From IMG/VR virus record IMGVR_UViG_3300031994_000060: a DNA stretch of 64,000 bases; one strand, given 5' to 3'. Below the pieces are notes generated by a model. The model ran no database searches. It was not told the DNA's origin and saw only the letters and a program-made list of their open reading frames with translations. Both the position numbers and the translations under genes were made by a program. Shown here one piece after another: positions 1 through 64,000 of this stretch. Source of the DNA: an uncultured virus (IMG/VR IMGVR_UViG_3300031994_000060). Lineage: Duplodnaviria > Heunggongvirae > Uroviricota > Caudoviricetes. Positions within the stretch are counted from its first letter, which is position 1, and every line of letters begins with the position of its first letter.

Positions 1-2
1 TG

Positions 3-194
3 TTTAATCGTGATGGTGAATTACCATACGATGACATGATAAAATATATCATGAAGACATATGAAGTAACTGAAAAGAATGCTAAGAGATTATATAAATT
101 AGCAGAAGAATTATATGATGAAGTTGCAAGACGCAACTGAATTTTAGATTATAATGAAATGAAAATATGAACGAAGAATTTGCCAAGGAGATAG
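3..194 (+). CDS. partial hypothetical protein (5' end outside window)
   Basis: Open frame to TAG 192-194 with TGA=Gly. Confidence 0.5.
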
Positions 195-346
195 CAAAAA
201 TGTTATATCTATATGAGGTTGAATGATGAGAACAACCTGATGTAGATGAGGTAGAAATGTTGATTAGAAATTATTTATTTGAACATAGTTTAGTAGTATG
301 CAAACGCCCAGAAAATGCAAACCAGAAACCCTTGAAAAAATCTTAG
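167..346 (+). CDS. small hypothetical early protein
   Basis: ATG 167 to TAG 346; acidic; packed between neighbours. Confidence 0.5.
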
Positions 347-531
347 ATGATTTTTTTCATTATAGAGAAGTACCAAGAAAGTGCTGGATAGCACAAGAAG
401 AGGATGGTAGCTGGACAGCTATCGATAATACAACAGATGATTGTTGGACAGAGAATTTTGAAACAGAGTTCGCAGCAAGATATCGAGCTGAGACAACAGA
501 AGATGCTGAGTATATCAGATGACATTATTAA
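298..531 (+). CDS. small hypothetical early protein (AIDNxTxDxWTExF motif)
   Basis: Track ORF 298..522 extended through TGA to TAA 531. Confidence 0.65.
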
Positions 532-554
532 TTTTACTATGTAATTTTATTATA

Positions 555-980
555 ATGATCAACGATCCTAGATTTAAAATTGAATCATATAAAGATAATC
601 ATTGAAAAGAATGGCATAGAGTTTTCTTTGAATGAATGCTTCTAGCTGTATTATGAAGAATATGAGAAGCTGAATATTATATCTTATGATTAAAAGATTG
701 ATTAGATAGTTCACCTACTTGATGGGAGATAGACAAATTAATAATGAGTTTAACATTATCAGATAACTGAGAGAAGTCAGCAAGATGAATATGTTTTTGA
801 CGTTTGTTTGAAATCAAATATGATGAAGATGATGAATGATATGAAACATATCCTATCTTTATTTCATGAGAACAAGTAGATGAAGCATGAAGTTTTGAAG
901 AAGCATTAGCGTATTGTCACTGATATGCTGAATGACTTAATCCAAATAAACCTTTATATCTTACAATATCAAAATGATAG
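555..980 (+). CDS. hypothetical early protein
   Basis: Continuous frame with TGA=Gly; T-rich leader. Confidence 0.6.
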
Positions 981-1216
981 AAAAAGTAATGACATCATCA
1001 ATCAAAGAGACAATTGATTGACGTGAGTATGAAGCAGTAATTAAATATAATCCTATTATTTGATCTTATTCTTTACATTTAGAAATGAACGATACATTTA
1101 ATAATGAAAGTTACGATGATATTAAATTAATTGTAACAGAAATATTTAATAAACTTAGGATAAAAAATATTACAGTAGTTGATTCAGCAGGTAAAGCTGT
1201 TCAAGTACAAGAATAA
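974..1216 (+). CDS. hypothetical early protein
   Basis: Overlaps previous stop; ends at TAA. Confidence 0.55.
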
Positions 1217-1242
1217 ATCTTTTATTATTTAATGAAAGGACA

Positions 1243-1506
1243 ATGAGGTTAACTTGGGATATTGATCATTGATCATTTTGGCAAGCACATGAATATGTTT
1301 CTGGTGTAACTATAGTTTATGAGATAGATTATAGAGAAGCAACTAATGATTATATAGTTACTACTTCAGTTGATTGATCTAGATCTATTGAACCATATGA
1401 ATTCAAAACATATAGAGAAGCACAAATATATTGTGAATGAATATCAGAATGATGGTGTCGATCTAATGAAAGAATAAAAAGTATTTTTAGAGATTTATTA
1501 GAATAA
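1243..1506 (+). CDS. hypothetical early protein
   Basis: Open frame with TGA=Gly. Confidence 0.55.
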
Positions 1507-1508
1507 CA

Positions 1509-2180
1509 ATGAATAAAATCGCAGACCTCTCACTTGAAGAGAGAAGACATGAATTCATATTAAAAGATTATGAGTTCTGAACTCTATTATGATTTGTCAT
1601 TAATGAATTTATTGAAGATCCATATGATGATGATCTAATGGAATGCTTCAATCATTATCTTGAGAATCAAGCTGGATTATATATCCATCCTGATCATGAG
1701 TTAAAAGTTATGGAGCTTATCGAGCAAACAAGAGATAAGATGTATGATGATGAAGAGTCAGACAATCCACATGATACAGCGTGGAGAGATAGACAATATA
1801 GAGATATGCTTTGTGATATTATAAATAATTATACAACAGCTGTAACTTTTCTAACCAATAGAACTTCTGAAACAATTACTTATTCAGAATTAGAAAGAAG
1901 AATTGGTTGAGCTATCTTATGTAATAATATGGAAAGTAGATGGTGAACAACTATGGAAATAGTTAGCTGATCATTATATAATATAGATGAGTTTGGTAGA
2001 GAATTAAAAGATCCTGTAGATATTTTTCAATATTATATTATCTCAGATTCGTGAGCTGATTATCTTAAACAATGTACAGATGAATTAGTATTCTATGATG
2101 AAGAATTAGATATCTATATCTGGTGAGTTACTCATGTATGAACCAGTTGGGATTATGTTTATTTAACTATACATTATTAA
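1509..2180 (+). CDS. hypothetical phage protein (C-terminal IFQYYII...DELVFYDEELDIYIWGVTHxGTSWDY)
   Basis: 223 aa frame containing track ORF 1638..1910; conserved-looking aromatic C-terminal block. Confidence 0.75.
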
Positions 2181-2182
2181 AA

Positions 2183-2464
2183 ATGAAATGAAAAGAAGTA
2201 TGGTTAGTAGTGTTGGAAGATTTAACATGAAATTGACAACCTACATTAATTAATGCATTTTCATCATTTGAATGAGCAATTAAATGTTTTAATTTTTTTG
2301 CAAGAAATGAATTAAAATATGCTAATTATGATGAAGATTTATCTTTATATAATGATCTTAATATTAAAGATGAATTAGTTTATCAAGAAAATGAGTATCT
2401 TTGGATACAAGATTCTTGTAATTTATATATTGAAAAAGAAATAATAGATAGTTTTAATCCATAA
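2183..2464 (+). CDS. hypothetical early protein
   Basis: Open frame, tight packing. Confidence 0.55.
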
Positions 2465-2474
2465 TTATATTAAA

Positions 2475-2891
2475 ATGAGCGCATTAGAAAACAAATTAAG
2501 CTGAATTAAACAGTGTGCTGAGTTGCTATTAAAAGATGCAGACTTAGCAATTAGTTCTTATAAAGAAGAACAAAAGAAAAATACAGAACAAGCAAATCAA
2601 GTATGGCTTGTTTGGTATAGAGATGAGAATTGATATTATGATAGATGATTTACTAAAATCTTTAAAGATTGGAAACAGGCTTATGATTATTATAAAGAGA
2701 CGGCTGAATTAATACTTGGAGAATATAAGAAACATAATCCAAATATGATAATATGATTTGATGATAGGATATCTTATAACAATAATAATTATCCAGAATT
2801 CATTATTAACAATGAACATAATTGAGATTGTGAAATAATATATGAATATGAAGAATTACATTTAGAAGGCTTTACATTAAATACAAAATAA
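2475..2891 (+). CDS. hypothetical early protein
   Basis: Open frame; TAATG stop/start overlap with next gene. Confidence 0.6.
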
Positions 2892-3166
2892 TGATGATGA
2901 CATTAAAACAAGAAAGAGATGCTTGGCAATGAGCAGCATCTAAACATAATATATTATTTGAGAAATTATATTATGTGTTAAAAGATATTATTAAAGAAAA
3001 TAATATTCAATTAACAAAAGATCAAATAAAAAAGATCAATGCATATAATACAGGAAATATCTGGGCGTGTGAGCATCCAGATGAGATGGCATTGGATGAA
3101 TTTCCTAATGGTAAATTTTTTGATTCTATAATGAATTGAACCGAAGATGATGCTTTACTTTATTAA
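2891..3166 (+). CDS. hypothetical early protein
   Basis: Open frame. Confidence 0.55.
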
Positions 3167-3179
3167 TGAAGAATAATAA

Positions 3180-3437
3180 ATGAATAGAGAAGATTGCTTT
3201 AGACAATTGTTCTTATTAGAATACACAGATTGTTTAGATGATAATGATAGGAAAGATTGTATTGCCTTTCATTATAAACAAGATATGTGAATGGAACAAG
3301 ATGCAAAATTAGACTTCAGTGAAAAATGTTATATAGATCAAGTCTTTGATGATTATCTTTGATGGAAAGATAAAATGATTTTATTTCTTAAACAACGAGA
3401 ATCATGCAAACCAAAGAAGAACTACGAATGAAAATAA
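3180..3437 (+). CDS. hypothetical early protein
   Basis: Open frame. Confidence 0.5.
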
Positions 3438-3973
3438 ATAAAATCCATTGGGAGTTGGATAATAGTTATCTTCATCGAGAAGATGCAATTAGAGAATGAA
3501 AGGATGCATTAATTACTTATGAGAATGATAGTCAAGATTCAGAGTATGATCATTATATTGATACATTTGAATCTTCAGATGGATTAGAAGATTACATTAG
3601 ATATAGAATGAATACATTCTGACCATCACAAGTAGCAAGAGATCTTAAAGATTTAGATTCAGATGATGATTATTATATGATCGATGATGTATATTGATAT
3701 ATATCAACTATATCTGATTGAGATGTTATGAGTTGGTTAGAAGATATACTTGATGATATCTGAGCACCAAGTGATGAGTTCATGGAACAAGAACTTGAGA
3801 AAAGATTGAAGTTCAAGATTGAAGCATGAACATCATCAAGTATGGATGATCTATATTATCAAGCTGAAGTGTTTGAAAATGAATTATATGGTTATGAATT
3901 TGATTGAGTTCATTGAATAACAGAAGCATTGGCTGATAAGAACTGATGGTTCATAAATGAAGATGATAAATAG
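3404..3973 (+). CDS. acidic hypothetical protein
   Basis: 189 aa D/E-rich frame. Confidence 0.65.
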
Positions 3974-3995
3974 TTTTATATCTTTATTATATATT

Positions 3996-4928
3996 ATGAA
4001 GAAACTTTTAGTGTTATTAGCTTCAGCATTAGTGCTAGCATTTGTAGCAGTTGAAGCAAGTTGATTAAATCCAACAAAGACAATAACATTGTCACATTGA
4101 TGGAATGTAGTATCAACACCAGCAATCCTTTCATCTATTGATTTCTCAAATGGATGAGAAGGAATTACATTCTCAAAGTTGGATAACTGAGAATGGAAAA
4201 GCGTAGCAGCAACAGTGGCTAATATCAAACCACTTGAATGATTTATGGTTTATAATAACAATGATTCGGATGTATCAATGTTATTAACTTATAAAGAAGA
4301 TGTGTCACCAGCACAATCTATCTTACAAAAAGATCTTGATTACTGATGGAATTTGTTATGAATTACAACAACAGAGTCACCATTCAGTAATATCTGATCA
4401 GCAGCTAGTATGTCTATTGACATGACAGATTGAACAAACAAAGTTTGATCAAGTTATATTCATAATTCAACATCTAGTAGCGTAGCTAATCCAGAATTAG
4501 GTGAAGCTTATTTTGTATATGTTAATCAACAAAATGGTTTATATGGTTGAATAAATAATGTTTGAACAGTTATTGAAGATATACCAGCTGAAGAACCAGT
4601 TGATGATGTTACAAAAGATTTAGCTTATGTAACTTCTATGGTGAGTGATTGAGCTGAAACAACTTATACATTTAAAGCTTGATTAACTAATACAAATATT
4701 GTTTTGTTTACATCAGAGAAAGCATTGAACGAACCAATTACAGTAGAAGATTGAACAACATTATTAGTTGCTAATTGATTTACAACAGAGAATGTTGTAG
4801 AGATTTGATATAATTGTATTGAGTGAACAACAACTTCTAATGATTGTGAAAAAGTTATAAAGAAATCAGAACATAAAGATTTCTTTAAAGTATGACAATC
4901 ATATCTTAAAGTTTATAAGGTGAATTAG
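3996..4928 (+). CDS. secreted cell-surface-type protein
   Basis: Signal peptide MKKLLVLLASALVLAFVAVEA; two L-x-x-GWN-hh repeats; T/S/N-rich. Confidence 0.8.
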
Positions 4929-4951
4929 TTTTATATATTTATATGCCAATT

Positions 4952-5974
4952 ATGAAAAAACGATTATTAGTTATACCTTTTATGTTAGCTTGAAGTTTTG
5001 CTTCGGCTAACAGTTGATTACCTGAATTACCTATGAATATTTATGGTAATATAAATCTTTGATCATCAGAAATTAATTGATGAATATTAGATATTTATGC
5101 AGGTAATAATAAGTTAGCATCATTTGATATTGTATCAGGTAAATATGGATCAAATAAAGCTACAGAAGAACATCTAATCTTAAATGAATTTGATTGAAAT
5201 TTAACATTTAAAGTTAGATATAATTGAGAAACTTATGATGTAAATTCTATTGATGATACAAATAAAAGTGATTGATGTCCAAATAAAGATAATATTACAT
5301 TTGTATCAAAAGATTGTAGATACGATATCACTCTTAAAGAAATCGTAAAACAAGAAGAAAAGACAGTTACAAAGTCTTATAGTTGATCATGATGACATCG
5401 TAATACAATCGTTAAAGAAGAACCTAAAAAAGAAAAAGTATCTTGGTATAACGAATGAAATCAATATGAGATATTAAGTAATTGATATTCAAGAGAATTT
5501 AATAATGCATATACATTTGCATATATGAATTGAATAACAACTATGCCTAGTATTCAACAAGCAGATATGAATTGATCATTGACAAGAATAGCGATGGCAA
5601 AGATGTTATCTCAATATGCAATTAATGTTTTATGAAAGAAACCAGATACAACAAAGATTCCAGCATTTGATGATGTATCAATAGAATTGGATTATAAGTA
5701 TAATAATTGAGTATCATTAGCTTATCAATTATGAATTATGTGAGTATGAATAAAAAGCTTTAGACCATATGATTTGGTTACAAGAGCTGAATTTGGAACA
5801 GCTTTATCAAGATTGTTATATAATACTCAAAATGGTAGAGATATATATTATACACCACATTTAAATAAATTAATGAATATGTGAATTATAACAAATGTTG
5901 ATCCAGATTTACAGGAAACAAGATGATATGTAATGCTTATGTTGATGAGAAGTGCAAAGAATTTTATATCTTAA
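4952..5974 (+). CDS. secreted S-layer homology (SLH) domain protein, host-like
   Basis: Signal peptide MKKWLL...FASA; C-terminal SLH-type motifs (LTRIAMAKML, FDDV, FRPYDLVTRAEF, TRGYVMLMLMR). Confidence 0.85.
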
Positions 5975-5983
5975 GATATTAAA

Positions 5984-6139
5984 ATGATCCGATGTATTAT
6001 ATATATTATAATAGTTGTACGAATATGTCAACAGCTTTTTAAATATAATAAATGAATTGGTATATGAATGTTAATACTTTGACTTGTAAGTTGTTATTGC
6101 TTTATTAAAATGTTTTTACTATTTAATGGAAGGATATAA
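5984..6139 (+). CDS. small two-TM membrane protein
   Basis: Two hydrophobic segments; CGA codons fall in the hydrophobic stretch. Confidence 0.55.
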
Positions 6140-6730
6140 ATGGCAAATGAATGTAACAATTTCATGATCATTAAAAGGATTGATTGATGAAAATTAACAG
6201 ATGAAGAGATCTGAGCTTTTATTCGTAAAGAAGATTCACCTGAATGACAGTGAACAGAAGTTGATATTGATTGAGAAAAGTATTTTTTCAGTTATCAATT
6301 TGTTGTACCTGTTAAACAAGATGATGATTGGCGAGACAACAACATTAATAATTGGTGAGTAAAGCGAGATGGTTGATATTATGCTTATGTTAAGTTGTCT
6401 GATACAGAAATGACAATCCATTTTGCAACACCATGGTGACCACCTAGTAAATGGTGTAATGCTGTTTGTAAAAAATACAAAGAACTTGACATCAGACTTG
6501 AATACGATGAACCATTAATGTGATTTCAAGGAGAGATGTGAAGGGATGAAAAATGAAAATTGTTTGATAATTATAGAGAAGCTTGAGATTATCTTGTATG
6601 GTGTGATGATTGTTGAATAGGACAAGAAGAAACAAACATATCATATAGAGATGATGTTGATGCTTTGTTATGTGATGCTTGTTATCAAGAACTTTTAAAT
6701 CATAACCCACCAAAAAAATGAGGGAAATAG
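6140..6730 (+). CDS. DUF1281/YubB-like ferredoxin-fold protein
   Basis: NWGVKWD, FATPWGPP and YDEPLMGFQG match the family pattern NWGTKW...FxTAWSPP...YxExGxGF. Confidence 0.75.
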
Positions 6731-7047
6731 ATTACAAGATTTGAGAGTTATTTGCTAAATGAGAGAGTTGATCAGTTAGCAATACTCAAGTAAGTCTACA
6801 AGACTGAAATGTTTATGTGCTATTACATGGTAATATAATAGCAGCAAGACCTGAAGATAGTCAGGATCTAACACTTAATCTTAAGGTTGGATGGCAAACA
6901 CAAACTACTAAGAACAGGATTAATTGAGTTTTATATGCTATGAATTATCCAGTTCAAGTTAAAGCTATCAAGACTATTTGGTTTTTCGTACATGAAAACG
7001 GAGACAAATGGCCAGTAACAAATTGAATAAACTTCATTCACAAATAG
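6718..7047 (+). CDS. hypothetical phage protein (GWQTQTTKNRIN motif)
   Basis: Open frame; GWxTxTTKxRxN-like motif. Confidence 0.65.
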
Positions 7048-7101
7048 TTTATTCATCCGGGACGATGTAAAACTAATTTTATTATTTTATTCGATTGTAT
7101 A

Positions 7102-7443
7102 ATGAACAAGGAATTACAAGCGTATGTGGTTAAAGTCTTTCCAGAAGTAATCAAAAAGACTAAAGACTGAAGTGATTTTAAATCAATGAAGGTTCTTATT
7201 GAATGGGATAGAGAAGAAGAATATCCTAGTAGAATCGTTCTTGAACAATGATGAGACAAAAAATGTGAAGTAGCTAAATCATTACAAGAATGAAAAGAAT
7301 ACATCTTCTCATTAAACTTCAGAGCAAATGAATGGACTGATGCTAATTGAGCACAGACGGCATTCGGAAGTATCTCAGCATGGAGAGCACAACCAATGTT
7401 AGAAGGTTGAGCAACTGAAGACAACTCTTGACTTCCATTCTAG
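7102..7443 (+). CDS. DUF3127-like single-stranded DNA-binding protein
   Basis: YP...FSLNFRANEW...FGSISAW; C-terminal tail ending LPF. Confidence 0.7.
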
Positions 7444-7487
7444 TTCATAGGTAAGAACTACCTTTATATTATTATCGATTGTATATT

Positions 7488-8390
7488 ATGGCTATTCAAA
7501 TTGTTAAAGCCGAACGTAAAAAGGCTAAAATGAGAATTTGAATTTCATCAGCTTCAGGGCAATGAAAAACTTATTCTTCATTACTTATGGCTAAGTGATT
7601 AGCCAAATGAGATCTATCAAAAGTTTGTTTGATAGATACAGAAAATTGATCATGACATTTATATTCACATCTTGGTGAGTATTCAATAATTGAAATTGAT
7701 CCAGCTGAGGCTTCAACAGCTAACATTTTGGAAGCATTCAAAGCAGCTGAAGATGCATGATTTGAAGTTATCATTTGGGATTCATCATCACACCGATGGG
7801 ATTGGATCTTATCAAAGAATGATGAAGTAGCAAAGAGAATGTTTAATAACTCATTCAGAGCTTGGGCAGAAACAACACCTCTATATAATAGAGTAGTAAA
7901 TCATATGCTTGCTTCACCTTGCCATGTAATTATTACAAGCAGAAAGAAACAAGAATATGCTTTAGAGAAATCTGAGAATGGTAAGAACGAAGTGAAGAAG
8001 TTATGAATGAAAGATGTTCAGAGGGATACTTTTGAGTATGAGCTAACTACTGTATTTAATCTTGATCAGTTGCATTATGCGACAGTATCTAAAGATAGAA
8101 CAGAATTGTTTGATTGACAAGAACCTTTTATCATCACCGAAGAGACATGAAAGACAATGCTTGAATGGTGTGAATCAGGTAAAGAAGTTAAGCCTGAACC
8201 AAAGAAGGTTGAAATCAAACAAGTATCTGAACCTGAACAAAACCTACCAGAGATCTCAGATGAAAGATTTGCGAAAGCTTGTGAAGTTATTAAAGACTGA
8301 AAAGCGACAGTTGAATCATTAACACAACATTTCAAATTATCTGAAAATCAAACTAACATAGTTAATGAACTATTTATGAAGAAGGCATAG
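7488..8390 (+). CDS. AAA_24/Sak4-like P-loop ATPase (recombination/annealing)
   Basis: KAERKKAK start, Walker A SASGQGKT (TGA=Gly), IDTE, IIWDS, FEYELT. Confidence 0.85.
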
Positions 8391-8407
8391 TACGCCTTCT
8401 TCTTTTA
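8377..8407 (+). terminator. intrinsic terminator
   Basis: GAAGAAGGC-atagtac-GCCTTCTTC followed by T-tract. Confidence 0.7.
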
Positions 8408-8430
8408 TATAGCTAACCAAAGACCTAGAG

Positions 8431-9507
8431 ATGAGAATACTCATAGATTGATTGTATCGAGAGATTGAATACAACGAAGAATTAGAAAGATATGATGCAT
8501 GGCCTGTATGATACAGAACATTCCATTGGTGATGGAATGAACAACATGAAGATCATTTCTGCAAAATTGCTGGTATCAAACAGAAACCAGCAGCACCAGT
8601 ATGGTGACCTGATTATAATAATCTAATGCCAAAGTTACATTCAATATCAAAATCATTGAAAGAAAATACATGACCTGATTGGAATATTGAACATTATCGA
8701 GATTATCGTGATGAGATAGATGATACAGATGTTATGAATTTTGTTAATAAACATTTGTGAGAATTTGAAACAGAAGATGAAGCTATTGAGGCTTGGCATT
8801 ATTTCTTAGAAGAGAAAGCAGATTGGATGTATGAAACAGAAGATTATTATTATCGTGAAGCAATGTCTGAATGGAAGTTAGACGATGAAGATCCATTTGA
8901 TGTGAGAGAATTCTTTAATACATATCTTGATATCTTCTATGTAATTTTTGATTGGTGACATTTTGATCAACAAGATGTGTATGCAAATATATATCTTATG
9001 TCACCATGAGAATTGAATTATGATCTTTGATTATGTTGAGAGTTTGCAACTTGGTATAAAGAATATGATAAGATAGATTTTGAAGCAGAATGTTTTGATC
9101 CAAACTTATCGTTCTTAGCATATCTAACGCAAACGCAATGAAGAACATTGAAGCAAGTATTCAATCGCAAGAAACAATATAAATGAGATTTCATTAAATC
9201 TCTAAGATCTGAGTTAGCAAACTTCTTTCATGTTTGTTGAGTCACAATGACCTTACAAAAACACACTATTGAATCATTGGTTAAAACACTTTGTGTAAAA
9301 GATGGACACCTAAGATTAGCACCTTGACACACAATAGGGTTATATGCACCAATTGTTTGATGATGAAGTTTGTTTGAGATTTGTCTTGACAAAGATGTTA
9401 GCTTACATATTAGTTATATATCTGGAATAGATACCAAGTATTCAAGAAAATGATTATATTGATATACTGTTCAGGAAGTATATTGATTTGGTACAGATGT
9501 ATATTAA
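8431..9507 (+). CDS. hypothetical protein
   Basis: 358 aa continuous frame under TGA=Gly. Confidence 0.75.
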
Positions 9508-9537
9508 AAAAGTTTTATATTCTTATATTAAAGAAAC

Positions 9538-9930
9538 ATGGGAATGTATATCGCATGAGTAGTAATTGCTATTATATTTTATGTTATTTGAGCATTAGTT
9601 GAAAAAACTTGATACAAGACAAAACTTAATGCTGCAAAATCACAATTGAACACACTTATAGAAACTTATAACAAAGATACAGGAGATTTACATAACAAGG
9701 TTGATGAGTTACATAGATTAAATATTGAGTTGACAGCAAAACTTAGAGATGCAGAAACAAGTTTGATTACATCAAGAGTTAAGATCAAGTCACTTGAATC
9801 TGATAATAAGAGATTAAATGAATGTGAAAAGAAATGTTGTCATAAAAAGCATGAAGTTAAATTAGATAAAAAACCAGTAGTATCAACAATACCGCCTAAG
9901 AGAAAAAGAGGTAGACCTGCTAAGAAATAG
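9538..9930 (+). CDS. N-terminally membrane-anchored coiled-coil protein with C-terminal AT-hook-like KRGRP
   Basis: Hydrophobic N-terminus, heptad region, PKRKRGRPAKK. Confidence 0.7.
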
Positions 9931-9993
9931 TTGGTTAGAGGGCGTTCTTGTTAAAGGGCGTCCTTGTTTTTTATATATTCAATAATAGACACG

Positions 9994-10956
9994 ATGGATT
10001 ATAGAGAAGCTAATAGAGGGTATATCACACCTTCAAAACTAAAATTGTTTATAGATTCACCATTATTGTATAAAGCAATATATGTTGATGAAGTAGATAT
10101 ATCTATGCTGAAGAAATCACCAGCATTAGAATTATGAACAATGGTTGATAAATATATCTTAACACCTGAAGAATTCAGAAAAGAATATGCATTCCAAGTA
10201 TGAGGATTGAAAGCTGATCTTGTTAAATATTGTGAAATAAGATGAATTGAGTTAACAGGTAAAGAGAAAGTAGATGATCTTAAAGAACTTATATATAAAG
10301 ATAAAATAGTGTTAACTCAATGACAAGAAGATGCTGTACTTGGAATAGCTAGTGAATTAGCATATCAACCATTATTTGATATTAAATGAGATTATGTACA
10401 TCAGAAAGATTTGTTTGGAGAATATAATTGATTGAAGATCAAGTGAACATTAGATAGATTTCAAATTGATGAATGATGAGCTGTTGCAACAATTAGGGAT
10501 CTTAAAACAACATCTCAGATGTATTATAATTGATATATGGATAATACACAGTTCTATGCTGATTTAGCTACAAAAGATACATTCCATTATAAATTACAGA
10601 TGGCAATGTATGTATGGTTAGTTCATCAATGTTATCCTGATGTAGTAAATATTCGTGTTATTATTGATGCAGTTGGAACAAGTGATCCATATTTTTATCA
10701 ATGAATAATGTTGGATACAAAAGAATTAGAAGACATTTGGGATACACAAGTAGTGAAGTTATTAGATGATTTAAAACGTATGGAAGAATGAACTGAAATA
10801 GTGAATGAACATAGAAATAGATTGTGTAGTAATAGATATTATAGATTAGGAACAGATGATTGTATCCAAGAGAATTTTGAATATATATGATGAGAGAAAG
10901 AATTGTTAGAAAAATATGATGAAGAAAAACAGGAATTCGATTGGAGTACTTTATAA
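9994..10956 (+). CDS. PD-(D/E)XK exonuclease (RecE/DUF3799-like)
   Basis: ITPSKLK, LGTMVDKYIL, KGTLDRF, IRDLKTT, YKLQMAMY. Confidence 0.8.
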
Positions 10957-10971
10957 CTTAATATTAAATAC

Positions 10972-11826
10972 ATGAGAACACGAAAAGAACGATGTGTAAT
11001 GAGGAAACTAGATCCAACAAAACTACCAAAAATAGCAATACCAATTGAGAAACAGAATCTTAAAGAATCATATATAAAATTTGCTATGAAAGATTTGTCA
11101 ACATGAGAAATATGCTGATATCAATTAAGATATACAAATCCAGAATATCAACAAATAAAATCTAGGACACAGAAATGAAGTCGTGTTTGATGTTATTATG
11201 AAAATGTAAATTTAAACGATCCAATAATTATTGTTGAATGAGAGGTTGATTATACAACAGCATATCAAAATTGACGAAATGTTGTTGGTATTCAATGAGT
11301 AGCAAATTTAAATAAGGTAGTTGATCAATTAACAAAATTATGAGTAAAAACAGTAATCGTATTGGTAGATAATGATGAGGCTGCAACCTTGAGTATTAAG
11401 AAGATAGTTAATCGTATTCCTTGTTATGATTGAAGATATGTTTTATGAAATGTCAAGGACATAAATGATGCATGGGTTGATGGTGTCTTAAAAGAGCCTC
11501 AAGCACTTGCATCTGAGAATCTGTTTGTAAAGTATTGAGCATTCAAGATTAAAAAATCGACTAGACCTTTGCCAGATAAATCAGTAGACTTCTTAAATAT
11601 AGATACAGCTATGGTATTACAAAACCTATATCCTCAATATACAATCAAAGGCGACAGGATATATGATAGTTGAAAGCTATTAGATGGATATAGATATTGG
11701 AAAACAAAGAATGCTATTGTAGATTTCTCAGGAAAAGAAAGACCTCAAGGTAATGCACGATCAATAGCTTATAGTTATTATAATGATAAGAAGCAAACAG
11801 CTGAATATTTAAAACGTTATACTTAA
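10972..11826 (+). CDS. Toprim-domain (DnaG-type) primase-like protein
   Basis: IIIVEGEVD, VLVDNDEAA (DxD), KDINDAW. Confidence 0.8.
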
Positions 11827-11830
11827 TAAT

Positions 11831-12070
11831 ATGAAAAAAATAGAACATATATATTTAGGTAGGGAAGAATATGATAATATATTATCATTTTGAACTTTAT
11901 GAAGAATTAGTAAAACTCTTGTAAATTCAAAATATTGGAGAAAATATTACAAGATGAGAAAACAATGATTTACTAGATGGGATTTGGCTGATAAAGCATA
12001 TAAGCATTGGAGAGATAAACGTGCTTATAATCCTAATGCTTTATATTTTATTGTAGATCAATCATGGTAA
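11831..12070 (+). CDS. hypothetical protein
   Basis: Open frame. Confidence 0.5.
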
Positions 12071-12276
12071 TTGAAAAACTAAAAGAGCGAGAAGATAGAA
12101 AGGAGGATCGAGAGGATCAACAAATGATTGCTGTAATTAATTCTGAAGTAGATAAACTCAAACAAGAGTTAGATGATACAAATAAGAATGCAAATGATAT
12201 TAGATTAAAGATGTATGAATTATTTAATCAATACCGCATGATCACTTGAAGAAATCATCCAATGGATTATGAGTAA
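12064..12276 (+). CDS. small coiled-coil protein
   Basis: Track ORF extended through TGA. Confidence 0.55.
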
Positions 12277-12302
12277 CTAGATTTATTTATTATTTATTAG
12301 AG

Positions 12303-12683
12303 ATGGAGAAACTTAAAGAACTACTAAATAAATGGATAGAAGAATGATGGAAACCATATTGAGATGATTATAGTATATTAAAAATAAGTGAAATAGAAAA
12401 ATCAGATTGATTATATTTTGTATCGTTTGTTTGAGAAGATTACCCTTGACCTGTTAATTTAGAGCATTTGCTAACAAAACAAGCAGGACTTATCAAATGG
12501 TTAGTAAAGAGCGATAAGATAGCTTGGAGAAAATGTTTAAACTTATGGTATGAGATAGCAGTAATAGATAAAGAGGGGGAAGATATAGATATAATGAGAA
12601 CCTTTGATGATTATGAACAATTACTTATGTATCTTGCTATACAAGATAATCCAATAGAATTTTTAATTAGTATTTTGAAGTAA
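12303..12683 (+). CDS. hypothetical protein, paralog family A
   Basis: C-terminus LAIQDNPIEFLISILK shared with 13818; N-terminus similar to 13189. Confidence 0.7.
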
Positions 12684-12895
12684 TGAACAATAATTTTATT
12701 CCTATGTGATTTGGTTTATGTAAGTGTAGAGCTTGTAGAAGAATATGGAAAGATAAGTTATGAAGATGGGATAAGCATCATAAAAATTCAGAAAGAGCCT
12801 ATAAATATAGACTTATAATAAAAAGGATTAGGAGAAGAAAACATAATGAAGACTTAGAAAGAAATACATTTAATGTTTGAAGTTATACAGATTAG
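12683..12895 (+). CDS. small basic protein with CxCxxC
   Basis: LCKCRACRR; TAATG overlap. Confidence 0.5.
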
Positions 12896-12927
12896 ATTTA
12901 TATTTTAATTATTCTTATTATTTAGAG

Positions 12928-13179
12928 ATGGAATACAATTGATTACCAATGACAGCAGAAGAAAAAATCAGATTTTTAGAACAATGTTTAGATAATAAAG
13001 AAAAAGTTAATAAAAGTCTGAGAGAAGAATTAGAATGGTATCACTGATTTGATAACTATCTTACTAATCATTGATTTGATATGAAAAAACTGAAATCAGA
13101 TTTAGAAATATGAAAGCTAACAGCTAAAGATCATGCTAAACAATGTTGAGTAGATTTAGATGATGATTTAAATTTTTAA
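12928..13179 (+). CDS. hypothetical protein (MTAEEKIRFLE, related to 15276)
   Basis: Shares leader and N-terminal motif with 15276. Confidence 0.6.
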
Positions 13180-13188
13180 TATATAGAT

Positions 13189-13575
13189 ATGGAAGAATTA
13201 CTAAACAAACTCATTAGGAAAGGTTGGAATCCTTTTGGTTGATATAAGCATTCAACTCCACGAGAAAGTTGTAATGTATATTGAAGATATATTACATTCC
13301 ATTGTAATGATTGAGATTATGATTATCCAGATTATAAATCACAAGATTATAATATTCGTGAACTTGTAAGTAAAGAAAGCTGACTATGGCAGTTTGTATA
13401 TGATAACTGATATAATCAAGAGAAAAAAGAATATCGGGAATGATATACAAAGTATAATATGAAAGCTGAATATTGGGATACTAATGATTATGAATATTAC
13501 ATTATAGAAAGTGCATTATGTAATGAAGAAGATTTAGAACAATTTTTATTAGATAATATTAAAGTAAAATGATAA
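13189..13575 (+). CDS. hypothetical protein, paralog family A-like
   Basis: MEELLNKLIRKGWNPFG versus ELLNKWIEEGWKPYG in 12303. Confidence 0.65.
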
Positions 13576-13790
13576 TTCCAGTACACCACACAGAAGAAAT
13601 ACCTATGATGAATTGTTGAGAATGATATGTCTTTGCAAAATATTGAGATAATGCTTGGACTTGTATGACAAAAGAAGAATATAAGATAAAGCAAGATACA
13701 ATTAATCACAACGTTTTATCAGCTTTATGATGGTCAACAGTAGTTGTCCTCTTAGTAGTTTGAATTATTTATTTATTTAATAGAGATTAG
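13569..13790 (+). CDS. small C-terminal TM protein
   Basis: Hydrophobic C-terminus. Confidence 0.5.
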
Positions 13791-13817
13791 TTAGATTTAT
13801 ATTAGTATATTAAAGTA

Positions 13818-14279
13818 ATGGAGATATTAGATAGAATAGAAGAAAGCTGATTAGATAAGTTAATTAAATTACTAACAGAACATTGCAGAAAGCATTATTG
13901 ATTTAAAGATAATGATGATATAGAAATAGATACTGATAGTGTAAACTTTCATTTATATCATAACTGAAAAAGATTATTCAATATATGAGTAGAAAAAGTG
14001 ATTTATAAAGATTTTTGATTTATCAAATGGTTAGTAGATAATGATAAGATAAAGCTACAAGAAAAAACTGCATTAGTTAATTATTTAGAAGATATATTAT
14101 GATATAAGAGAGAAGATGGCTTACTAATGCTACTATCAATACAAGATAATCCAATAGAGTTCCTAATCTCAATATTGAAAGATAAAAAAGTCAGAACTAT
14201 ATATGTTGATAAAGACTGAAATGTTAGTTGAGATACTAAACAATATTATGATTGTTGAATCAATCTTTTAGATAGTTAG
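13818..14279 (+). CDS. hypothetical protein, paralog family A
   Basis: GFIKWLVDNDKI...LSIQDNPIEFLISILK. Confidence 0.7.
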
Positions 14280-14291
14280 TATATTAAAGTA

Positions 14292-14687
14292 ATGAAAAAA
14301 GAAAATAAAGCTGAAATATATTATCTTAAAGTTCCTACATTTAGAAGAACAGTAGAACTTCATATTGGTTGAGATAAAGAATATTTTGATAAGATGTTTT
14401 GAGAATACTGATATAACTATGATTTAACAACAGGGTTTTTCTGTTTTGATGATAAGAATAATTGTAATATGATATGGTTAAGTGATTATAGTTTATCTAC
14501 TTTAGTACACGAATTATTCCATTGTGTTATATCAATACTAGACCAAATAGGAGAAGATAGAGCTAATTGAGAAGCACCTGCATATATCTATGAAGAATTG
14601 TTTACTAAAATATGGATTAAATGTTGAAATAAGTTTAAGATGGATAAAGATGTTATTAAGTATATAGAGCAGAAAGAAATTATATAA
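14292..14687 (+). CDS. small HExxH zincin-like protein
   Basis: TLVHELFH...EAPAY. Confidence 0.65.
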
Positions 14688-14717
14688 TCAGACTTTTATA
14701 TTATTTAAATTAGACAT

Positions 14718-14945
14718 ATGGAAAAGAAAGAAAGAGAAAACTGAATGGAACGAAAAGCTCATAATTATACCTTAGAATATAAAAATTGGAGATTTACACT
14801 TAATGAATCAGATAGCTGAAATATTTATTTTGTAAATATATACTACAAAGATAATAGCAGTTGAATGTTCGTTAATACAAGAGCAAAGACAGCAGAAGAA
14901 GCAAAAGAACGAGTAGAAAATTTTATCAAAACAGAATTAAAGTAA
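14718..14945 (+). CDS. hypothetical protein
   Basis: Open frame between repeated leaders. Confidence 0.55.
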
Positions 14946-14971
14946 TCAGACTTTTATATTATTTACCTAAG

Positions 14972-15247
14972 ATGAAATTCTACCATTGAACAACTAAAGA
15001 AAATTGGGAAAAGATTAAAGCTGAATGAGTATTACGATGAGTTAGGAATGAGAAACGAATTAAGCATAAAATGAGTAGATGTACCTATCTAGCAGTAGAT
15101 GAAGAAGAAGCTAAGCAATATGGAGAAATAGTCCTAGAAGTAGAGTATGAGCCTAGTAAACATAGTAAGGAAAATAACTATTGTGAATGATGTTGGCAAG
15201 TAAGAGTATATGAGCCGATATCAATAGAAAATGTTAGAGAACTATAA
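14972..15247 (+). CDS. minimal ADP-ribosyltransferase-fold-like protein
   Basis: FYHGT...IKAEG...TYLA...AKQYG..VLEV pattern. Confidence 0.55.
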
Positions 15248-15275
15248 TCTAATTTATATTCTTATTATTTAGAGA

Positions 15276-15851
15276 ATGAACTACATAAACAAAGACAAGA
15301 ACTATATGACAGATGCAGAACGAATAAGATATTTAGAAGAAAGTATTAGAGAGCTTAGGAAAGAGAAAGAAAATCTGAAGAAAGAAAAAGGAGAGCTTAA
15401 ATCAAGGTTAGAAGAAGAAAACAGATTATTAAAGAATGAGATAGCTTGGTTAAAAGACCATACAAAATACAATTATCTTAAAGATGAATTATATATAGAT
15501 TGAACTATGACAGCAACTGAAGCTAAGTTAAGATTAGAACAAGCTAGGCAAAATCAGATTTATGTATCTAATTTAGAAGAAGAAAATAAAGTAATTAAAG
15601 AAGAAAAGGAAATGTTAATTAGACAAAATACATTGTTACAAGAGAGTAATAAAAAGCTGAAAGAGAAAATAGATGAGTTAGAGCGAACTGATGAACAACT
15701 TGCTAAGAAATTAAAATCAGTAGTAAGTGGAGATAATGAACAAATGCATGCTGATGCAGACCAACTATTATCAGACTTTTTGAGAGCTATTTGATATAAT
15801 AAATCAGCAGACCAATACGATGAGATGAGTAAAGATTTCCGATATGCTTAG
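15276..15851 (+). CDS. coiled-coil protein with C-terminal HADAD...WYA domain
   Basis: Track ORFs 15276 and 15507 are in one frame joined by TGA; ends KDF(CGA=W)YA-TAG. Confidence 0.65.
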
Positions 15852-15878
15852 TCAGATTTATTTATTTAATAAAAAGTA

Positions 15879-16193
15879 ATGGACTACAAAATAGGTATAA
15901 CAAATAATATGGAAAATATTAAATTAGAATCTATTGAGGGAAAATTAAGAAAAGAAATAGATCTTATTATACATGAAGAAGTAGGTAAAAGATGTTTTGA
16001 TATAGCAAGACAACGTGATTTTCGAGAGAATAAATATGTAAATTTAAGAGATGAATATATAGATAAATATACAGATGTAACTGTTGAAAGAGATATGCGA
16101 AAATCAAAAGCAAAAACTTATGCTTTTTGGTTGACTATATGGATTGTGTTTACTGTTATATTAACATTTATTTCTATCTTGAAAATCAAATAA
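15879..16193 (+). CDS. C-terminal TM protein
   Basis: Track ORF; hydrophobic tail. Confidence 0.65.
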   Translation: MDYKIGITNNMENIKLESIEGKLRKEIDLIIHEEVGKRCFDIARQRDFRENKYVNLRDEYIDKYTDVTVERDMRKSKAKTYAFWLTIWIVFTVILTFISILKIK

Positions 16194-16243
16194 CCATTTA
16201 TATATTTTATGTAGGACACTTTTTAGTTCCTATATAAATATAA

Positions 16244-16540
16244 ATGGACAAATACGAAAGAAGAGAATTACACGAAGAACTTAATGCTTTATCAGAGTTC
16301 GAAGAACAAAACAAAGAAAGGATGCAAGAAATTGCTAAGGTATTAGTTGATGACTATATACCTAAAAACAAAGATGATTATGAGTTTAAAGATCTCAGAA
16401 TATGCAAACATGGGATCCAGAGGCAGAGTTGCCATAACTGTTTAGGCGAATGGAATTGCCATTTAGAAGATATAAAGGACGCGAATGAAAGAAACAATAT
16501 ATTGAGTGATGTACACGACTGATCGCATTGAAGCGAATAA
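16244..16540 (+). CDS. hypothetical protein with CKH...CHNC metal-binding motif
   Basis: Track ORF extended through TGA. Confidence 0.6.
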
Positions 16541-17861
16541 ATATAGATTTGTTGATAGAAGTATTAATCGATGAGCTAAAAAAAGCTGAACGATGTATAC
16601 TAAATATGTAAACTTATTTCATTATGATAAGAAAACTAAAACATATTATTTACCACCTGTAACTTGGAAAGATACTAAAGCACAGTTTGGTTTTAGTTAT
16701 GAAATATCTATCAAACCAATTATGAAGCTTTGGGAATGACAACAGAAAACTGTTGATTATTGTGTCAGATCATTTTGACAATGAGTATCTTCTATATTAA
16801 TTGTATCTGAAACAGCTACTTGAAAATCAATTCAGATGCTTTGATTGGTTGATGCTTTTAAATGTCCTACATTAATAGTTGTTCCATCAGAAGCAATTGG
16901 ATTAGGTATTCAAGAAAAGTTACAACCATACTGTGATGCACAGTATCTTGATTGATCAAAGATCAGAAAAGCTTTTGATAAACAGAAACTTCCAGATGTT
17001 CTAATAACTCATAGACAATCAGCTGTAAATTGTTGGGATATCATTAATTGAAAATATGATCTTATGTTAAATGATGAGCAACATCATCTATCTGAATGAA
17101 TGAAGATGATGTGTAATACATGGGAAGGTAGAGGTATTATCTGATTAACGGGAACACCATTTCGTAAAGAAATGACACAACAAGATTTTTTATTATATTT
17201 TCAAAAGATTTATGAAACTTGACTTAAGTCACTTCCTGTTCGTGTGCTTACTCATAGATATAATCATACCTATTCTATGTCGGATTTTATGGAAGCTTCG
17301 AAAGGATTAGAGCCAGAAAGCCCAGAAGTATTAAGGCGTTTGGTTAATAATAATAATGACAAAATTTTCGACTTGAAAAACGTTGTGGGAAAGTTATATC
17401 ACAAATGTGGATTTAAGAGAATAATGGTTTTTGTAGACAGAAGAGAGTATCAAGAAAAGATTAAAGAGTTAATATTTCCAAATGCAATACTTATAAATTG
17501 AGACACTGATAAAGAAAAAGTCCTAGAGGAGCTTAAATCCAAAGACGAATTCTTGATCATAGGTATGGTTACAGCAAGTTGAGAATGATTTGATGTACCT
17601 AGAATAGAGGTATGAATTCTATTCTTTAGTACAACATGGGCTGGATCAATAGAACAAATGGTATGAAGAGCTAAAAGATTTGCTGATGGTAAAGAATATG
17701 CCTATTGGGTTGATGTTCAAGAACATTCAAAAATTGAACCAGACCAATACAAATGATTCTGAATGAGTGAAAGACTAAAACTATACAGGGAACGTTGATG
17801 GCCTGTAGTGACATTAGACAGTTATATCAATAGTCTGTCAAACAAAACCAAGCTTTTTTAG
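16485..17861 (+). CDS. superfamily 2 DExH helicase
   Basis: Motif I ETATGKS, II NDEQHH, III GLTGTP, V GEGFDVP, VI QMVGRAKR. Confidence 0.9.
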
Positions 17862-17874
17862 TTTGATAGATTTA

Positions 17875-18702
17875 ATGTCGATTGTACTTTCACCTTCATC
17901 ATTCTGAGGGTTCATGCAATGTCCATATAAACGGAAGAATTCTGTGTATGACGCTGATCCTAGGAATACTGCTCATTGAGCACTTGCAAACGCAGCAGCA
18001 GCTGCAGCAATTTCTTGAACAGATAATAAACTTTGACCACGATTAAGATACTACGATAATTATATTAATGCTAAAGTAGATAAGAAAAAACAAATCAAAA
18101 CTGATATATTGAAAACAGGTATGTGAAAACTTTATAAATTTTTTAAACAATATATTACACCTGATTATCAATTATGGCAAGAAATGAAGTTTGAATATCC
18201 ATGGGATTATGATGAAGAAGATGTATGGATTTCTTGACAACCTGATGTAATTATTCTTTATAATAATCCAAATAAAGAAGATAAGATTGTTGCTGAAGTT
18301 ATTGATATTAAATGCTGAAAGACTTCATGGTATGATAAACCAGATATCTGGAGAGAAAACAGCCAACGATATTTTTATCCCTGGTTTGTGTTTACTCATT
18401 TCTGACAAGAGATTATGCTTACAGGAATAGATAAACCATTAGTTAAATTTACATTTGCTGTTATTGATAAATGAACTTGAGATCTACAATTCTTTTCTAA
18501 GACAATGGATGAATATACTGTAGATATCCAAATGAAAGAACATATAAAACAATTCAGAGAACTCCAAAAACAAAACCTAGACAAAAAAGATTATCCTGCT
18601 ACAAAGTGTAGAGGTTGTGCATTCTGCGAATTTATCGATTCTTGTCCTTTGAAGACTGCAGAAGTTTCAGTTACTAACGAAGAATTAGATGACCTCTTTT
18701 AA
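17875..18702 (+). CDS. Cas4-like PD-(D/E)XK nuclease with Cys cluster
   Basis: LSPSS...CPYKW, GQPD, IDIKCGK, C-terminal CRGCAFCEFIDSCP. Confidence 0.8.
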
Positions 18703-19105
18703 ATCTGAATTCGAATTCCAATCAGCCTTAATTAGAAGGCTAAAAAAGATGGGGATGTACTGTCGTAACATCCCTGATATTGGTAATACAAAAAAACCAT
18801 TTGACCTCTCAGTAAATTACAAAGGCAAATGATGAGCTTTCGAACTCAAAATAGATAAATCTAAAAGCGATCCTACCCCTGATCGCATATATAAAAAATT
18901 GTATCCTCACCAAGTAGCAAACCTACGAGAATTCAAATCTTGAAAAAGTCAATGAATTTCAAAAGTATTTGCGTATCATGGTTGTACAAATTCAGTGTGG
19001 ATCTACGACATAATAAATGAGAATGACCAGTTCTCACTTGAGTTTATTACAAATTTTGATCGAGATTCAGATATCTTGGAAAGAGAAATGGAATTGATTT
19101 TTTAA
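18689..19105 (+). CDS. Holliday-junction-resolvase-like PD-(D/E)XK endonuclease
   Basis: EFEFQ, KPFD, AFELK, LYPHQ. Confidence 0.7.
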
Positions 19106-19127
19106 TTTTATTTTGTAATTTATCATC

Positions 19128-19322
19128 ATGACTGATACAAAAATTACCATCTATGTTGATTGAACCTATTTAATAAAGCAAGAAGAATATCCAGATTGAA
19201 CTATTAAATTTTTTGCTAAACAAGTGTTAGATAGTGAAACACGGGAAGAGATCATGTATGGGTGGTCTAATGTAGAAGCATCTTCTGTTACAGAAGTAAA
19301 AGACCTTTTAACTTCTAAATAA
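19128..19322 (+). CDS. hypothetical protein
   Basis: Open frame with typical leader. Confidence 0.5.
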
Positions 19323-19608
19323 AAGAACTATGGAAAAAAAGACCCCTAAAGTTTGAGAAAAGATTGTTCTCAAAATTTATTGATCAACCGTACAGGTGTT
19401 GGTAACTCATCTAACAAAAATCAAAGATGGGTATAAATTCAAATGAGTTATTAAATGTAAAGACTATGATAAAGACAAGAACTGAAAAGAAGTTGTAAGA
19501 GAAGATAAACCACCATTTAGATTTCTACATAACGAACTGAGTATCGAATGACATATAGATGAGTATGGTAATCGATGAAAATAGTTTTTATTTTGTACCC
19601 AATATATA

Positions 19609-20193
19609 ATGTTCTTAAGAAAACAATCACGAAAAGATTTTAGCTGATTTATTAAGGCGGCTAAAGTTGAGACGGAGTTGCTAAGAGAAACGAACAAGTT
19701 TCTTAAGAATGCAACGAACCTTAATCCTTTAATGAAATGGTATAAAAGAAAGTTCTGGTATTCATCACCAAAGTGATTACTTATGGATGCTGAGATCAGG
19801 CAGATCAATATTCAGATTGATCAAGATGGTGTTCATATCCAATGATATGGAACTGATGGTGTGCTGTATGATGAGTTAGCATTCTTTGATAAAGAATCTG
19901 CTCAAGATATGGCTGAACTTGTTGCTGGTACATATATAAAAGATTTGGAACATGATAAAGAATTTTATAAAGACATGTTAGATAGGACAGAGAAAGCAAT
20001 AGAGTATGCTAAACTTCCACCAGAATGAAAGAAGAATGCAATGTTGCCAGAATCTGAGACTATGACTAAAATTGATCCTATTGAATGAACAGATCTAGCT
20101 TGGCAAACTACTATGCCAAAAGAAGTTTTATCTACTAACACAAAGACCAAATGAAGAAAACCAAGGAAGCAATCCAAGAAAAAGGCTCAATAA
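19609..20193 (+). CDS. hypothetical protein
   Basis: 194 aa frame. Confidence 0.65.
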
Positions 20194-20201
20194 CTAAATG
20201 A

Positions 20202-20534
20202 ATGTATGTGAAAGAGTCACAATGATTACCTGTAATTTATACTCCATTCCAAGATATAGAAGCTTTTTGTTCTATATATTGTAGAGGTAAAGACGGTATA
20301 CCATTGATCATAAATCAAATGATGCATAAATTAGAAGAAGAAATATTAAGTAAAAAAGAAAACTGATGAGCAGATTTATCTGAAAGAGAGAAGCTTGAAG
20401 TTCAAATACAGGCAGGTAGAGAGGCTCAAAGAATATGGAATTTCTTTTGGGATTCGGCTATGGAAGTGAATGCCTATTGAAAGTTCCCTTTTATTATTCG
20501 TATGAGACATTGGAAAGATAAGAAAAAAGAGTAG
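20202..20534 (+). CDS. hypothetical protein
   Basis: Open frame. Confidence 0.55.
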
Positions 20535-20561
20535 GATTTTATCTAAATAAATAACACCGTT

Positions 20562-23189
20562 ATGGACGAAACATTAAAGAAGAGACAGGAAGAATTCCTA
20601 TCTCACTTCCCCGGATATCGGTGGAAGTTGTTCCCGGATCAACGTGTTAAATGAAAGATAATTTCTCCTAATAAAAATCGTACTCTTGAAGAAGTATTAG
20701 AATTAAACAGACAAAATCCATCTTGATTGTATTTTACTCCGAATGGTAGATTCGAAGATATGAATTCAATCGGATGAATGTGTATGTTACAAAATCCTTC
20801 TGCTACTTCTTGAATGAATGCATATGTCTTAGATTTCAATCTCATAAAGTTCCAAGACAAAACTATGGAAACTTTATTAGCATACATATTAGATGTATGT
20901 GAAAAGAGATTAATCATTAAGCGAAGATATATAGTAAGGACACAAAAGTGATATCATGTATATTTCGTGATAAAACATGAAGATCGTGATACAGCTTTCG
21001 CATCATATTGATATGAGCAATTAAAGATTGTAAAACATATGGCTGAACAGCTATGAGCCGACACCAGCACAAAAGTTACAAGTAATATTGCTTCGTTGTT
21101 CCGTATACCATATAGTGTATATCGGGATCTAACTGAGCCTAGATTTGTAGAAATTGTTAGATTTCAGGATGAGTATATTAATATTGATCAAATAGATGCC
21201 TTATGGAATTATTTATCAAAGTATGAAGATTCTGTTAGAGCAGAAAAGAAAGCATTCCAATGATCAAATTGAGCTAGATATCGTAACTTCTCTAGCATGA
21301 AGATTAAAGATGTTATTGATAAGCTTAATGCAATGGAATGAGGTATTATTAAAGATCCTATATATTCTAACAATAATACAGTATTAGGTCGTATATGAGA
21401 TGATCTTTACGAACATCCGGCTTGAAGAGCATATCAGATTGTTTGGTTCGCCAATCACTGAGATTCTGTTGCTACAAGAACGATGCTTAATAAAGACTTT
21501 TGAATAAGAGAATTATCTAAAGATTGAACAGGGAATATTGTAAAGATTATTGAATGAAATGGTTATGTGATATCGTTCTTCGAAACGACCGTTCAATTAA
21601 AAAGTTTCGAGGCGAATAATAAATGAGATATAATAGAGAAAACAAAAACTATATTCCGTAACAATATTGAAGTTAGATGAAAATGAGTAACTACAAATAA
21701 TAGAATGGGTGAATGAGATGTTGATAAAAGAATCTATATCTTCATGGTTAATTGAGAAGAAAAGATTATTCAACAAATTCCTAATAAGAGATCATTCAAT
21801 ATGCAATACCCAGAACTATTCTTCTATGGTGATGATAATGATTTGTGATTATTCTTTCATGGACTAAATAATTGCGATGATATAGAGACAATAAATATAT
21901 ATGAAAGAAGTTGATATTATGATGATATATGTGTCTTATGAGATAGATGTATCGTATGATATCTATGAGATAATAAAGTTATGCTTTGAACAAATGAATT
22001 TGATATAGCTGATGAAGCTGATCAAATATCTGCAGCTGAGTATCTTGAGAGATTTAAAGAATGTTATGTCGAAGAATTCTCAATACCGGTATTCCTATCT
22101 GCATTAGCATTAGCTTGAATGAATCTATGGAATTCATTAGAAGTTAATCCTGCAATGTTGATAGCTGGTAAAACAGGTTGCTGAAAATCTACGGTAGCTG
22201 CATTGTTAAAAAGAATGTTATGATATGCACCAACAGTTAGAGAAATGGCATTACCGGGTATTACACCTCAACCATTAAAACAAACTGCTAGTGATAATGC
22301 AATCTTATTCTTAGAGGAACTTACAAATAGAGTAGGTCCTGCTACAGAAGAGTTGCTTAGAAATATCGTTAACAGAGATAAAGCAGCTAGAGGTTGACTT
22401 GAATGAAATACTTGGTGGGCTTTCAGATCTCCATTATGGGTAAACTGAGAAAGAACATTCAAGGATGAATCATTGAACAATAGATTCTGTTCATTCATAA
22501 TGTCGCCTGGTTATTGGAAAGAATGAGCTGTAGAGAAATTAAATGATTTACAAAGATATACTGCATATGAAGATGTGTATAATACATATGTAAATAACCA
22601 AGATCTATTACAGAGTTTAGTTATCAAGTATAAAAATATGTTGCTTGATAAATGATACCCTGCTAGATCTTGTGATGTATGGTGTTATATCTTTGTAGTA
22701 AACGATATCTTTAACTTTAAGTATTCGTTTGAACAATTATGTAAATATGTAGATACTCATCTATCTAATACATGATTGAAAGAGGCTAAATCATTTGATT
22801 CAATATTAGCTTTTGAAAGATTTATAACTGTTAATGTTATCAATAAAAAGATAAACATGACAGTACAAGATTACAGAGATAATATTGATTGAGAAGAAAG
22901 ACCTTGTTTAATGTTCAATTTATTGTTTATTGATGATACTATCTATCAAACACATAGATGAGCATTGAATTCAACGATAGCTGAGATAAATAGGAAATAT
23001 TGAGAAAGATTGTTTGAAGTGGATGAATGAGGTATTATGTGATATATGTGTGACGCTAGAACAACTTGAGGAAAACATATAAGAAATTGTGACCAATTTA
23101 TGGCAGATATGTTCTGAAGAATTGTTACAGTATTACCTTGAAATATCACATGAAACAATCATTCACTTATGAAAATAGACCGAGTATAA
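20562..23189 (+). CDS. AEP/RepB-like primase fused to P-loop helicase
   Basis: GLYFTPN, VLDFN, RTQKGYHVYF, LFRIPYS; Walker A GKTGCGKST; Walker B LFLEE; 875 aa. Confidence 0.8.
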
Positions 23190-23208
23190 TTTTAGATTCT
23201 ATTACACT

Positions 23209-23399
23209 ATGGAGAAGATATTATTAAAGAAAACACTTCTCATTCCTCAAGTTACTAAACTTAAGGAATGAGGAGATAGTATCGATAATTCACTTCCCGA
23301 GATCGAGAAAGTGATTTATTGAGAATTCTGTATATGAGAACTCAGTATTGATCTTAATCCTGTATGATGAAGATTCTTTGATTCAGTTGAAGAACTTAA
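23209..23399 (+). CDS. hypothetical protein
   Basis: Short open frame; end coordinate approximate. Confidence 0.4.
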
Positions 23400-23499
23400 T
23401 AAAGCATTAGGAACAGATCATAATGCTAAGTATGCAGTAGATTATAACGACATGATTGCTACAAAAAATAGAACGTTTGGTAATTTTATGAGAAATAAT

Positions 23500-23527
23500 T
23501 TGTAAATAAAAAAAATATATATAAACT
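23500..23527 (+). promoter_or_regulatory. sigma70-like promoter TTGTAA-N16-TAAACT
   Basis: Matches the recurring phage promoter pattern; upstream of lysozyme-like gene. Confidence 0.65.
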
Positions 23528-23612
23528 TATAGTACAAGCAACAGATCGGCACCACTCTTTATTTGTTGTACCTTAGGGTTCGAGTGGGAAGATTTATTTG
23601 TTAATATATAGC

Positions 23613-24170
23613 ATGAGTCTATTAAAGCGAATCTTGTGATTTATTCTAGCTCTAGCTATCTTATGATGGTTTACTGCTAGAAGTGACGCAAGTTATTCAC
23701 TATCTACGGAAGACCGAAGTAATCTTTCAATTACTGAGGCTTTCCAATTAGAGGTAGTTAATAAAATCAATGCTGTTGTTTGAAGTGAAACGATCGCCGA
23801 AGCAATAGTAGTTGGATGTATGAATCACACTGAAAATTACATGAAGTGTATGAGACATACATTTGGTGTGGCAAACGCCGAGAGTTCGTTATTTAAGAAC
23901 GTAAGTTCAAAAAATAATGCATTCTGAATTATGGAAAGAGTATGTGGTAAGAAACCTTGGTGAGAATATTCGTGTTCTTATAGGGTTAAATCCTATTCTT
24001 CAGTAGAAGAATCGGTAATTGATTTCATAAAAAAATACGAAAAGAACAAATGGTATACTAGAGATTCAGGTCAGGCATGGTTGGACGGGAAGTATTGCAC
24101 TTCACAGTGTTCAAGTTGGATACCTGCGTATAATGATTGAATGGCTGAGTTCGACTTAAGCCTTATCTAA
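23613..24170 (+). CDS. lysozyme-fold (glucosaminidase-like) endolysin candidate with N-terminal TM/signal
   Basis: MSLLKWILGFILALAILGW; VANAESS (catalytic E), NNAFGI, YSSVEESV. Confidence 0.65.
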
Positions 24171-24220
24171 TCTAACTAGATTTGTTGCTTGTAAATTTAT
24201 ATTAAAAACCAACGATCACG

Positions 24221-24844
24221 ATGCTTAAAAAAGGACATGAATTTGACACATTAGTGTTTAATGAACTAGACTTAGTTCGAAAAACATATCTCAATGTTCC
24301 TAATGGAATAAAGAGATTTTGAAGTAGAAAGAATAGAAGACCAAAACTTATCCATATTTATGGATGAGAGGATTTTCTTAAAGCGTTAGAAAAAAGTATT
24401 GATTCTAACCCACTTATGCGTATCATTTTAGATACTATAGGTGAACCAGATTTAAGATATTTTCCAATCTATTCTAGGAATAATCAGTGATATAGAAGAA
24501 GATCATCAAAAACAACTTGGGATATTTGAACATATTACGATAGAGTTAATAGAGTTCGAGATTACGAGAACAATAAAATAGACTTTTTCCTAGATAAAGT
24601 AGTTGGTTGATATCCGCCTATTCTCAGTTGGTTGTATACCGAAAGACCTACAACAGACGATAAATGAGATTTATTAATTTATTTCATAAGGAAACGATAT
24701 GCGAATAAGAAGATCAGTTCCACAGAAACCGTTAACTGAGGAACAGAAACAGAGAGCACTTGAGGCTCAGAAGAGATTTATACAGACACAAACTCAGGTA
24801 CCTCAATATCAGATGTATCAGAGCCAGCAGAGTCCAATCTCTAG
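24221..24844 (+). CDS. hypothetical protein
   Basis: Open frame; 3' end overlaps next gene by ~146 nt. Confidence 0.55.
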
Positions 24845-25388
24845 TACATGAAGCCGTTATCCATTTAATTCAATGGATAGATCTTTCATGATGAATAAGA
24901 AAATGAGTTTTGAAGAAAAGTATTGAGTATATAATAATCCACAAAAAGAGACAGTTGTTGAGTTCAAAGAAACTCCAGTTGTTGATAATGAAGACTTTGT
25001 TGTACCACCTTCATTAGAAGAAGATCCTAATCAAGCTTCTCCATTACCTCCTGGTGTACATAATGTATCTGAAGAAGATGATCTTGATGCTTATATCAAA
25101 CAAGCAGAAGAATTGAAGAAAGCTACTGAAGAAGAGAATTCCATTCAAGAAGATGCTATTGATATGAGTGTGTTAGAAAAAGATGAATGATTAGGTGCTA
25201 TGGATATTATGATATTAGAGGAAACTTTATCTGCATTATCTGTTAAAGAATTAAAACAAGAATATGTAGATAAATGAGGTACTCGTGATATATCGCATAA
25301 TAACAATAAGAAGAATATTATTAATTTAATTCTTGAATTAATAGCTAATGGCACACAACAAAAAGAAGAATGATCAACAAACTGATAA
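24699..25388 (+). CDS. low-complexity acidic protein with C-terminal helical (Rho-N/HeH-like) segment
   Basis: Q/E/P-rich; LSALSVKELKQ...KKNIINLIL. Confidence 0.6.
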
Positions 25389-25776
25389 AATGGATAAGCT
25401 TATTGATCTTGTTGCATGATTAGCTACTGAAGTTAAGAATATGAAACAAGAACTCAATGAAGTAAAATCTTGAAATATTCAGCCACAAGTTGAGATTATA
25501 CCTGAGGTTATAAGCGCTGAGGATATGGAATACCAAAAGAAGTTCCAATGATGATTATGATGATCCGTAGAAGTCAAGAGAGAAACACCATATAAAGTTA
25601 TTCCTATTGAATCTATCGTACGTGATGAATCATATCTAGATCCTTCAAGACAGTGAATAAAGAAAATTTACAGATGAATTGGTAAGACATTCCCTAACAA
25701 GAAACTCGCTACTGAGTATCTTGAGGCCGCACAGAAGAGAAATCCAGGTCAACAGTATGATATATTTCCTGTATAA
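25348..25776 (+). CDS. hypothetical protein
   Basis: Open frame. Confidence 0.6.
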
Positions 25777-25799
25777 TTTTATTTCTTAATTATAATATA

Positions 25800-25961
25800 A
25801 TGCCAGGAGCATTTAAAAGATTAGCTTGAAAGCTAAGAAGACAAGGACATTCAGCAAAGTCAGCAAATGCTATTGCTGCTTCAATATGAAGAAAAAAGTA
25901 TTGAAAGGCTGGAATGGCTAGAAAAGCTGCCGCTTGAAGAAGAAGAGCTGCTAGAAGATAA
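25800..25961 (+). CDS. small very basic protein (AASIGRKKYG...AAAGRRR)
   Basis: 53 aa, R/K/A/G-rich, no acidic residues. Confidence 0.7.
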
Positions 25962-25984
25962 TTTATATTTGTAATTATATATTA

Positions 25985-26449
25985 ATGATTAACATTTCAA
26001 TTAAAGATTTGGCTCACTACCAAAAGACTTTTAGTGAAGCTATCAAATTTCCTATGTCTATGAAGACAGCAGAAATGATGGAAAAGTTCTTAAAAGAAAC
26101 CGATCAGAAGGTAAAGAAAGCTATGGAAGATTTTCAATTTGAAGAAAAGAAACAAGCTATTATTAAGAAGATGTGAGAAGAACTTGATAATAAATTTAAA
26201 GACGCAGTAGATAAAAATGAAGTAGATGCTTCAGATGAAAAAGCTGTTAAAGAATTTAAAGAGAAATTACAACAAGAGATTGCATGAACTTGAGCTTCTA
26301 AGGAAGAACAAGATCTTATAAATGATTTCTATGCATTGACTATTATGGTTGAACCTATTGATTATGTGGTTGATGAAAGACTTCCAGGAATATTTAATAT
26401 TTCAATGAGAGACGATACGTCTGGTTTAATTAATTACAAGAAGAAATAA
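25985..26449 (+). CDS. hypothetical protein
   Basis: Track ORF extended through TGA. Confidence 0.65.
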
Positions 26450-26781
26450 TGAAAGAAATTACATTAAACGTTTATGAAACTGATTGAAAAGGATCAGAAT
26501 CAAATTACATCCAAAAGTTCAAGAACTTTGAAGATCTAATTGAATTCGTAAATAAGGAAGCTTGCCAATCGGATGATAAGGAAGCTCAAATAAAAGCTGA
26601 TAGATTTGCTTTAGCACTTGAAGATGTCGGAGCAAATATAGATTGCTTAAATGAAGCATTTCAAGAATATGCTGAAGTAGAAGAAGACAAAGATTTTGTT
26701 AGAGATCTATGTCTTAAAGTAAATGATATTATAGATGCATATGATGAATTAGAAGAATTTTTGGAAGAAGAAAATAGATAA
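26449..26781 (+). CDS. acidic hypothetical protein
   Basis: TAATG overlap; last gene of the + strand arm. Confidence 0.65.
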
Positions 26782-26785
26782 TTAT

Positions 26786-26821
26786 AAAAAAACCTCAACT
26801 CTCAGATAGTTGGGGTTTTTT
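26786..26821. terminator. bidirectional terminator at convergence of the two arms
   Basis: AAAAAACCTCAACT-ctcagat-AGTTGGGGTTTTTT. Confidence 0.8.
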
Positions 26822-26835
26822 ATTGTGTCTAATAA

Positions 26836-27234
26836 TTATTCTTCTTTTGTAGCTTTTACATAGTAAGATCCGTATCTTCTGATTAACTCCCAAACACTTC
26901 TGTCGAAAGTTCTCCAGTGATCAAATCTACATTTGTCTTGTCAGAAATATTTAGCAACCTTAACTGGTTTACCATCTATTTCAACAACTGGTCATCCAAC
27001 TACAGGGATACCATTGATAGCAGAACCATTTCATCCTGCTTTCATATCTTCGATTGTACCTTCTCCTGATCCTCCAGCTCAAGCTGAAAAGTCTCTCATA
27101 GAATGTACTATATGTTCTTTGTCGCTAACTAATTTAGCTTCCTTGAGTGTAGCAATAGTTCAAGCGTCAATACCTGAAGTTTTGAACGTCTTGAGTTCCA
27201 CATTTAATGTTTCTGGAAAAGCCATCACGATCAT
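26836..27234 (-). CDS. hypothetical late protein
   Basis: 132 aa frame. Confidence 0.65.
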
Positions 27235-27288
27235 TAATTACAAATTTAAAGTAGGTATATCAGCCACTTCTGAGTAGTGGGGATGATA

Positions 27289-28599
27289 TTAATTTATAGT
27301 TATGTTTTTCATTCTACCATTAGGTATAGGATCACTTATTCTAACAATCTCAATAGAGGTTGAAGCTGAGTTATCATCACTGTTACTTCAAGTAACTCAG
27401 ATATAATAACGTCATTTTTCATCATTAGCTTGTACAAGTCTAGGATCTTGATCTCTCATATCTGGTTTAACAGCCATATAGATTTCTATATTTCTGCTAG
27501 TAAGATTTACAAGATATGTTCTACCAAATGGTAATCATGTATTATCTAATGTCCATCATGTATTAGTATAATGATTCCAAGTATTGTAATCATATTGATC
27601 AGGGAACATTCTATTTAATGCTGGTGTTCTTCAACTCTTTCAAGCATATGTAGGATATTCTCAACATTGATATTTAGTATCATTGATTTCTCTGATCACA
27701 TCATCATCTCATTTGATGTATAATCAACATCTTATTGAGTGACAAGTTTGGTATGTTGTTATATATGCACTATAAGATATAGCATATACTCATGGTTCTT
27801 TAATCATAATTACTCAGAAATCTTCTGGTGCTCAGAATACTTCTGTTCATTTACATACCCAATCTCATGTTATATAAGAATTAGAATCACTAATTGTTCA
27901 AGTATCTCTAGGTTTATTTTGACTAGCATCATGAGGCAAGAAATATCTAACAGTTCTTCATTCTCTTTCACTAGCAGTAGAACTCCAATTAATACAAGGA
28001 GTAGCTGCAATTCAACCTGTAAATATACATTTACAATATTGGTTTGGTAATTGCTCTCATGAACATTCATAATCAACAAACCATTCGTTATTCTCATTCT
28101 TAAGTTTTACATTCCATCAATTTGTACATTTACCTGATGGTAATGAAGGGTTTATAAATGGACCATTAGGACCTGAAGGTCTCCATACTAACAATGATGG
28201 TCAAGCTTCTTCGATATCGATACAGTATAATCAATCATAAGAACAAGATCATTTAACCTTAGTATCTAATGGTCAAGGATTATTATCCTTTTCTGATACT
28301 GCAACATTTCTATCGCTATCCATTCATTCAGTAGGATCAGCAATAGTCAAACATCAATTTGATGTAGCTTTTAGAAACCATTTAGAACTAGGTATTCATT
28401 TATCTTTTCATAACTTAGCTAGATCATTTAGTGCGTCTATAACACAATTCTTTGTTAATTGGTTAACAGAAGGACAATCTTCTAATAATTCACAGAATGA
28501 TTTATAGCTATGGTTATTATCACAATCACTAACTATAACTCTATCGCATCATATATTGGCATCATCTATTGTTTTATTTCAATAGAAATTGTACTGCAT
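27289..28599 (-). CDS. virion fibre/spike-like protein with C1q/TNF-like C-terminal domain
   Basis: VAVSEKDNNPGPLDTKV; IKEPGVYAISYSAYI; 436 aa. Confidence 0.55.
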
Positions 28600-28603
28600 G
28601 ATA

Positions 28604-28834
28604 TTATTTGTTTGTTATAAAAGCACGATATTGTTCATTCCATATAGTTTTAGGCCTCATATTATTGTTAGTAATAGTTGGTTTATCTTCATATCTAGGA
28701 AGCGTAACAACCTTTTCTCTAACATTTACATTAGCCTTATATCATTCGGCAGCAACAGGATTAGTTTTAGATAATCTATCTATAACAGCTTGTTTTCTAG
28801 CTTCTGCCTTTTTTTTACAAGGTAAACAAACCAT
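28604..28834 (-). CDS. hypothetical protein
   Basis: Open frame. Confidence 0.5.
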
Positions 28835-28835
28835 T

Positions 28836-29237
28836 TTATTTCTCTTCTTTAGAATTAAAATCGTAGTCACATTCAGGACATTTATCTACTTTTTCTCATT
28901 CCCATCAACAGTCAGGGCAAGTTACAGTAGATGGTTCGTTATTGTCTGAATTTGATTCAGACTTTTCTCAACGACCTAGATCTTGAGCTTCTTTAATATC
29001 TGGATTAGCATTACGAAGAAGTTCGTTAAGCATTTCTTCATGCTTCCAAAGATCTTTTATAATCTCATTCTTGATACAATCAGCTTCTGCTTGTAATCCA
29101 TATTCAAGAAACTCATCTATTGAATGTGCAAAACAATCAATATGTCTGAATATATCTTGTCTAAGTTCATTGATCTTACAGATTCTAACAGTATCTGGAT
29201 TTTTCCTAGGTCACATAGTTATAGATACTTCTTCCAT
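28836..29237 (-). CDS. helical protein with C-terminal zinc ribbon (CPDC...CPEC)
   Basis: Two CxxC pairs. Confidence 0.65.
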
Positions 29238-29245
29238 ATTATATA

Positions 29246-29821
29246 TTATAATGTAAATTGGAACGCATTTCTACCTCATTGTCTTATAGGATTAGTATTT
29301 ACTTCAGTAGCTCAAGCACTTCTTGAACTAGTTGTAGTTGTAGGCTGAACAGTTGTAGTAGTAGTTTGCTGTTGATTATTAATTTTATCTAATACATTAT
29401 TGTCATAATAACCAAGTTCTACTCATAGCTTCATCAATGTATTTAATTGATCTTGAGTAAAAAAGTTCTTATCTTGATTATATTTTTCAATAGCTTTTAA
29501 GAATACATCATTCTTAGTAGTATCAGATCAATTAACTGAAGCAGTCCTATTATTATTAATCTTATTAGCTTGTTGTGTTTTCCGTTGTTCATAAGCAGCA
29601 TTGTCTGCTTCTTCATTAGCTAATATATTATTAATATCTGTTGCTTCAGGAGTTGCAACAGGATTAGACCTATATTTTTTTATAGGTTCTGGTGTAGGTG
29701 TTGGTTCAACTTTTTTTGACCAGTATGCTTGTTTTACTCAATTAACTAATCAATTAATCTTATCTGCCTCTGTTTGTATAGCATTTCAGAGATCATTTAA
29801 CATTGTTGAAGTAGTAGACAT
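29246..29821 (-). CDS. hypothetical late protein
   Basis: 191 aa frame. Confidence 0.65.
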
Positions 29822-29836
29822 TTTGTTAAATAAAAA

Positions 29837-30370
29837 TTACAAACTAAATTTTTTACTAAGTAAAGTTGCATTTATCTTATCTTTATTACTTATAGGCTCA
29901 GCAGCTTTACTTATAATAATTTTTGGCATTACTTGTCTTTTAACCCATCTTCTACGATCAGCTCTACCGCTAGCTATATTAGGAACGCTAGCTAGTGAAG
30001 ATATTCAGGCAGTTTCTACTCAAGCCAATAATGCTGGACTTGATGCAACAGCAGTAGCTCATGCAGGAAGTGCTCAATATACAGCTAGTCAAGGTGCTAC
30101 TCTACCTGCTAAGTATCATGCAGATCAGTAATTCTGTCACATATCAGAAGTCCATTCAGAGGTATTCCTTAACTCTTCACCGGCTTTCTGTAATTTAGTA
30201 CCTTTAGGTGCTAAGTTAGCAACAGCAGTTCATAGCATAGTTGCTGGCATATTCATAGTGTCATTAAATCAACCTATGAAATTCTTAGCTGATTGAACGG
30301 CATCACCAACTCATTGTTTAACATTATTCTTGAACTCATTAGCTATTCAATTAATTATTTTATTAGCCAT
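29837..30370 (-). CDS. Ala/Gly-rich hydrophobic protein (possible internal virion/membrane-inserting)
   Basis: Long A/G-rich apolar segment. Confidence 0.55.
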
Positions 30371-30777
30371 TATCATACAGTATCTTTATAAATCTTTTCA
30401 TCACTGAATAGTGATTTTCATTTATGCTTGTCTTTGATTAAACTTTCTTTATAGAACAACTCTCTAGGTAAAGCTAATAATCAGTAAAGTTCTTTGACAA
30501 CGGCATCGTTCAAGACTTTTTCTCGTCATCGATCTTTCAATAGATAGAGAAGCTGTTCATGAACGATTTGCCTGTTACCAAAGAATCTATTTAAATTATC
30601 ATGTCCTATTTCAGGAACCATAATTTTATTCTCGTTATTGTCTGTATTATACTCTTTACGATTAGACTTCCCGAGTATATGGTGTAGATTCTTTGTCGTC
30701 TTATCTTTCAATAAGATAAGTTTATACTGTTTATTGTCTACTGTAGTTATCCTTTCAATTCTGTTCCTGTGCTTCAT
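30370..30777 (-). CDS. HNH-like endonuclease
   Basis: NLHHILG...N...N...H spacing; track ORF extended through TGA. Confidence 0.5.
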
Positions 30778-30787
30778 GAAAGTATTT

Positions 30788-31054
30788 TTATTTTAAATGC
30801 TGCAAGAAGTCCTTACGCTGTTCGGCAATCGCATCAGTGAAATTCTTCGTAATTTCACCAAGCTTGTCTGTATTCTCTTTGTGAATGTTCCTGATAGTTC
30901 TTATTGCATAAATAGCAAGTCCAATAGCTATTAAAGCAACGATAACTGCTATAGCTAGATAGAATCATCTTTCACTTGAACTACCAGCATTGAGAATATT
31001 TCACACCGTGTCTGCCACATTTACATCTGTAGTTACAGTATGAGCTGTCTCCAT
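30788..31054 (-). CDS. holin-like single-TM protein
   Basis: 88 aa; one TM (FYLAIAVIVALIAIGLAIYAI) followed by a charged coiled coil. Confidence 0.55.
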
Positions 31055-31102
31055 AGTGGTTTGTATATACAGGAAATAAAAGTTGGCGTGTCCTTTAACG
31101 TT

Positions 31103-31130
31103 ATAGTATGAAAAAAAAATTAAATTACAA
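31103..31130 (-). promoter_or_regulatory. promoter TTGTAA-N16-TACTAT
   Basis: Just downstream of terminator 31133-31164. Confidence 0.6.
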
Positions 31131-31132
31131 TA

Positions 31133-31164
31133 GAAAAAAGAGCAAACATGTTGCTCTTTTTTTT
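31133..31164 (-). terminator. intrinsic terminator
   Basis: AAAAAAGAGCAA-acatg-TTGCTCTTTTTT. Confidence 0.75.
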
Positions 31165-31175
31165 GTTGAAATATA

Positions 31176-31592
31176 TTATTCATAATATCCAGGAACAGTC
31201 CATTGATTTGGAGATCATTCTTCTATTGTTGTAACTGTAGTTCATGAATAATTAATTGTAAGTCATACTTGTATAAATGTTTGAACTCATTGGTCTCATA
31301 CGAGAGTTCCTGTTCAACTTCCAGTATTAAGATTTATTTTTCTAAATCTTAATCTTGTTGCTGATCAGGTTTTTGTATGAGAATCTAATAGATAAAATAT
31401 ATCTTGATTACTACTTTTTGTGTATCTTACTATAACATAATTTCCAGCTAATACTGAGTCAAGAATAGCTTGAGCTCAAGTTGTGTCAGAAGTTCATGTT
31501 AATGTTAATACTTCAAATGGAGAGCTAGATCCTCCTCCACCTCATTGAGACATAGTGTCTCCTTTATAAATTAATTTTACAATGTCTGCCAT
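31176..31592 (-). CDS. fibre-associated protein
   Basis: T/G/S-rich, directly after fibre gene. Confidence 0.55.
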
Positions 31593-31622
31593 TTTTTAAT
31601 AAATTACATAATAAAAGTATTG

Positions 31623-33296
31623 TTAAGAAGCCAATATCATATATACAACATCAGCATTCTTTTCTTCTGGTGTTAATGCATCGTATTGTGCTTGTGTTAA
31701 TTTTGTTATAGGACGTGATGATAATGCGTCTGTCCATGAATATCCATTAGCTGTTTTAGACAATAACTGTCCAGCAGATCAACTACCTGGATCCTCTATT
31801 AGTACTGGTTTATTAGTTACATTGTCCCAAGTTACATATATAGGTCCAGCTGTTCATTCGATAAGATAGATAACATCAGCTTCTTTCTCCTTTTGAGGAA
31901 GTGCGTCATATTCAGCTTGAGTGAGCTTTTGTGCTCAACTTCAAGTAATGAGATCATCCCATCAATAACCATTTTCCATCTTCATTAATACTTGTCATTC
32001 GTAACCATCAGCTGGCATAATCATTACATCAGGTTTGTCTGTAATATTATTCCAAGATACTGTTAGTTCTCAAGCATTACCTGTAATAAGATATATCACA
32101 TCGGCATCTTTCTCTTCTGGAGTAAGTGCATCATATTCAGCCTGGGTTAATTTCATTGCTACTACTGGAACAACAGCAGTTCCTGTAATAAGATAGATTA
32201 TATCTGCTTGCTTCTCACTTGGTGTTAGTGCGTCATATTGAGCTTGTGTAAGCTTAACAGCACTACTTCATCAAGCAACAGAAGTCCATTCATATCAATT
32301 AGCCGTCTTTGTTAGTACCTGTCCAACGCTACCATTAGCTGGCACAATCATTACATCAGGCTTATTAGTCACATTCTCCCATGCGATTGTTAATGTTTGT
32401 CATTGTCAAGTGATAAGATAGATAACATCAGCCTGTTTTTCTTCAGGAGTTAAAGCATCATATTGAGCTTGTGTAAGTTCTATTACACTTGATCATCCTG
32501 ATTGAGATGCTTGCCATGCATATCATGATGCTGTTTTAGTAAGTACTTGTCATGCAACTCAGTTTAATGGATTAACCATAACATCAGGTTTACCTGTTAC
32601 ATTATTCCATGCAACTGTAATTGTTCCTCAAGGTCAATCTCATTCTATCAAATAGATAGTATTAGACGCCTTTTCTTCTGGACTTAATGCATCGTATTGT
32701 TCTTGCGTAATCGTCATTACGGCAGTTCATCCGTCAACAGCCAAACTTCAGCTTAATGGATCCCAAGCTGTTCCGTTCCAAGCAACATTAGTTCATGCTG
32801 CAAATTTAGGATCAACTAAATGCTCGGTCTCTACATTATATACATCTCATACTACCATACCATCTTGAGGTAATGCATTATAATTAAGAACACTACCTTT
32901 ATATCTGTATACACTACTTATTGATGCAGAGATTAATGAGTCAACTTCTGGCTTTGTATAGACAGAAGTTACATTAGCCTTAGCATTCAATGCAGTTTGT
33001 GTAGCATTACTGATAGGTTTATCAGCATCTGATGTATTGTTAACATTTCCTAATCAAACATCTGCTGCATCCATTTGGATGTTGATGTTCTTGTCGTTAA
33101 CTGCATTCGTTGTTGTTGAATCAAACTGAACTCAATTTTTTAGAAACGTTATAGTTGAATTATTTACTACCTGTCCTGGAGGTATGTTGTCTAGATCCCT
33201 GAAATCGTTTGTGAATGCTGTTCTTCACAACTCAGATCTATAAGGTTTTCTAGCAATTTCTTCTATAAGCTTCTGTGAATTCGTAAGATTTGGCAT
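31623..33296 (-). CDS. tail/head fibre protein 1 with six TQxxYDAL repeats
   Basis: MPNLTNSQKLI start; DVGLGNVNNTSDADKPIS motif; repeated LTQAxYDALxPxEKxADxIYLI and GQVLxKxxxGYxW. Confidence 0.8.
31640..32720 (-). repeat. six degenerate intragenic repeats (fibre modules)
   Basis: gcatcatattg/gcgtcatattc cores near 31680, 31905, 32130, 32232, 32457 and 32690. Confidence 0.8.
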
Positions 33297-33340
33297 TTAT
33301 AAAAGAATTGATTTAAAGTATGCCTATCGGCATTAAAGTT

Positions 33341-33368
33341 AATTTATGAATTTTTTTTAGAATTACAA
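33341..33368 (-). promoter_or_regulatory. promoter TTGTAA-N16-TAAATT
   Basis: Upstream of fibre 1. Confidence 0.6.
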
Positions 33369-33375
33369 TAGATAA

Positions 33376-34290
33376 TTATAGAGGTAATTCCTTATTTAAT
33401 TCAGGATAATTTCTTCTGAGACTTTGAGATAAAGTTACAATAGCATTCTTTACATCTTGTGGTTGTTGATCATAAGTCTTCTTGAAATATTGTAATATAG
33501 TCAAAGCTCAGTTCTTTCTCTTGAGATATTCTGGATCTTTGTTCTCAACTTCTTTATTATAGATAACCCAATATCTATGATTCATTCTCCATCATAAATC
33601 TTTTATAGTTTTATCTGAGATATAGAATCTACTTTTTCTTTTATTCTCATCATTAGGAGTCCATGAATTCAAAGCCCAGAATCATCATTTATCAAATCAT
33701 ACAAAACAAATAGCGTGTGCTCAAGATGTAGTCCCTACAATTCATTTAACTTCTCATTTAGTCATTTGATTCCAAAGATCTTTATTTCAAGTGATAGTCC
33801 AAACAACAGGACATCAAGAATAAATATATCTTCTCATTAAATCAAAGTCTGGTTTTTCATAAGACCAATCTACATGAGCATATCAATCGAAATAAGAAAC
33901 TCATCATTCTTCATTAGCTATTCATTGTTTTAATGCTGTTCTCATAGCGTTTTCAACATAATCACCTCATTCATATTTATCAGGATCATGTCACATTTTA
34001 CGCCATAGATCTTTCCAATTAGGAGTAATGATATTAGAATCAGTAGGTTCTTTTCAATTCTTCTTTACTGTGAGTACATGTACTCAGTGAGTAGTAGAAT
34101 TACAAGTACAAGAACCGATAGTTCATTGGTAATTAGTTTTATATACCCATTTACCAAGACTAAAGTTGTCTGGCAACTTTACATTCATATCGACCTTAAC
34201 AGCTTCTTCAGCTTTAAAGTCGGTAGCTTCAGCATACTCTGGAGGCAAAGTTAGCGCACTACCAAATACTTTTGCTTCTTCATCAGTCAT
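33376..34290 (-). CDS. papain-like (C1) cysteine peptidase
   Basis: YQGTIGSCT (catalytic C), GAHAICFVGFD (H), ALNSW (N). Confidence 0.85.
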
Positions 34291-34319
34291 TAGATATCGA
34301 TTAAGATATAAATATAAAA

Positions 34320-34347
34320 AAGGTATTGATAAGTACAGAAATTACAA
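34320..34347 (-). promoter_or_regulatory. promoter TTGTAA-N16-TACCTT
   Basis: Follows terminator 34352-34378. Confidence 0.5.
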
Positions 34348-34351
34348 GAGA

Positions 34352-34378
34352 AAAAGACTACTATTTAGTAGTCTTCTT
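34352..34378 (-). terminator. intrinsic terminator
   Basis: AAGACTACTA-tt-TAGTAGTCTT. Confidence 0.65.
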
Positions 34379-34439
34379 CTTTGTAGTCTTCTTAACAGAA
34401 GGTATAACGAGATCCATTTTATCACCACTGACAGTTACA

Positions 34440-35003
34440 TTACGCCCCTGTTGTGGTGCTTGTTGTGGGAGGATAGATTGATGTGTATGGAGATGCTACT
34501 ATCCAAGCCGGAACAGAATTTGGTCTGATAGCATTAATGAGTTCATTAGTTTGTTGATTATTTTGTGCAATAACTCTTGCTTCAGCTAATTCTGTTCTAA
34601 GTCTTTGAGTCTCCTGTTCGCAAAGTTTATCAAGAACTTTTTGTACATTAGCAGCAGATGATGCAATTATTTGCGCTGTATTCTGTTGTCATGCTAAAAT
34701 AGCTCTTTCAATACTTTGGTTTGTATTACAGAAACCCATGTTCATTTGACTTGTTAAGTTAGATATTGATTGTTGATTGAATAGTTGATTTTGCCAAGCA
34801 GTATTATTATTGATTAAATCAACAGTATTATCATGATTATTATTGTTGTTCATACCATTTAATAACCAAGCTGCTCAAGCATTTCATCATCAAAATCAAT
34901 TACCAAACAATCAATTACCATTACTCATGAATAAGAACAAGATTAATATAATCAACCAAGTTCACATTCAACCCATAGTCATTGTTGTATTAGTTCCGTC
35001 CAT
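34440..35003 (-). CDS. TM + Gly/Asn-rich + coiled-coil protein of unknown function
   Basis: WLIILILFLF, GFC, QKVLDKLC, IRPNSVPAWIVASP. Confidence 0.75.
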
Positions 35004-35050
35004 GATAAAATTACATAGAATATAAAATATTATTGGCTGGCCTACTTAGT

Positions 35051-35305
35051 TTAACGACCAATCATATCTATAATCTCTGCTCATCTATCTGGTACAAAAG
35101 TCGAAGCCTGTTGCTTTATCTGATTTGCTATATCTGGTCTAGATCTCAAAAGTCATGGCATAACTTTTGCGGCTAACTCATTCAGACTAGCAGGATCATT
35201 AAAGTTTACATTCTGTAATTCTTTAGGATCGATCCCCAACTGGATTAACTTATTCTTGATTCATCAGAATGCGTTAATCATTTGTAATAGACTCATCATA
35301 TCCAT
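35051..35305 (-). CDS. hypothetical protein
   Basis: MMSLLQMI...QLGIDP. Confidence 0.6.
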
Positions 35306-35313
35306 CTGTAATA

Positions 35314-35532
35314 TTATTTATGATCTAAATCTATATCGTATTCTGCATAGAGTTCTCAGAACTTGCGACGATATTTACGTTCCAAGTATTGCTTTTTCAT
35401 AAGAAACCCAGCATACCTGATAACATGTTTAAGGATATCTTTGGCTTCACCAGGTCTCTGAAGCATATCCTCTGTTACAACATCTGTTAAGATTTCAGTT
35501 CCGTCAAAGTAACGGTTCTTGATTTCTTCCAT
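35314..35532 (-). CDS. hypothetical protein
   Basis: Open frame. Confidence 0.55.
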
Positions 35533-35587
35533 AATAATATGGTTAAGATATAAAAGTAATTGTATAATAAGAGAAATATGTAAATAT

Positions 35588-35615
35588 AAAATATATCGTA
35601 GAGATTTTTTGTCAA
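35588..35615 (-). promoter_or_regulatory. promoter TTGACA-N16-TATTTT
   Basis: Divergent intergenic region. Confidence 0.55.
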
Positions 35616-35768
35616 TAGGTATGAAGTATTATTATGAAGATAGGTTAATCTAAAGTTAATAATATCTTGAAAAATTACATAGAATGGTTAAATAGAAAAT
35701 GTGTCAACATATTATAAAATTTGTTGCGGGCATATATTAAGACTCATTTTATATCTTAATGCAAAAAT

Positions 35769-36020
35769 ATGCTCAACTGTATAATATGTTGATGAGAGGC
35801 ACGTTGATGCACTTATTGTAATCATTGTGCTAGAATCAAATCTGATGCGTGTTCGGTACTATGTCAACAGATCAACAAACTTGAGAAGTTGTTTCAGGTC
35901 AAGAGGAAGAACCAGGAATGGTTCGACAAATTCAGACTGTATACAAACAATAGTCTTAAGATGATTGAAACGCTGGAAATGTATGAACGCAAAAAGTATG
36001 AAAATAGAGTGACTAGATAG
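35769..36020 (+). CDS. small zinc-finger protein (CIIC...CNHC), counter-oriented
   Basis: Two CxxC pairs; own terminator at 36003-36032. Confidence 0.65.
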
Positions 36021-36063
36021 TCACTCTATTTTTAAAAAAAGAGAGTTATATAACTCTCTTTTT
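36003..36063. terminator. tandem terminators for convergent genes
   Basis: ATAGAGTGACTA-ga-TAGTCACTCTAT and AAAAAGAGAGTTA-ta-TAACTCTCTTTTT. Confidence 0.8.
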
Positions 36064-36068
36064 ATATA

Positions 36069-37673
36069 TTAGCTATCAATAACAAATGTTATTATATTTG
36101 ATGCAGTTCATGCTGCAGGTGCTGTATTTGATACTTTGAATATATATGATTTTCCACTATCTCAACTATAAGCCGTTGCTCATGTACTAGCATTAGATCT
36201 AATAGTTGCAATATCTGAGATAGTTGATTGTTTATTATTCCAAGTATACTTTTCTCAAGCTGTTACTAATCAAGTAGATGTTCATCCTGAAGAAGCAGCA
36301 ACACATGAGTATGTAGTATCTGTAAGATTAATACATACATTACTTGAAGCGTTAGCAGTAAATGATCATTTACAAGTATTATTTTGGCATATTGTTAATG
36401 TAGCATTATTCACAGTAGGAATAGTAGGTTGTCAAGTTAGATCACAATATTTACCAGATGTAGCAACTTTTGCTAAAGATGGTTTATTTTTAATATAATC
36501 TTTACAAGTAGTTGTCGCTTGATTCCAATCACTTTGGATCTGTGCAGCAGGTATTGTTGGTTGTCATGTCAAATCACAATATTTACCTGATGTTGCTACG
36601 GTAGCGAGACTAGGTTTATTTTTTATATAATCTTTACAAGAACTGCAAGATTGATTCCAATCACTCTGTATTTGAGCTGCAGGTATTGTTGGTTTATTTA
36701 AGATTACTCACATACCAGTAGTAGCATTCCAATCGCTTTGTACTTGTGCAGCTGGAATTGTAAGACTGACTGCTCATGTACATCCATTTACTGATGTAAC
36801 TGGAGCATTAGCATATCAATATCAACTAGCTGTTTTAGTTAATACTTGTCATGTACTTCATGTTCAAGGATTAAATCATGTAGGTACAGCTCATCAATCT
36901 TTAATTATTTTACCAGTAGTTCAATCAAATACTGCTAAATGTCAGTTAGTAGCAGAAGATGGTCAAGTTACATCTCAAGTTCACGCTCAAGATAAAGCGT
37001 CATCAACATACTTTTTAGTGGCTGGTTGATAATTTCAAGTAGGAGTAAATGCAGTTGTATTTGTTTTAGTAAGTACATCAGCTGTTTTAGCATATGAACT
37101 TAAATCAACTAATCAAGCCAATGGATCCCAAGCACTACCTGTCCATGCAACATTTGTTCAAGCCTCGAATTTAGGATTTGTTGTATGCGCTGCTTCAACA
37201 TTCCATACATCTCAAGTTTTGTTTCATGTTGTAGGAAGGCTGTCATAATTCGCTTTACTACCTTTATATTTATATACAGAAGACAATGCAGTATTGATTG
37301 CATTACTAATAGCAGTATCTGTTTGTGCACTTGTATATACATCAGCAGCATTAGCTTTTAGATTCAATGCTGTCTGAGTAGCTGTACTAACAGGTTTATT
37401 AGCATCGCTAGTATTATCAACATTACCTAATCACACATCAGATGCAGACATAGTTATGTTAATAGATTTAGCACTAGAAGCATTAGTAGTAAAACAATCA
37501 ACTGCTGTTCAATTCTTCTGAATAGTAATAGTAGAATTATTAACAGTAGGGATAGTAGGCTGACCAGTCAAATCGCAATACTTACCAGAAGTAGCAACAG
37601 CACATAGTGAATTGCTATATGCTTTCTTATTCATCTCTTCAATAAGTTTTGCAGAGTTTGTTAAGTTTGCCAT
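36069..37673 (-). CDS. tail/head fibre protein 2
   Basis: MANLTNSAKLI; VATSGKYCDLTGQP x3; QSDWN...YIKNKP repeats; DVGLGNVDNTSD. Confidence 0.8.
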
Positions 37674-37763
37674 ATAAAATTCTAATTACGTAATTAAAAT
37701 AGAAAGGGTATAGGGCGCAGGCCCTACACCCATTTTATAGTATTATGTCTTTTTAATTCAAGA

Positions 37764-38888
37764 CTAAGCACTTAATTTATTGATAACTAATACTTCAAGA
37801 GTAGCAGTTTCATTATCACTAGAAGTTAATGTTACTTTTCCTGCTTCAACAGTTGGTTCGATAGCGAATCCATTAAGAGTTCCACTCTTTACAACATATG
37901 AAACGTGAGAAGTAGCTTTAACGAAGCTGTCAGTAACTGATGTAGATTTACCTGCAAAAGTTACATCGATGAATTTAGCTTCGAATGGAAGAGATCCTGT
38001 AGCTGATTCAACAGCAGCAACTCTATCTACTAAGTTGTCGTGAGCTCCAGCAATAGCAGCGATAGCAGCTTTATTGTTAGTCTCAGCAGTAGCAACAGTT
38101 ACACTATCAGCAGCTGTTACAGTTAATTTACCATCTGCTCATTCAGCAACTGTGTTAGATACGAATGTAGCATCTGAAGCTTGGATAGATCCTTCAGCTC
38201 TACTTCTGATATTAGATAAGTCTGAGATAGCATCTTGTTTAGCATCCCATTCTGCTCTTTTACCTGTAGAGTCAGCTAAGTCTTTGATATCGAAATCTGA
38301 AGCAGATTGGTCACCAGTGTTAACTCCACTTGTATTTCCTAACTTAGTTCTTTCAGCAGAAGTTAAGAATAAATGAGTTGAACCTTCTGTGATGTTATCA
38401 GCAGTATCAGTATTCTTATTGAAGTAAGCTGACAAATCAGTTACACCACCTAGAACGTCCCAAGCAGTTCCATTCCAAGCAACGTTATCTCCAGCTTTTA
38501 CTTCATGAGTAGGATCTGCATTTACGATATTCCAAACATCTCCAGTTTTATTTCCAGAAGCAGGAAGTTCTGCATAAGTATCTTTAGATCCTTTATAAAT
38601 GAAAGCTGCAGAGATTTCTGATTTAGTTGCGTATGTTTCAGCAACTGTAGTTTTATAACCTTGAAGGTCAGAATCTACATCTCAGATTTCACCCATTACT
38701 GTACTTCCAGAAGGAACAGTACCAATTGATTCAATTATTCAATCAGCTTTATCATCTACTGCACCAATTTCAGCCATAATGTCTGTACCAGCAGGGACGG
38801 TACCAATTTTGTCTTCGATGCTAGCAATAGAATTGTCAATACCTTCAATTTTAGCAATAAGTTTTCCAGAGTTAGTTAAGTTTGCCAT
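37764..38888 (-). CDS. tail/head fibre protein 3
   Basis: MANLTNSGKLI; YKGS...GDVWN...AGDNVAWNGTAWD; TDTADNITEGSTHLFLTSAERTKL. Confidence 0.75.
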
Positions 38889-38898
38889 GTGTGTTTAA

Positions 38899-39390
38899 TT
38901 ATAAAGAATTTAAAAAGGCTTGTGGTTTAGCTTTAGAGAGTCTTAGTCTTACAACTCAAGTCTCATTTTCGCTAGACCTAACTGTGATATAACCATCTCA
39001 TACGTAGAACTCAACAATTCCGTTAGGAGATCCTGAGATCCATGTAGGAGTAGCATCGCATTCTGGATCAATCCAATCATTATTAACTGTAGTTTCTGTG
39101 TCTCCGTCCATTTGAACTAACATGAATCTTACAATTTCTGGATTGTCAGCAGCGGCTGCTTCGGCAGCTTCGATTGCTCTGTTTAAGGTTTCTATCATTG
39201 CATCGTATTCCTCTTTTATTTCTTCTAGCTCTTCTAGTATTTCAGGAAGATCTTCGGCTATGTCTCATAGATCAACTAGCCTCCAGTGTCTACCATCATA
39301 TACAGGAACTACACCTTTTACTAAATCACTAGGACAGTGTAGTGTTAAATCTTCAAGAGCTAAATCTCACCATTGATAAGATCAGTACAT
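38899..39390 (-). CDS. putative virion protein
   Basis: Track ORF 38998..39198 extended at both ends. Confidence 0.6.
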
Positions 39391-39416
39391 TTTTATAATC
39401 TGTAAAAGAATAAAAA

Positions 39417-40280
39417 TTACAACTGTTGCCAATGTTGATTACCAAAAGCAACTAGCCATTCCTCGAAGTCTACACCATTAATAGTGATATTTTCTGATGT
39501 AGGAAGAGATATATGAGCAGCTTCAAGATCTTGTACTATAACTTTATCAAGTCCAGCGATAAGAGTCTTTAGCTTTGCTTCATCTAATGATACAGTCCAT
39601 ACATGTTTAGAAGTATGAACAACTTTTACAGGATCTAATCCAGCAATAGTAATTACATCAGCTGGTGCTGCATACTTTAGTTGTTCCCAATCGTCAGCAG
39701 ACATTTCTGAAACAGCATTAGGACTTCTCTTATTTATATAAGTAGCATTAGTAGCATCAATGCTAGGGTTAATATTGAGATATATGTCTCATCTATTGTA
39801 CTTATTAACAGGTTCTTCTCATTGAGGAATATAAACATTCTCTAACCATTCCTCGAAATTGTTATAAGTATCGTCTACAATAACGTTTCTGTTAGCGCTT
39901 TTAATACCTGCATCTTGTTTAACATTCCAATTCTTAAGCATCAATACAGAATCACTAAGTTCAGCGATTACTGCATCTTGTTCATCATCTTTAGAATTGA
40001 TATTAGATATCTCTCATTCAACAGTAGTTACTCTATTTCATACATTAGAGATATCAGAATTCTTGATGTTGTTAATCTGCTCTTGTAATTGGCTATCCTT
40101 TGATTTCATGCTAGCTATTGTAGGACTAGCCTCGATAGCAGCCTGAACATCAACTAATGTAATGTTAGGTAAATCGCTAATAGCTAAATCAAATTCAAGA
40201 TTACAGTCATCATACGCTTTCAAAACCGCATCGCTACCCGCAATAGGGTTGCATGGTTTTTGAACATTACTCATTTGCAT
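39417..40280 (-). CDS. putative virion coiled-coil/fibre-base protein
   Basis: Track ORFs 40038..40280 and 39417..39704 are one frame under TGA=Gly. Confidence 0.7.
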
Positions 40281-40335
40281 AAGTCATTATGATTTAAATG
40301 TGACACAGACTCTCGATCAATTGGTCGCTACATGA

Positions 40336-40593
40336 TTAAGAATCTTGTTGGTTTTTGAATCTAGGATCCTTGATAGGAAAGAATGAAAATTTTTTCTCTC
40401 CATTAGGTACATATCCAAGCAAGTAGATATATCCTAGCTTTGGGTTCTTTAGTGGGGAGTAATCGATATCGCTTAGGTCGGTTAGCTTTTCAACTCCCCA
40501 GAGTCCTTCAGTTTGATCTATTCATCATAAGACTACAGATCAGTCTGGCATCACATTTTCCTTAGGTGGAAGTATGTATTTATTCGTTGACAT
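40336..40593 (-). CDS. hypothetical late protein
   Basis: Open frame; GAACACG-ATG leader. Confidence 0.55.
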
Positions 40594-40607
40594 CGTGTTC
40601 TAATATT

Positions 40608-41615
40608 TTAAGAAATAAAATTCTTTTGCATATTATTCAATAAAACATTAACTGCTTTATTAAATGTATTTTCGTTTAATTTATATATCTTTCAATCATC
40701 TCATTTACGTGCAGCAACATAATTTCATGAACTATCTTTTTGAATTGTATAAGTATTTCAATTACTTTTAACATTTACTTTTCTTCAAAGTAATGTATCT
40801 AAAGAAATATTTCATGTAGCATTACTATTGCTACTAGATGTACTAGATCATCTAGATGAACTACTACCAGAACTCTTAGCCATATTGTTATAATAGTTAG
40901 CTTGAGCTTCTGTTAGTTTATTATTAGCTTCAGCTTGACTTTCTTGTAAATCTAGTTGTCTATTATTAGCATCGATCTGAGCTTGTCATTGATCTATGCT
41001 AGCATTAGTTTGTGACATATTAGATAACGTTGATGGGATTTGTGCAGCATTGGTATATAGTCAAGCAATATTCTGATCAGCATTACTTCTAACTGTAGCA
41101 TTCTGAGCTGCTGCTTGATTCTGCGCAGCTATTCTGGTCTGCGCTGCTGCTCAGGGGTTTACAGCTAATCCTCATAATCAAGATATAGCTCATCATGCTT
41201 GGATATTAGCATTAGCAGAATTCGCCATCATTTGGTTTTGAGCAGCGTCTTCTGTTCTTTCCATTGCTTCTTTATAAGTATCCATCATAATCTTTCATGC
41301 TTCTGAAAGATTTACTTTCTCGTTATTTAATATGTTTAACGTATTCAAAGAATTTTGATATCTCTTATTCCTTTGTTTCAACTCAGGATTAAGATTTGCG
41401 ACAGCTATCTGATATGCATTCCATTGTGATTGTGGTGTAGTCACAACAGCATCCACATCTTTATCTCAAGTAAGTTCTTTATCCATCTTAGCTTGAGTGT
41501 TAGCAATCTTCTTGTCTTGTTTACTCTGTTGGTTCTGAACTATCTGACTGTTGCTCTGATTGCGAATCAGCTGTCAATTCAAGAACTCATCAATCTGTTG
41601 TTGGGTTACTGCCAT
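40608..41615 (-). CDS. Q/A/N-rich internal virion (ejection/pilot-like) protein
   Basis: Low-complexity helical composition; downstream of nozzle. Confidence 0.55.
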
Positions 41616-41805
41616 CACAAGGAGTTACATTTCTAAAAAACTGTTCTTTCTCTTCATCAGATAATTTATCAAAGATAGAGATTAATTTCTGTACCTTAGG
41701 AGATATTTCTCACATCCCCTTGCACTTCTCTGCTATGATTACTATCTGTTCTGAAGGTAATGTTTGAATAAGTCATAACAATTTATTTAATCTCTCGTCG
41801 TTCAT
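41521..41805 (-). CDS. hypothetical protein
   Basis: Open frame. Confidence 0.5.
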
Positions 41806-42023
41806 TATAGTGATAATGGAGGTAAATTTTCTTCTGCAGGAGCTTCTTCAACTGGAGCTTCTTCAACTTCTTCTTCTACTATATCTTCTTGAGCTCATCA
41901 CATATCTGCTACTAATCACATTTCTGTAGCAAATCTTTCAGTTAGTGCGTCACTAATTGTAGGCAAATCAGATAGCTCTTCAGTAGTAAGAATGTAATTA
42001 ATTACATCGTCTAATGTTGGCAT
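41805..42023 (-). CDS. small acidic protein
   Basis: E/A/P-rich tail. Confidence 0.55.
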
Positions 42024-42040
42024 TTGATTTTAATAAAGAT

Positions 42041-44929
42041 CTAAAGTTTGTCGTTCATTTCCGAACTATCACAAGCTGAACCTGATAAAATTTCATCACA
42101 GTATTCTCACTTGTTTATAACAACCTTATTCTCGAATGTTGCATCTGTTAGATATGAAGGTTTAGTTCTACTAATTCATACAGGTTCTAATAATCATATT
42201 TGATCGATATGTGTATTTTCGATATCCTCATAATCAGGATCTAACACATAGTATCATATATAGAATGATCAGAACTGTACATTATCTATTCATCTAGCTG
42301 TGATACATAATTCCAGAACATTGGCTGGTGCATTAACAGGTTCTTTGATACTCGCGAACATTGCCAGTTTAGACTCATAATCAGAATCCTCTCACATTTC
42401 ACGAATGGTCTTTGTTGTAGGTTTGGATGTTTTTAAGTCACGATATCCTGCCACCTCATTAAATAGAGTATGCGAATACATTTTTCAATGTCAATAGATT
42501 TTCTCACCATTTTCATAAACCATAATAGGTTTTGTAGATTCTTTCAAAGATAGCAACTGTGGATATCTAGTAGTTGTAATATCATTCATACGCTCAAATA
42601 GCTTTCAACCTAGAGTAGTATTGATCTCTCGAGTACTATCATTGGTTATATCTGAATGATCTCAGATTGCTGTCTTAACATATTGAATATGTTTCGGTGT
42701 TTGTAATCATTCTTCTCATACATATGCTGAGATAACTTCTACGATTTCTCATCATTGGATTTTTGATTCTTTATACTCTTCTCAATCTTTTTCAACAAAC
42801 GTATCCCATCACCATGTATTTCATTTATTTACATAGACATAATCTCATAAGAATATTCAATCTTTTACATGGACAACTCTTGCTCAATCTATCATCCAAT
42901 AATACCAACAGTTATAATGCTTATCATATATCAATAATTTTGAATAATGTGTACTGTCGGTATAATCTGATGAAGTATCATCTGGATCAGGCGATACATC
43001 ATTATTATCAAAGATAGATATATATCTATGATTAATAGTAGCATCTATATTTATCTTATCAAATCTATTATCTAATGGTTTGATATGTCAATTAACAAAG
43101 AATCAAGTATCTGGAGTAAATTGGATTGTTCAATAATATGCACTGAATTGTAATGTCTCTAATAGTTTTCATCTTCTAACTATTAAGAATTCTCAATCAT
43201 CATTATAGAAACTACCAGGCGAATAATATCAATCTTCATTTTCAGAAGCATTAATAAAGTTACCAGCAACAAGCGCATCTTGATTAGCTATTGCATAGAT
43301 GTTTTTAGGTCAGAATAGTAGTAATGATCAATACATAGATCTAACATCAGTTAATCATGCAGGTATTCTAAATACTCATCTAGCAGTATCTCATGTTGTT
43401 GGAGTAAACAATCAATTTAATGATCACGATCAAGATACATATAATAAGTTATCAGCTATATAACATATTCTTGTTCACCATCTTTCTATTCCTGTAATAA
43501 TATCTTTATTAGTTGCAGTAGATATTAATGTATCAAACAAAAATATTCTTTTATCTAATATAGGATACGGATCCTCTACTTCAAAATTTTTAGAGATATT
43601 AATTGATTGACATGGAGTTCATCAGAAATCTTCACCTCTATATATTACATCAGGTAATTCATCATCACTAGGTATTGTAATTTTATCATCTTTTCTAGAA
43701 TAGAATCAGTTAATAGAATAGATTTTATTACCTGCTGCAAAGTATGGGACTTCTCAATATTCTGGATAAGCCCATAATACATTTCATATATCTGAAGATT
43801 CAATAACTATATTTTCTCATTCAACTTTTTCAGGGAACTTTATAACTTGGATAAGTTCTGATACATTAGGAATAAAATATCAATCAGGCGGTAATTCTGA
43901 TTTCATAATTATATTCATCTGTTCTGTATCCATTTCAGGAACAGTTAATCAAGTTACATAGATTCATAAGTTTGGAATAGATACCCAATCTGATATAGCT
44001 ATTCTATTTTCTACATTATATAAATAGGCAAAATATTGTCATCAGAAATATATAATAGCTATCTTTGCTTCTCATCAATCTTTTCATTTAATTCACTTAG
44101 GAGTACCTATACCTCAATATCCCATAATAAAATGATCTGGGTTACATTCAGCCGATTCATATTCTTTTACTAATATAATAGGAGAAGTATCAGCATCATC
44201 AAAAGTATCTCACGTACAATTAACTTCATCTATTTGTTGAATATAAATACGCATACGAGCAGAAGCCTCATGAGTTTCTATTATTCATTGTTCGTCTTCA
44301 TTTGATGCAGAAGACTCTATCGTTCTTTCTCTTATATCTCTTGAAGGTGGTGTTTTTAATCTCTCATGATTTCTTGTTTGATATTCTCAATCATCACAAG
44401 TATCTTCATTACCATCACCTCATCATCTCATAAATGGGACATTTGCTTGTTGATGTCAAATTTCTCAATTATCTGCTAAATATCATTCAAGATCTGTATT
44501 GACTCTCCATGTTCTTTCTCAATTATCATTTAATGTATAATCTCAATCTACACGAGTTTGTCAATATGGTTCAACTATTTCATTACTTCTTCTCATATAG
44601 ATCCTATATCATTGGAAAGTAATTACATCAGTAAAGTTAGCATTACTCCATCATTTTTCTTTTGTTAATCTTGATACTCATAATTCTTGTAAAGTTATTT
44701 GACTATTTCTTTTAACATATTTATATAATTTACATCTCTTTAATCCTTTACACTTCTCAAACCAAAATTGCTGTTTAGATCAGTGAACAACATCTATATT
44801 CTTTGTAGGTCAATTACCAGACCATGGGTGTTCTACTGGCTGAACATTACACAAAACATTGAATATCTGGTTGGTATTCTCTCTATTAGGTTTTAGATCC
44901 CAAGCAGTTACTTGATCTTGTGCTACCAT
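42041..44929 (-). CDS. tail nozzle / tubular protein B-like stabilisation protein
   Basis: 962 aa beta-rich frame directly after adaptor; function inferred from size and synteny. Confidence 0.6.
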
Positions 44930-45735
44930 TGATTACCAAGATTTACAGTATAAAATGGTTGTGGTTGAGTTTCTAACTCTATACTACCAGGCATTGCATT
45001 ATCTACAATTTCTAATGTCTCAGGCACGATAGTATCATGTTTTCTAAGATAATCTAACTCTTTTCTATATAATGAATAATATGTTAAGTCTTCTTGTTGC
45101 CTAGCAATACCTTGTTGAGGTACTACTGATGCTCATACTATCCATGCTAATACTTGCATGAATGAGTCTGGTAATGGAATAATATCATCAAACTTCTCTA
45201 CCTTAACTGGTCAACAGAAGTAAGACATCCAGAGATCATCAACTACTTCATCTCATAGATCTACTTTTACTATCCTTCAGTCTAGTCATCACATACCAGA
45301 AATATATGAACCAGAGATTTGGTATTGATATGCACATAATTTATTCTGAGGAAGCACTTGTTTTAACTCTAATGGTTTACAAGGTGTTGTACAATTACAT
45401 TCACAACAAGGAAGGATTATATCTTTATCAGGTAAATTCATATCACAAAAACAAGAATCGATTCAGATCTTATCTATATCTTTCCAATTACCTCACCAAA
45501 ATTTATCTATCTTTCTCACAGGCCATCTTGATAATAAGGCTCACTGTGATTGTTCATTCATCTTAAATAAGTCTTTTCTATGCTGCCAAGACCAGTGCAT
45601 TCATTCATAATTGTAAATCATATTAACTCACATATTGATTAATCCAATAATAGAGTTAGGCCCTACCGCATAAGAAACACCGTGCTGATTTACGATAGGA
45701 TAGACTAATTGCATAAATTGCTTTACTGTGTACAT
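44923..45735 (-). CDS. head-tail adaptor / tubular protein A-like
   Basis: N-terminal helices, WSW, DDIIPLPDSF pattern; Cys-rich insert; synteny. Confidence 0.6.
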
Positions 45736-45905
45736 TTACAGATATTACGATCTAAAGCTTTTTTCCTTTTTAGGTCTTCTTTAGTCCAACCTGGTCTGGA
45801 TTCAATTTTTTTAAGTAGCTGCCATCACTTGCGTTTATATTCTATAAACATCATTGGTGTGACATAACATACTTTATCTCATTTTTTTACTCTATATAAT
45901 TGCAT
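45723..45905 (-). CDS. small basic hypothetical protein
   Basis: Open frame overlapping adaptor start. Confidence 0.45.
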
Positions 45906-46038
45906 CCTATTTATATAATATAAATATTAAACTAGGCTCACTACACGAGGTAGTAAGCCTAGAAGGACACGATGCACGTCAACTTCCACCTTTAGGGAAG
46001 AAGTCAACATAAATATTAGTAGGATTACTCCAATGGCA

Positions 46039-46066
46039 AGTATAGAAATAAAAATAGAAATTACAA
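46039..46066 (-). promoter_or_regulatory. promoter TTGTAA-N16-TATACT
   Basis: Upstream of tail operon; follows terminator 46076-46101. Confidence 0.7.
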
Positions 46067-46075
46067 GAGAAAAGT

Positions 46076-46102
46076 AAAAAAAGCCGTGAGTTTTTCACGG
46101 CT
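46076..46102 (-). terminator. intrinsic terminator
   Basis: AGCCGTGA-gtttt-TCACGGCT with A-tract on +. Confidence 0.75.
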
Positions 46103-47003
46103 ACTTATATAAGGCAATAACTTTATCTAAGAATTCATGTGAATAGATATTAGTATATTGGTTTATAACATCATCATTAAAGTCATTCAATCAAAGACGG
46201 AGTGGCGTATGCATTACCATTGGATGTTCTCTGAGATTGATATTACTATCATATCAGTATCTTTCAGCATCAGTAGCCGACCATAGAACTACTGCTTTAT
46301 TTCAGAACGCTTTAGCTACATGATGAAGACAACTATCACATCAGACTACTGCATATCTAGCAGCTAATGATACTACAAATCTCATATCAGGAGTGTCTAG
46401 ACATACACATCATTCAAGCTTAGGTTGGTCTGGTCTTTCAACAACATAGACAGTATATCATTTATTAATGAGTCAGTTAGCTAAGTATTGGGCATCTTCT
46501 GGCCTCATACTTCTATATGATTTGTCTGATCAATTGGCTTGAGTAGTCGAACCAAATGGCTGGAATAAAATAGGTTTAGCTCAGTCTAGAACATTATTTA
46601 ATTTCTCATGTTCTGCCAAGAACAAGCAAGGCTGAGGTGTTAGTCATCAAATAATTCAACCATACGGAGCTAATTGTTTAGCAGCGATCTCTAACCAGTT
46701 CCTTGCATCATTAAAGAATTCAGGATCAGTATATGGTTCAAGTTCTACATAATCATTTCACATTATAACATCACGGAATAATCTTCTATCATCTAATCAG
46801 TGAACTGATTGGATGTATGGATTACCTCGAAATGCTAATGGCCGTGAAGTAACTACTTTAACAGGCCTAGTTTTAGCAACGGCAGTGATTGCTCATGTCA
46901 TAGCAACACATCTACCTAATCAACCGTCAATACGGATTACCAAGGTTTTCTTTTCTGGTTCCTTAGTCTTTTTAATTTTAGCAACGTGTTTTTCCTTTTT
47001 CAT
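46101..47003 (-). CDS. GT9-like (heptosyltransferase-fold) glycosyltransferase
   Basis: IDGGLGR, GNPYI, ILFQPFGS, GCDSCLHHVAKAFG..AVVLW. Confidence 0.8.
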
Positions 47004-47105
47004 TTTATCGTGTCCTTAATTGATAAAATAGACCAGGGAGCTAGAGGCTAGCTCCCCTTTATACACACAGATCAACGTTTGTTTAACACCATATGTATTA
47101 GTTGT

Positions 47106-47133
47106 AGAGTAAGGAAAATTTTGGGAATTGCAA
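47106..47133 (-). promoter_or_regulatory. promoter TTGCAA-N16-TACTCT
   Basis: Upstream of GT9. Confidence 0.65.
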
Positions 47134-47136
47134 GAG

Positions 47137-47167
47137 AAAAAAAGAGAGAATTAATCTCTCTTTTTTT
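47137..47167. terminator. terminator, left border of switch cassette
   Basis: AAAAAAGAGAGA-attaa-TCTCTCTTTTTT. Confidence 0.8.
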
Positions 47168-48047
47168 AAAAACTAAATTCTCAACTCTCAGTAAACTCAT
47201 GAATAACATATCAGCATCAACAAGTTTTAGTTCATCATGTAGCCTCTACTCATCATTGAGGATACCATATGTATGCTACTCATCAGTTTCATGATTCAGG
47301 CCATGCTGTTCATCAATAAGAGTTTGCTCATTTTCATCATGTTCAATAGCATCAAGGACAGCAAGTACATCATTCATATACATAAGTTGAATTACCTCAT
47401 CATCATCCAGCTCAACAAAATGTTACAGCTCAATTTCATATGGATATAGTAATTCAATCTCATCAATTTCAACCACCTGTTACTTCACGTCATTTTTTAT
47501 TATAGCATATGAAATAAGCATCTTGTCAAATTCATCAAGCTCAACCTCCTCATCATGCTGCTCAACATCATCATCAATTATAAAAATTTCATCATCAATA
47601 TCATTGTCAATCATATCAACATCATGGTCATGCAAGTCATCCTCAACCTCAACTTCATCAACAACGTCATACATCACATCTACCTCAACCTCATCATCAT
47701 CAATAAGCAACAATATCAAATCAACAAGTATCTCATCAATTACAAGTTTGACAATTTGATTGTAATATTCATCAACATCAAACTGTAATTGGATATGTTC
47801 CAGAAGATATTGTTTGGTTACAACACATTACTACTCATCAAGCACCTCATCATCCTCAAGGTTTACTTCAGTAACTAGAACTCAACGTTCAATATCAACC
47901 TGCACCTCAACCTCAAACCAATAGAAAGCAGACACACATCTCTTTAATTAAAGGTCGTATCTTAGTACCTCAAACATATACTTCAGAAATATCAGAAGTT
48001 CACTTCTTTAGAGATTTAAGTTCAGTTGCTCAGATATATATACTCAT
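47166..48047 (-). CDS. Gly-rich adhesin-like protein L
   Basis: MSIYIG...EVYVGGTKIWP...FLLVGGGGAGG...GGGGGAGG...VIHEFTESGEF; 293 aa; most Gly encoded by TGA. Confidence 0.85.
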
Positions 48048-48068
48048 TAGAAAATATTTTTTAGAGTA

Positions 48069-48098
48069 AATTTTGTATAACAATTATTGTGCAAAGTA
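48069..48098. repeat. left inverted recombination-like site AATTTTGTATAA-CAATTA-TTGTGCAAAGTA
   Basis: 48079-48100 is a perfect 22 bp inverted repeat of 48197-48218. Confidence 0.85.
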
Positions 48099-48148
48099 AT
48101 GTTTATCAACTGAAATAACTATCAGTTTTTAGACATTACTTTAGAAAT

Positions 48149-48176
48149 AGAGTAACTAAAAAATTACAAAATGCAA
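48149..48176 (-). promoter_or_regulatory. promoter TTGCAT-N16-TACTCT inside the IR-bounded segment
   Basis: Same spacer and same -10 hexamer as the GT9 promoter; points at protein L. Confidence 0.65.
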
Positions 48177-48198
48177 GATGAAATGTATAAAAAAATAT

Positions 48199-48228
48199 TA
48201 CTTTGCACAATAATTGTTGTGCAAAGTA
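48199..48228. repeat. right inverted recombination-like site TACTTTGCACAA-TAATTG-TTGTGCAAAGTA
   Basis: Perfect 12 bp arms around an asymmetric 6 bp core that is the reverse complement of the left core. Confidence 0.85.
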
Positions 48229-48256
48229 GATCTTTTATATGCCATGTAATTTTTTT

Positions 48257-49909
48257 ATGAGTATATACTTATGAAATAAAACAATAGTATATTCTGATAT
48301 GCAATGACCATGTCCAGATTGATTCCATGTACCACTAAAATCTGAAATGAGTTCTCTTGTAGATATAATTACATCTACATTCTCATTATGAAAAAATGGA
48401 ATGATAAATTATCTAAAAATGCCTATGGCATGATTAAGGGCATACAATAACTGAGGTGTTTGAAATCAATGATCACAAGCATACTATTGGACTTCATCTT
48501 GGTGAGGTGAGGGTAAAGCATGATATATGGGCTATGCTGCTGCTTATAATCCTGTTAGTATTGGTGATAATAGAACATGAGATGCTTGTTCTATTCGTGC
48601 ATTTAAAAATTCTCCTGTAATTCCTGATTCATCATGGACTACACTATATGATTGAAGTAGTGTAGCAATATGAGCTTGAATATTCCATAATGTTTCACAT
48701 TGATTAATATCAATAAGCTGAGATGGTTCTACATGGTATACAATACAAGATAAGAACCTATGAGCTACTATTGTATGGGACTGATCACGACAACAATCTA
48801 GTTGCTGATGATATTTTCAACGATGAAATAATTATATGTTCCCATTTAGTTGAGATATTACTACTGCAAATGGTATGGTTGATGCAGGTACATATTGACC
48901 ATGAAATTATTATGATAGCTCAACATTTATAATACAAAAAACTAGACCACGAAGATGGGACAGCTCAGATAATAAAAATCTATGGTGATGAGAAACACAA
49001 TGAACATCTACAGTAACAGTACCTGCTGAAATAAAGAATCTATACATATGAGCTAATGAAGCTAAAGAGGTTTATGTAGGTAGTAATAAAGTACGACCTA
49101 GTATACCTTCTAATTATTCCTTGGATTTCTTAGTTGTATGATGATGATGAGGTTGAGGATGATCAATAGGTAATGGTGAATGTATACAATGATGAGGTTG
49201 ATGAGGTTGAGCTGTAATTGAATGTAGTAATTACTTAATATTATGAGGTTCTATAAATGTTACAATTTGACAATGATGATGTGGATGATATAATTGAGTT
49301 CCTTGTAATTGATGAGATACTTGTTTCTATGATATAATAGCACCATGATGATGAGCTTGATGAAGTCCTTGATGGGATGGTAATAATTGACATGATTGAG
49401 CTTCTTGATGATGAGGTGCTTCAAATGGTAAATATAAATGAGTTTGATGATGTTGAATATGTAATTGTTTATATTGAAGTAACTGAAATTGCACTCCAGG
49501 TAATTCATCTTGTTGAGGTTGATGATGATGAGGGGCTTGATGAAATAAGAGCCATTGAACAAATAATTGACAAATAGATTGAGATGAATGAATATACTCT
49601 AGTATCTCTTGAACTTGTGTATGATATTGATGATGATGAGGATGAGGGAAAAAGTATAGTCCTGCTTGATGCTGAAAAGCATGATGATGAAATTGAGGTT
49701 GAGGTGCTTGAACTCCTAATACATGATGAGGTTGATGATGATCAGGTTATTGAGGTTGAACTTGATGAAGTTGAGTAGTTATTGTTAGATACCCTACTAA
49801 TTGAAATTATTGAATTAAATCATCAACATGATGAACTTGTTGCTATATATGTAATTGATACTGTGTTCATGTATTTAATGAAGACTGAACATTTGAAGCA
49901 AAATGATAA
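48257..49909 (+). CDS. FISUMP/Fib_succ_major-like domain + Gly-rich adhesin-like protein R
   Basis: MSIYLG start (alternative ATG 48239); QGPCPDGFHVP, DKNLGAT, YFQWGNNY; then EVYVGSNKVWP...FLVVGGGGGGG...VHVFNEDGTF; 550 aa. Confidence 0.85.
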
Positions 49910-49975
49910 AAAGAGAGATTAAATCTCTCTTTTTAATATTAAAAAAGATGTATTAGTTTTTACTAATACATCTTT
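49908..49975. terminator. tandem terminators, right border of cassette and end of capsid gene
   Basis: AAAAAGAGAGA-ttaaa-TCTCTCTTTTT and AAAGATGTATTAGT-tttt-ACTAATACATCTTT. Confidence 0.8.
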
Positions 49976-49989
49976 AATTTTTCTATATA

Positions 49990-51783
49990 TTATAGAGAGA
50001 ATCATTCAAGGATAGCGTATGGTCCATTCTCTTGTCCGATACCAACGAAGATGAATGCAAATGATGTATAAACATCAAAACATTTACAGTTTCCGATGAT
50101 ATAGTTAGGAGTAACGTCCTTAATTCTTAATCATTGTACAACATTCTTTTTAACACTATTACTTGGCAATTCAATGTTGAATTCAGGTAATGTTGCAGTT
50201 CCGATTAAATCTCTGTCTAGGAATACGATCATTCCAGAGTTCTCTGATAATTGTTCAAGATAGATATCTGTCATAATTTCAAGTCCTCCGAATTGAGTAG
50301 TAACAGAGAATGTTTGACCAAAGTTGAAGTTATTTGAACTTGGTAACATTTCTTGCCATCCTCCAAGCTTTTTGAATGCAGGTCTCAATGCTAAGTAAGT
50401 TGAGTAAGCTCTTGAATCCATTACAGCAGTAATAGTTCCTTTACCTCCAAACTTAGTATTTTGTACTTGAGATAATGTTTCGATGAAGATTCTAGCTTTG
50501 TCTTCAAGAGTTACAGCAGCAGCTGCACTTCTAACGATCTTTAACCAAGGCTTTTGAGCGTGAGCGTTCATAAGTTCAGTATAAAGTCCCATAGTAGATC
50601 CAGGGATCTTAGAAGCGTTATTTGGAGCTCTGTTTTCTCCTAACCAGAATGTTCTATATTCTTGTTCAACAAGATCTCTAGCGATGTTCTGTAATCTTCT
50701 TCCGATTACTGCATCAATTCCACCAACTTCAGGATATCACATTCTAAGTTCAGCATCATCGAAACAAAGTTCTGTACCGATATTCTGAGCGAATGATCTC
50801 CTGATTACATGTCCTTGAGTTTGATATCCTCCAAGAACTGGATTACACCAATCGAATGAGTTATATTCGAAAGTGATTTGGTCTCCTGGATAGATTCCGT
50901 CCATGTATTTGTCAGGATTATTTAAACATACATAGTTATCATTGTAACTGATAGCTGATCCTTCAACTGAAGATCTACCTGTTGCAGTGAATAATGGTCT
51001 ATTAACTCCGTCAGTTCCGTTACCAGCACCTTCGAAAATTACGAATGGATACATAGCTTGTCCTCAGAAGTTAGATGGTCTAGACAATGGATCAGCACCC
51101 ATAGCTACAACTGGTCTAACGATAAGGTCAGCACAACATCCAGCAGCTCAACAATCTCCTTCTTTTACTTCAGCAGGATCATGTCTCATTATTCTAAGTC
51201 TTGAGTTGATAACAACTAAGTCTTTATATTTAGGATGATTGAAGTCGATAGGTAATCATCTCTTATCACAAAGATAGTATTTAACATTTACAGATTCAGC
51301 TGTAATTTCTTTAACTGATTTGTAAAGATACATGATAGGTCTTTCTGGTGCAAATTCTGACCAAACGAAAGATTGTCCATCTCTTCCTAATCCAACTTGG
51401 ATATTCTTTATAGATTTGAATGTTGGAGCAGTCATTGGCAATGGACCTGCTTTTTCAGGATCATATAATCCTTCAAGAGTAGTTTGATCAAGAAGTAACT
51501 GAGGAAGAGAACTCTTAGTATCAAGAAGTGCCTTGAACATAGGAATAGCTTCTCCATCATGAGTTAACAAAGGGATTTGATCATCGATGTAGAATTTACC
51601 ATCATCAGCTGGTTTATATAAGATCTGAGCTCAAGAGTCAGATAGGTATGAATAACCTTCAAAGTTTACTCCTTCAAGTCCATAAGCTGGATAATTTTGG
51701 TATTCTCCTTGTATTCCATTTGGACATGGAGTAGTATCAATATTACATCCTGTAATACAGTTTCCACTTGTATTTACGAACAT
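49990..51783 (-). CDS. major capsid protein (SU10/DUF5309-like, with insertion)
   Basis: 597 aa after scaffold and portal; FVWSE, EYRTFWLGE...STMGL, TTQFGGL; strong GGA/GGT preference. Confidence 0.75.
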
Positions 51784-51800
51784 TATTAAATAAATAAGAT

Positions 51801-52655
51801 CTAAAGCATTAGGAAGCCTGATCAATTAGGCTGTCCATTAATATTTTGTGATGTGCTTGTTATAGAAGATTTATCAGAAACTTCTGGTATATCTTTATTT
51901 TCAGCACGTAAAATTGTTCAATAGTAATCCTCAGCGGATACTCATGTCATATTTTCTACCAGTGTAAGAGCATCTTTAATAGCTCTCCATTTATGGGTAG
52001 GAGTTTTAGTCTCTTCCCAAAGAAGATATGACTGTCATAGCGGAGCGATTTGGTCTGGCATTTGAGCAGCTCTTGCGACCCTAAGTTCTGCTTCTAATTC
52101 CTTTTGCTTGTCTATGTTCGAATAGTATTTGTCGCCCTCTTTTTCAAGCATGGTCTTTCGATACTTTGCTTCTGCGGCGGCGTTACGAGCTTCCCCCTCG
52201 GCTACAAGTCTTCTTTCAACTTCCTGATCAAACATCTTTTTGTAGTTTTGATTTTCCTCTTCTGAGAGTGGTTCGTCTACTGGATCTGACTGTAGCTCAG
52301 CTTTATTGGATTCCTGTTGATTCTGTGAATTAACATCATATCCAACCATAGCTGCTAATTCAGCGAAGTCTTTCTCAAACGTATCAGATTCTTGTTGAGT
52401 AAGATCTTCAGCCACATTATCGCTTTTCTCTGGCAACTCTTCAGGATTTACATCCAGAGTCTGTCCTGCTTCTCAAGGTCAATAAGTACCTTGATTAGCT
52501 TCTGCATCTGAAACAGTGGTTATGTTCGTTTCTGGGGGCTGAGCAGTAGGTTCACTGGTATTCGCCATTCCCTCATCCCCAGGTGTTGATACCGGCATAC
52601 TTGAAGCTTGTGATTCTAATATTTCAAGTACGCGATCTAATTTGGTCTTTGCCAT
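51801..52655 (-). CDS. capsid scaffolding protein
   Basis: Acidic disordered N-half plus coiled coil; between portal and capsid. Confidence 0.7.
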
Positions 52656-52680
52656 CGTGTGTATTTTTTATGATATAAAT

Positions 52681-54693
52681 CTATTGTCAGAACATTTGCT
52701 GTAATGCAGCTTGCATATCAGTTCATCCTTGCTCTTGTTCAGGAGCCATTCATTCATCAGCCATTTGTTGCTGCATTCATTCTTGAGCTAGCTGTTGCTG
52801 TTGTTGAATCTCTAATTCATTATTAGCTTGGATTTGCTGTACGTTCGCTTGTATCTCAGCTTTCTTTGTCTGGTCTTCTTCCATCTTGCTGTAGTAAGTA
52901 GACTCACTACGAACAATATTATTAGGACCTTTATATAACTCATTAATATATGTAAGTAGATTTGGTACATCTAGATATGTAGATCCGTCTCATGGCATTC
53001 ATACTTGTGTTAAGTATTGTATGAATTCACCAAGTTGAGATTTCTGAACTAGATCATTAGCATCAGCTATTGAATCTGAACTCCATTCAAAGATAAATTT
53101 ACCTTCAAGGTTTTTTCTATTAATCTTTTTCCATCATTCTATCATTCATTTAGAATTATAGATAGGAAGTTCAAATAGTTCAGGCATCTTTTCCTGCATA
53201 TCTAATAACCAGTTATTAGCTATCTTAGTTAACATATTACTAACAGAATCTATTAACAAAGCTACAGAGTCTGATAGTCAATCAAATCTAGCTTGTGAAT
53301 CTGTTGCACTTCTTGATTGAGTACTATAATCAGTATAACTTGTAGGAGAGATAGCAAAGTTTGCTGTCTCCAACATATTCTGTAAGGTACTTATTATTCA
53401 TTGATCTAGTGCAGGTGGTACTATGAAATCCATATTTCATTTATCTTCCATTTCTAATACTCACCAAGGTTTCCATTCTAGATTATGATCAACATTCTTA
53501 TTATTGAATATTACTTTACCAGCTTGTACCCAAAGCATAGGACTAGCTGTCATACTAGCATGATCTAATAATAAGTTGAATAATCCGTCATAAGCTTTCT
53601 GAATATCTGCTAAGATAATACCGGCTCATTCACTAACAACTACTCATGGATTATCTACATAGTGCATATCATAATATGGATGCCAATGTGTTCTACCAGA
53701 CATTGGATTCTTAGTATCTGCTACTATCCATCAGTTAATACATATACTTAATGTATCTTCTGTCCAAATCTCAACATATTCAGCTTTATCATTATTGAAT
53801 GTTATGTTGAATAGATTATCCATACTATAATTCTGCCCCTTTCTTGTAGCTTCTACTCACCAATATTTAATCATTCTTATTTGAGAGAAGTCTTTTCTAC
53901 TAAAAGGTTTAGGATTCTTCATAATATAATTTAGATGCTCGACATCTATCTTTTCATCCATAACTTCAATCATCTTTAGAATAGATCTGATAGGTTTGAT
54001 ACTACGGTATACAACATATCTTTGTTCTTCTAAAGTTACAGTAGGATCGTAGAATAGTTCGAATTCTGGGATCCATCTCATATCTGAATAAGTATCTTCT
54101 ATCTTAAGATAAGATTTAGATTCTGGATTCTGGATACTTTGTAATTTTTCTTTAGGTGTTTTAAATGATGCTTTCACATAACCATTACCATTTAGTAAAG
54201 CTACATGGATTGCATCCATCAACTTCTTTCTACCATTAGATGATGCATAAGCCCATTCAACAGCTGTTTGTGCTGCTTCAGTAGAATTTTTATAATCAGA
54301 TGATAACGCATGTGCTTTAAGAGTAAAGTTTGCGTTAACTATTCATTTCTTTAATCTATCTACAAATGTTCTAATAAGAGGGACTTTAGCATTAGCGGCA
54401 TTCTTTCTATTTTCTTTCTCTAAGAATAACTGCCTTCTTAATGTACTAAGAGTATAATCTTCCCATCAAATCTGCCAAGACTTGAAGAAACTTTGTTCAA
54501 ATATTCATATCAACTTTAAAACATCTGTTCTTATATAAGAAGCAGTTCATTCTTTCTTTGCCCTAACGTCAAAGTTCTTTCAATAGAAATCTAGATATGG
54601 CTCTGTCAAGTTGATTCATTCTAAGACCTGTTCAAGGCTTGATGCAATCAATACTTTAGAGTCTTTAGACTCAGCCTGTGTCATAGGTTGCAT
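52681..54693 (-). CDS. portal protein
   Basis: 670 aa; NAKVPLIRTFVD, ALLNGNGYVK, FYDP, DIQKAYD..FN..LD; Q-rich C-terminus. Confidence 0.8.
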
Positions 54694-54740
54694 ACCTATT
54701 ATATAGGGAGTTAAAAACTAAAGTCAAGTGGATTTACTAC

Positions 54741-55130
54741 CTAATTTAATTTTGGTGGCTTATTGAATATAGGTTTGAAAACAATTTCTTGAGCTTCTTT
54801 TTTATTCATACCGTGTGCCGTTTTCCAAAGATCAGTTAGTTGCTTTAATGCACTAACAGCAGTCTTATGATCTTTTAACAAAGTTCAAGAGAATGTTTCA
54901 GTAGTAGCACTCTCAACAGCATCCTTATAATTATCTATAAGATATGCAAGATCAACTCATCAACGATCAAGTGCGTCTCTAGCTTCTTTCATAGCCTGTT
55001 TTTTCATATCGTCTTCACTCATTGATTCATCATATTCAACCATATCAGAAGACTCTATTACTTCAGGTTCTATCACCTTAGGAGTGAGAACTGTCTGTTC
55101 TCACTCAAATAAATCAAATTCCGTGTCCAT
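54741..55130 (-). CDS. terminase small subunit-like protein
   Basis: 129 aa helical; DHKTAVSALKQLTDL; upstream of portal. Confidence 0.45.
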
Positions 55131-58100
55131 TACTTTTTAGGCTTAGGTGTTAAATGTTTCCATGTCGTTGGAGATATAGGTTGTTGTCAACTTCATCTTC
55201 TAACCCAGCGTTTTCTCCATGGAGTTTTATATTCTACTGGTTTATCTATATCTTCACGTTTATAGAACTGGATAGCTTTTCATCTTCTAGAACTAACACC
55301 TATTGAATCTTCTTGTGTTTTACCTCAAGAAGATTTCTTTGTAGTTTCTGTAGAAGATCTTCATCCAAATCCAAATTGAGCTTGAGCACGTTTAGCTTGT
55401 TCAAATTCCCATTCAGAGAGATAATTATATTGTCATCCTCTAGGAGTTCGGTCAAATACTCTATACTTTGTATAGTCTTCACTATATGCTCTTTTCTTCA
55501 TATAGTTATACCAATCCGTGAATCAAGAGAATTTTTTAGATACTCATCATCTAAGATAATTTTTCTTAGCTCAGAATTTTTTATAATTATCATTAGATAA
55601 CTGATCTTCTGCAGCTTCAGTAGCTATCTGATCAAGTTCTTCAAACTCTTTATATCGATAATGTATCCAATCATTTACTGCAGTTCTAACATCATCTCTT
55701 GCCATAAGCCTTTCATCCCTAACAATATGAGGAATTAATTTATCTCAGAACATAAGTGTTCATTGTTTAATTACACGTTCAGATTCATTATCTAATGCTA
55801 ATTTATCTATGTGATCATATACGGACTCTAATTGATTTAATGTATCGAAAGCGTAACCAGCATCTAAAGATCAATCTTTATTTTCATACTTTGCAGTATC
55901 AAATATCAAAGCATATCAATTCATTATCTTTCTAGCATTAGGATTTCACATAGCTCACATTACATCAACCATAAGTTGTGCTTGAAAGTTTTTACGTAAT
56001 TCCTTATTCTGACGAATATTTCAATATTTATCAACAGTAGTTCAAGGGGTTATAAGTTTCATATTACCATTAGTTCATTCTTCTTTACCTGGTCAATAGA
56101 TATATTTAGCAATAGGAGTATCATGTTTTTTAGCATAGAACAATATAAATTGTGGCCAACATCTATATCTATCTACTTCAGCAACATATTTTCAATACTT
56201 CTTAGCAGCTTCAACTATTCATTTATTAATCATATCTTGTTTTAACTTTTGAGATTCTGAATCATTATCATTATAATAAATACCAGATCTGAAAGCATAG
56301 TTAAGCATCTCTTTAGACATTATATAAGCAAGTGCTTGAGTAGATGATCATGGAGTTTTAGCTTCCATATATGCTAAAGTTCTTATAGCTTCTTCATCAT
56401 ACTTATCAGTTTCTCAATCCATCATCTTTGAGAACTTATCAGCTTCAGCTTCAGTAAGTCAATTTGACATTAGATAATGTATAAGATCTTCTTGTACTTG
56501 TTTAGTCTTATCATAGACAACTTCTCAATATTCATTTAAGAAATCATAACTTCATTTTAATGTAGCATTATTGATTTTATCTTTATTGTTTATGAGTCTT
56601 CAAGTTACAAGATTGAATAGATATGTATAATCTTCATCAGTCATATTCTGAGGAAGTTTACTATTAGTCATATCTTGATATTCTCTAGTACGTCTGAAGC
56701 TATCCATATCTTCTAAGAATCATTCAACATCATCAAGCTGTGGAAGATTATACTGTTTTAAGAATGGAAATCAGTATATGATCCGATTATAGAATGGGTG
56801 ATTCTTATTTATCCAATCTCATTCTTTTACTTGTTCTGCCGTTAATTCAAATAATCATTGTTCAGTATTGAATAGATTAGCATACTTAGCAAGTATTTGT
56901 TGCTTATTAATATATTTAGCTTCAGCTTCTCACATTCAGAGAATAGAATTTACATAAGAGTTTGGTCATCTTGGAATATAATATGAGTATTCTCAGTTCT
57001 CTGTTTTATCTTTTAGATAGAATAGATAAGCATTTACGTTATCAGATATAGACTTCTTTACGATTCTCATCCAATTTATTTCTTCACTATCCCAATCCTT
57101 TTTAGCTAAAGCATAAGTCTCAGTAGCTATTTGAGGAAGATATAATTTTCTGAAGAATGATCTAAAGAACTCTTTTGTTAATGCTGCAGTTCATGCTTGT
57201 GTAGCTGTTCATAATGAAGCATTATTTTCTAATTCTCAAACAAAATTATCAACAAAAGATTTAACAAGCCTTCATTGAGGAGTAGACCATAGAGCAGCAT
57301 AGTCTCAAGAGAATGTATCTAAGTAATTAACTAAATCTTTAAGATCATCAAAGATATTCTGTTCATTCTTTTGACCAGAAGATTCTGTAAGTCTATCTAA
57401 GTATTTACCTATGAGGAATGCTGTATATACTTTATGACAGAAATATAATAAATCTTCATTCTCTAAATAAGTTCTAACCATAGTTCAATTTACATTAGCT
57501 ATGTTATCTCATTTTAGAAGTTTATCAAGATATCACGCTCATATTTTTCAATGATAGATATTATCAAATAATCAAGTCTTAACAATCTTCCATGCTCAAT
57601 TTATTTTGTTAAATCCCCATCAAGCAAAGAAGTGCCACATAGTATATAATATATCTTTTGCTGGTTGAAATATTGCTCTTTTTGTAGGGTGTACTCTAGT
57701 TAATGATGCAGCAACAGGAGTATTTGTAGTATGTAATCTAACAGAATATTCTGCATATCATTTAGCAGAGTCTAATAATCTATCAACAGTTCATTCATCT
57801 AATGCTCAATCTAATTCTTTTTGTAGCATTGCTTCTAATTCTCTATTAATATCAGCAACAGATTTTAATCATGGGAATTGAGCTTCGAAGAATTTTTGAT
57901 ATTGTCTAACTCTATAAGTATTTTCCATTATCATATCTCAGATATTGAACAATCATTGATTAATAGCATCTAATCATTTCTGTCAATATTTTCTAGCAAT
58001 GTCTCATAAAGTCCATCCTAGTCAATCAGAATATCAAGATATATTATCTGGTAATCAGTCATTAAGATTCCATTTCTTAAAGAACCATTTCCAATCTCAA

Positions 58101-59314
58101 CCTAATTTTGTTCATGATGCTAACGCATCAGTAACAAACATTCATGAGTTAAGAACTAATAATGGCATAAATCATGTTAATCATTTACCAGTAGACATGA
58201 GCATAGAGAATACCCAAGGTTGTCACATAAAGCTTATTCATCTTAGTATCAAACCAGGTAAATCATATAATACTCTAATTTTTATCAATGCAGAAAGTTT
58301 GTTCATTGAAGGAGCATTCTTTCATAATGTAGTTCTTATTTGTTCTATCTGTTGTTTTATACTTAACTTCATATAATAAGACTTTCACATTATTCTTTCT
58401 TGTGGATCTTTTGCTCTTGTAACTTTTCAGTTCTCGTCTATATCAAATAATTTTAATCATGGTTTACCATAAATCTTATCTGCATATTTTGGTCACAATG
58501 CATCTACTAATGTCATGTTTCATCATCTTGCAGTTGATGCATATGCTGCAATAGTTTCTGCAACATATCTAAAATTTATAGTATCAAAATCATATCATAA
58601 CATTGCTTTAGCAACATCCTTATCTGATAAGATTGCATCAAAAGTATTTCATCTTAACATCTCAGACATAAGATATCGATGATTACCTCTTGGCGTAGTA
58701 TAGAGATTATAAATTACATTGTATCGTCATTGCTTTCAATTACCACTTTCTACGTCTTCAATAAAATAAACAATGTCACGAGCTAAACGAGCTCTTCATG
58801 CATCAGACATTAATCATTCAAAATTTTTTTGTATATATCAGACATATTGTTTTAAAGACTCTTTTACTCATGACCACCAAGATGGAGCAGCAATCATTCT
58901 TTTTGCTTTTCTTGAAAAGAACCAGAATGTTTTTTCTCTTTTATCTTTTACTGTTTCCCAATTAACTAACTCTCAAGTATCATGATATTTATATAAAGCA
59001 TTTCAATTATCATCTCTTATAATATTTCAAGCTTTGTCTCTTGCAATATAATAAGAATCTTTATCTATATCCATAATATTAGTCCATAATCATGGTTTAT
59101 GTATACGCCTTGATACATATAAAGATCACCAGAACGAATCATTATATAGATCCGCTCTGGCTTTACTTGAAAGATAAATTTGTCATTGAGAAGTGATAAA
59201 GGTATGGAATGGGTCAACTCAATCTAATCAATTAACTCACACATAGAATTCATTATCAAGACCTGCTTCATCGGCTTTATAACACTTTGCTATAACAGAA
59301 CCAGCGTTTGCCAT
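55130..59314 (-). CDS. large internal virion/ejection protein
   Basis: 1394 aa; frame spot-checked at several points; basic R/K-rich C-terminus; TAATG overlaps at both ends. Confidence 0.65.
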
Positions 59315-62300
59315 TATTTCTCACATACAATAGATAAAATGTTACTTGTTGTTCATATTGACTCTTCTCATTCTTTAGTATATGCTTCATCTTCTAATAT
59401 CCTTTTATCATTATTAGCTTTCTCTATAATATATTCTAATCTATTTCTTTTCTCTATCATATCATCAGTTCTTTTCTTTCATGATATAGAAGATAGCTTT
59501 TCATTAATATAATCTATATGTCATTGAGCAGTAGCTATTCTCACATCTAGATCACTTATCTCTGATATAGCTTGTTCGATAGATCATTTAGGAAGTTGAC
59601 CAGCTGCCTCAATTTTAGCTTTAAGTAACTCATCATCTATAGTATTTAACTGATCTTTCCATTTGTTTAATGTCTTCAAACTCTTTGCTTTAGACATTTT
59701 AGTTGTTAATTTTTCCTTCTTCTTTTCAAGACTAGATATCTTTTTATTTATATCTTTGCTTTGACTAATTCTTTCTAGTGATACATTAACATTGACATAA
59801 TCTTTTTTAGGATCTAATCACATTAACTTTAACAACTTATCATTATCTGCTTTGGTTCATCTAGGCATTGAGAATTTACGTTCAGTTCAATTCATAAGAT
59901 CATCATATTTATTTCTTTCCCATTCAGCGAAATCGAATGATGTATCTTCTCAAGGATTATAATCATTATACATCCTTCTTCTAATATCATCTCTTAATCA
60001 TTCCGCATAAGTATCAGATATCTTTCAATTTCTAACATCTTCTTCTAACTTTAAGATTTCTTTTCTATATTGTTTATCTAAGTTAGAATATTGTTCTGAA
60101 GACATTGCTTTACTATATTCATACTTTTCACCTAACTTTCATAAAGCATATTCTATATCATCTCTATACATTGCCATTCTTGGATTATCTAATGCATTAT
60201 AGAGATTCTCAATAGAACAGTTTTCCCAATTAGGAATGTCTTCGTCTAATGCAATCCATTCATGATCTTTATTAATTTCTTTTAAGAAATCATAATCATC
60301 TACATCTACTTTCTCTTTAGGTTCTACTACTTCATATTCTTCTTCAACTCTTCAATCTTTTAATGCTTGTTGTCTTTCTTCTAATTCATCTAATATATCT
60401 TCTTTCTCTTTTATTATTCTTTCTAGCTCAGCTTTACGAGAATCAAATGCAGCTATATTACCTTCGTAATCTCATTCAAGAATTCATAAAGTATCTCATT
60501 GAGTCATCTCATAGTATTCAGTTCTTAATATATTTAAATCTGAATCTAGTTCTTCTATTTGATCATCAAGATCTTCAAGGCTCTCTATTACTTTATAATC
60601 TACATCTTGTAATTCTGTAACAGGTTCTTCAGCTAATGGTAATTGAGTAGAATTTACGTCAGATGTATCTTTAATGATTGTATTCTCATCAGCGTCCTGA
60701 ACTTTCTTATAAGCTTCTCAATTTGTTTCAAGTATATTCTGAAGTCTTATATACTGTTGATAAATCTTTCATTGCTTAAAGTTTTCCATTTGAGTATTTT
60801 TTCTATCCATTTCATTTATGGCATCATTTCTTTCTGTCATAGTTCTTTGATATTCTGCTCTTAATTGTCTATGTTTAGCTTTATCAACTCTAGTATCTAA
60901 ACTTCATCAATTAGCTTCTTTCATCTTCTTAAGTTCTTCTAAGAAATCAGGTGAAGCATTTGATATAGATATATCGTATTTCCTATGAATATCATTTATA
61001 TATTTCACATTCTCTGCATGTCTTTGTGCAGATATAATAGTTACAGGATTAAGTTCTCAGTTCTTGTATAACTCTTTTATCTCTGCATCAGATAAGTCTA
61101 ATCATAATTTTTCATTAATAGATACCTTATTTAGATCTATTACAGCAACTCTACTATAAGATATATCTTGTCATTTGAATGCTGAAGGTCTAGCAGATTC
61201 TAATTTATTTCTCATATTTCTTCAGAAGCTATAAGTCCATTCCATTTTCGTTCAATCTTGTATTGCCTTCTGAGCCCTTCATTCATATTTCTTTATCTCT
61301 TTAAGGAATTCTTCTGAAGTAACAGACAAAGGAGATTGTCTCCATAAATAGGTAGGATTATTATTAACTACTCTATGAGCATCGACATCTACATAGGCAT
61401 CATCAAATAATTGTGTAATTTTTAATTCTCTAGGTGCATCAATTCTATTTCTAAGATCAAGTAGATGCCGTCCTATTCTACGTTTTTGTCAATCTCATAA
61501 ATCAACAACCACTGTAAATATAGGATTTAAAACATCTTTTTCTTTACCATCAACTAAAACCGTTAACGGTTCTATTTCCCAAGTAATTGATTTATTATTT
61601 AACTCATCTATTCTTCTAGCTAATTCAATAGAGAGATCTGCTTTTCTTTTAAATAAAGCATTCTGAATAACGTCATCTCATCATTTAGCATGTGGTATAT
61701 ATTGGTTGAATAAATATACATAGAATGCTTCTTTTACAAGTTCTTTTACTTCAGGATCAACATTCTTATATTCTGCTAACTCAACCTGGTCATATCATCT
61801 ACGAATTCAGTTCTCTAAAGCATCAGTCATCTTATTAAGATTTGGATTTAATGCATTTATTAAATCTCATTGTATCTTATTTCATTGATTAAATTTATTT
61901 ATTTGACTAAACAAATTATGGTTAAATTCATTTCTTGATTTAGATTTAGTAGCTTCACTATCATTAAGGCGATCCCATATTTTTTTCATAACATATTCAT
62001 ACCAATCCTTTCAAATCATTGTAATATTCTTTTGGAATTCCTCATCTGTTATTATATCAGAACTTTTTACTGAATATACATTTGAATTTCATAAATCTAT
62101 ATCAAATGAGAATTCTCTATTAGTAAGAACTGTTTGAGATTCTGGATAGAATGGTTGTGTAGAGAAAGTTACAGTAAAGTTGTTTCATTCACGAACAATC
62201 TTTCAAGTATCCCTAAGCTCTAATAAAACATCTTGTGTCATCCATGAGAAATCAGAAACCAACCCTCAACCATATACATATTGGTTTAGATCTTCTGCTG

Positions 62301-64000
62301 ATTTCATTACACTAGATTTGTTTATTGCTTCATATAAATCATTGAAGCTAGCTCTAGTTCCATCAGCAAAATCACTTTTGATTTCTCATAAGAATGCTCA
62401 ACGTCATACAAGACTTCTTGAAGTTCAAACTTTTAAGTCTTTATCTGACATTCATTCATATTGTTTTAATATTGATAATGTGGCGTCAGAGAATGTATCT
62501 CAGAATCTTAAACTGTTTTTAGCTGGATCATATCTTTCAAAGAAGTCTTTAGCTTCTGGTGATAATAGACTATAATCTAATCAAGCATTACTAGCATTAA
62601 GATCTATTGTTATATCTCAGTAGTCCACTCTTCATTCATAGATATCTTCAAATAATTCCATAGCATTAGTATCTGAGAATAACAACTTCATCTTTTCCCA
62701 AAGATCATTGAAGAATGCTATTACATCATTACTTAATCATAGTGCTTCATTGTATCTATTATTAACATATTCTCAGAATCTTTCTGCTAACCATTCTTCA
62801 GTAATCTGTGTTTGATATGCTTTCTCATCTTCAGCTCTTAGCTCAGCATAGATTTCGTCATATCATCTAGAACTAGCAAAAGATTCTATCTGATCCTTAT
62901 GCCTATAATAAGTATTCTCATATAAATCAGCTATTCTTTTTTTAGTCCATTTCTTATCATGCATTAGTGATATAGCTTCATGGAACCATTCATGTCATAG
63001 AGTTCAAGATAATACAAGATCAGGATTAATTACAATAGCATGTAATTCTCTAACATGTGCGGCATTAGCTCTTCAACTCATAATATCTTGAGCTGCTGCA
63101 TCAATCTGTTCTTTATATATTATCTGTTCTTGTTCAGTAAATCATCTAGTTCTAATTTCTCAAGTTCTTCTATCAACTTCTATTATTCTTTGACTAGGTA
63201 ATCTTCTTGAGATATCATTTATTCTTGCAGTAACTTCTCTCTGAGATAAAGGTCTTTCATTCATAACTCATACCTCATTTCATGAAGCTTTTGCTTTAGC
63301 TAATGCATCAAATTCTTCTTCTGTTAAGTCTCAAAGTTTTCTTTGATTCTTATATGCAAACTCTTCTTCTCGTCTTCTATCATATTGTTCTAGTTCATAC
63401 TTCTTAGAATATGCAGCTTTTCTTCATGCTTCGTCTCATTCAAAAGAAGCCTTATTAATTTCTTCTTGAGCTTGTGCTAAAAGATTATCAACTTCGGATT
63501 TCTGGTATTCAGAAATCTTTTCTTGGATTTGGCTTGTAGCTTTTGTAGTCTTCTTCTTATATTTCTTTAAGGCTCATTTTCTTTCTAGCTCTCATAATTT
63601 ATTATTTAATTCTCAAATACGTTTTAGATCAGCAGCAGTATCTGTCAACTTTTCCATTTCTATAATACTCTTAGATAATGCTTTTAATATTCCTTTATAA
63701 ATTTCTGGATGATCTAAAACATCTTGAAGTAATTGTTCTTCTGTCCAATCCATAAGTCATTTTCTTTTAGCCCAATCAACAAGCAATTCTTTTTCTCAAT
63801 CAGACATATCAAGAATCTTCTCGTCTTTATATAATGCTAACAAGATATTATCTCTTCTGTTCCTTAATCTTTTTATCTTGGCATCCTCTAATCTTTGTGG
63901 TTCTTTTCAGAACATTGAATATCAATAGATATTGATAAGATCATTATCATTAGTAATAACCTTATTCTCTCAATACATAATATTCTTAATCTCCAGTTCA
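59314..64000 (-). CDS. very large protein (partial, >1560 aa) with zincin-like HEWFH motif; probable ejection/polyvalent protein
   Basis: TLGHEWFHEA near 62980-63000 and EEWLAERF near 62790 in the frame that ends at TAA 59314-59316. Confidence 0.65.

Follow-up and report, generated by a model that had tools for sequence, protein, structure and literature searches.

The stretch of DNA analysed here, 64,000 nucleotides long and referred to as the window, raises the question of whether a phage reads the sense codons CGA and CGG as tryptophan in addition to reading UGA as glycine, as an earlier note on it had proposed. According to the database rows of the window's own proteins, the parent contig has 86,321 bp, about 22 kb of which lie beyond the window. 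The GC content is 0.31, and the genes lie on the plus strand from 441 to 26781 and on the minus strand from 26836 to the end, with the exception of 48239-49909 (plus). Two ORFs of at least 150 aa are found with table 11 and 48 with table 25, and the reading frames are open only when TGA is taken as sense. TGA is a sense codon in the window: in the 63 curated genes (18,843 codons) from which the codon counts were taken, it occurs in frame 1007 times and the stops are TAA (43) and TAG (20). The assignment of UGA to Gly was borne out by the relatives: in recoded contigs TGA is paired with TGA (49.5%), GGT (10.3%) and GGA (9.2%), and at standard-code loci it is found opposite GGT, GGA, GGC or GGG, so that in-frame UGA aligns with Gly as in an Absconditabacteria-type code.

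The curated genes also contain 48 CGA and 8 CGG codons, spread over 26 of them, and 258 TGG codons. Read as Trp, CGA and CGG would account for 56 of 314 Trp residues (∼18%), with a share of 27% in the replication arm and 11% in the structural arm. Arg is written mostly with AGA (511) and CGT (72), as the earlier note had said, followed by AGG (64) and CGC (8). The eight codons quoted there are all present in their contexts, at 6365, 48821, 49094, 47955 (minus strand), 17932, 15840 (DF[CGA]YA-stop), 4961 (MKK[CGA]LL) and 23628 (LLK[CGA]IL); its range of 4961..49096 does contain such codons, but their real spread is wider, from 3425 to 63370. The main genes concerned are listed in Table 1. The GGTKI[CGA]P context at 47955 parallels SNKV[CGA]P at 49094.

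Table 1. Features of the window and the CGA/CGG codons that they contain
Feature	Coordinates	Strand	Codons and remarks
Window, phage genome segment	1..64000		Basis: TGA as Gly codon, phage tail and replication families
Secreted protein, SLH-like C-terminal domain	4943..5974	+	CGA 4961 in signal peptide
DUF1281_C-containing gene	6140..6730	+	CGA 6332; CGA 6365 (NWGVK[CGA]D)
Helicase gene	16485-17861	+	CGA 16569..16571 near N-terminus; TGG in G001, TAT in G002
PD-(D/E)XK nuclease gene	17863..18702	+	CGG 17932 (CPYK[CGG]K); CGA 18040; CGA 18367
Replication protein with P-loop, 875 aa	20562-23189	+	CGG 21123..21125
Gene with CGA 30523..30525	30370-30777	-	Partners TGG 2, CGA 1, ACT 1, GTA 1
Glycosyltransferase-9-like gene	46101..47003	-	CGG 46842, CGA 46827 (SXPLAFXGNP)
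Gly-rich gene	47166-48083	-	CGA 47955..47957 in GGTKI[CGA]P
Gly_rich_2 gene (N-terminal domain + Gly_rich_2)	48239-49909	+	107 TGA codons; CGA at 48821..48823, GGYFQ[CGA]GNNY
1398-aa protein, function not assigned	55130..59326	-	CGA/CGG at 58724, 58676, 56783, 55655, 55448

The window has virus hallmark genes and virus-like relatives. Tail-fibre PHROGs match 36069-37673, the Pfam domain Phage_tail_C is found six times in 31623-33296, and phage replication PHROGs (Sak4-like, primase, helicase and exonuclease) are present, while Pfam and PHROG profile searches of the window gave no family match backing capsid or portal labels. It is improbable that the contig is not a free phage but comes from an Absconditabacterales chromosome, as a prophage or other segment, and simply shows the code of the cell: fragments homologous to three window genes do lie on one contig (C49) of the metagenome-assembled genome (MAG) G098, and the SLH-like domain is a multi-copy host domain, but the family of the 670-aa virion protein (52681-54693) has no match among 185,579 species genomes, G001 and G002, two relatives whose IMG/VR virus records are rated complete, have direct terminal repeats, and the window has both tail-fibre and replication modules. 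In any case, the reading of the code is the same for a free phage and for a prophage.

The earlier note had also pointed to the Absconditabacterales as the host lineage, and this is supported by genes shared at the sequence level. The putative host order (that of genome G006, with 141 genomes) contains a MAG titled 'Candidatus Absconditabacterales bacterium'. The segment 5443-5969, the C-terminal part of 4943..5974, matches 48 of these 141 genomes at the nucleotide level, with 66–77% identity, a best E of 5.9e-89 and several copies in each, and none of the 204 genomes of a control sister order; the matched host-order ORFs contain 23–29 TGA each and show 59–72% aa identity. G098 is a MAG of this order, and its contig C49 has a Gly-rich ORF as well as homologues of two window genes, 34440-35003 and 46101-47003. 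Furthermore, G098 has tRNAs with the anticodons UCG and CCG besides tRNA-Trp(CCA), all three with A1:U72 and a G discriminator, and the D arm of tRNA(CCG) is in common with that of tRNA-Trp. The Trp identity elements given for such tRNAs are G73 and A/G1:U72 (Shulgina & Eddy, PMC8629427), and both tRNAs of the linked MAG would have Trp identity on this basis. None of the tRNAs found in the relatives has a UCG or CCG anticodon. Comparison of the window with the 141 genomes (1-40000 with a cut-off of E <= 1e-6, 44001-64000 with E <= 1e-4) gave no perfect spacer-length match outside conserved genes, although CRISPR spacers may have been missed because just two candidates were scored per genome.

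For codon pairing, ORFs were translated with CGA and CGG masked as X before aligning, which gave 1898 alignments of 50 aa or more, each joining two different TGA-recoded contigs and none above 85% identity. In these clade-level pairs, which are not independent and are dominated by one large gene family (the relatives of 48239-49909), the partners of CGA (n=3585) were TGG (1459, 40.7%), CGA (490), TAT (121, 3.4%), CAT (109) and CGG (104), and those of CGG (n=644) were TGG (304, 47.2%) and CGA (104); Arg codons were absent from the ten most frequent partners of either. Reciprocally, TGG paired with TGG (60.8%), CGA (10.7%) and TAT (4.5%), while AGA paired with AGA, AAA and CGT, and CGT with CGT, AGA and CGC.

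These data bear on whether CGA and CGG have a clean Trp reading or instead stand for another residue such as Tyr, Phe, Met or Leu, or are decoded ambiguously or poorly. In the likelihood test on 26 window sites, Trp was on top (-126.2 bits), but its lead over Met and Tyr (both -129.2) was just 3 bits on these window-only data, and several window sites are opposite Leu, Val, Tyr or Phe codons. In G001 and G002, Arg codons were never opposite window CGA/CGG; the partners were TGG, TAT, CGA, hydrophobic codons, a single AAG and, in small number, the polar codons CAA, CAG, GAA, AAC and CAT. The CGA/CGG codons of G001 and G002 were opposite window TGG in 17 of 53 cases, TAT in 6, AAG in 1 and Arg codons in none. 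The window CGA/CGG sites are also less conserved than the TGG sites in distant comparisons ('other' partners 55% vs 20%). However, at the clade level CGA is opposite TGG far more often than TAT or TTT (2.4%), Y or F are scarce in the conserved W/R columns of the 1398-aa protein, and the acceptor end of tRNA(UCG/CCG) in G098 is that of its tRNA-Trp, so that a reading other than Trp is very unlikely.

Still less credible is that CGA and CGG are rare codons with their usual Arg meaning, that table 25 alone suffices and that the Trp-like contexts are coincidental. Arg (-153.7 bits) was 27 bits below Trp in the likelihood test, and Lys was at -147.1. In the site-weighted tallies, the 347 Arg-codon sites of the window were opposite Arg in 38%, Lys in 16%, TGG in 0.2% and CGA/CGG in 0%; the TGG sites (n=152) were opposite TGG in 41%, Tyr/Phe in 23% and CGA/CGG in 10%; and the CGA/CGG sites (n=23) were opposite CGA/CGG in 16%, TGG in 15.5%, Tyr/Phe in 10% and Arg in only 0.1%. 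Columns of predominantly Arg or Lys, which the earlier note had named as the outcome against it, were observed at no site, and none of the aligned CGA/CGG sites falls in an Arg/Lys column (∼30 of the 56 have no aligned relative). Ten sites lie in Trp-dominated columns, seven of them CGA (58724, 58676, 55655, 55448, 48821, 46827 and 30523) and three of the eight CGG (56783, W25/27; 46842, TGG 4, CGA 1; 21123, W31, R12); the other five CGG sites have hydrophobic partners or none.

Since the database proteins of the relatives were translated with table 4, CGA and CGG show as R in them, and their Trp columns consist of W with a minority of R while their Arg columns lack W. That CGA and CGG occur where Trp is expected holds far beyond chance. 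In the 1398-aa protein, Trp makes up ∼2% of positions and all five sites are in Trp columns of 27 relatives (W21/R4; W21/R3/F1; W25/H1/T1; W17/R8/L1/Y1; W23/R3/Y1; pooled, W107 and R18 of 135); W here stands for TGG and not TGA because the columns contain no G. The examples at 4961 and 23628 do not discriminate, as such signal-peptide sites are typical also with Arg or Lys, and the sole partner aligned to 23628 is AAG (Lys), in G001. In the 670-aa virion protein, the 14 TGG columns have 280 cells, among them W192 and R40, and R occurs in nine of these columns; the Arg columns contain R283 and K44, with W outside the top seven. At 48821, recoded loci have TGG 23, CGA 9, CGG 4 and TTC 1, standard-code loci TGG 4, and table-4 proteins W63, R47, F4 and Y1 of 117. 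The sole partners of 49094 are CGA (n=2), and 47955 has no aligned partner among the relatives. The sites 46842 and 46827 each have TGG 4 and CGA 1, and the comparison of 46101..47003 with its G098 homologue (62% aa identity) shows CGG/CGA, CGA/TGG, TGG/CGA and TGG/CGA (window first), swaps that also stand against Arg. The column at 21123 additionally has H4, Y4 and others in 110 hits, and the further sites of that gene show L/V (20619), P/V/I (20922) and R1/W1 (23181).

The profile check suggested by the earlier note gave a divided answer with CGA/CGG scored as W, X or R against libraries built mostly from standard-code proteins. W was favoured over R by Pfam PDDEXK_1 (W 41.0, X 36.0, R 34.6 bits; +6.4) and phrog_69 (W 49.2, X 46.8, R 43.5; +5.7) on 17863..18702, by phrog_20518 on 6140..6730 (W 49.3, X 43.2, R 42.9 bits; +6.4) and by phrog_124 (+3.5 bits). 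R was preferred by phrog_47 (primase; 3.4 bits at the single covered site, 11275) and by phrog_2295 on 48239-49909 (R 115.4 vs W 109.8, although the best stretch differs), and phrog_1366 was neutral. Overall, three independent kinds of comparison (codon pairing, table-4 columns and profile scores) show CGA and CGG to behave as Trp codons, not Arg, in the window and in its phage clade. C-to-U editing of mRNA without reassigned decoding came into question because one transition turns CGG into UGG; it found no support and is the least likely of all, as an edited CGA would become UGA, Gly here, yet CGA is opposite TGA in only 2.3% of clade-level pairs, and dedicated tRNAs, with the anticodons UCG and CCG, are present in the linked MAG.

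The best explanation, to which we give a probability of roughly 0.92 from these sequence comparisons, is that the window belongs to the genome of a tailed phage that uses the Absconditabacteria variant code and presumably depends on host tRNAs. According to the alignments, CGA and CGG each correspond to Trp rather than Arg and UGA to Gly, while AGA, AGG, CGU and CGC stay Arg. As no tRNA gene was found within the 64-kb window, the phage presumably uses the tRNA-Gly(UCA) of the host together with its Trp-charged tRNA(UCG) and tRNA(CCG), and thus correct phage proteins would be made only in a cell that uses the same code. Actual Trp charging, decoding at CGA/CGG and infection of an Absconditabacterales host are predictions.

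Stop-codon-recoded phages are one point of comparison, and suppressor tRNAs of their own have been described for them. Both kinds are unreadable with table 11, but those phages, with TAG=Gln or TGA=Trp in standard-code hosts (bioRxiv 10.1101/2021.08.26.457843), differ from the code of the host, whereas the window phage would use its presumed host's code and has sense codons changed as well. The code itself was predicted with Codetta for Absconditabacteria (SR1), UGA being assigned to Gly and both CGA and CGG to Trp (Shulgina & Eddy 2021, eLife, PMC8629427), and restated in PMC13092985. The window agrees with it in all three codon meanings, in its low GC, in AGA-dominated Arg and in having more CGA than CGG, and the linked MAG shares the Trp-type tRNA(UCG/CCG), but here the genome is that of a virus. 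Its frequencies (CGA 25.5 and CGG 4.2 per 10,000 codons) are inside the range given for Absconditabacteria (CGA <37, CGG <7; PMC8629427). There, phages are reported solely for the AGG=Met code, in two assemblies; these likewise follow an Arg-codon reassignment of the host and do not carry the decoding tRNA, but another codon and another amino acid are involved and the hosts are of another phylum (Bacilli). The code-25 phages for which Absconditabacteria are the predicted hosts (Liu et al. 2023, mBio, PMC10746230) are alike in their dense in-frame TGA and in a coding density far higher under table 25 than 11; however, table 25 is taken as sufficient there, and 'CGA' and 'CGG' occur 0 times in the main text. 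CGA, CGG and tryptophan are also unmentioned in a metaproteogenomic study of Gracilibacteria (PMC11452946).

We found no published account of a phage using the CGA/CGG=Trp code, which has already been published for the host lineage. To our knowledge, no NCBI table combines UGA=Gly with CGA/CGG=Trp. The earlier remark that even table 25 would mistranslate this DNA is accurate for 56 codons in 26 genes, and the standard translation tables all mistranslate the window phage. More than 100 related contigs exist in public data, and we lean slightly towards the view that the window is one of a large clade of Absconditabacterales phages, unrecognised in print, that use the three-codon code and whose CGA/CGG usage is shaped by selection. 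If so, the clade would provide the first demonstration of viruses following a CGN sense-codon reassignment, the public database proteins of the clade would be systematically wrong, and the uneven CGA/CGG usage would reflect selection tied to host tRNA supply or expression level.

Our analysis indicates that this phage would use, with a probability of about 0.92, a code of the Absconditabacteria type in which UGA stands for glycine and CGA and CGG for tryptophan. A curated set of 63 window genes (18,843 codons) contains 48 CGA and 8 CGG codons, 56 in total and spread over 26 genes, together with 258 TGG, 1007 in-frame TGA and 451 GGN. Arginine is mostly written as AGA (511) and CGT (72), with 64 AGG and 8 CGC, as proposed in the earlier note, and all eight CGA/CGG codons quoted there are present at their positions and in their contexts.

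We compared codons against codons in related DNA, which comprised six viral and 50 metagenome loci for the family of gene 48239-49909 plus the related IMG/VR phage records G001 (75,344 bp) and G002 (66,234 bp), both with direct terminal repeats and rated complete. About 34 loci were TGA-recoded and about 12 clearly standard, L029-32, L035, L042-43, L048 and L052-53 being left out as unclear. In the ORF translations TGA was set to G and CGA/CGG were masked as X, which keeps the alignment from favouring Trp or Arg. When recoded contigs were compared to each other (1898 alignments of at least 50 aa and at most 85% identity), the ten partners most often seen opposite CGA, and likewise those opposite CGG, included no Arg codon, although one gene family dominates these clade counts and the events are not independent. 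Against standard-code loci the top partner of CGA was again TGG (35/194), and TGA paired with GGN. Between the window and G001/G002 (25-58% amino acid identity), the CGA/CGG codons of these two phages lay opposite TGG in 17 of 53 cases, TAT in six, AAG in one and an Arg codon in none, and the window's own CGA/CGG codons faced TGG (16569, 21123), TAT, CGA, codons for Leu, Val, Ile or Phe, a small number of polar codons and, at 23628, AAG.

Codon partners in recoded versus recoded alignments, and site-weighted composition opposite window sites over all loci
Codon or site	n	Partners
CGA	3585 pairs	TGG 40.7%, CGA 13.7%, TAT 3.4%, CAT 3.0%, CGG 2.9%
CGG	644 pairs	TGG 47.2%, CGA 16.1%
TGG	13,660 pairs	TGG 60.8%, CGA 10.7%, TAT 4.5%
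AGA	5756 pairs	commonest AGA, AAA, CGT
CGT	3799 pairs	commonest CGT, AGA, CGC
Window CGA/CGG sites	23	CGA/CGG 16%, TGG 15.5%, Tyr/Phe 10%, Arg 0.1%, Lys 0.1%, other 55%
Window TGG sites	152	TGG 41%, Tyr/Phe 23%, CGA/CGG 10%, other 20%
Window Arg-codon sites	347	Arg 38%, Lys 16%, TGG 0.2%, CGA/CGG 0%

A likelihood calculation over 26 window sites gave Trp as the best meaning (-126.2 bits), followed by Met and Tyr (-129.2 each), Lys (-147.1) and Arg (-153.7). The window data alone therefore exclude Arg but place Trp above Tyr and Met by a narrow margin; the conserved columns and the clade-level data settle the choice in favour of Trp. About 26 of the 56 CGA/CGG sites have one or more aligned relatives. 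Ten of the sites fall in Trp-dominated columns (58724, 58676, 56783, 55655, 55448, 48821, 46827, 46842, 21123 and 30523), site 16569 has TGG and TAT as partners, and the remaining ones are hydrophobic or variable; columns with mostly Arg or Lys were looked for and none was found among the roughly 26. These columns, together with TGG as the commonest partner, agree with the claim that CGA/CGG occur where Trp is expected. Editing of the mRNA from C to U can be discarded, as it would turn CGA into UGA, which is Gly here, yet the partner of CGA is mostly TGG.

The protein databases have to be read with the translation table in mind. Querying with the first 300 aa encoded by gene 48239-49909 retrieved 120 proteins, which were aligned (phmmer-based). 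Among them is the window's product itself, rendered with table 4 so that TGA shows as W, and 117 of the 119 others contain more than 5% W, i.e. they are table-4 translations of recoded DNA in which CGA/CGG appear as R. The column at CGA 48821 holds W63, R47, F4 and Y1 of 117; the window's TGG columns in this family are mostly W with a minority of R, and an invariant Arg column is R117 without any W. The same mixture was found in the 670-aa virion protein 52681-54693 (20 relatives), where the 14 TGG columns contain W192, R40 and Y17 of 280 cells, with R in nine of them, while the Arg columns contain R283 and K44 of 400, W being outside the top seven, and the Gly columns W262 and G197. In the 1398-aa protein 55130-59326 (27 relatives) the five CGA/CGG sites read W21/R4, W21/R3/F1, W25/H1/T1, W17/R8/L1/Y1 and W23/R3/Y1, and because no G occurs in these columns their W represents TGG and not TGA. 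A search for the 875-aa replication protein yielded 110 representatives; site 21123 is W31/R12, site 23181 has two partners (R1, W1), and sites 20619 (L/V) and 20922 (P/V/I) are hydrophobic. A query of viral contigs with this single protein gave no relative; the related loci were recovered by alignment-based queries. In the public collection the window proteins of 48239-49909, 52681-54693 and 55130-59326 (P0001, P0121 and P0147) are themselves table-4 translated and show Gly as W and CGA/CGG as R. Table 25 would also mistranslate the phage, as had been anticipated, converting 56 Trp into Arg in the window, often at the most conserved Trp positions. To our knowledge, none of the NCBI translation tables has CGA or CGG as Trp.

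The earlier note had proposed a profile-HMM check, for which six or seven window proteins were translated with CGA/CGG as W, R or X and scored against PHROGs and Pfam. Most families favoured W, but phrog_47, and phrog_2295 in the case of 48239-49909, favoured R, and W minus R summed over the best PHROG family per protein was about +5 bits. Taken alone these scores are mixed and weak, and they are suggestive of Trp as minor evidence. The N-terminal domain of 48239-49909 matched no Pfam family in the W, R or X translation, and its 294 N-terminal aa gave one weak, irrelevant match (E 0.29) among solved structures.

Profile scores under three translations of CGA/CGG
Family	W	X	R	Outcome
phrog_20518	49.3	43.2	42.9	favours W
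phrog_69	49.2	46.8	43.5	favours W
PDDEXK_1	41.0	36.0	34.6	favours W
phrog_124	49.6	47.6	46.1	favours W
phrog_8954	50.6	48.4	49.5	slightly W
phrog_1366	240.6	241.8	241.0	neutral
phrog_47	50.0	53.0	53.4	favours R
phrog_2295, gene 48239-49909	109.8	103.7	115.4	favours R, but different best stretch
phrog_2295, gene 47166-48083	59.3	57.4	57.7	slightly W

The window has a GC content of 31%, and table 11 yields two ORFs of 150 aa or more where table 25 yields 48. Genes lie on the + strand up to about 26.8 kb and on the - strand from there to the window end, with 48239-49909 as the sole exception. The replication and tail-fibre modules and the complete, terminally repeated relatives G001 and G002 led us to accept the window as a phage. 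For 49990-51825 and 52681-54693, 'capsid' and 'portal' had been guessed from size and position; these labels found no Pfam or PHROG support and were withdrawn since the structure predicted for 49990-51783 from a 3-row alignment was unusable (mean pLDDT 32.7). An alignment of the 670-aa virion protein found no relative, and hence no prophage copy, in species-representative genomes. The N-terminus M[PA]NLTNS.KLI is common to the products of all three tail-fibre-like genes. Three small genes (12246-12683, 13189-13575 and 13818-14279) are paralogous, two of them sharing a C-terminal ...LSIQDNPIEFLISILK motif, and a family search gave no match for them. CGA/CGG make up 27% of the Trp codons in the replication arm (37/138; 441-26781) and 11% in the structural arm (19/176; 26836-63978; Fisher p = 3e-4), being absent from 49990-51825 and 52681-54693, and the TGA share of Gly codons is alike in both arms (0.71 and 0.68). 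The divergently placed Gly-rich genes 47166-48083 (-) and 48239-49909 (+) (Gly_rich_2, phrog_2295) contain 77 TGA in 305 codons and 107 in 556, respectively, and in both the motif VYVG..K[IV][CGA]P directly precedes the Gly-rich part.

Replication and tail-fibre features of the window
Feature	Coordinates	Strand	Basis
Replication module	to ~26.8 kb	+	family matches: Sak4-like AAA_24, Toprim primase, helicase, two PD-(D/E)XK nucleases, DUF3127
Tail-fibre gene	36069-37673	-	PHROG tail-fibre families
Tail-fibre-like gene	31623-33296	-	six tandem Phage_tail_C repeats
Tail-fibre-like gene	37764-38888	-	N-terminus common with 31623-33296 and 36069-37673

Regarding the host, the N-terminal family of 48239-49909 is also present in MAGs titled 'Candidatus Absconditabacterales', 'Candidatus Peribacteria', 'Candidatus Gracilibacteria', 'Patescibacteria group' and 'uncultured bacterium', and one of the 'Peribacteria' MAGs, G008, shares its order with the Absconditabacterales MAG G006. 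Of the 141 genomes of this order, 48 have matches to window 5443-5969, where gene 4943-5974 encodes its SLH-like C-terminal part (66-77% nucleotide identity, best E 5.9e-89), with several copies per genome, some on contigs of more than 100 kb, and 23-29 TGA in each matched ORF. In the sister order of G009, used as a control, five of 204 genomes match the window (best E 2e-12), none of them at 5443-5969. The SLH-like domain of this secreted phage protein may be a cell-surface binding module acquired from the host. Furthermore, 46101-47003 (812 nt, 66%, E 4e-38) and 34440-35003 (415 nt, 70%) have homologues on contig C49 of G098, another MAG of G006's order, where they adjoin a 486-aa ORF with 109 TGA; this contig could be a phage fragment binned with the MAG or what is left of a prophage. 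On this short contig (L095, L139) the two homologues and the Gly-rich gene adjoin, and their window counterparts are 11 kb apart. In the 62%-identical protein pair of 46101-47003, the four Trp-type positions read CGG/CGA, CGA/TGG, TGG/CGA and TGG/CGA in the window and G098, respectively. The short DNA matches to 44001-64000 lie in stretches rich in Gly and TGA and occur equally often in the control (20/204) and in G006's order (19/141); only the 812-nt match in G098 was retained, the others being rejected as evidence on the host. No CRISPR spacer match was recognised in DNA searches of the 141 genomes with window 1-40000 and 44001-64000, in which two candidates per genome were scored. The SLH-like matches, the C49 homologues and the tRNAs of G098 strengthen the suggestion of an Absconditabacterales host; the order of G006 is very likely the host order, and we infer that the phage infects it.

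G098 has 41 tRNA matches, and the 16 loci scanned include the anticodons UCG, CCG, CCA, UCA, UCU and CCU. Its tRNA(UCG), tRNA(CCG) and tRNA-Trp(CCA) each have A1:U72 and a G discriminator, which are the criteria for provisional Trp identity applied by Shulgina and Eddy (2021; PMC8629427), and the D arm is identical in tRNA(CCG) and tRNA-Trp. By alignment, its tRNA(UCA) has G1:C72, C2:G71, G3:C70 and U73, which is the Gly pattern given in that article. No tRNA gene was found in the 64-kb window, and no UCG or CCG anticodon in the window and 27 loci. The sole tRNA carrier among the relatives is G001 (UAU, UCA, CAU and CGU), with a cluster (L061, 5900-6800) of Ile(UAU), Met(CAU) and a 94-nt tRNA(UCA), two further Rfam tRNA matches nearby and Thr(CGU) elsewhere in the record. 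The 94-nt tRNA combines a long variable arm with G1:C72, C2:G71, C3:G70 and a U discriminator; ARAGORN calls it 'SeC' and, judging from its sequence, it is an unusually shaped UGA decoder carried by a phage. Because the window contains no tRNA gene and the relatives lack UCG and CCG anticodons, the phage would most likely draw on its host's tRNAs to read each of the three reassigned codons. The codons are equivalent by comparison, genes are shared with the order and suitable tRNAs occur in one linked MAG, to which the charging of host tRNAs and their decoding at CGA/CGG would be added as a presumed step.

The Absconditabacteria code was predicted by Shulgina and Eddy (2021; PMC8629427), and the one code for which that article reports phages is AGG=Met. 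Liu et al. (2023; PMC10746230) assigned code 25 to 44 of 50 predicted Absconditabacteria phages, and CGA and CGG are unmentioned in its main text. Phages that read CGA/CGG as Trp did not turn up in a full-text literature search covering few subscription journals. The code itself and phages tracking a sense-codon change of their host had both been described; here the carrier is a virus clade.

In practical terms, the table-4 database copies show Trp in place of 1007 Gly in just this window, and homology searches, structure prediction and virus classification suffer from the errors of both table 4 and table 25 in all such contigs. Moreover, the phage clade is a source of many independent TGG/CGA/CGG swaps supporting a code so far only computationally predicted. 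As the code limits the possible hosts of a phage, it would be usable as a host marker. Finally, sense-codon reassignments are very rare, and their tracking by viruses bears on the idea that code changes shield cells from viruses: a whole phage clade would have tracked its hosts through three codon changes, and therefore this code would be no lasting barrier.

Follow-up and report, generated by a model that had tools for sequence, protein, structure and literature searches.

The question raised by this locus is whether the short non-coding gap between two divergent phage genes, here called L and R, is an invertible promoter and, if it is, which recombinase would turn it. The window, that is the whole 64-kb stretch of DNA that was analysed, comes from a code-25 phage in which TGA is read as glycine, and L and R are long open reading frames (ORFs) only when TGA is taken as a residue; standard code 11 was rejected, as it yields no long ORFs here. 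The gap and its surroundings contain the following features.

46101..47003, - strand: glycosyltransferase-like gene (weak PF01075), in the same inserted block as L and R
47139..47165: hairpin terminator closing L, 96% complementary to the terminator of R
47166..48047, - strand: gene L, 293 aa, with a short IY.G N-terminal peptide and a glycine-rich domain (phrog_2295, weak PF21722)
48030..48055, partner 48249-48274: second, imperfect inverted repeat (81%), covering the start codons of both genes
48070..48097: site A, dif-type 11-6-11, core CAATTA; inner arm perfect, outer arm with three C-to-T changes relative to the arm of site B
48079..48100: left arm of the 22-bp inverted repeat, comprising core, inner arm, and three inner and two outer bases
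48093..48142, - strand: predicted imperfect stem-loop with which the transcript from the candidate promoter would begin (-17 kcal/mol, from the fold of the native leader sequence alone), moving along on inversion
48149..48176, - strand: candidate one-way sigma70-type promoter, TTGCAT-16-TACTCT, inside the segment and facing L
48189..48195, - strand: A/T tract upstream of the -35 box, a possible UP-like element
48197..48218: right arm of the 22-bp inverted repeat, exact reverse complement of the left arm
48200..48227: site B, a dif-type 11-6-11 site whose arms form a perfect palindrome; its core, TAATTG, runs opposite to that of A
48257..49909, + strand: gene R, 550 aa, with an IY.G peptide, a Fib_succ_major-type domain, a second peptide and a PF21722 glycine-rich domain
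49908..49934: hairpin terminator closing R, near-identical to that of L
49990..51783, - strand: gene next to the block, by its position probably that of the major capsid protein

A preliminary description of this DNA had proposed a perfect 22-bp inverted repeat whose arms lie in 12-6-12 palindromes with oppositely oriented asymmetric cores, set between two divergent paralogous genes that start MSIY(I/L)G and are closed at both ends by near-identical terminators. The repeat was confirmed as an exact reverse-complement match, with 96 bp between its arms and 130 bp between the core centres of sites A and B, and the opposite orientation of CAATTA and TAATTG was also upheld. The same was true of the terminators and of the gene pair, L being 43% identical to the C-terminal half of R. 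The palindromes held in full at site B (12/12 at 48199-48228), but site A reaches only 8/12 (48069-48098). As 11-6-11 sites, B is perfect and A has three mismatches, with 0 expected by chance. Among perfect inverted repeats of the 64-kb window with a gap of 40-1000 bp, the 22-bp repeat alone reaches 14 bp or more, and the longest repeats in 30 dinucleotide shuffles were 13-16 bp; a chance origin is excluded. The DNA between sites A and B comprises 102 bases, all of them non-coding.

The identity of the palindrome was sought in bacterial genomes. The pattern ACTTTGCACAA-N6-TTGTGCAAAGT has 18 exact matches in GTDB genomes. Eleven of the 12 named records belong to SR1, Gracilibacteria, Peregrinibacteria or Peribacteria and one is labelled Gastranaerophilales; the 6 further records are unnamed. 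Allowing up to three mismatches, the pattern is present in 72 of the 141 SR1-order genomes, which are incomplete, and is single-copy in 66, while the reversed-pattern control was found in none of the 141. The host copies have conserved arms and a core that varies around T(A/G)TA(T/C)C. Under a matrix of the host arms, site B scores 41.1 bits and site A 19.7 bits, the weaker, outer arm of A contributing -0.8 bits. In all three single-contig chromosomes sampled (1.1-1.2 Mb), the host site lies within ~10-50 kb of the + to - GC-skew switch, as judged from coarse profiles, each built from 20-21 samples of 20 kb: the site is at 498 kb and the switch at ~485-490 kb in G128, at 410 kb and 445-470 kb in G080, and at 389 kb and 320-340 kb in G001. 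The dnaA gene is not opposite the dif-type site in the genomes checked, and in G061 the two are just 36 kb apart. We gave the skew more weight because dnaA is also far from the skew-defined origin in G001, G128 and G080. The geometry agrees with that of XerA, whose dif is described as an 11-6-11 inverted-repeat site (accessible text of PMC5357621). Judged by its distribution and position, the palindrome is probably the dif site of the SR1/Gracilibacteria host group. A literature search, with subscription papers and supplements outside its reach, found no description of a dif for this group, and the accessible text of PMC6251912 contains none.

Two host genomes show further arrangements at such sites. 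In G072, two contigs (C4 and C10; L085:1-55 and L086:1-55) open with the same 55 bases, which hold a second dif-type site with core TACACA, one copy of it within the frame of a long surface-protein-like ORF. A host shufflon or a repeated island is possible, the intervening DNA being absent from the bin. In G096, two distinct left flanks are joined to one right site half (L094:1625 and L090:48), a pattern as would be expected of an island integrated at dif.

Among the code-25 phage contigs examined, this phage alone has two dif-type sites. Single sites occur in L002:2999, L006:2999, L008:2266, L092:3613, L083:5353, L084:12449 and L007:2999, mostly at a boundary between gene blocks, and some of their cores are private. 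In L083 and L084 the cores are host-like and lie near the contig's own tyrosine-recombinase-like gene, in the manner of IMEX integration. All five related phage records lack a dif-type site, the complete relative G143 has none, and the core common to A and B is absent among the 150 host rows listed. With tyrosine recombinases, matching inverted cores permit inversion, deletion is blocked by mismatches at the first and last core bases, and integration is disfavoured when the core is foreign. The private, inverted 6-bp core common to A and B would therefore allow inversion and disfavour deletion or chromosomal integration, with the qualification that partial core homology is enough for some IMEXs (PMC5357621, in its accessible part).

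Tyrosine recombinases (PF00589) occur in 138 of 141 SR1-order genomes. There is one match in 52 of them and at least two in the other 86, where more than one enzyme could be the acting one. All five sole-copy host recombinases tested exceed the NF040815 XerA cut-off and none exceeds those for XerC or XerD; these tests cover enzymes of SR1-order genomes, the putative host group of the phage. FtsK-gamma is present in five of five host genomes and lies ~1.6 kb from the recombinase in G001. The phage window, on the other hand, has no recombinase family among the 67 ORFs scanned, and a profile of the host recombinases run against its six frames gave a best E of 1.9 (positive controls, about 1e-50). 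The phage genome extends past the 64-kb window searched; the complete 75-kb relative G143 has no tyrosine recombinase either. Binding of Xer and strand exchange at sites A and B are predictions from sequence.

The DNA between the sites appears to contain one directional promoter. Upstream regions of host-order genomes, in sets of 136 and 517, were used to train two-box models; both, seeded with the sigma-70 consensus, converged on TTG(A/C)NN-16-TA(T)AAT. The one good minus-strand match that had been described as aimed at the left gene is where it was placed: it is the best site in the L-R gap (- strand, 48176), with 7.9 and 8.8 bits under the two models, where real upstream regions have medians of 8.7 and 7.9, scores to be read knowing that 84 sites in the window reach at least 8 bits. 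The weaker rightward match, TTACAA-N16-TATAAA at 48164-48191, is also located as reported, but it scores at background level under the host-trained model; the best rightward sites in the gap have 3.0-3.4 bits, and the medians of reverse-strand controls are 3.3-4.1. An in-silico flip left both sites unchanged and reversed the promoter asymmetry to face R, with leaders of ~95 and ~102 nt. A twin of the promoter motif lies at 47106-47133, upstream of the glycosyltransferase-like gene (0.02 expected, for a pattern chosen after the fact).

Site B itself folds into a hairpin (-16.8 kcal/mol, with a weak T tail) that was flagged as terminator-like on the + strand, and the A/T tract at 48189..48195 gives it a T tail on the - strand, again a terminator-like match. 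In the flipped state the hairpin would lie in the leader of R and could attenuate R. A third terminator hairpin of the L/R type is found at 36033-36062, directly after the fibre gene 36069-37673, whose C-terminus resembles a fibre-like gene of L081 with an L-like gene after it; a position near this hairpin may be where L was moved from. The adjoining interval 35004-36068, ~1 kb between tail genes, has no ORF of at least 90 aa, and short frames and promoter-like sites are present.

What the two genes encode was approached through their domains and neighbours. R is the only long + strand gene within the structural block. The halves of its Fib_succ_major-type domain are in swapped order. The domain has 1261 relatives at E<=0.001, and 18 of the 141 host-order genomes carry an expanded set of it, up to 19 copies per genome; L as a query found nothing in the same 141 genomes. 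Five of the 57 R-domain relatives scanned also carry PF22337 or PF24243, which are tail-fibre repeat or tail-tip families. A single-sequence fold of R (pLDDT 31) was rejected. The predicted model of the Fib_succ_major-type domain (pLDDT 90) matches phage Fib_succ_major models at E 8e-6. Its weak matches to the C-type-lectin-like adhesin tips InvE, Lcl, Bd2740 and invasin have Z of 2.9-3.6, below the trust level of the tool, and Foldseek against the PDB and PDB sequence searches returned no significant match. Fibre-like genes of L081 and G143 are followed by genes whose N-terminal peptide is of the L/R type. Synteny, domain fusions and the weak fold match suggest that L and R may be virion attachment proteins of the adhesin type. 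Short look-alikes of R's domain raise the read depth at 48290-48346 in the source runs.

The block running from the glycosyltransferase gene through L and the putative switch to R is an insertion relative to G143, because the capsid homolog of G143 directly precedes its homolog of 44923-45735. GenBank phages yielded no capsid homolog, and DNA matches there reach only E 0.2-0.6. Elsewhere in the window, the fibre-like protein at 31623-33296 has six PF24243 tail-tip repeats and could offer docking sites for IY.G-peptide proteins such as L and R, and the early genes at 3957-5974 include two for host-like surface proteins whose starts resemble signal peptides; one of the two has a weak SLH domain.

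We put the probability that the 130-bp segment is an invertible promoter driven by host Xer, with no phage invertase, at about 55%. This reading is supported by the two inverted sites flanking a predicted one-way promoter and by the separate terminators of L and R. A host Xer would synapse site A with site B and invert the segment between them; the terminal core mismatches would block deletion, and the foreign core would disfavour chromosomal recombination. After a flip the promoter would face R instead of L, and each phage genome would mainly make one attachment protein. In this strain inversion is probably infrequent, because the outer arm of site A is weakened. For the fuller proposition, that the chromosome-dimer resolvase of an episymbiotic CPR bacterium has been repurposed as a phage invertase, with two private-core dif copies flipping a minimal promoter and thereby choosing the receptor-binding module, we would give even odds.

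The switch from L to R had already been suggested in the preliminary description. The anatomy fits and host Xer supplies a candidate recombinase, but the contigs show one orientation only. In X1 and X2, from one sheep-gut sample that may be the source of this DNA, one contig at a depth of about 12-13 crosses the whole segment without difference, and no strand-change joint occurs among the six joints listed for these contigs. As contigs drop minority forms, a near-even mixture is all that this result rules out. Among the matches listed for RNA run X3, identical contigs cover the glycosyltransferase and capsid genes, and L, R and the switch have none; the low depth of the run makes it uninformative on expression. 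A second locus with both sites was sought in viral contigs, where the scans gave 0, 1 and 0 matches, the one (L030) being rejected as chance. Metagenome contigs scanned at 87-117 bp spacing with near-perfect inner arms gave 25 matches, none related, and the 141 host-order genomes gave four unrelated pairs whose outer arms are missing. L070, which looked site-like, was rejected for absence of coding context. BLAST of the switch DNA against the 141 genomes returned short matches only, many of the best ones at host sites.

Relatives are visible in part. A 158-base contig from bovine gut aligns with 48076-48194 with 11 differences and one gap, its alignment beginning within an A-type outer arm; its non-coding interior is ~91% identical over ~119 bases, similar to the capsid-gene pieces in the same run. 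The alignment of the X4 contig breaks off within the A tract, at 48194, and leaves 25 letters unaligned. At the protein level, two of 247 homologous proteins, P0064 and P0161, both of them from other assemblies, have an upstream start and begin M-C-K-V-Y-S-K-K-(Y/H)-F-L-M-S-I-Y. In that frame the L side of the window reads L-Y-K-I-Y-S-K-K-Y-F-L-M-S-I-Y, and arm B reads L-C-K-V. Other phages thus appear to carry an intact arm and the leader of L before different cargo, the DNA being deduced here from translation. P0064 fuses an R-like domain to the C-terminus of L, and P0161 has the N-terminus and linker of R. Among relatives the slot appears conserved and the cargo shuffled, a protein-level pattern from which orientation is not readable. 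Recombination at the second, imperfect repeat (48030-48055 and 48249-48274) would exchange the leaders of L and R, and could explain proteins like P0161.

These data also bear on the alternatives. Two modules, each of dif site, leader, fibre gene and terminator, could have been joined head to head by inverted duplication or Xer-mediated fusion and since become locked: the pair perhaps flipped once, site A decayed, and L is now fixed ON with R as silent or weakly expressed cargo. The single orientation in the assemblies agrees with such a history, as do the three C-to-T changes in the outer arm of A, an arm that appears intact in two relatives, and the bovine contig, whose alignment also starts within an A-type outer arm. 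The paired terminators and similar gene starts suggest duplication as well. A locked pair, however, sits poorly with a core and inner arm that are perfect over 22 bp next to leaders that bear no relation to each other, with R being an intact 550-aa frame, and with an interior as similar in the bovine contig as pieces of the capsid gene; on balance we consider it unlikely. It is more doubtful still that site B serves the phage for its own multimer resolution or integration, with site A and the promoter incidental, or that Xer binding merely represses the promoter. Phages with one dif-type site, whether private or host-like in core (L002, L006, L008, L092, L083 and L084), are a precedent for this, but those sites are single, whereas here two matching inverted cores flank exactly one promoter, and the pair lies in an accessory block missing from the complete relative, which itself has no such site.

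The preliminary description had also named operators as the alternative, with both genes transcribed from fixed promoters; the palindromes would then be bound by a phage or host transcription factor that controls two divergent promoters. Palindromes upstream of genes are often operators, and weak rightward promoter-like matches do exist. The match to the probable dif of the host group weakens this explanation, the host counterpart being found in single copy near the terminus, with a 6-bp core that varies, and the rightward matches score like reverse-strand controls. We regard operators as very improbable, and a chance repeat is excluded as described above.

If host Xer does turn this segment, mobile elements, which use this system for integration and for multimer resolution, would be using it in a third way, for phase variation of phage gene expression, and an either/or switch of roughly 160 bp would suffice with one recombinase. 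Such a switch has no invertase gene beside it, so surveys anchored on invertases would miss it. The candidate dif consensus for SR1/Gracilibacteria stands regardless of the switch; it marks the terminus where dnaA does not and ties code-25 phages to their hosts.

In fimS, a short segment bounded by inverted repeats carries a one-way promoter. The same layout is seen in Salmonella hin (accessible text of PMC8987985) and in Bacteroides capsule promoters (accessible text of PMC13501310), but these have dedicated invertases and are mostly ON/OFF, whereas here the sites are dif-like, the window has no invertase and a gene lies at both sides. Viral invertons are described as poorly understood in the accessible part of PMC13501310, and the known phage inversion cases, as far as the accessible parts of PMC8987985 and PMC9881135 go, alter tail genes. 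Mu Gin and P1 Cin likewise make an either/or choice of tail-fibre-type protein by DNA inversion, but there a phage serine invertase flips coding DNA, while here a promoter only would be flipped, by a proposed host tyrosine recombinase (PMC8987985, accessible text); the segment is non-coding, and neither the 67 ORFs nor the six-frame profile search contained a recombinase. IMEX elements such as CTXphi, VGJphi and TLCphi are phages that exploit host Xer through a dif-like site, but they integrate at chromosomal dif, whereas the two sites here share a core absent from the host rows listed and have an arrangement that would suit intramolecular inversion (accessible text of PMC5357621). The single-recombinase systems XerA, XerS and XerH offer a further parallel, the 11-6-11 site being as for XerA and the host enzymes passing the XerA cut-off (PMC5357621, accessible text); in contrast to them, the host group has FtsK-gamma, and many of its genomes have at least two tyrosine recombinases. 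No case of host Xer inverting a phage promoter at copies of dif turned up in the literature search. The pXerC/D (pdif) pairs of Acinetobacter plasmids are also inverted dif-like sites with identical 6-bp cores on a mobile element, and Xer inverts the DNA between such oppositely oriented sites reversibly (accessible text of PMC9947245). On those plasmids, in contrast, the inverted DNA is a multi-kb resistance module and the sites have XerC and XerD arms (PMC9947245, in its accessible part). A pdif module carries one or more genes between its two inverted sites, while the phage sites have palindromic arms and enclose a ~100-bp promoter region of only 102 non-coding bases. The system is thus neither of the Gin/Cin type nor a pdif module; it is built from dif-type sites and would work like an invertible promoter.
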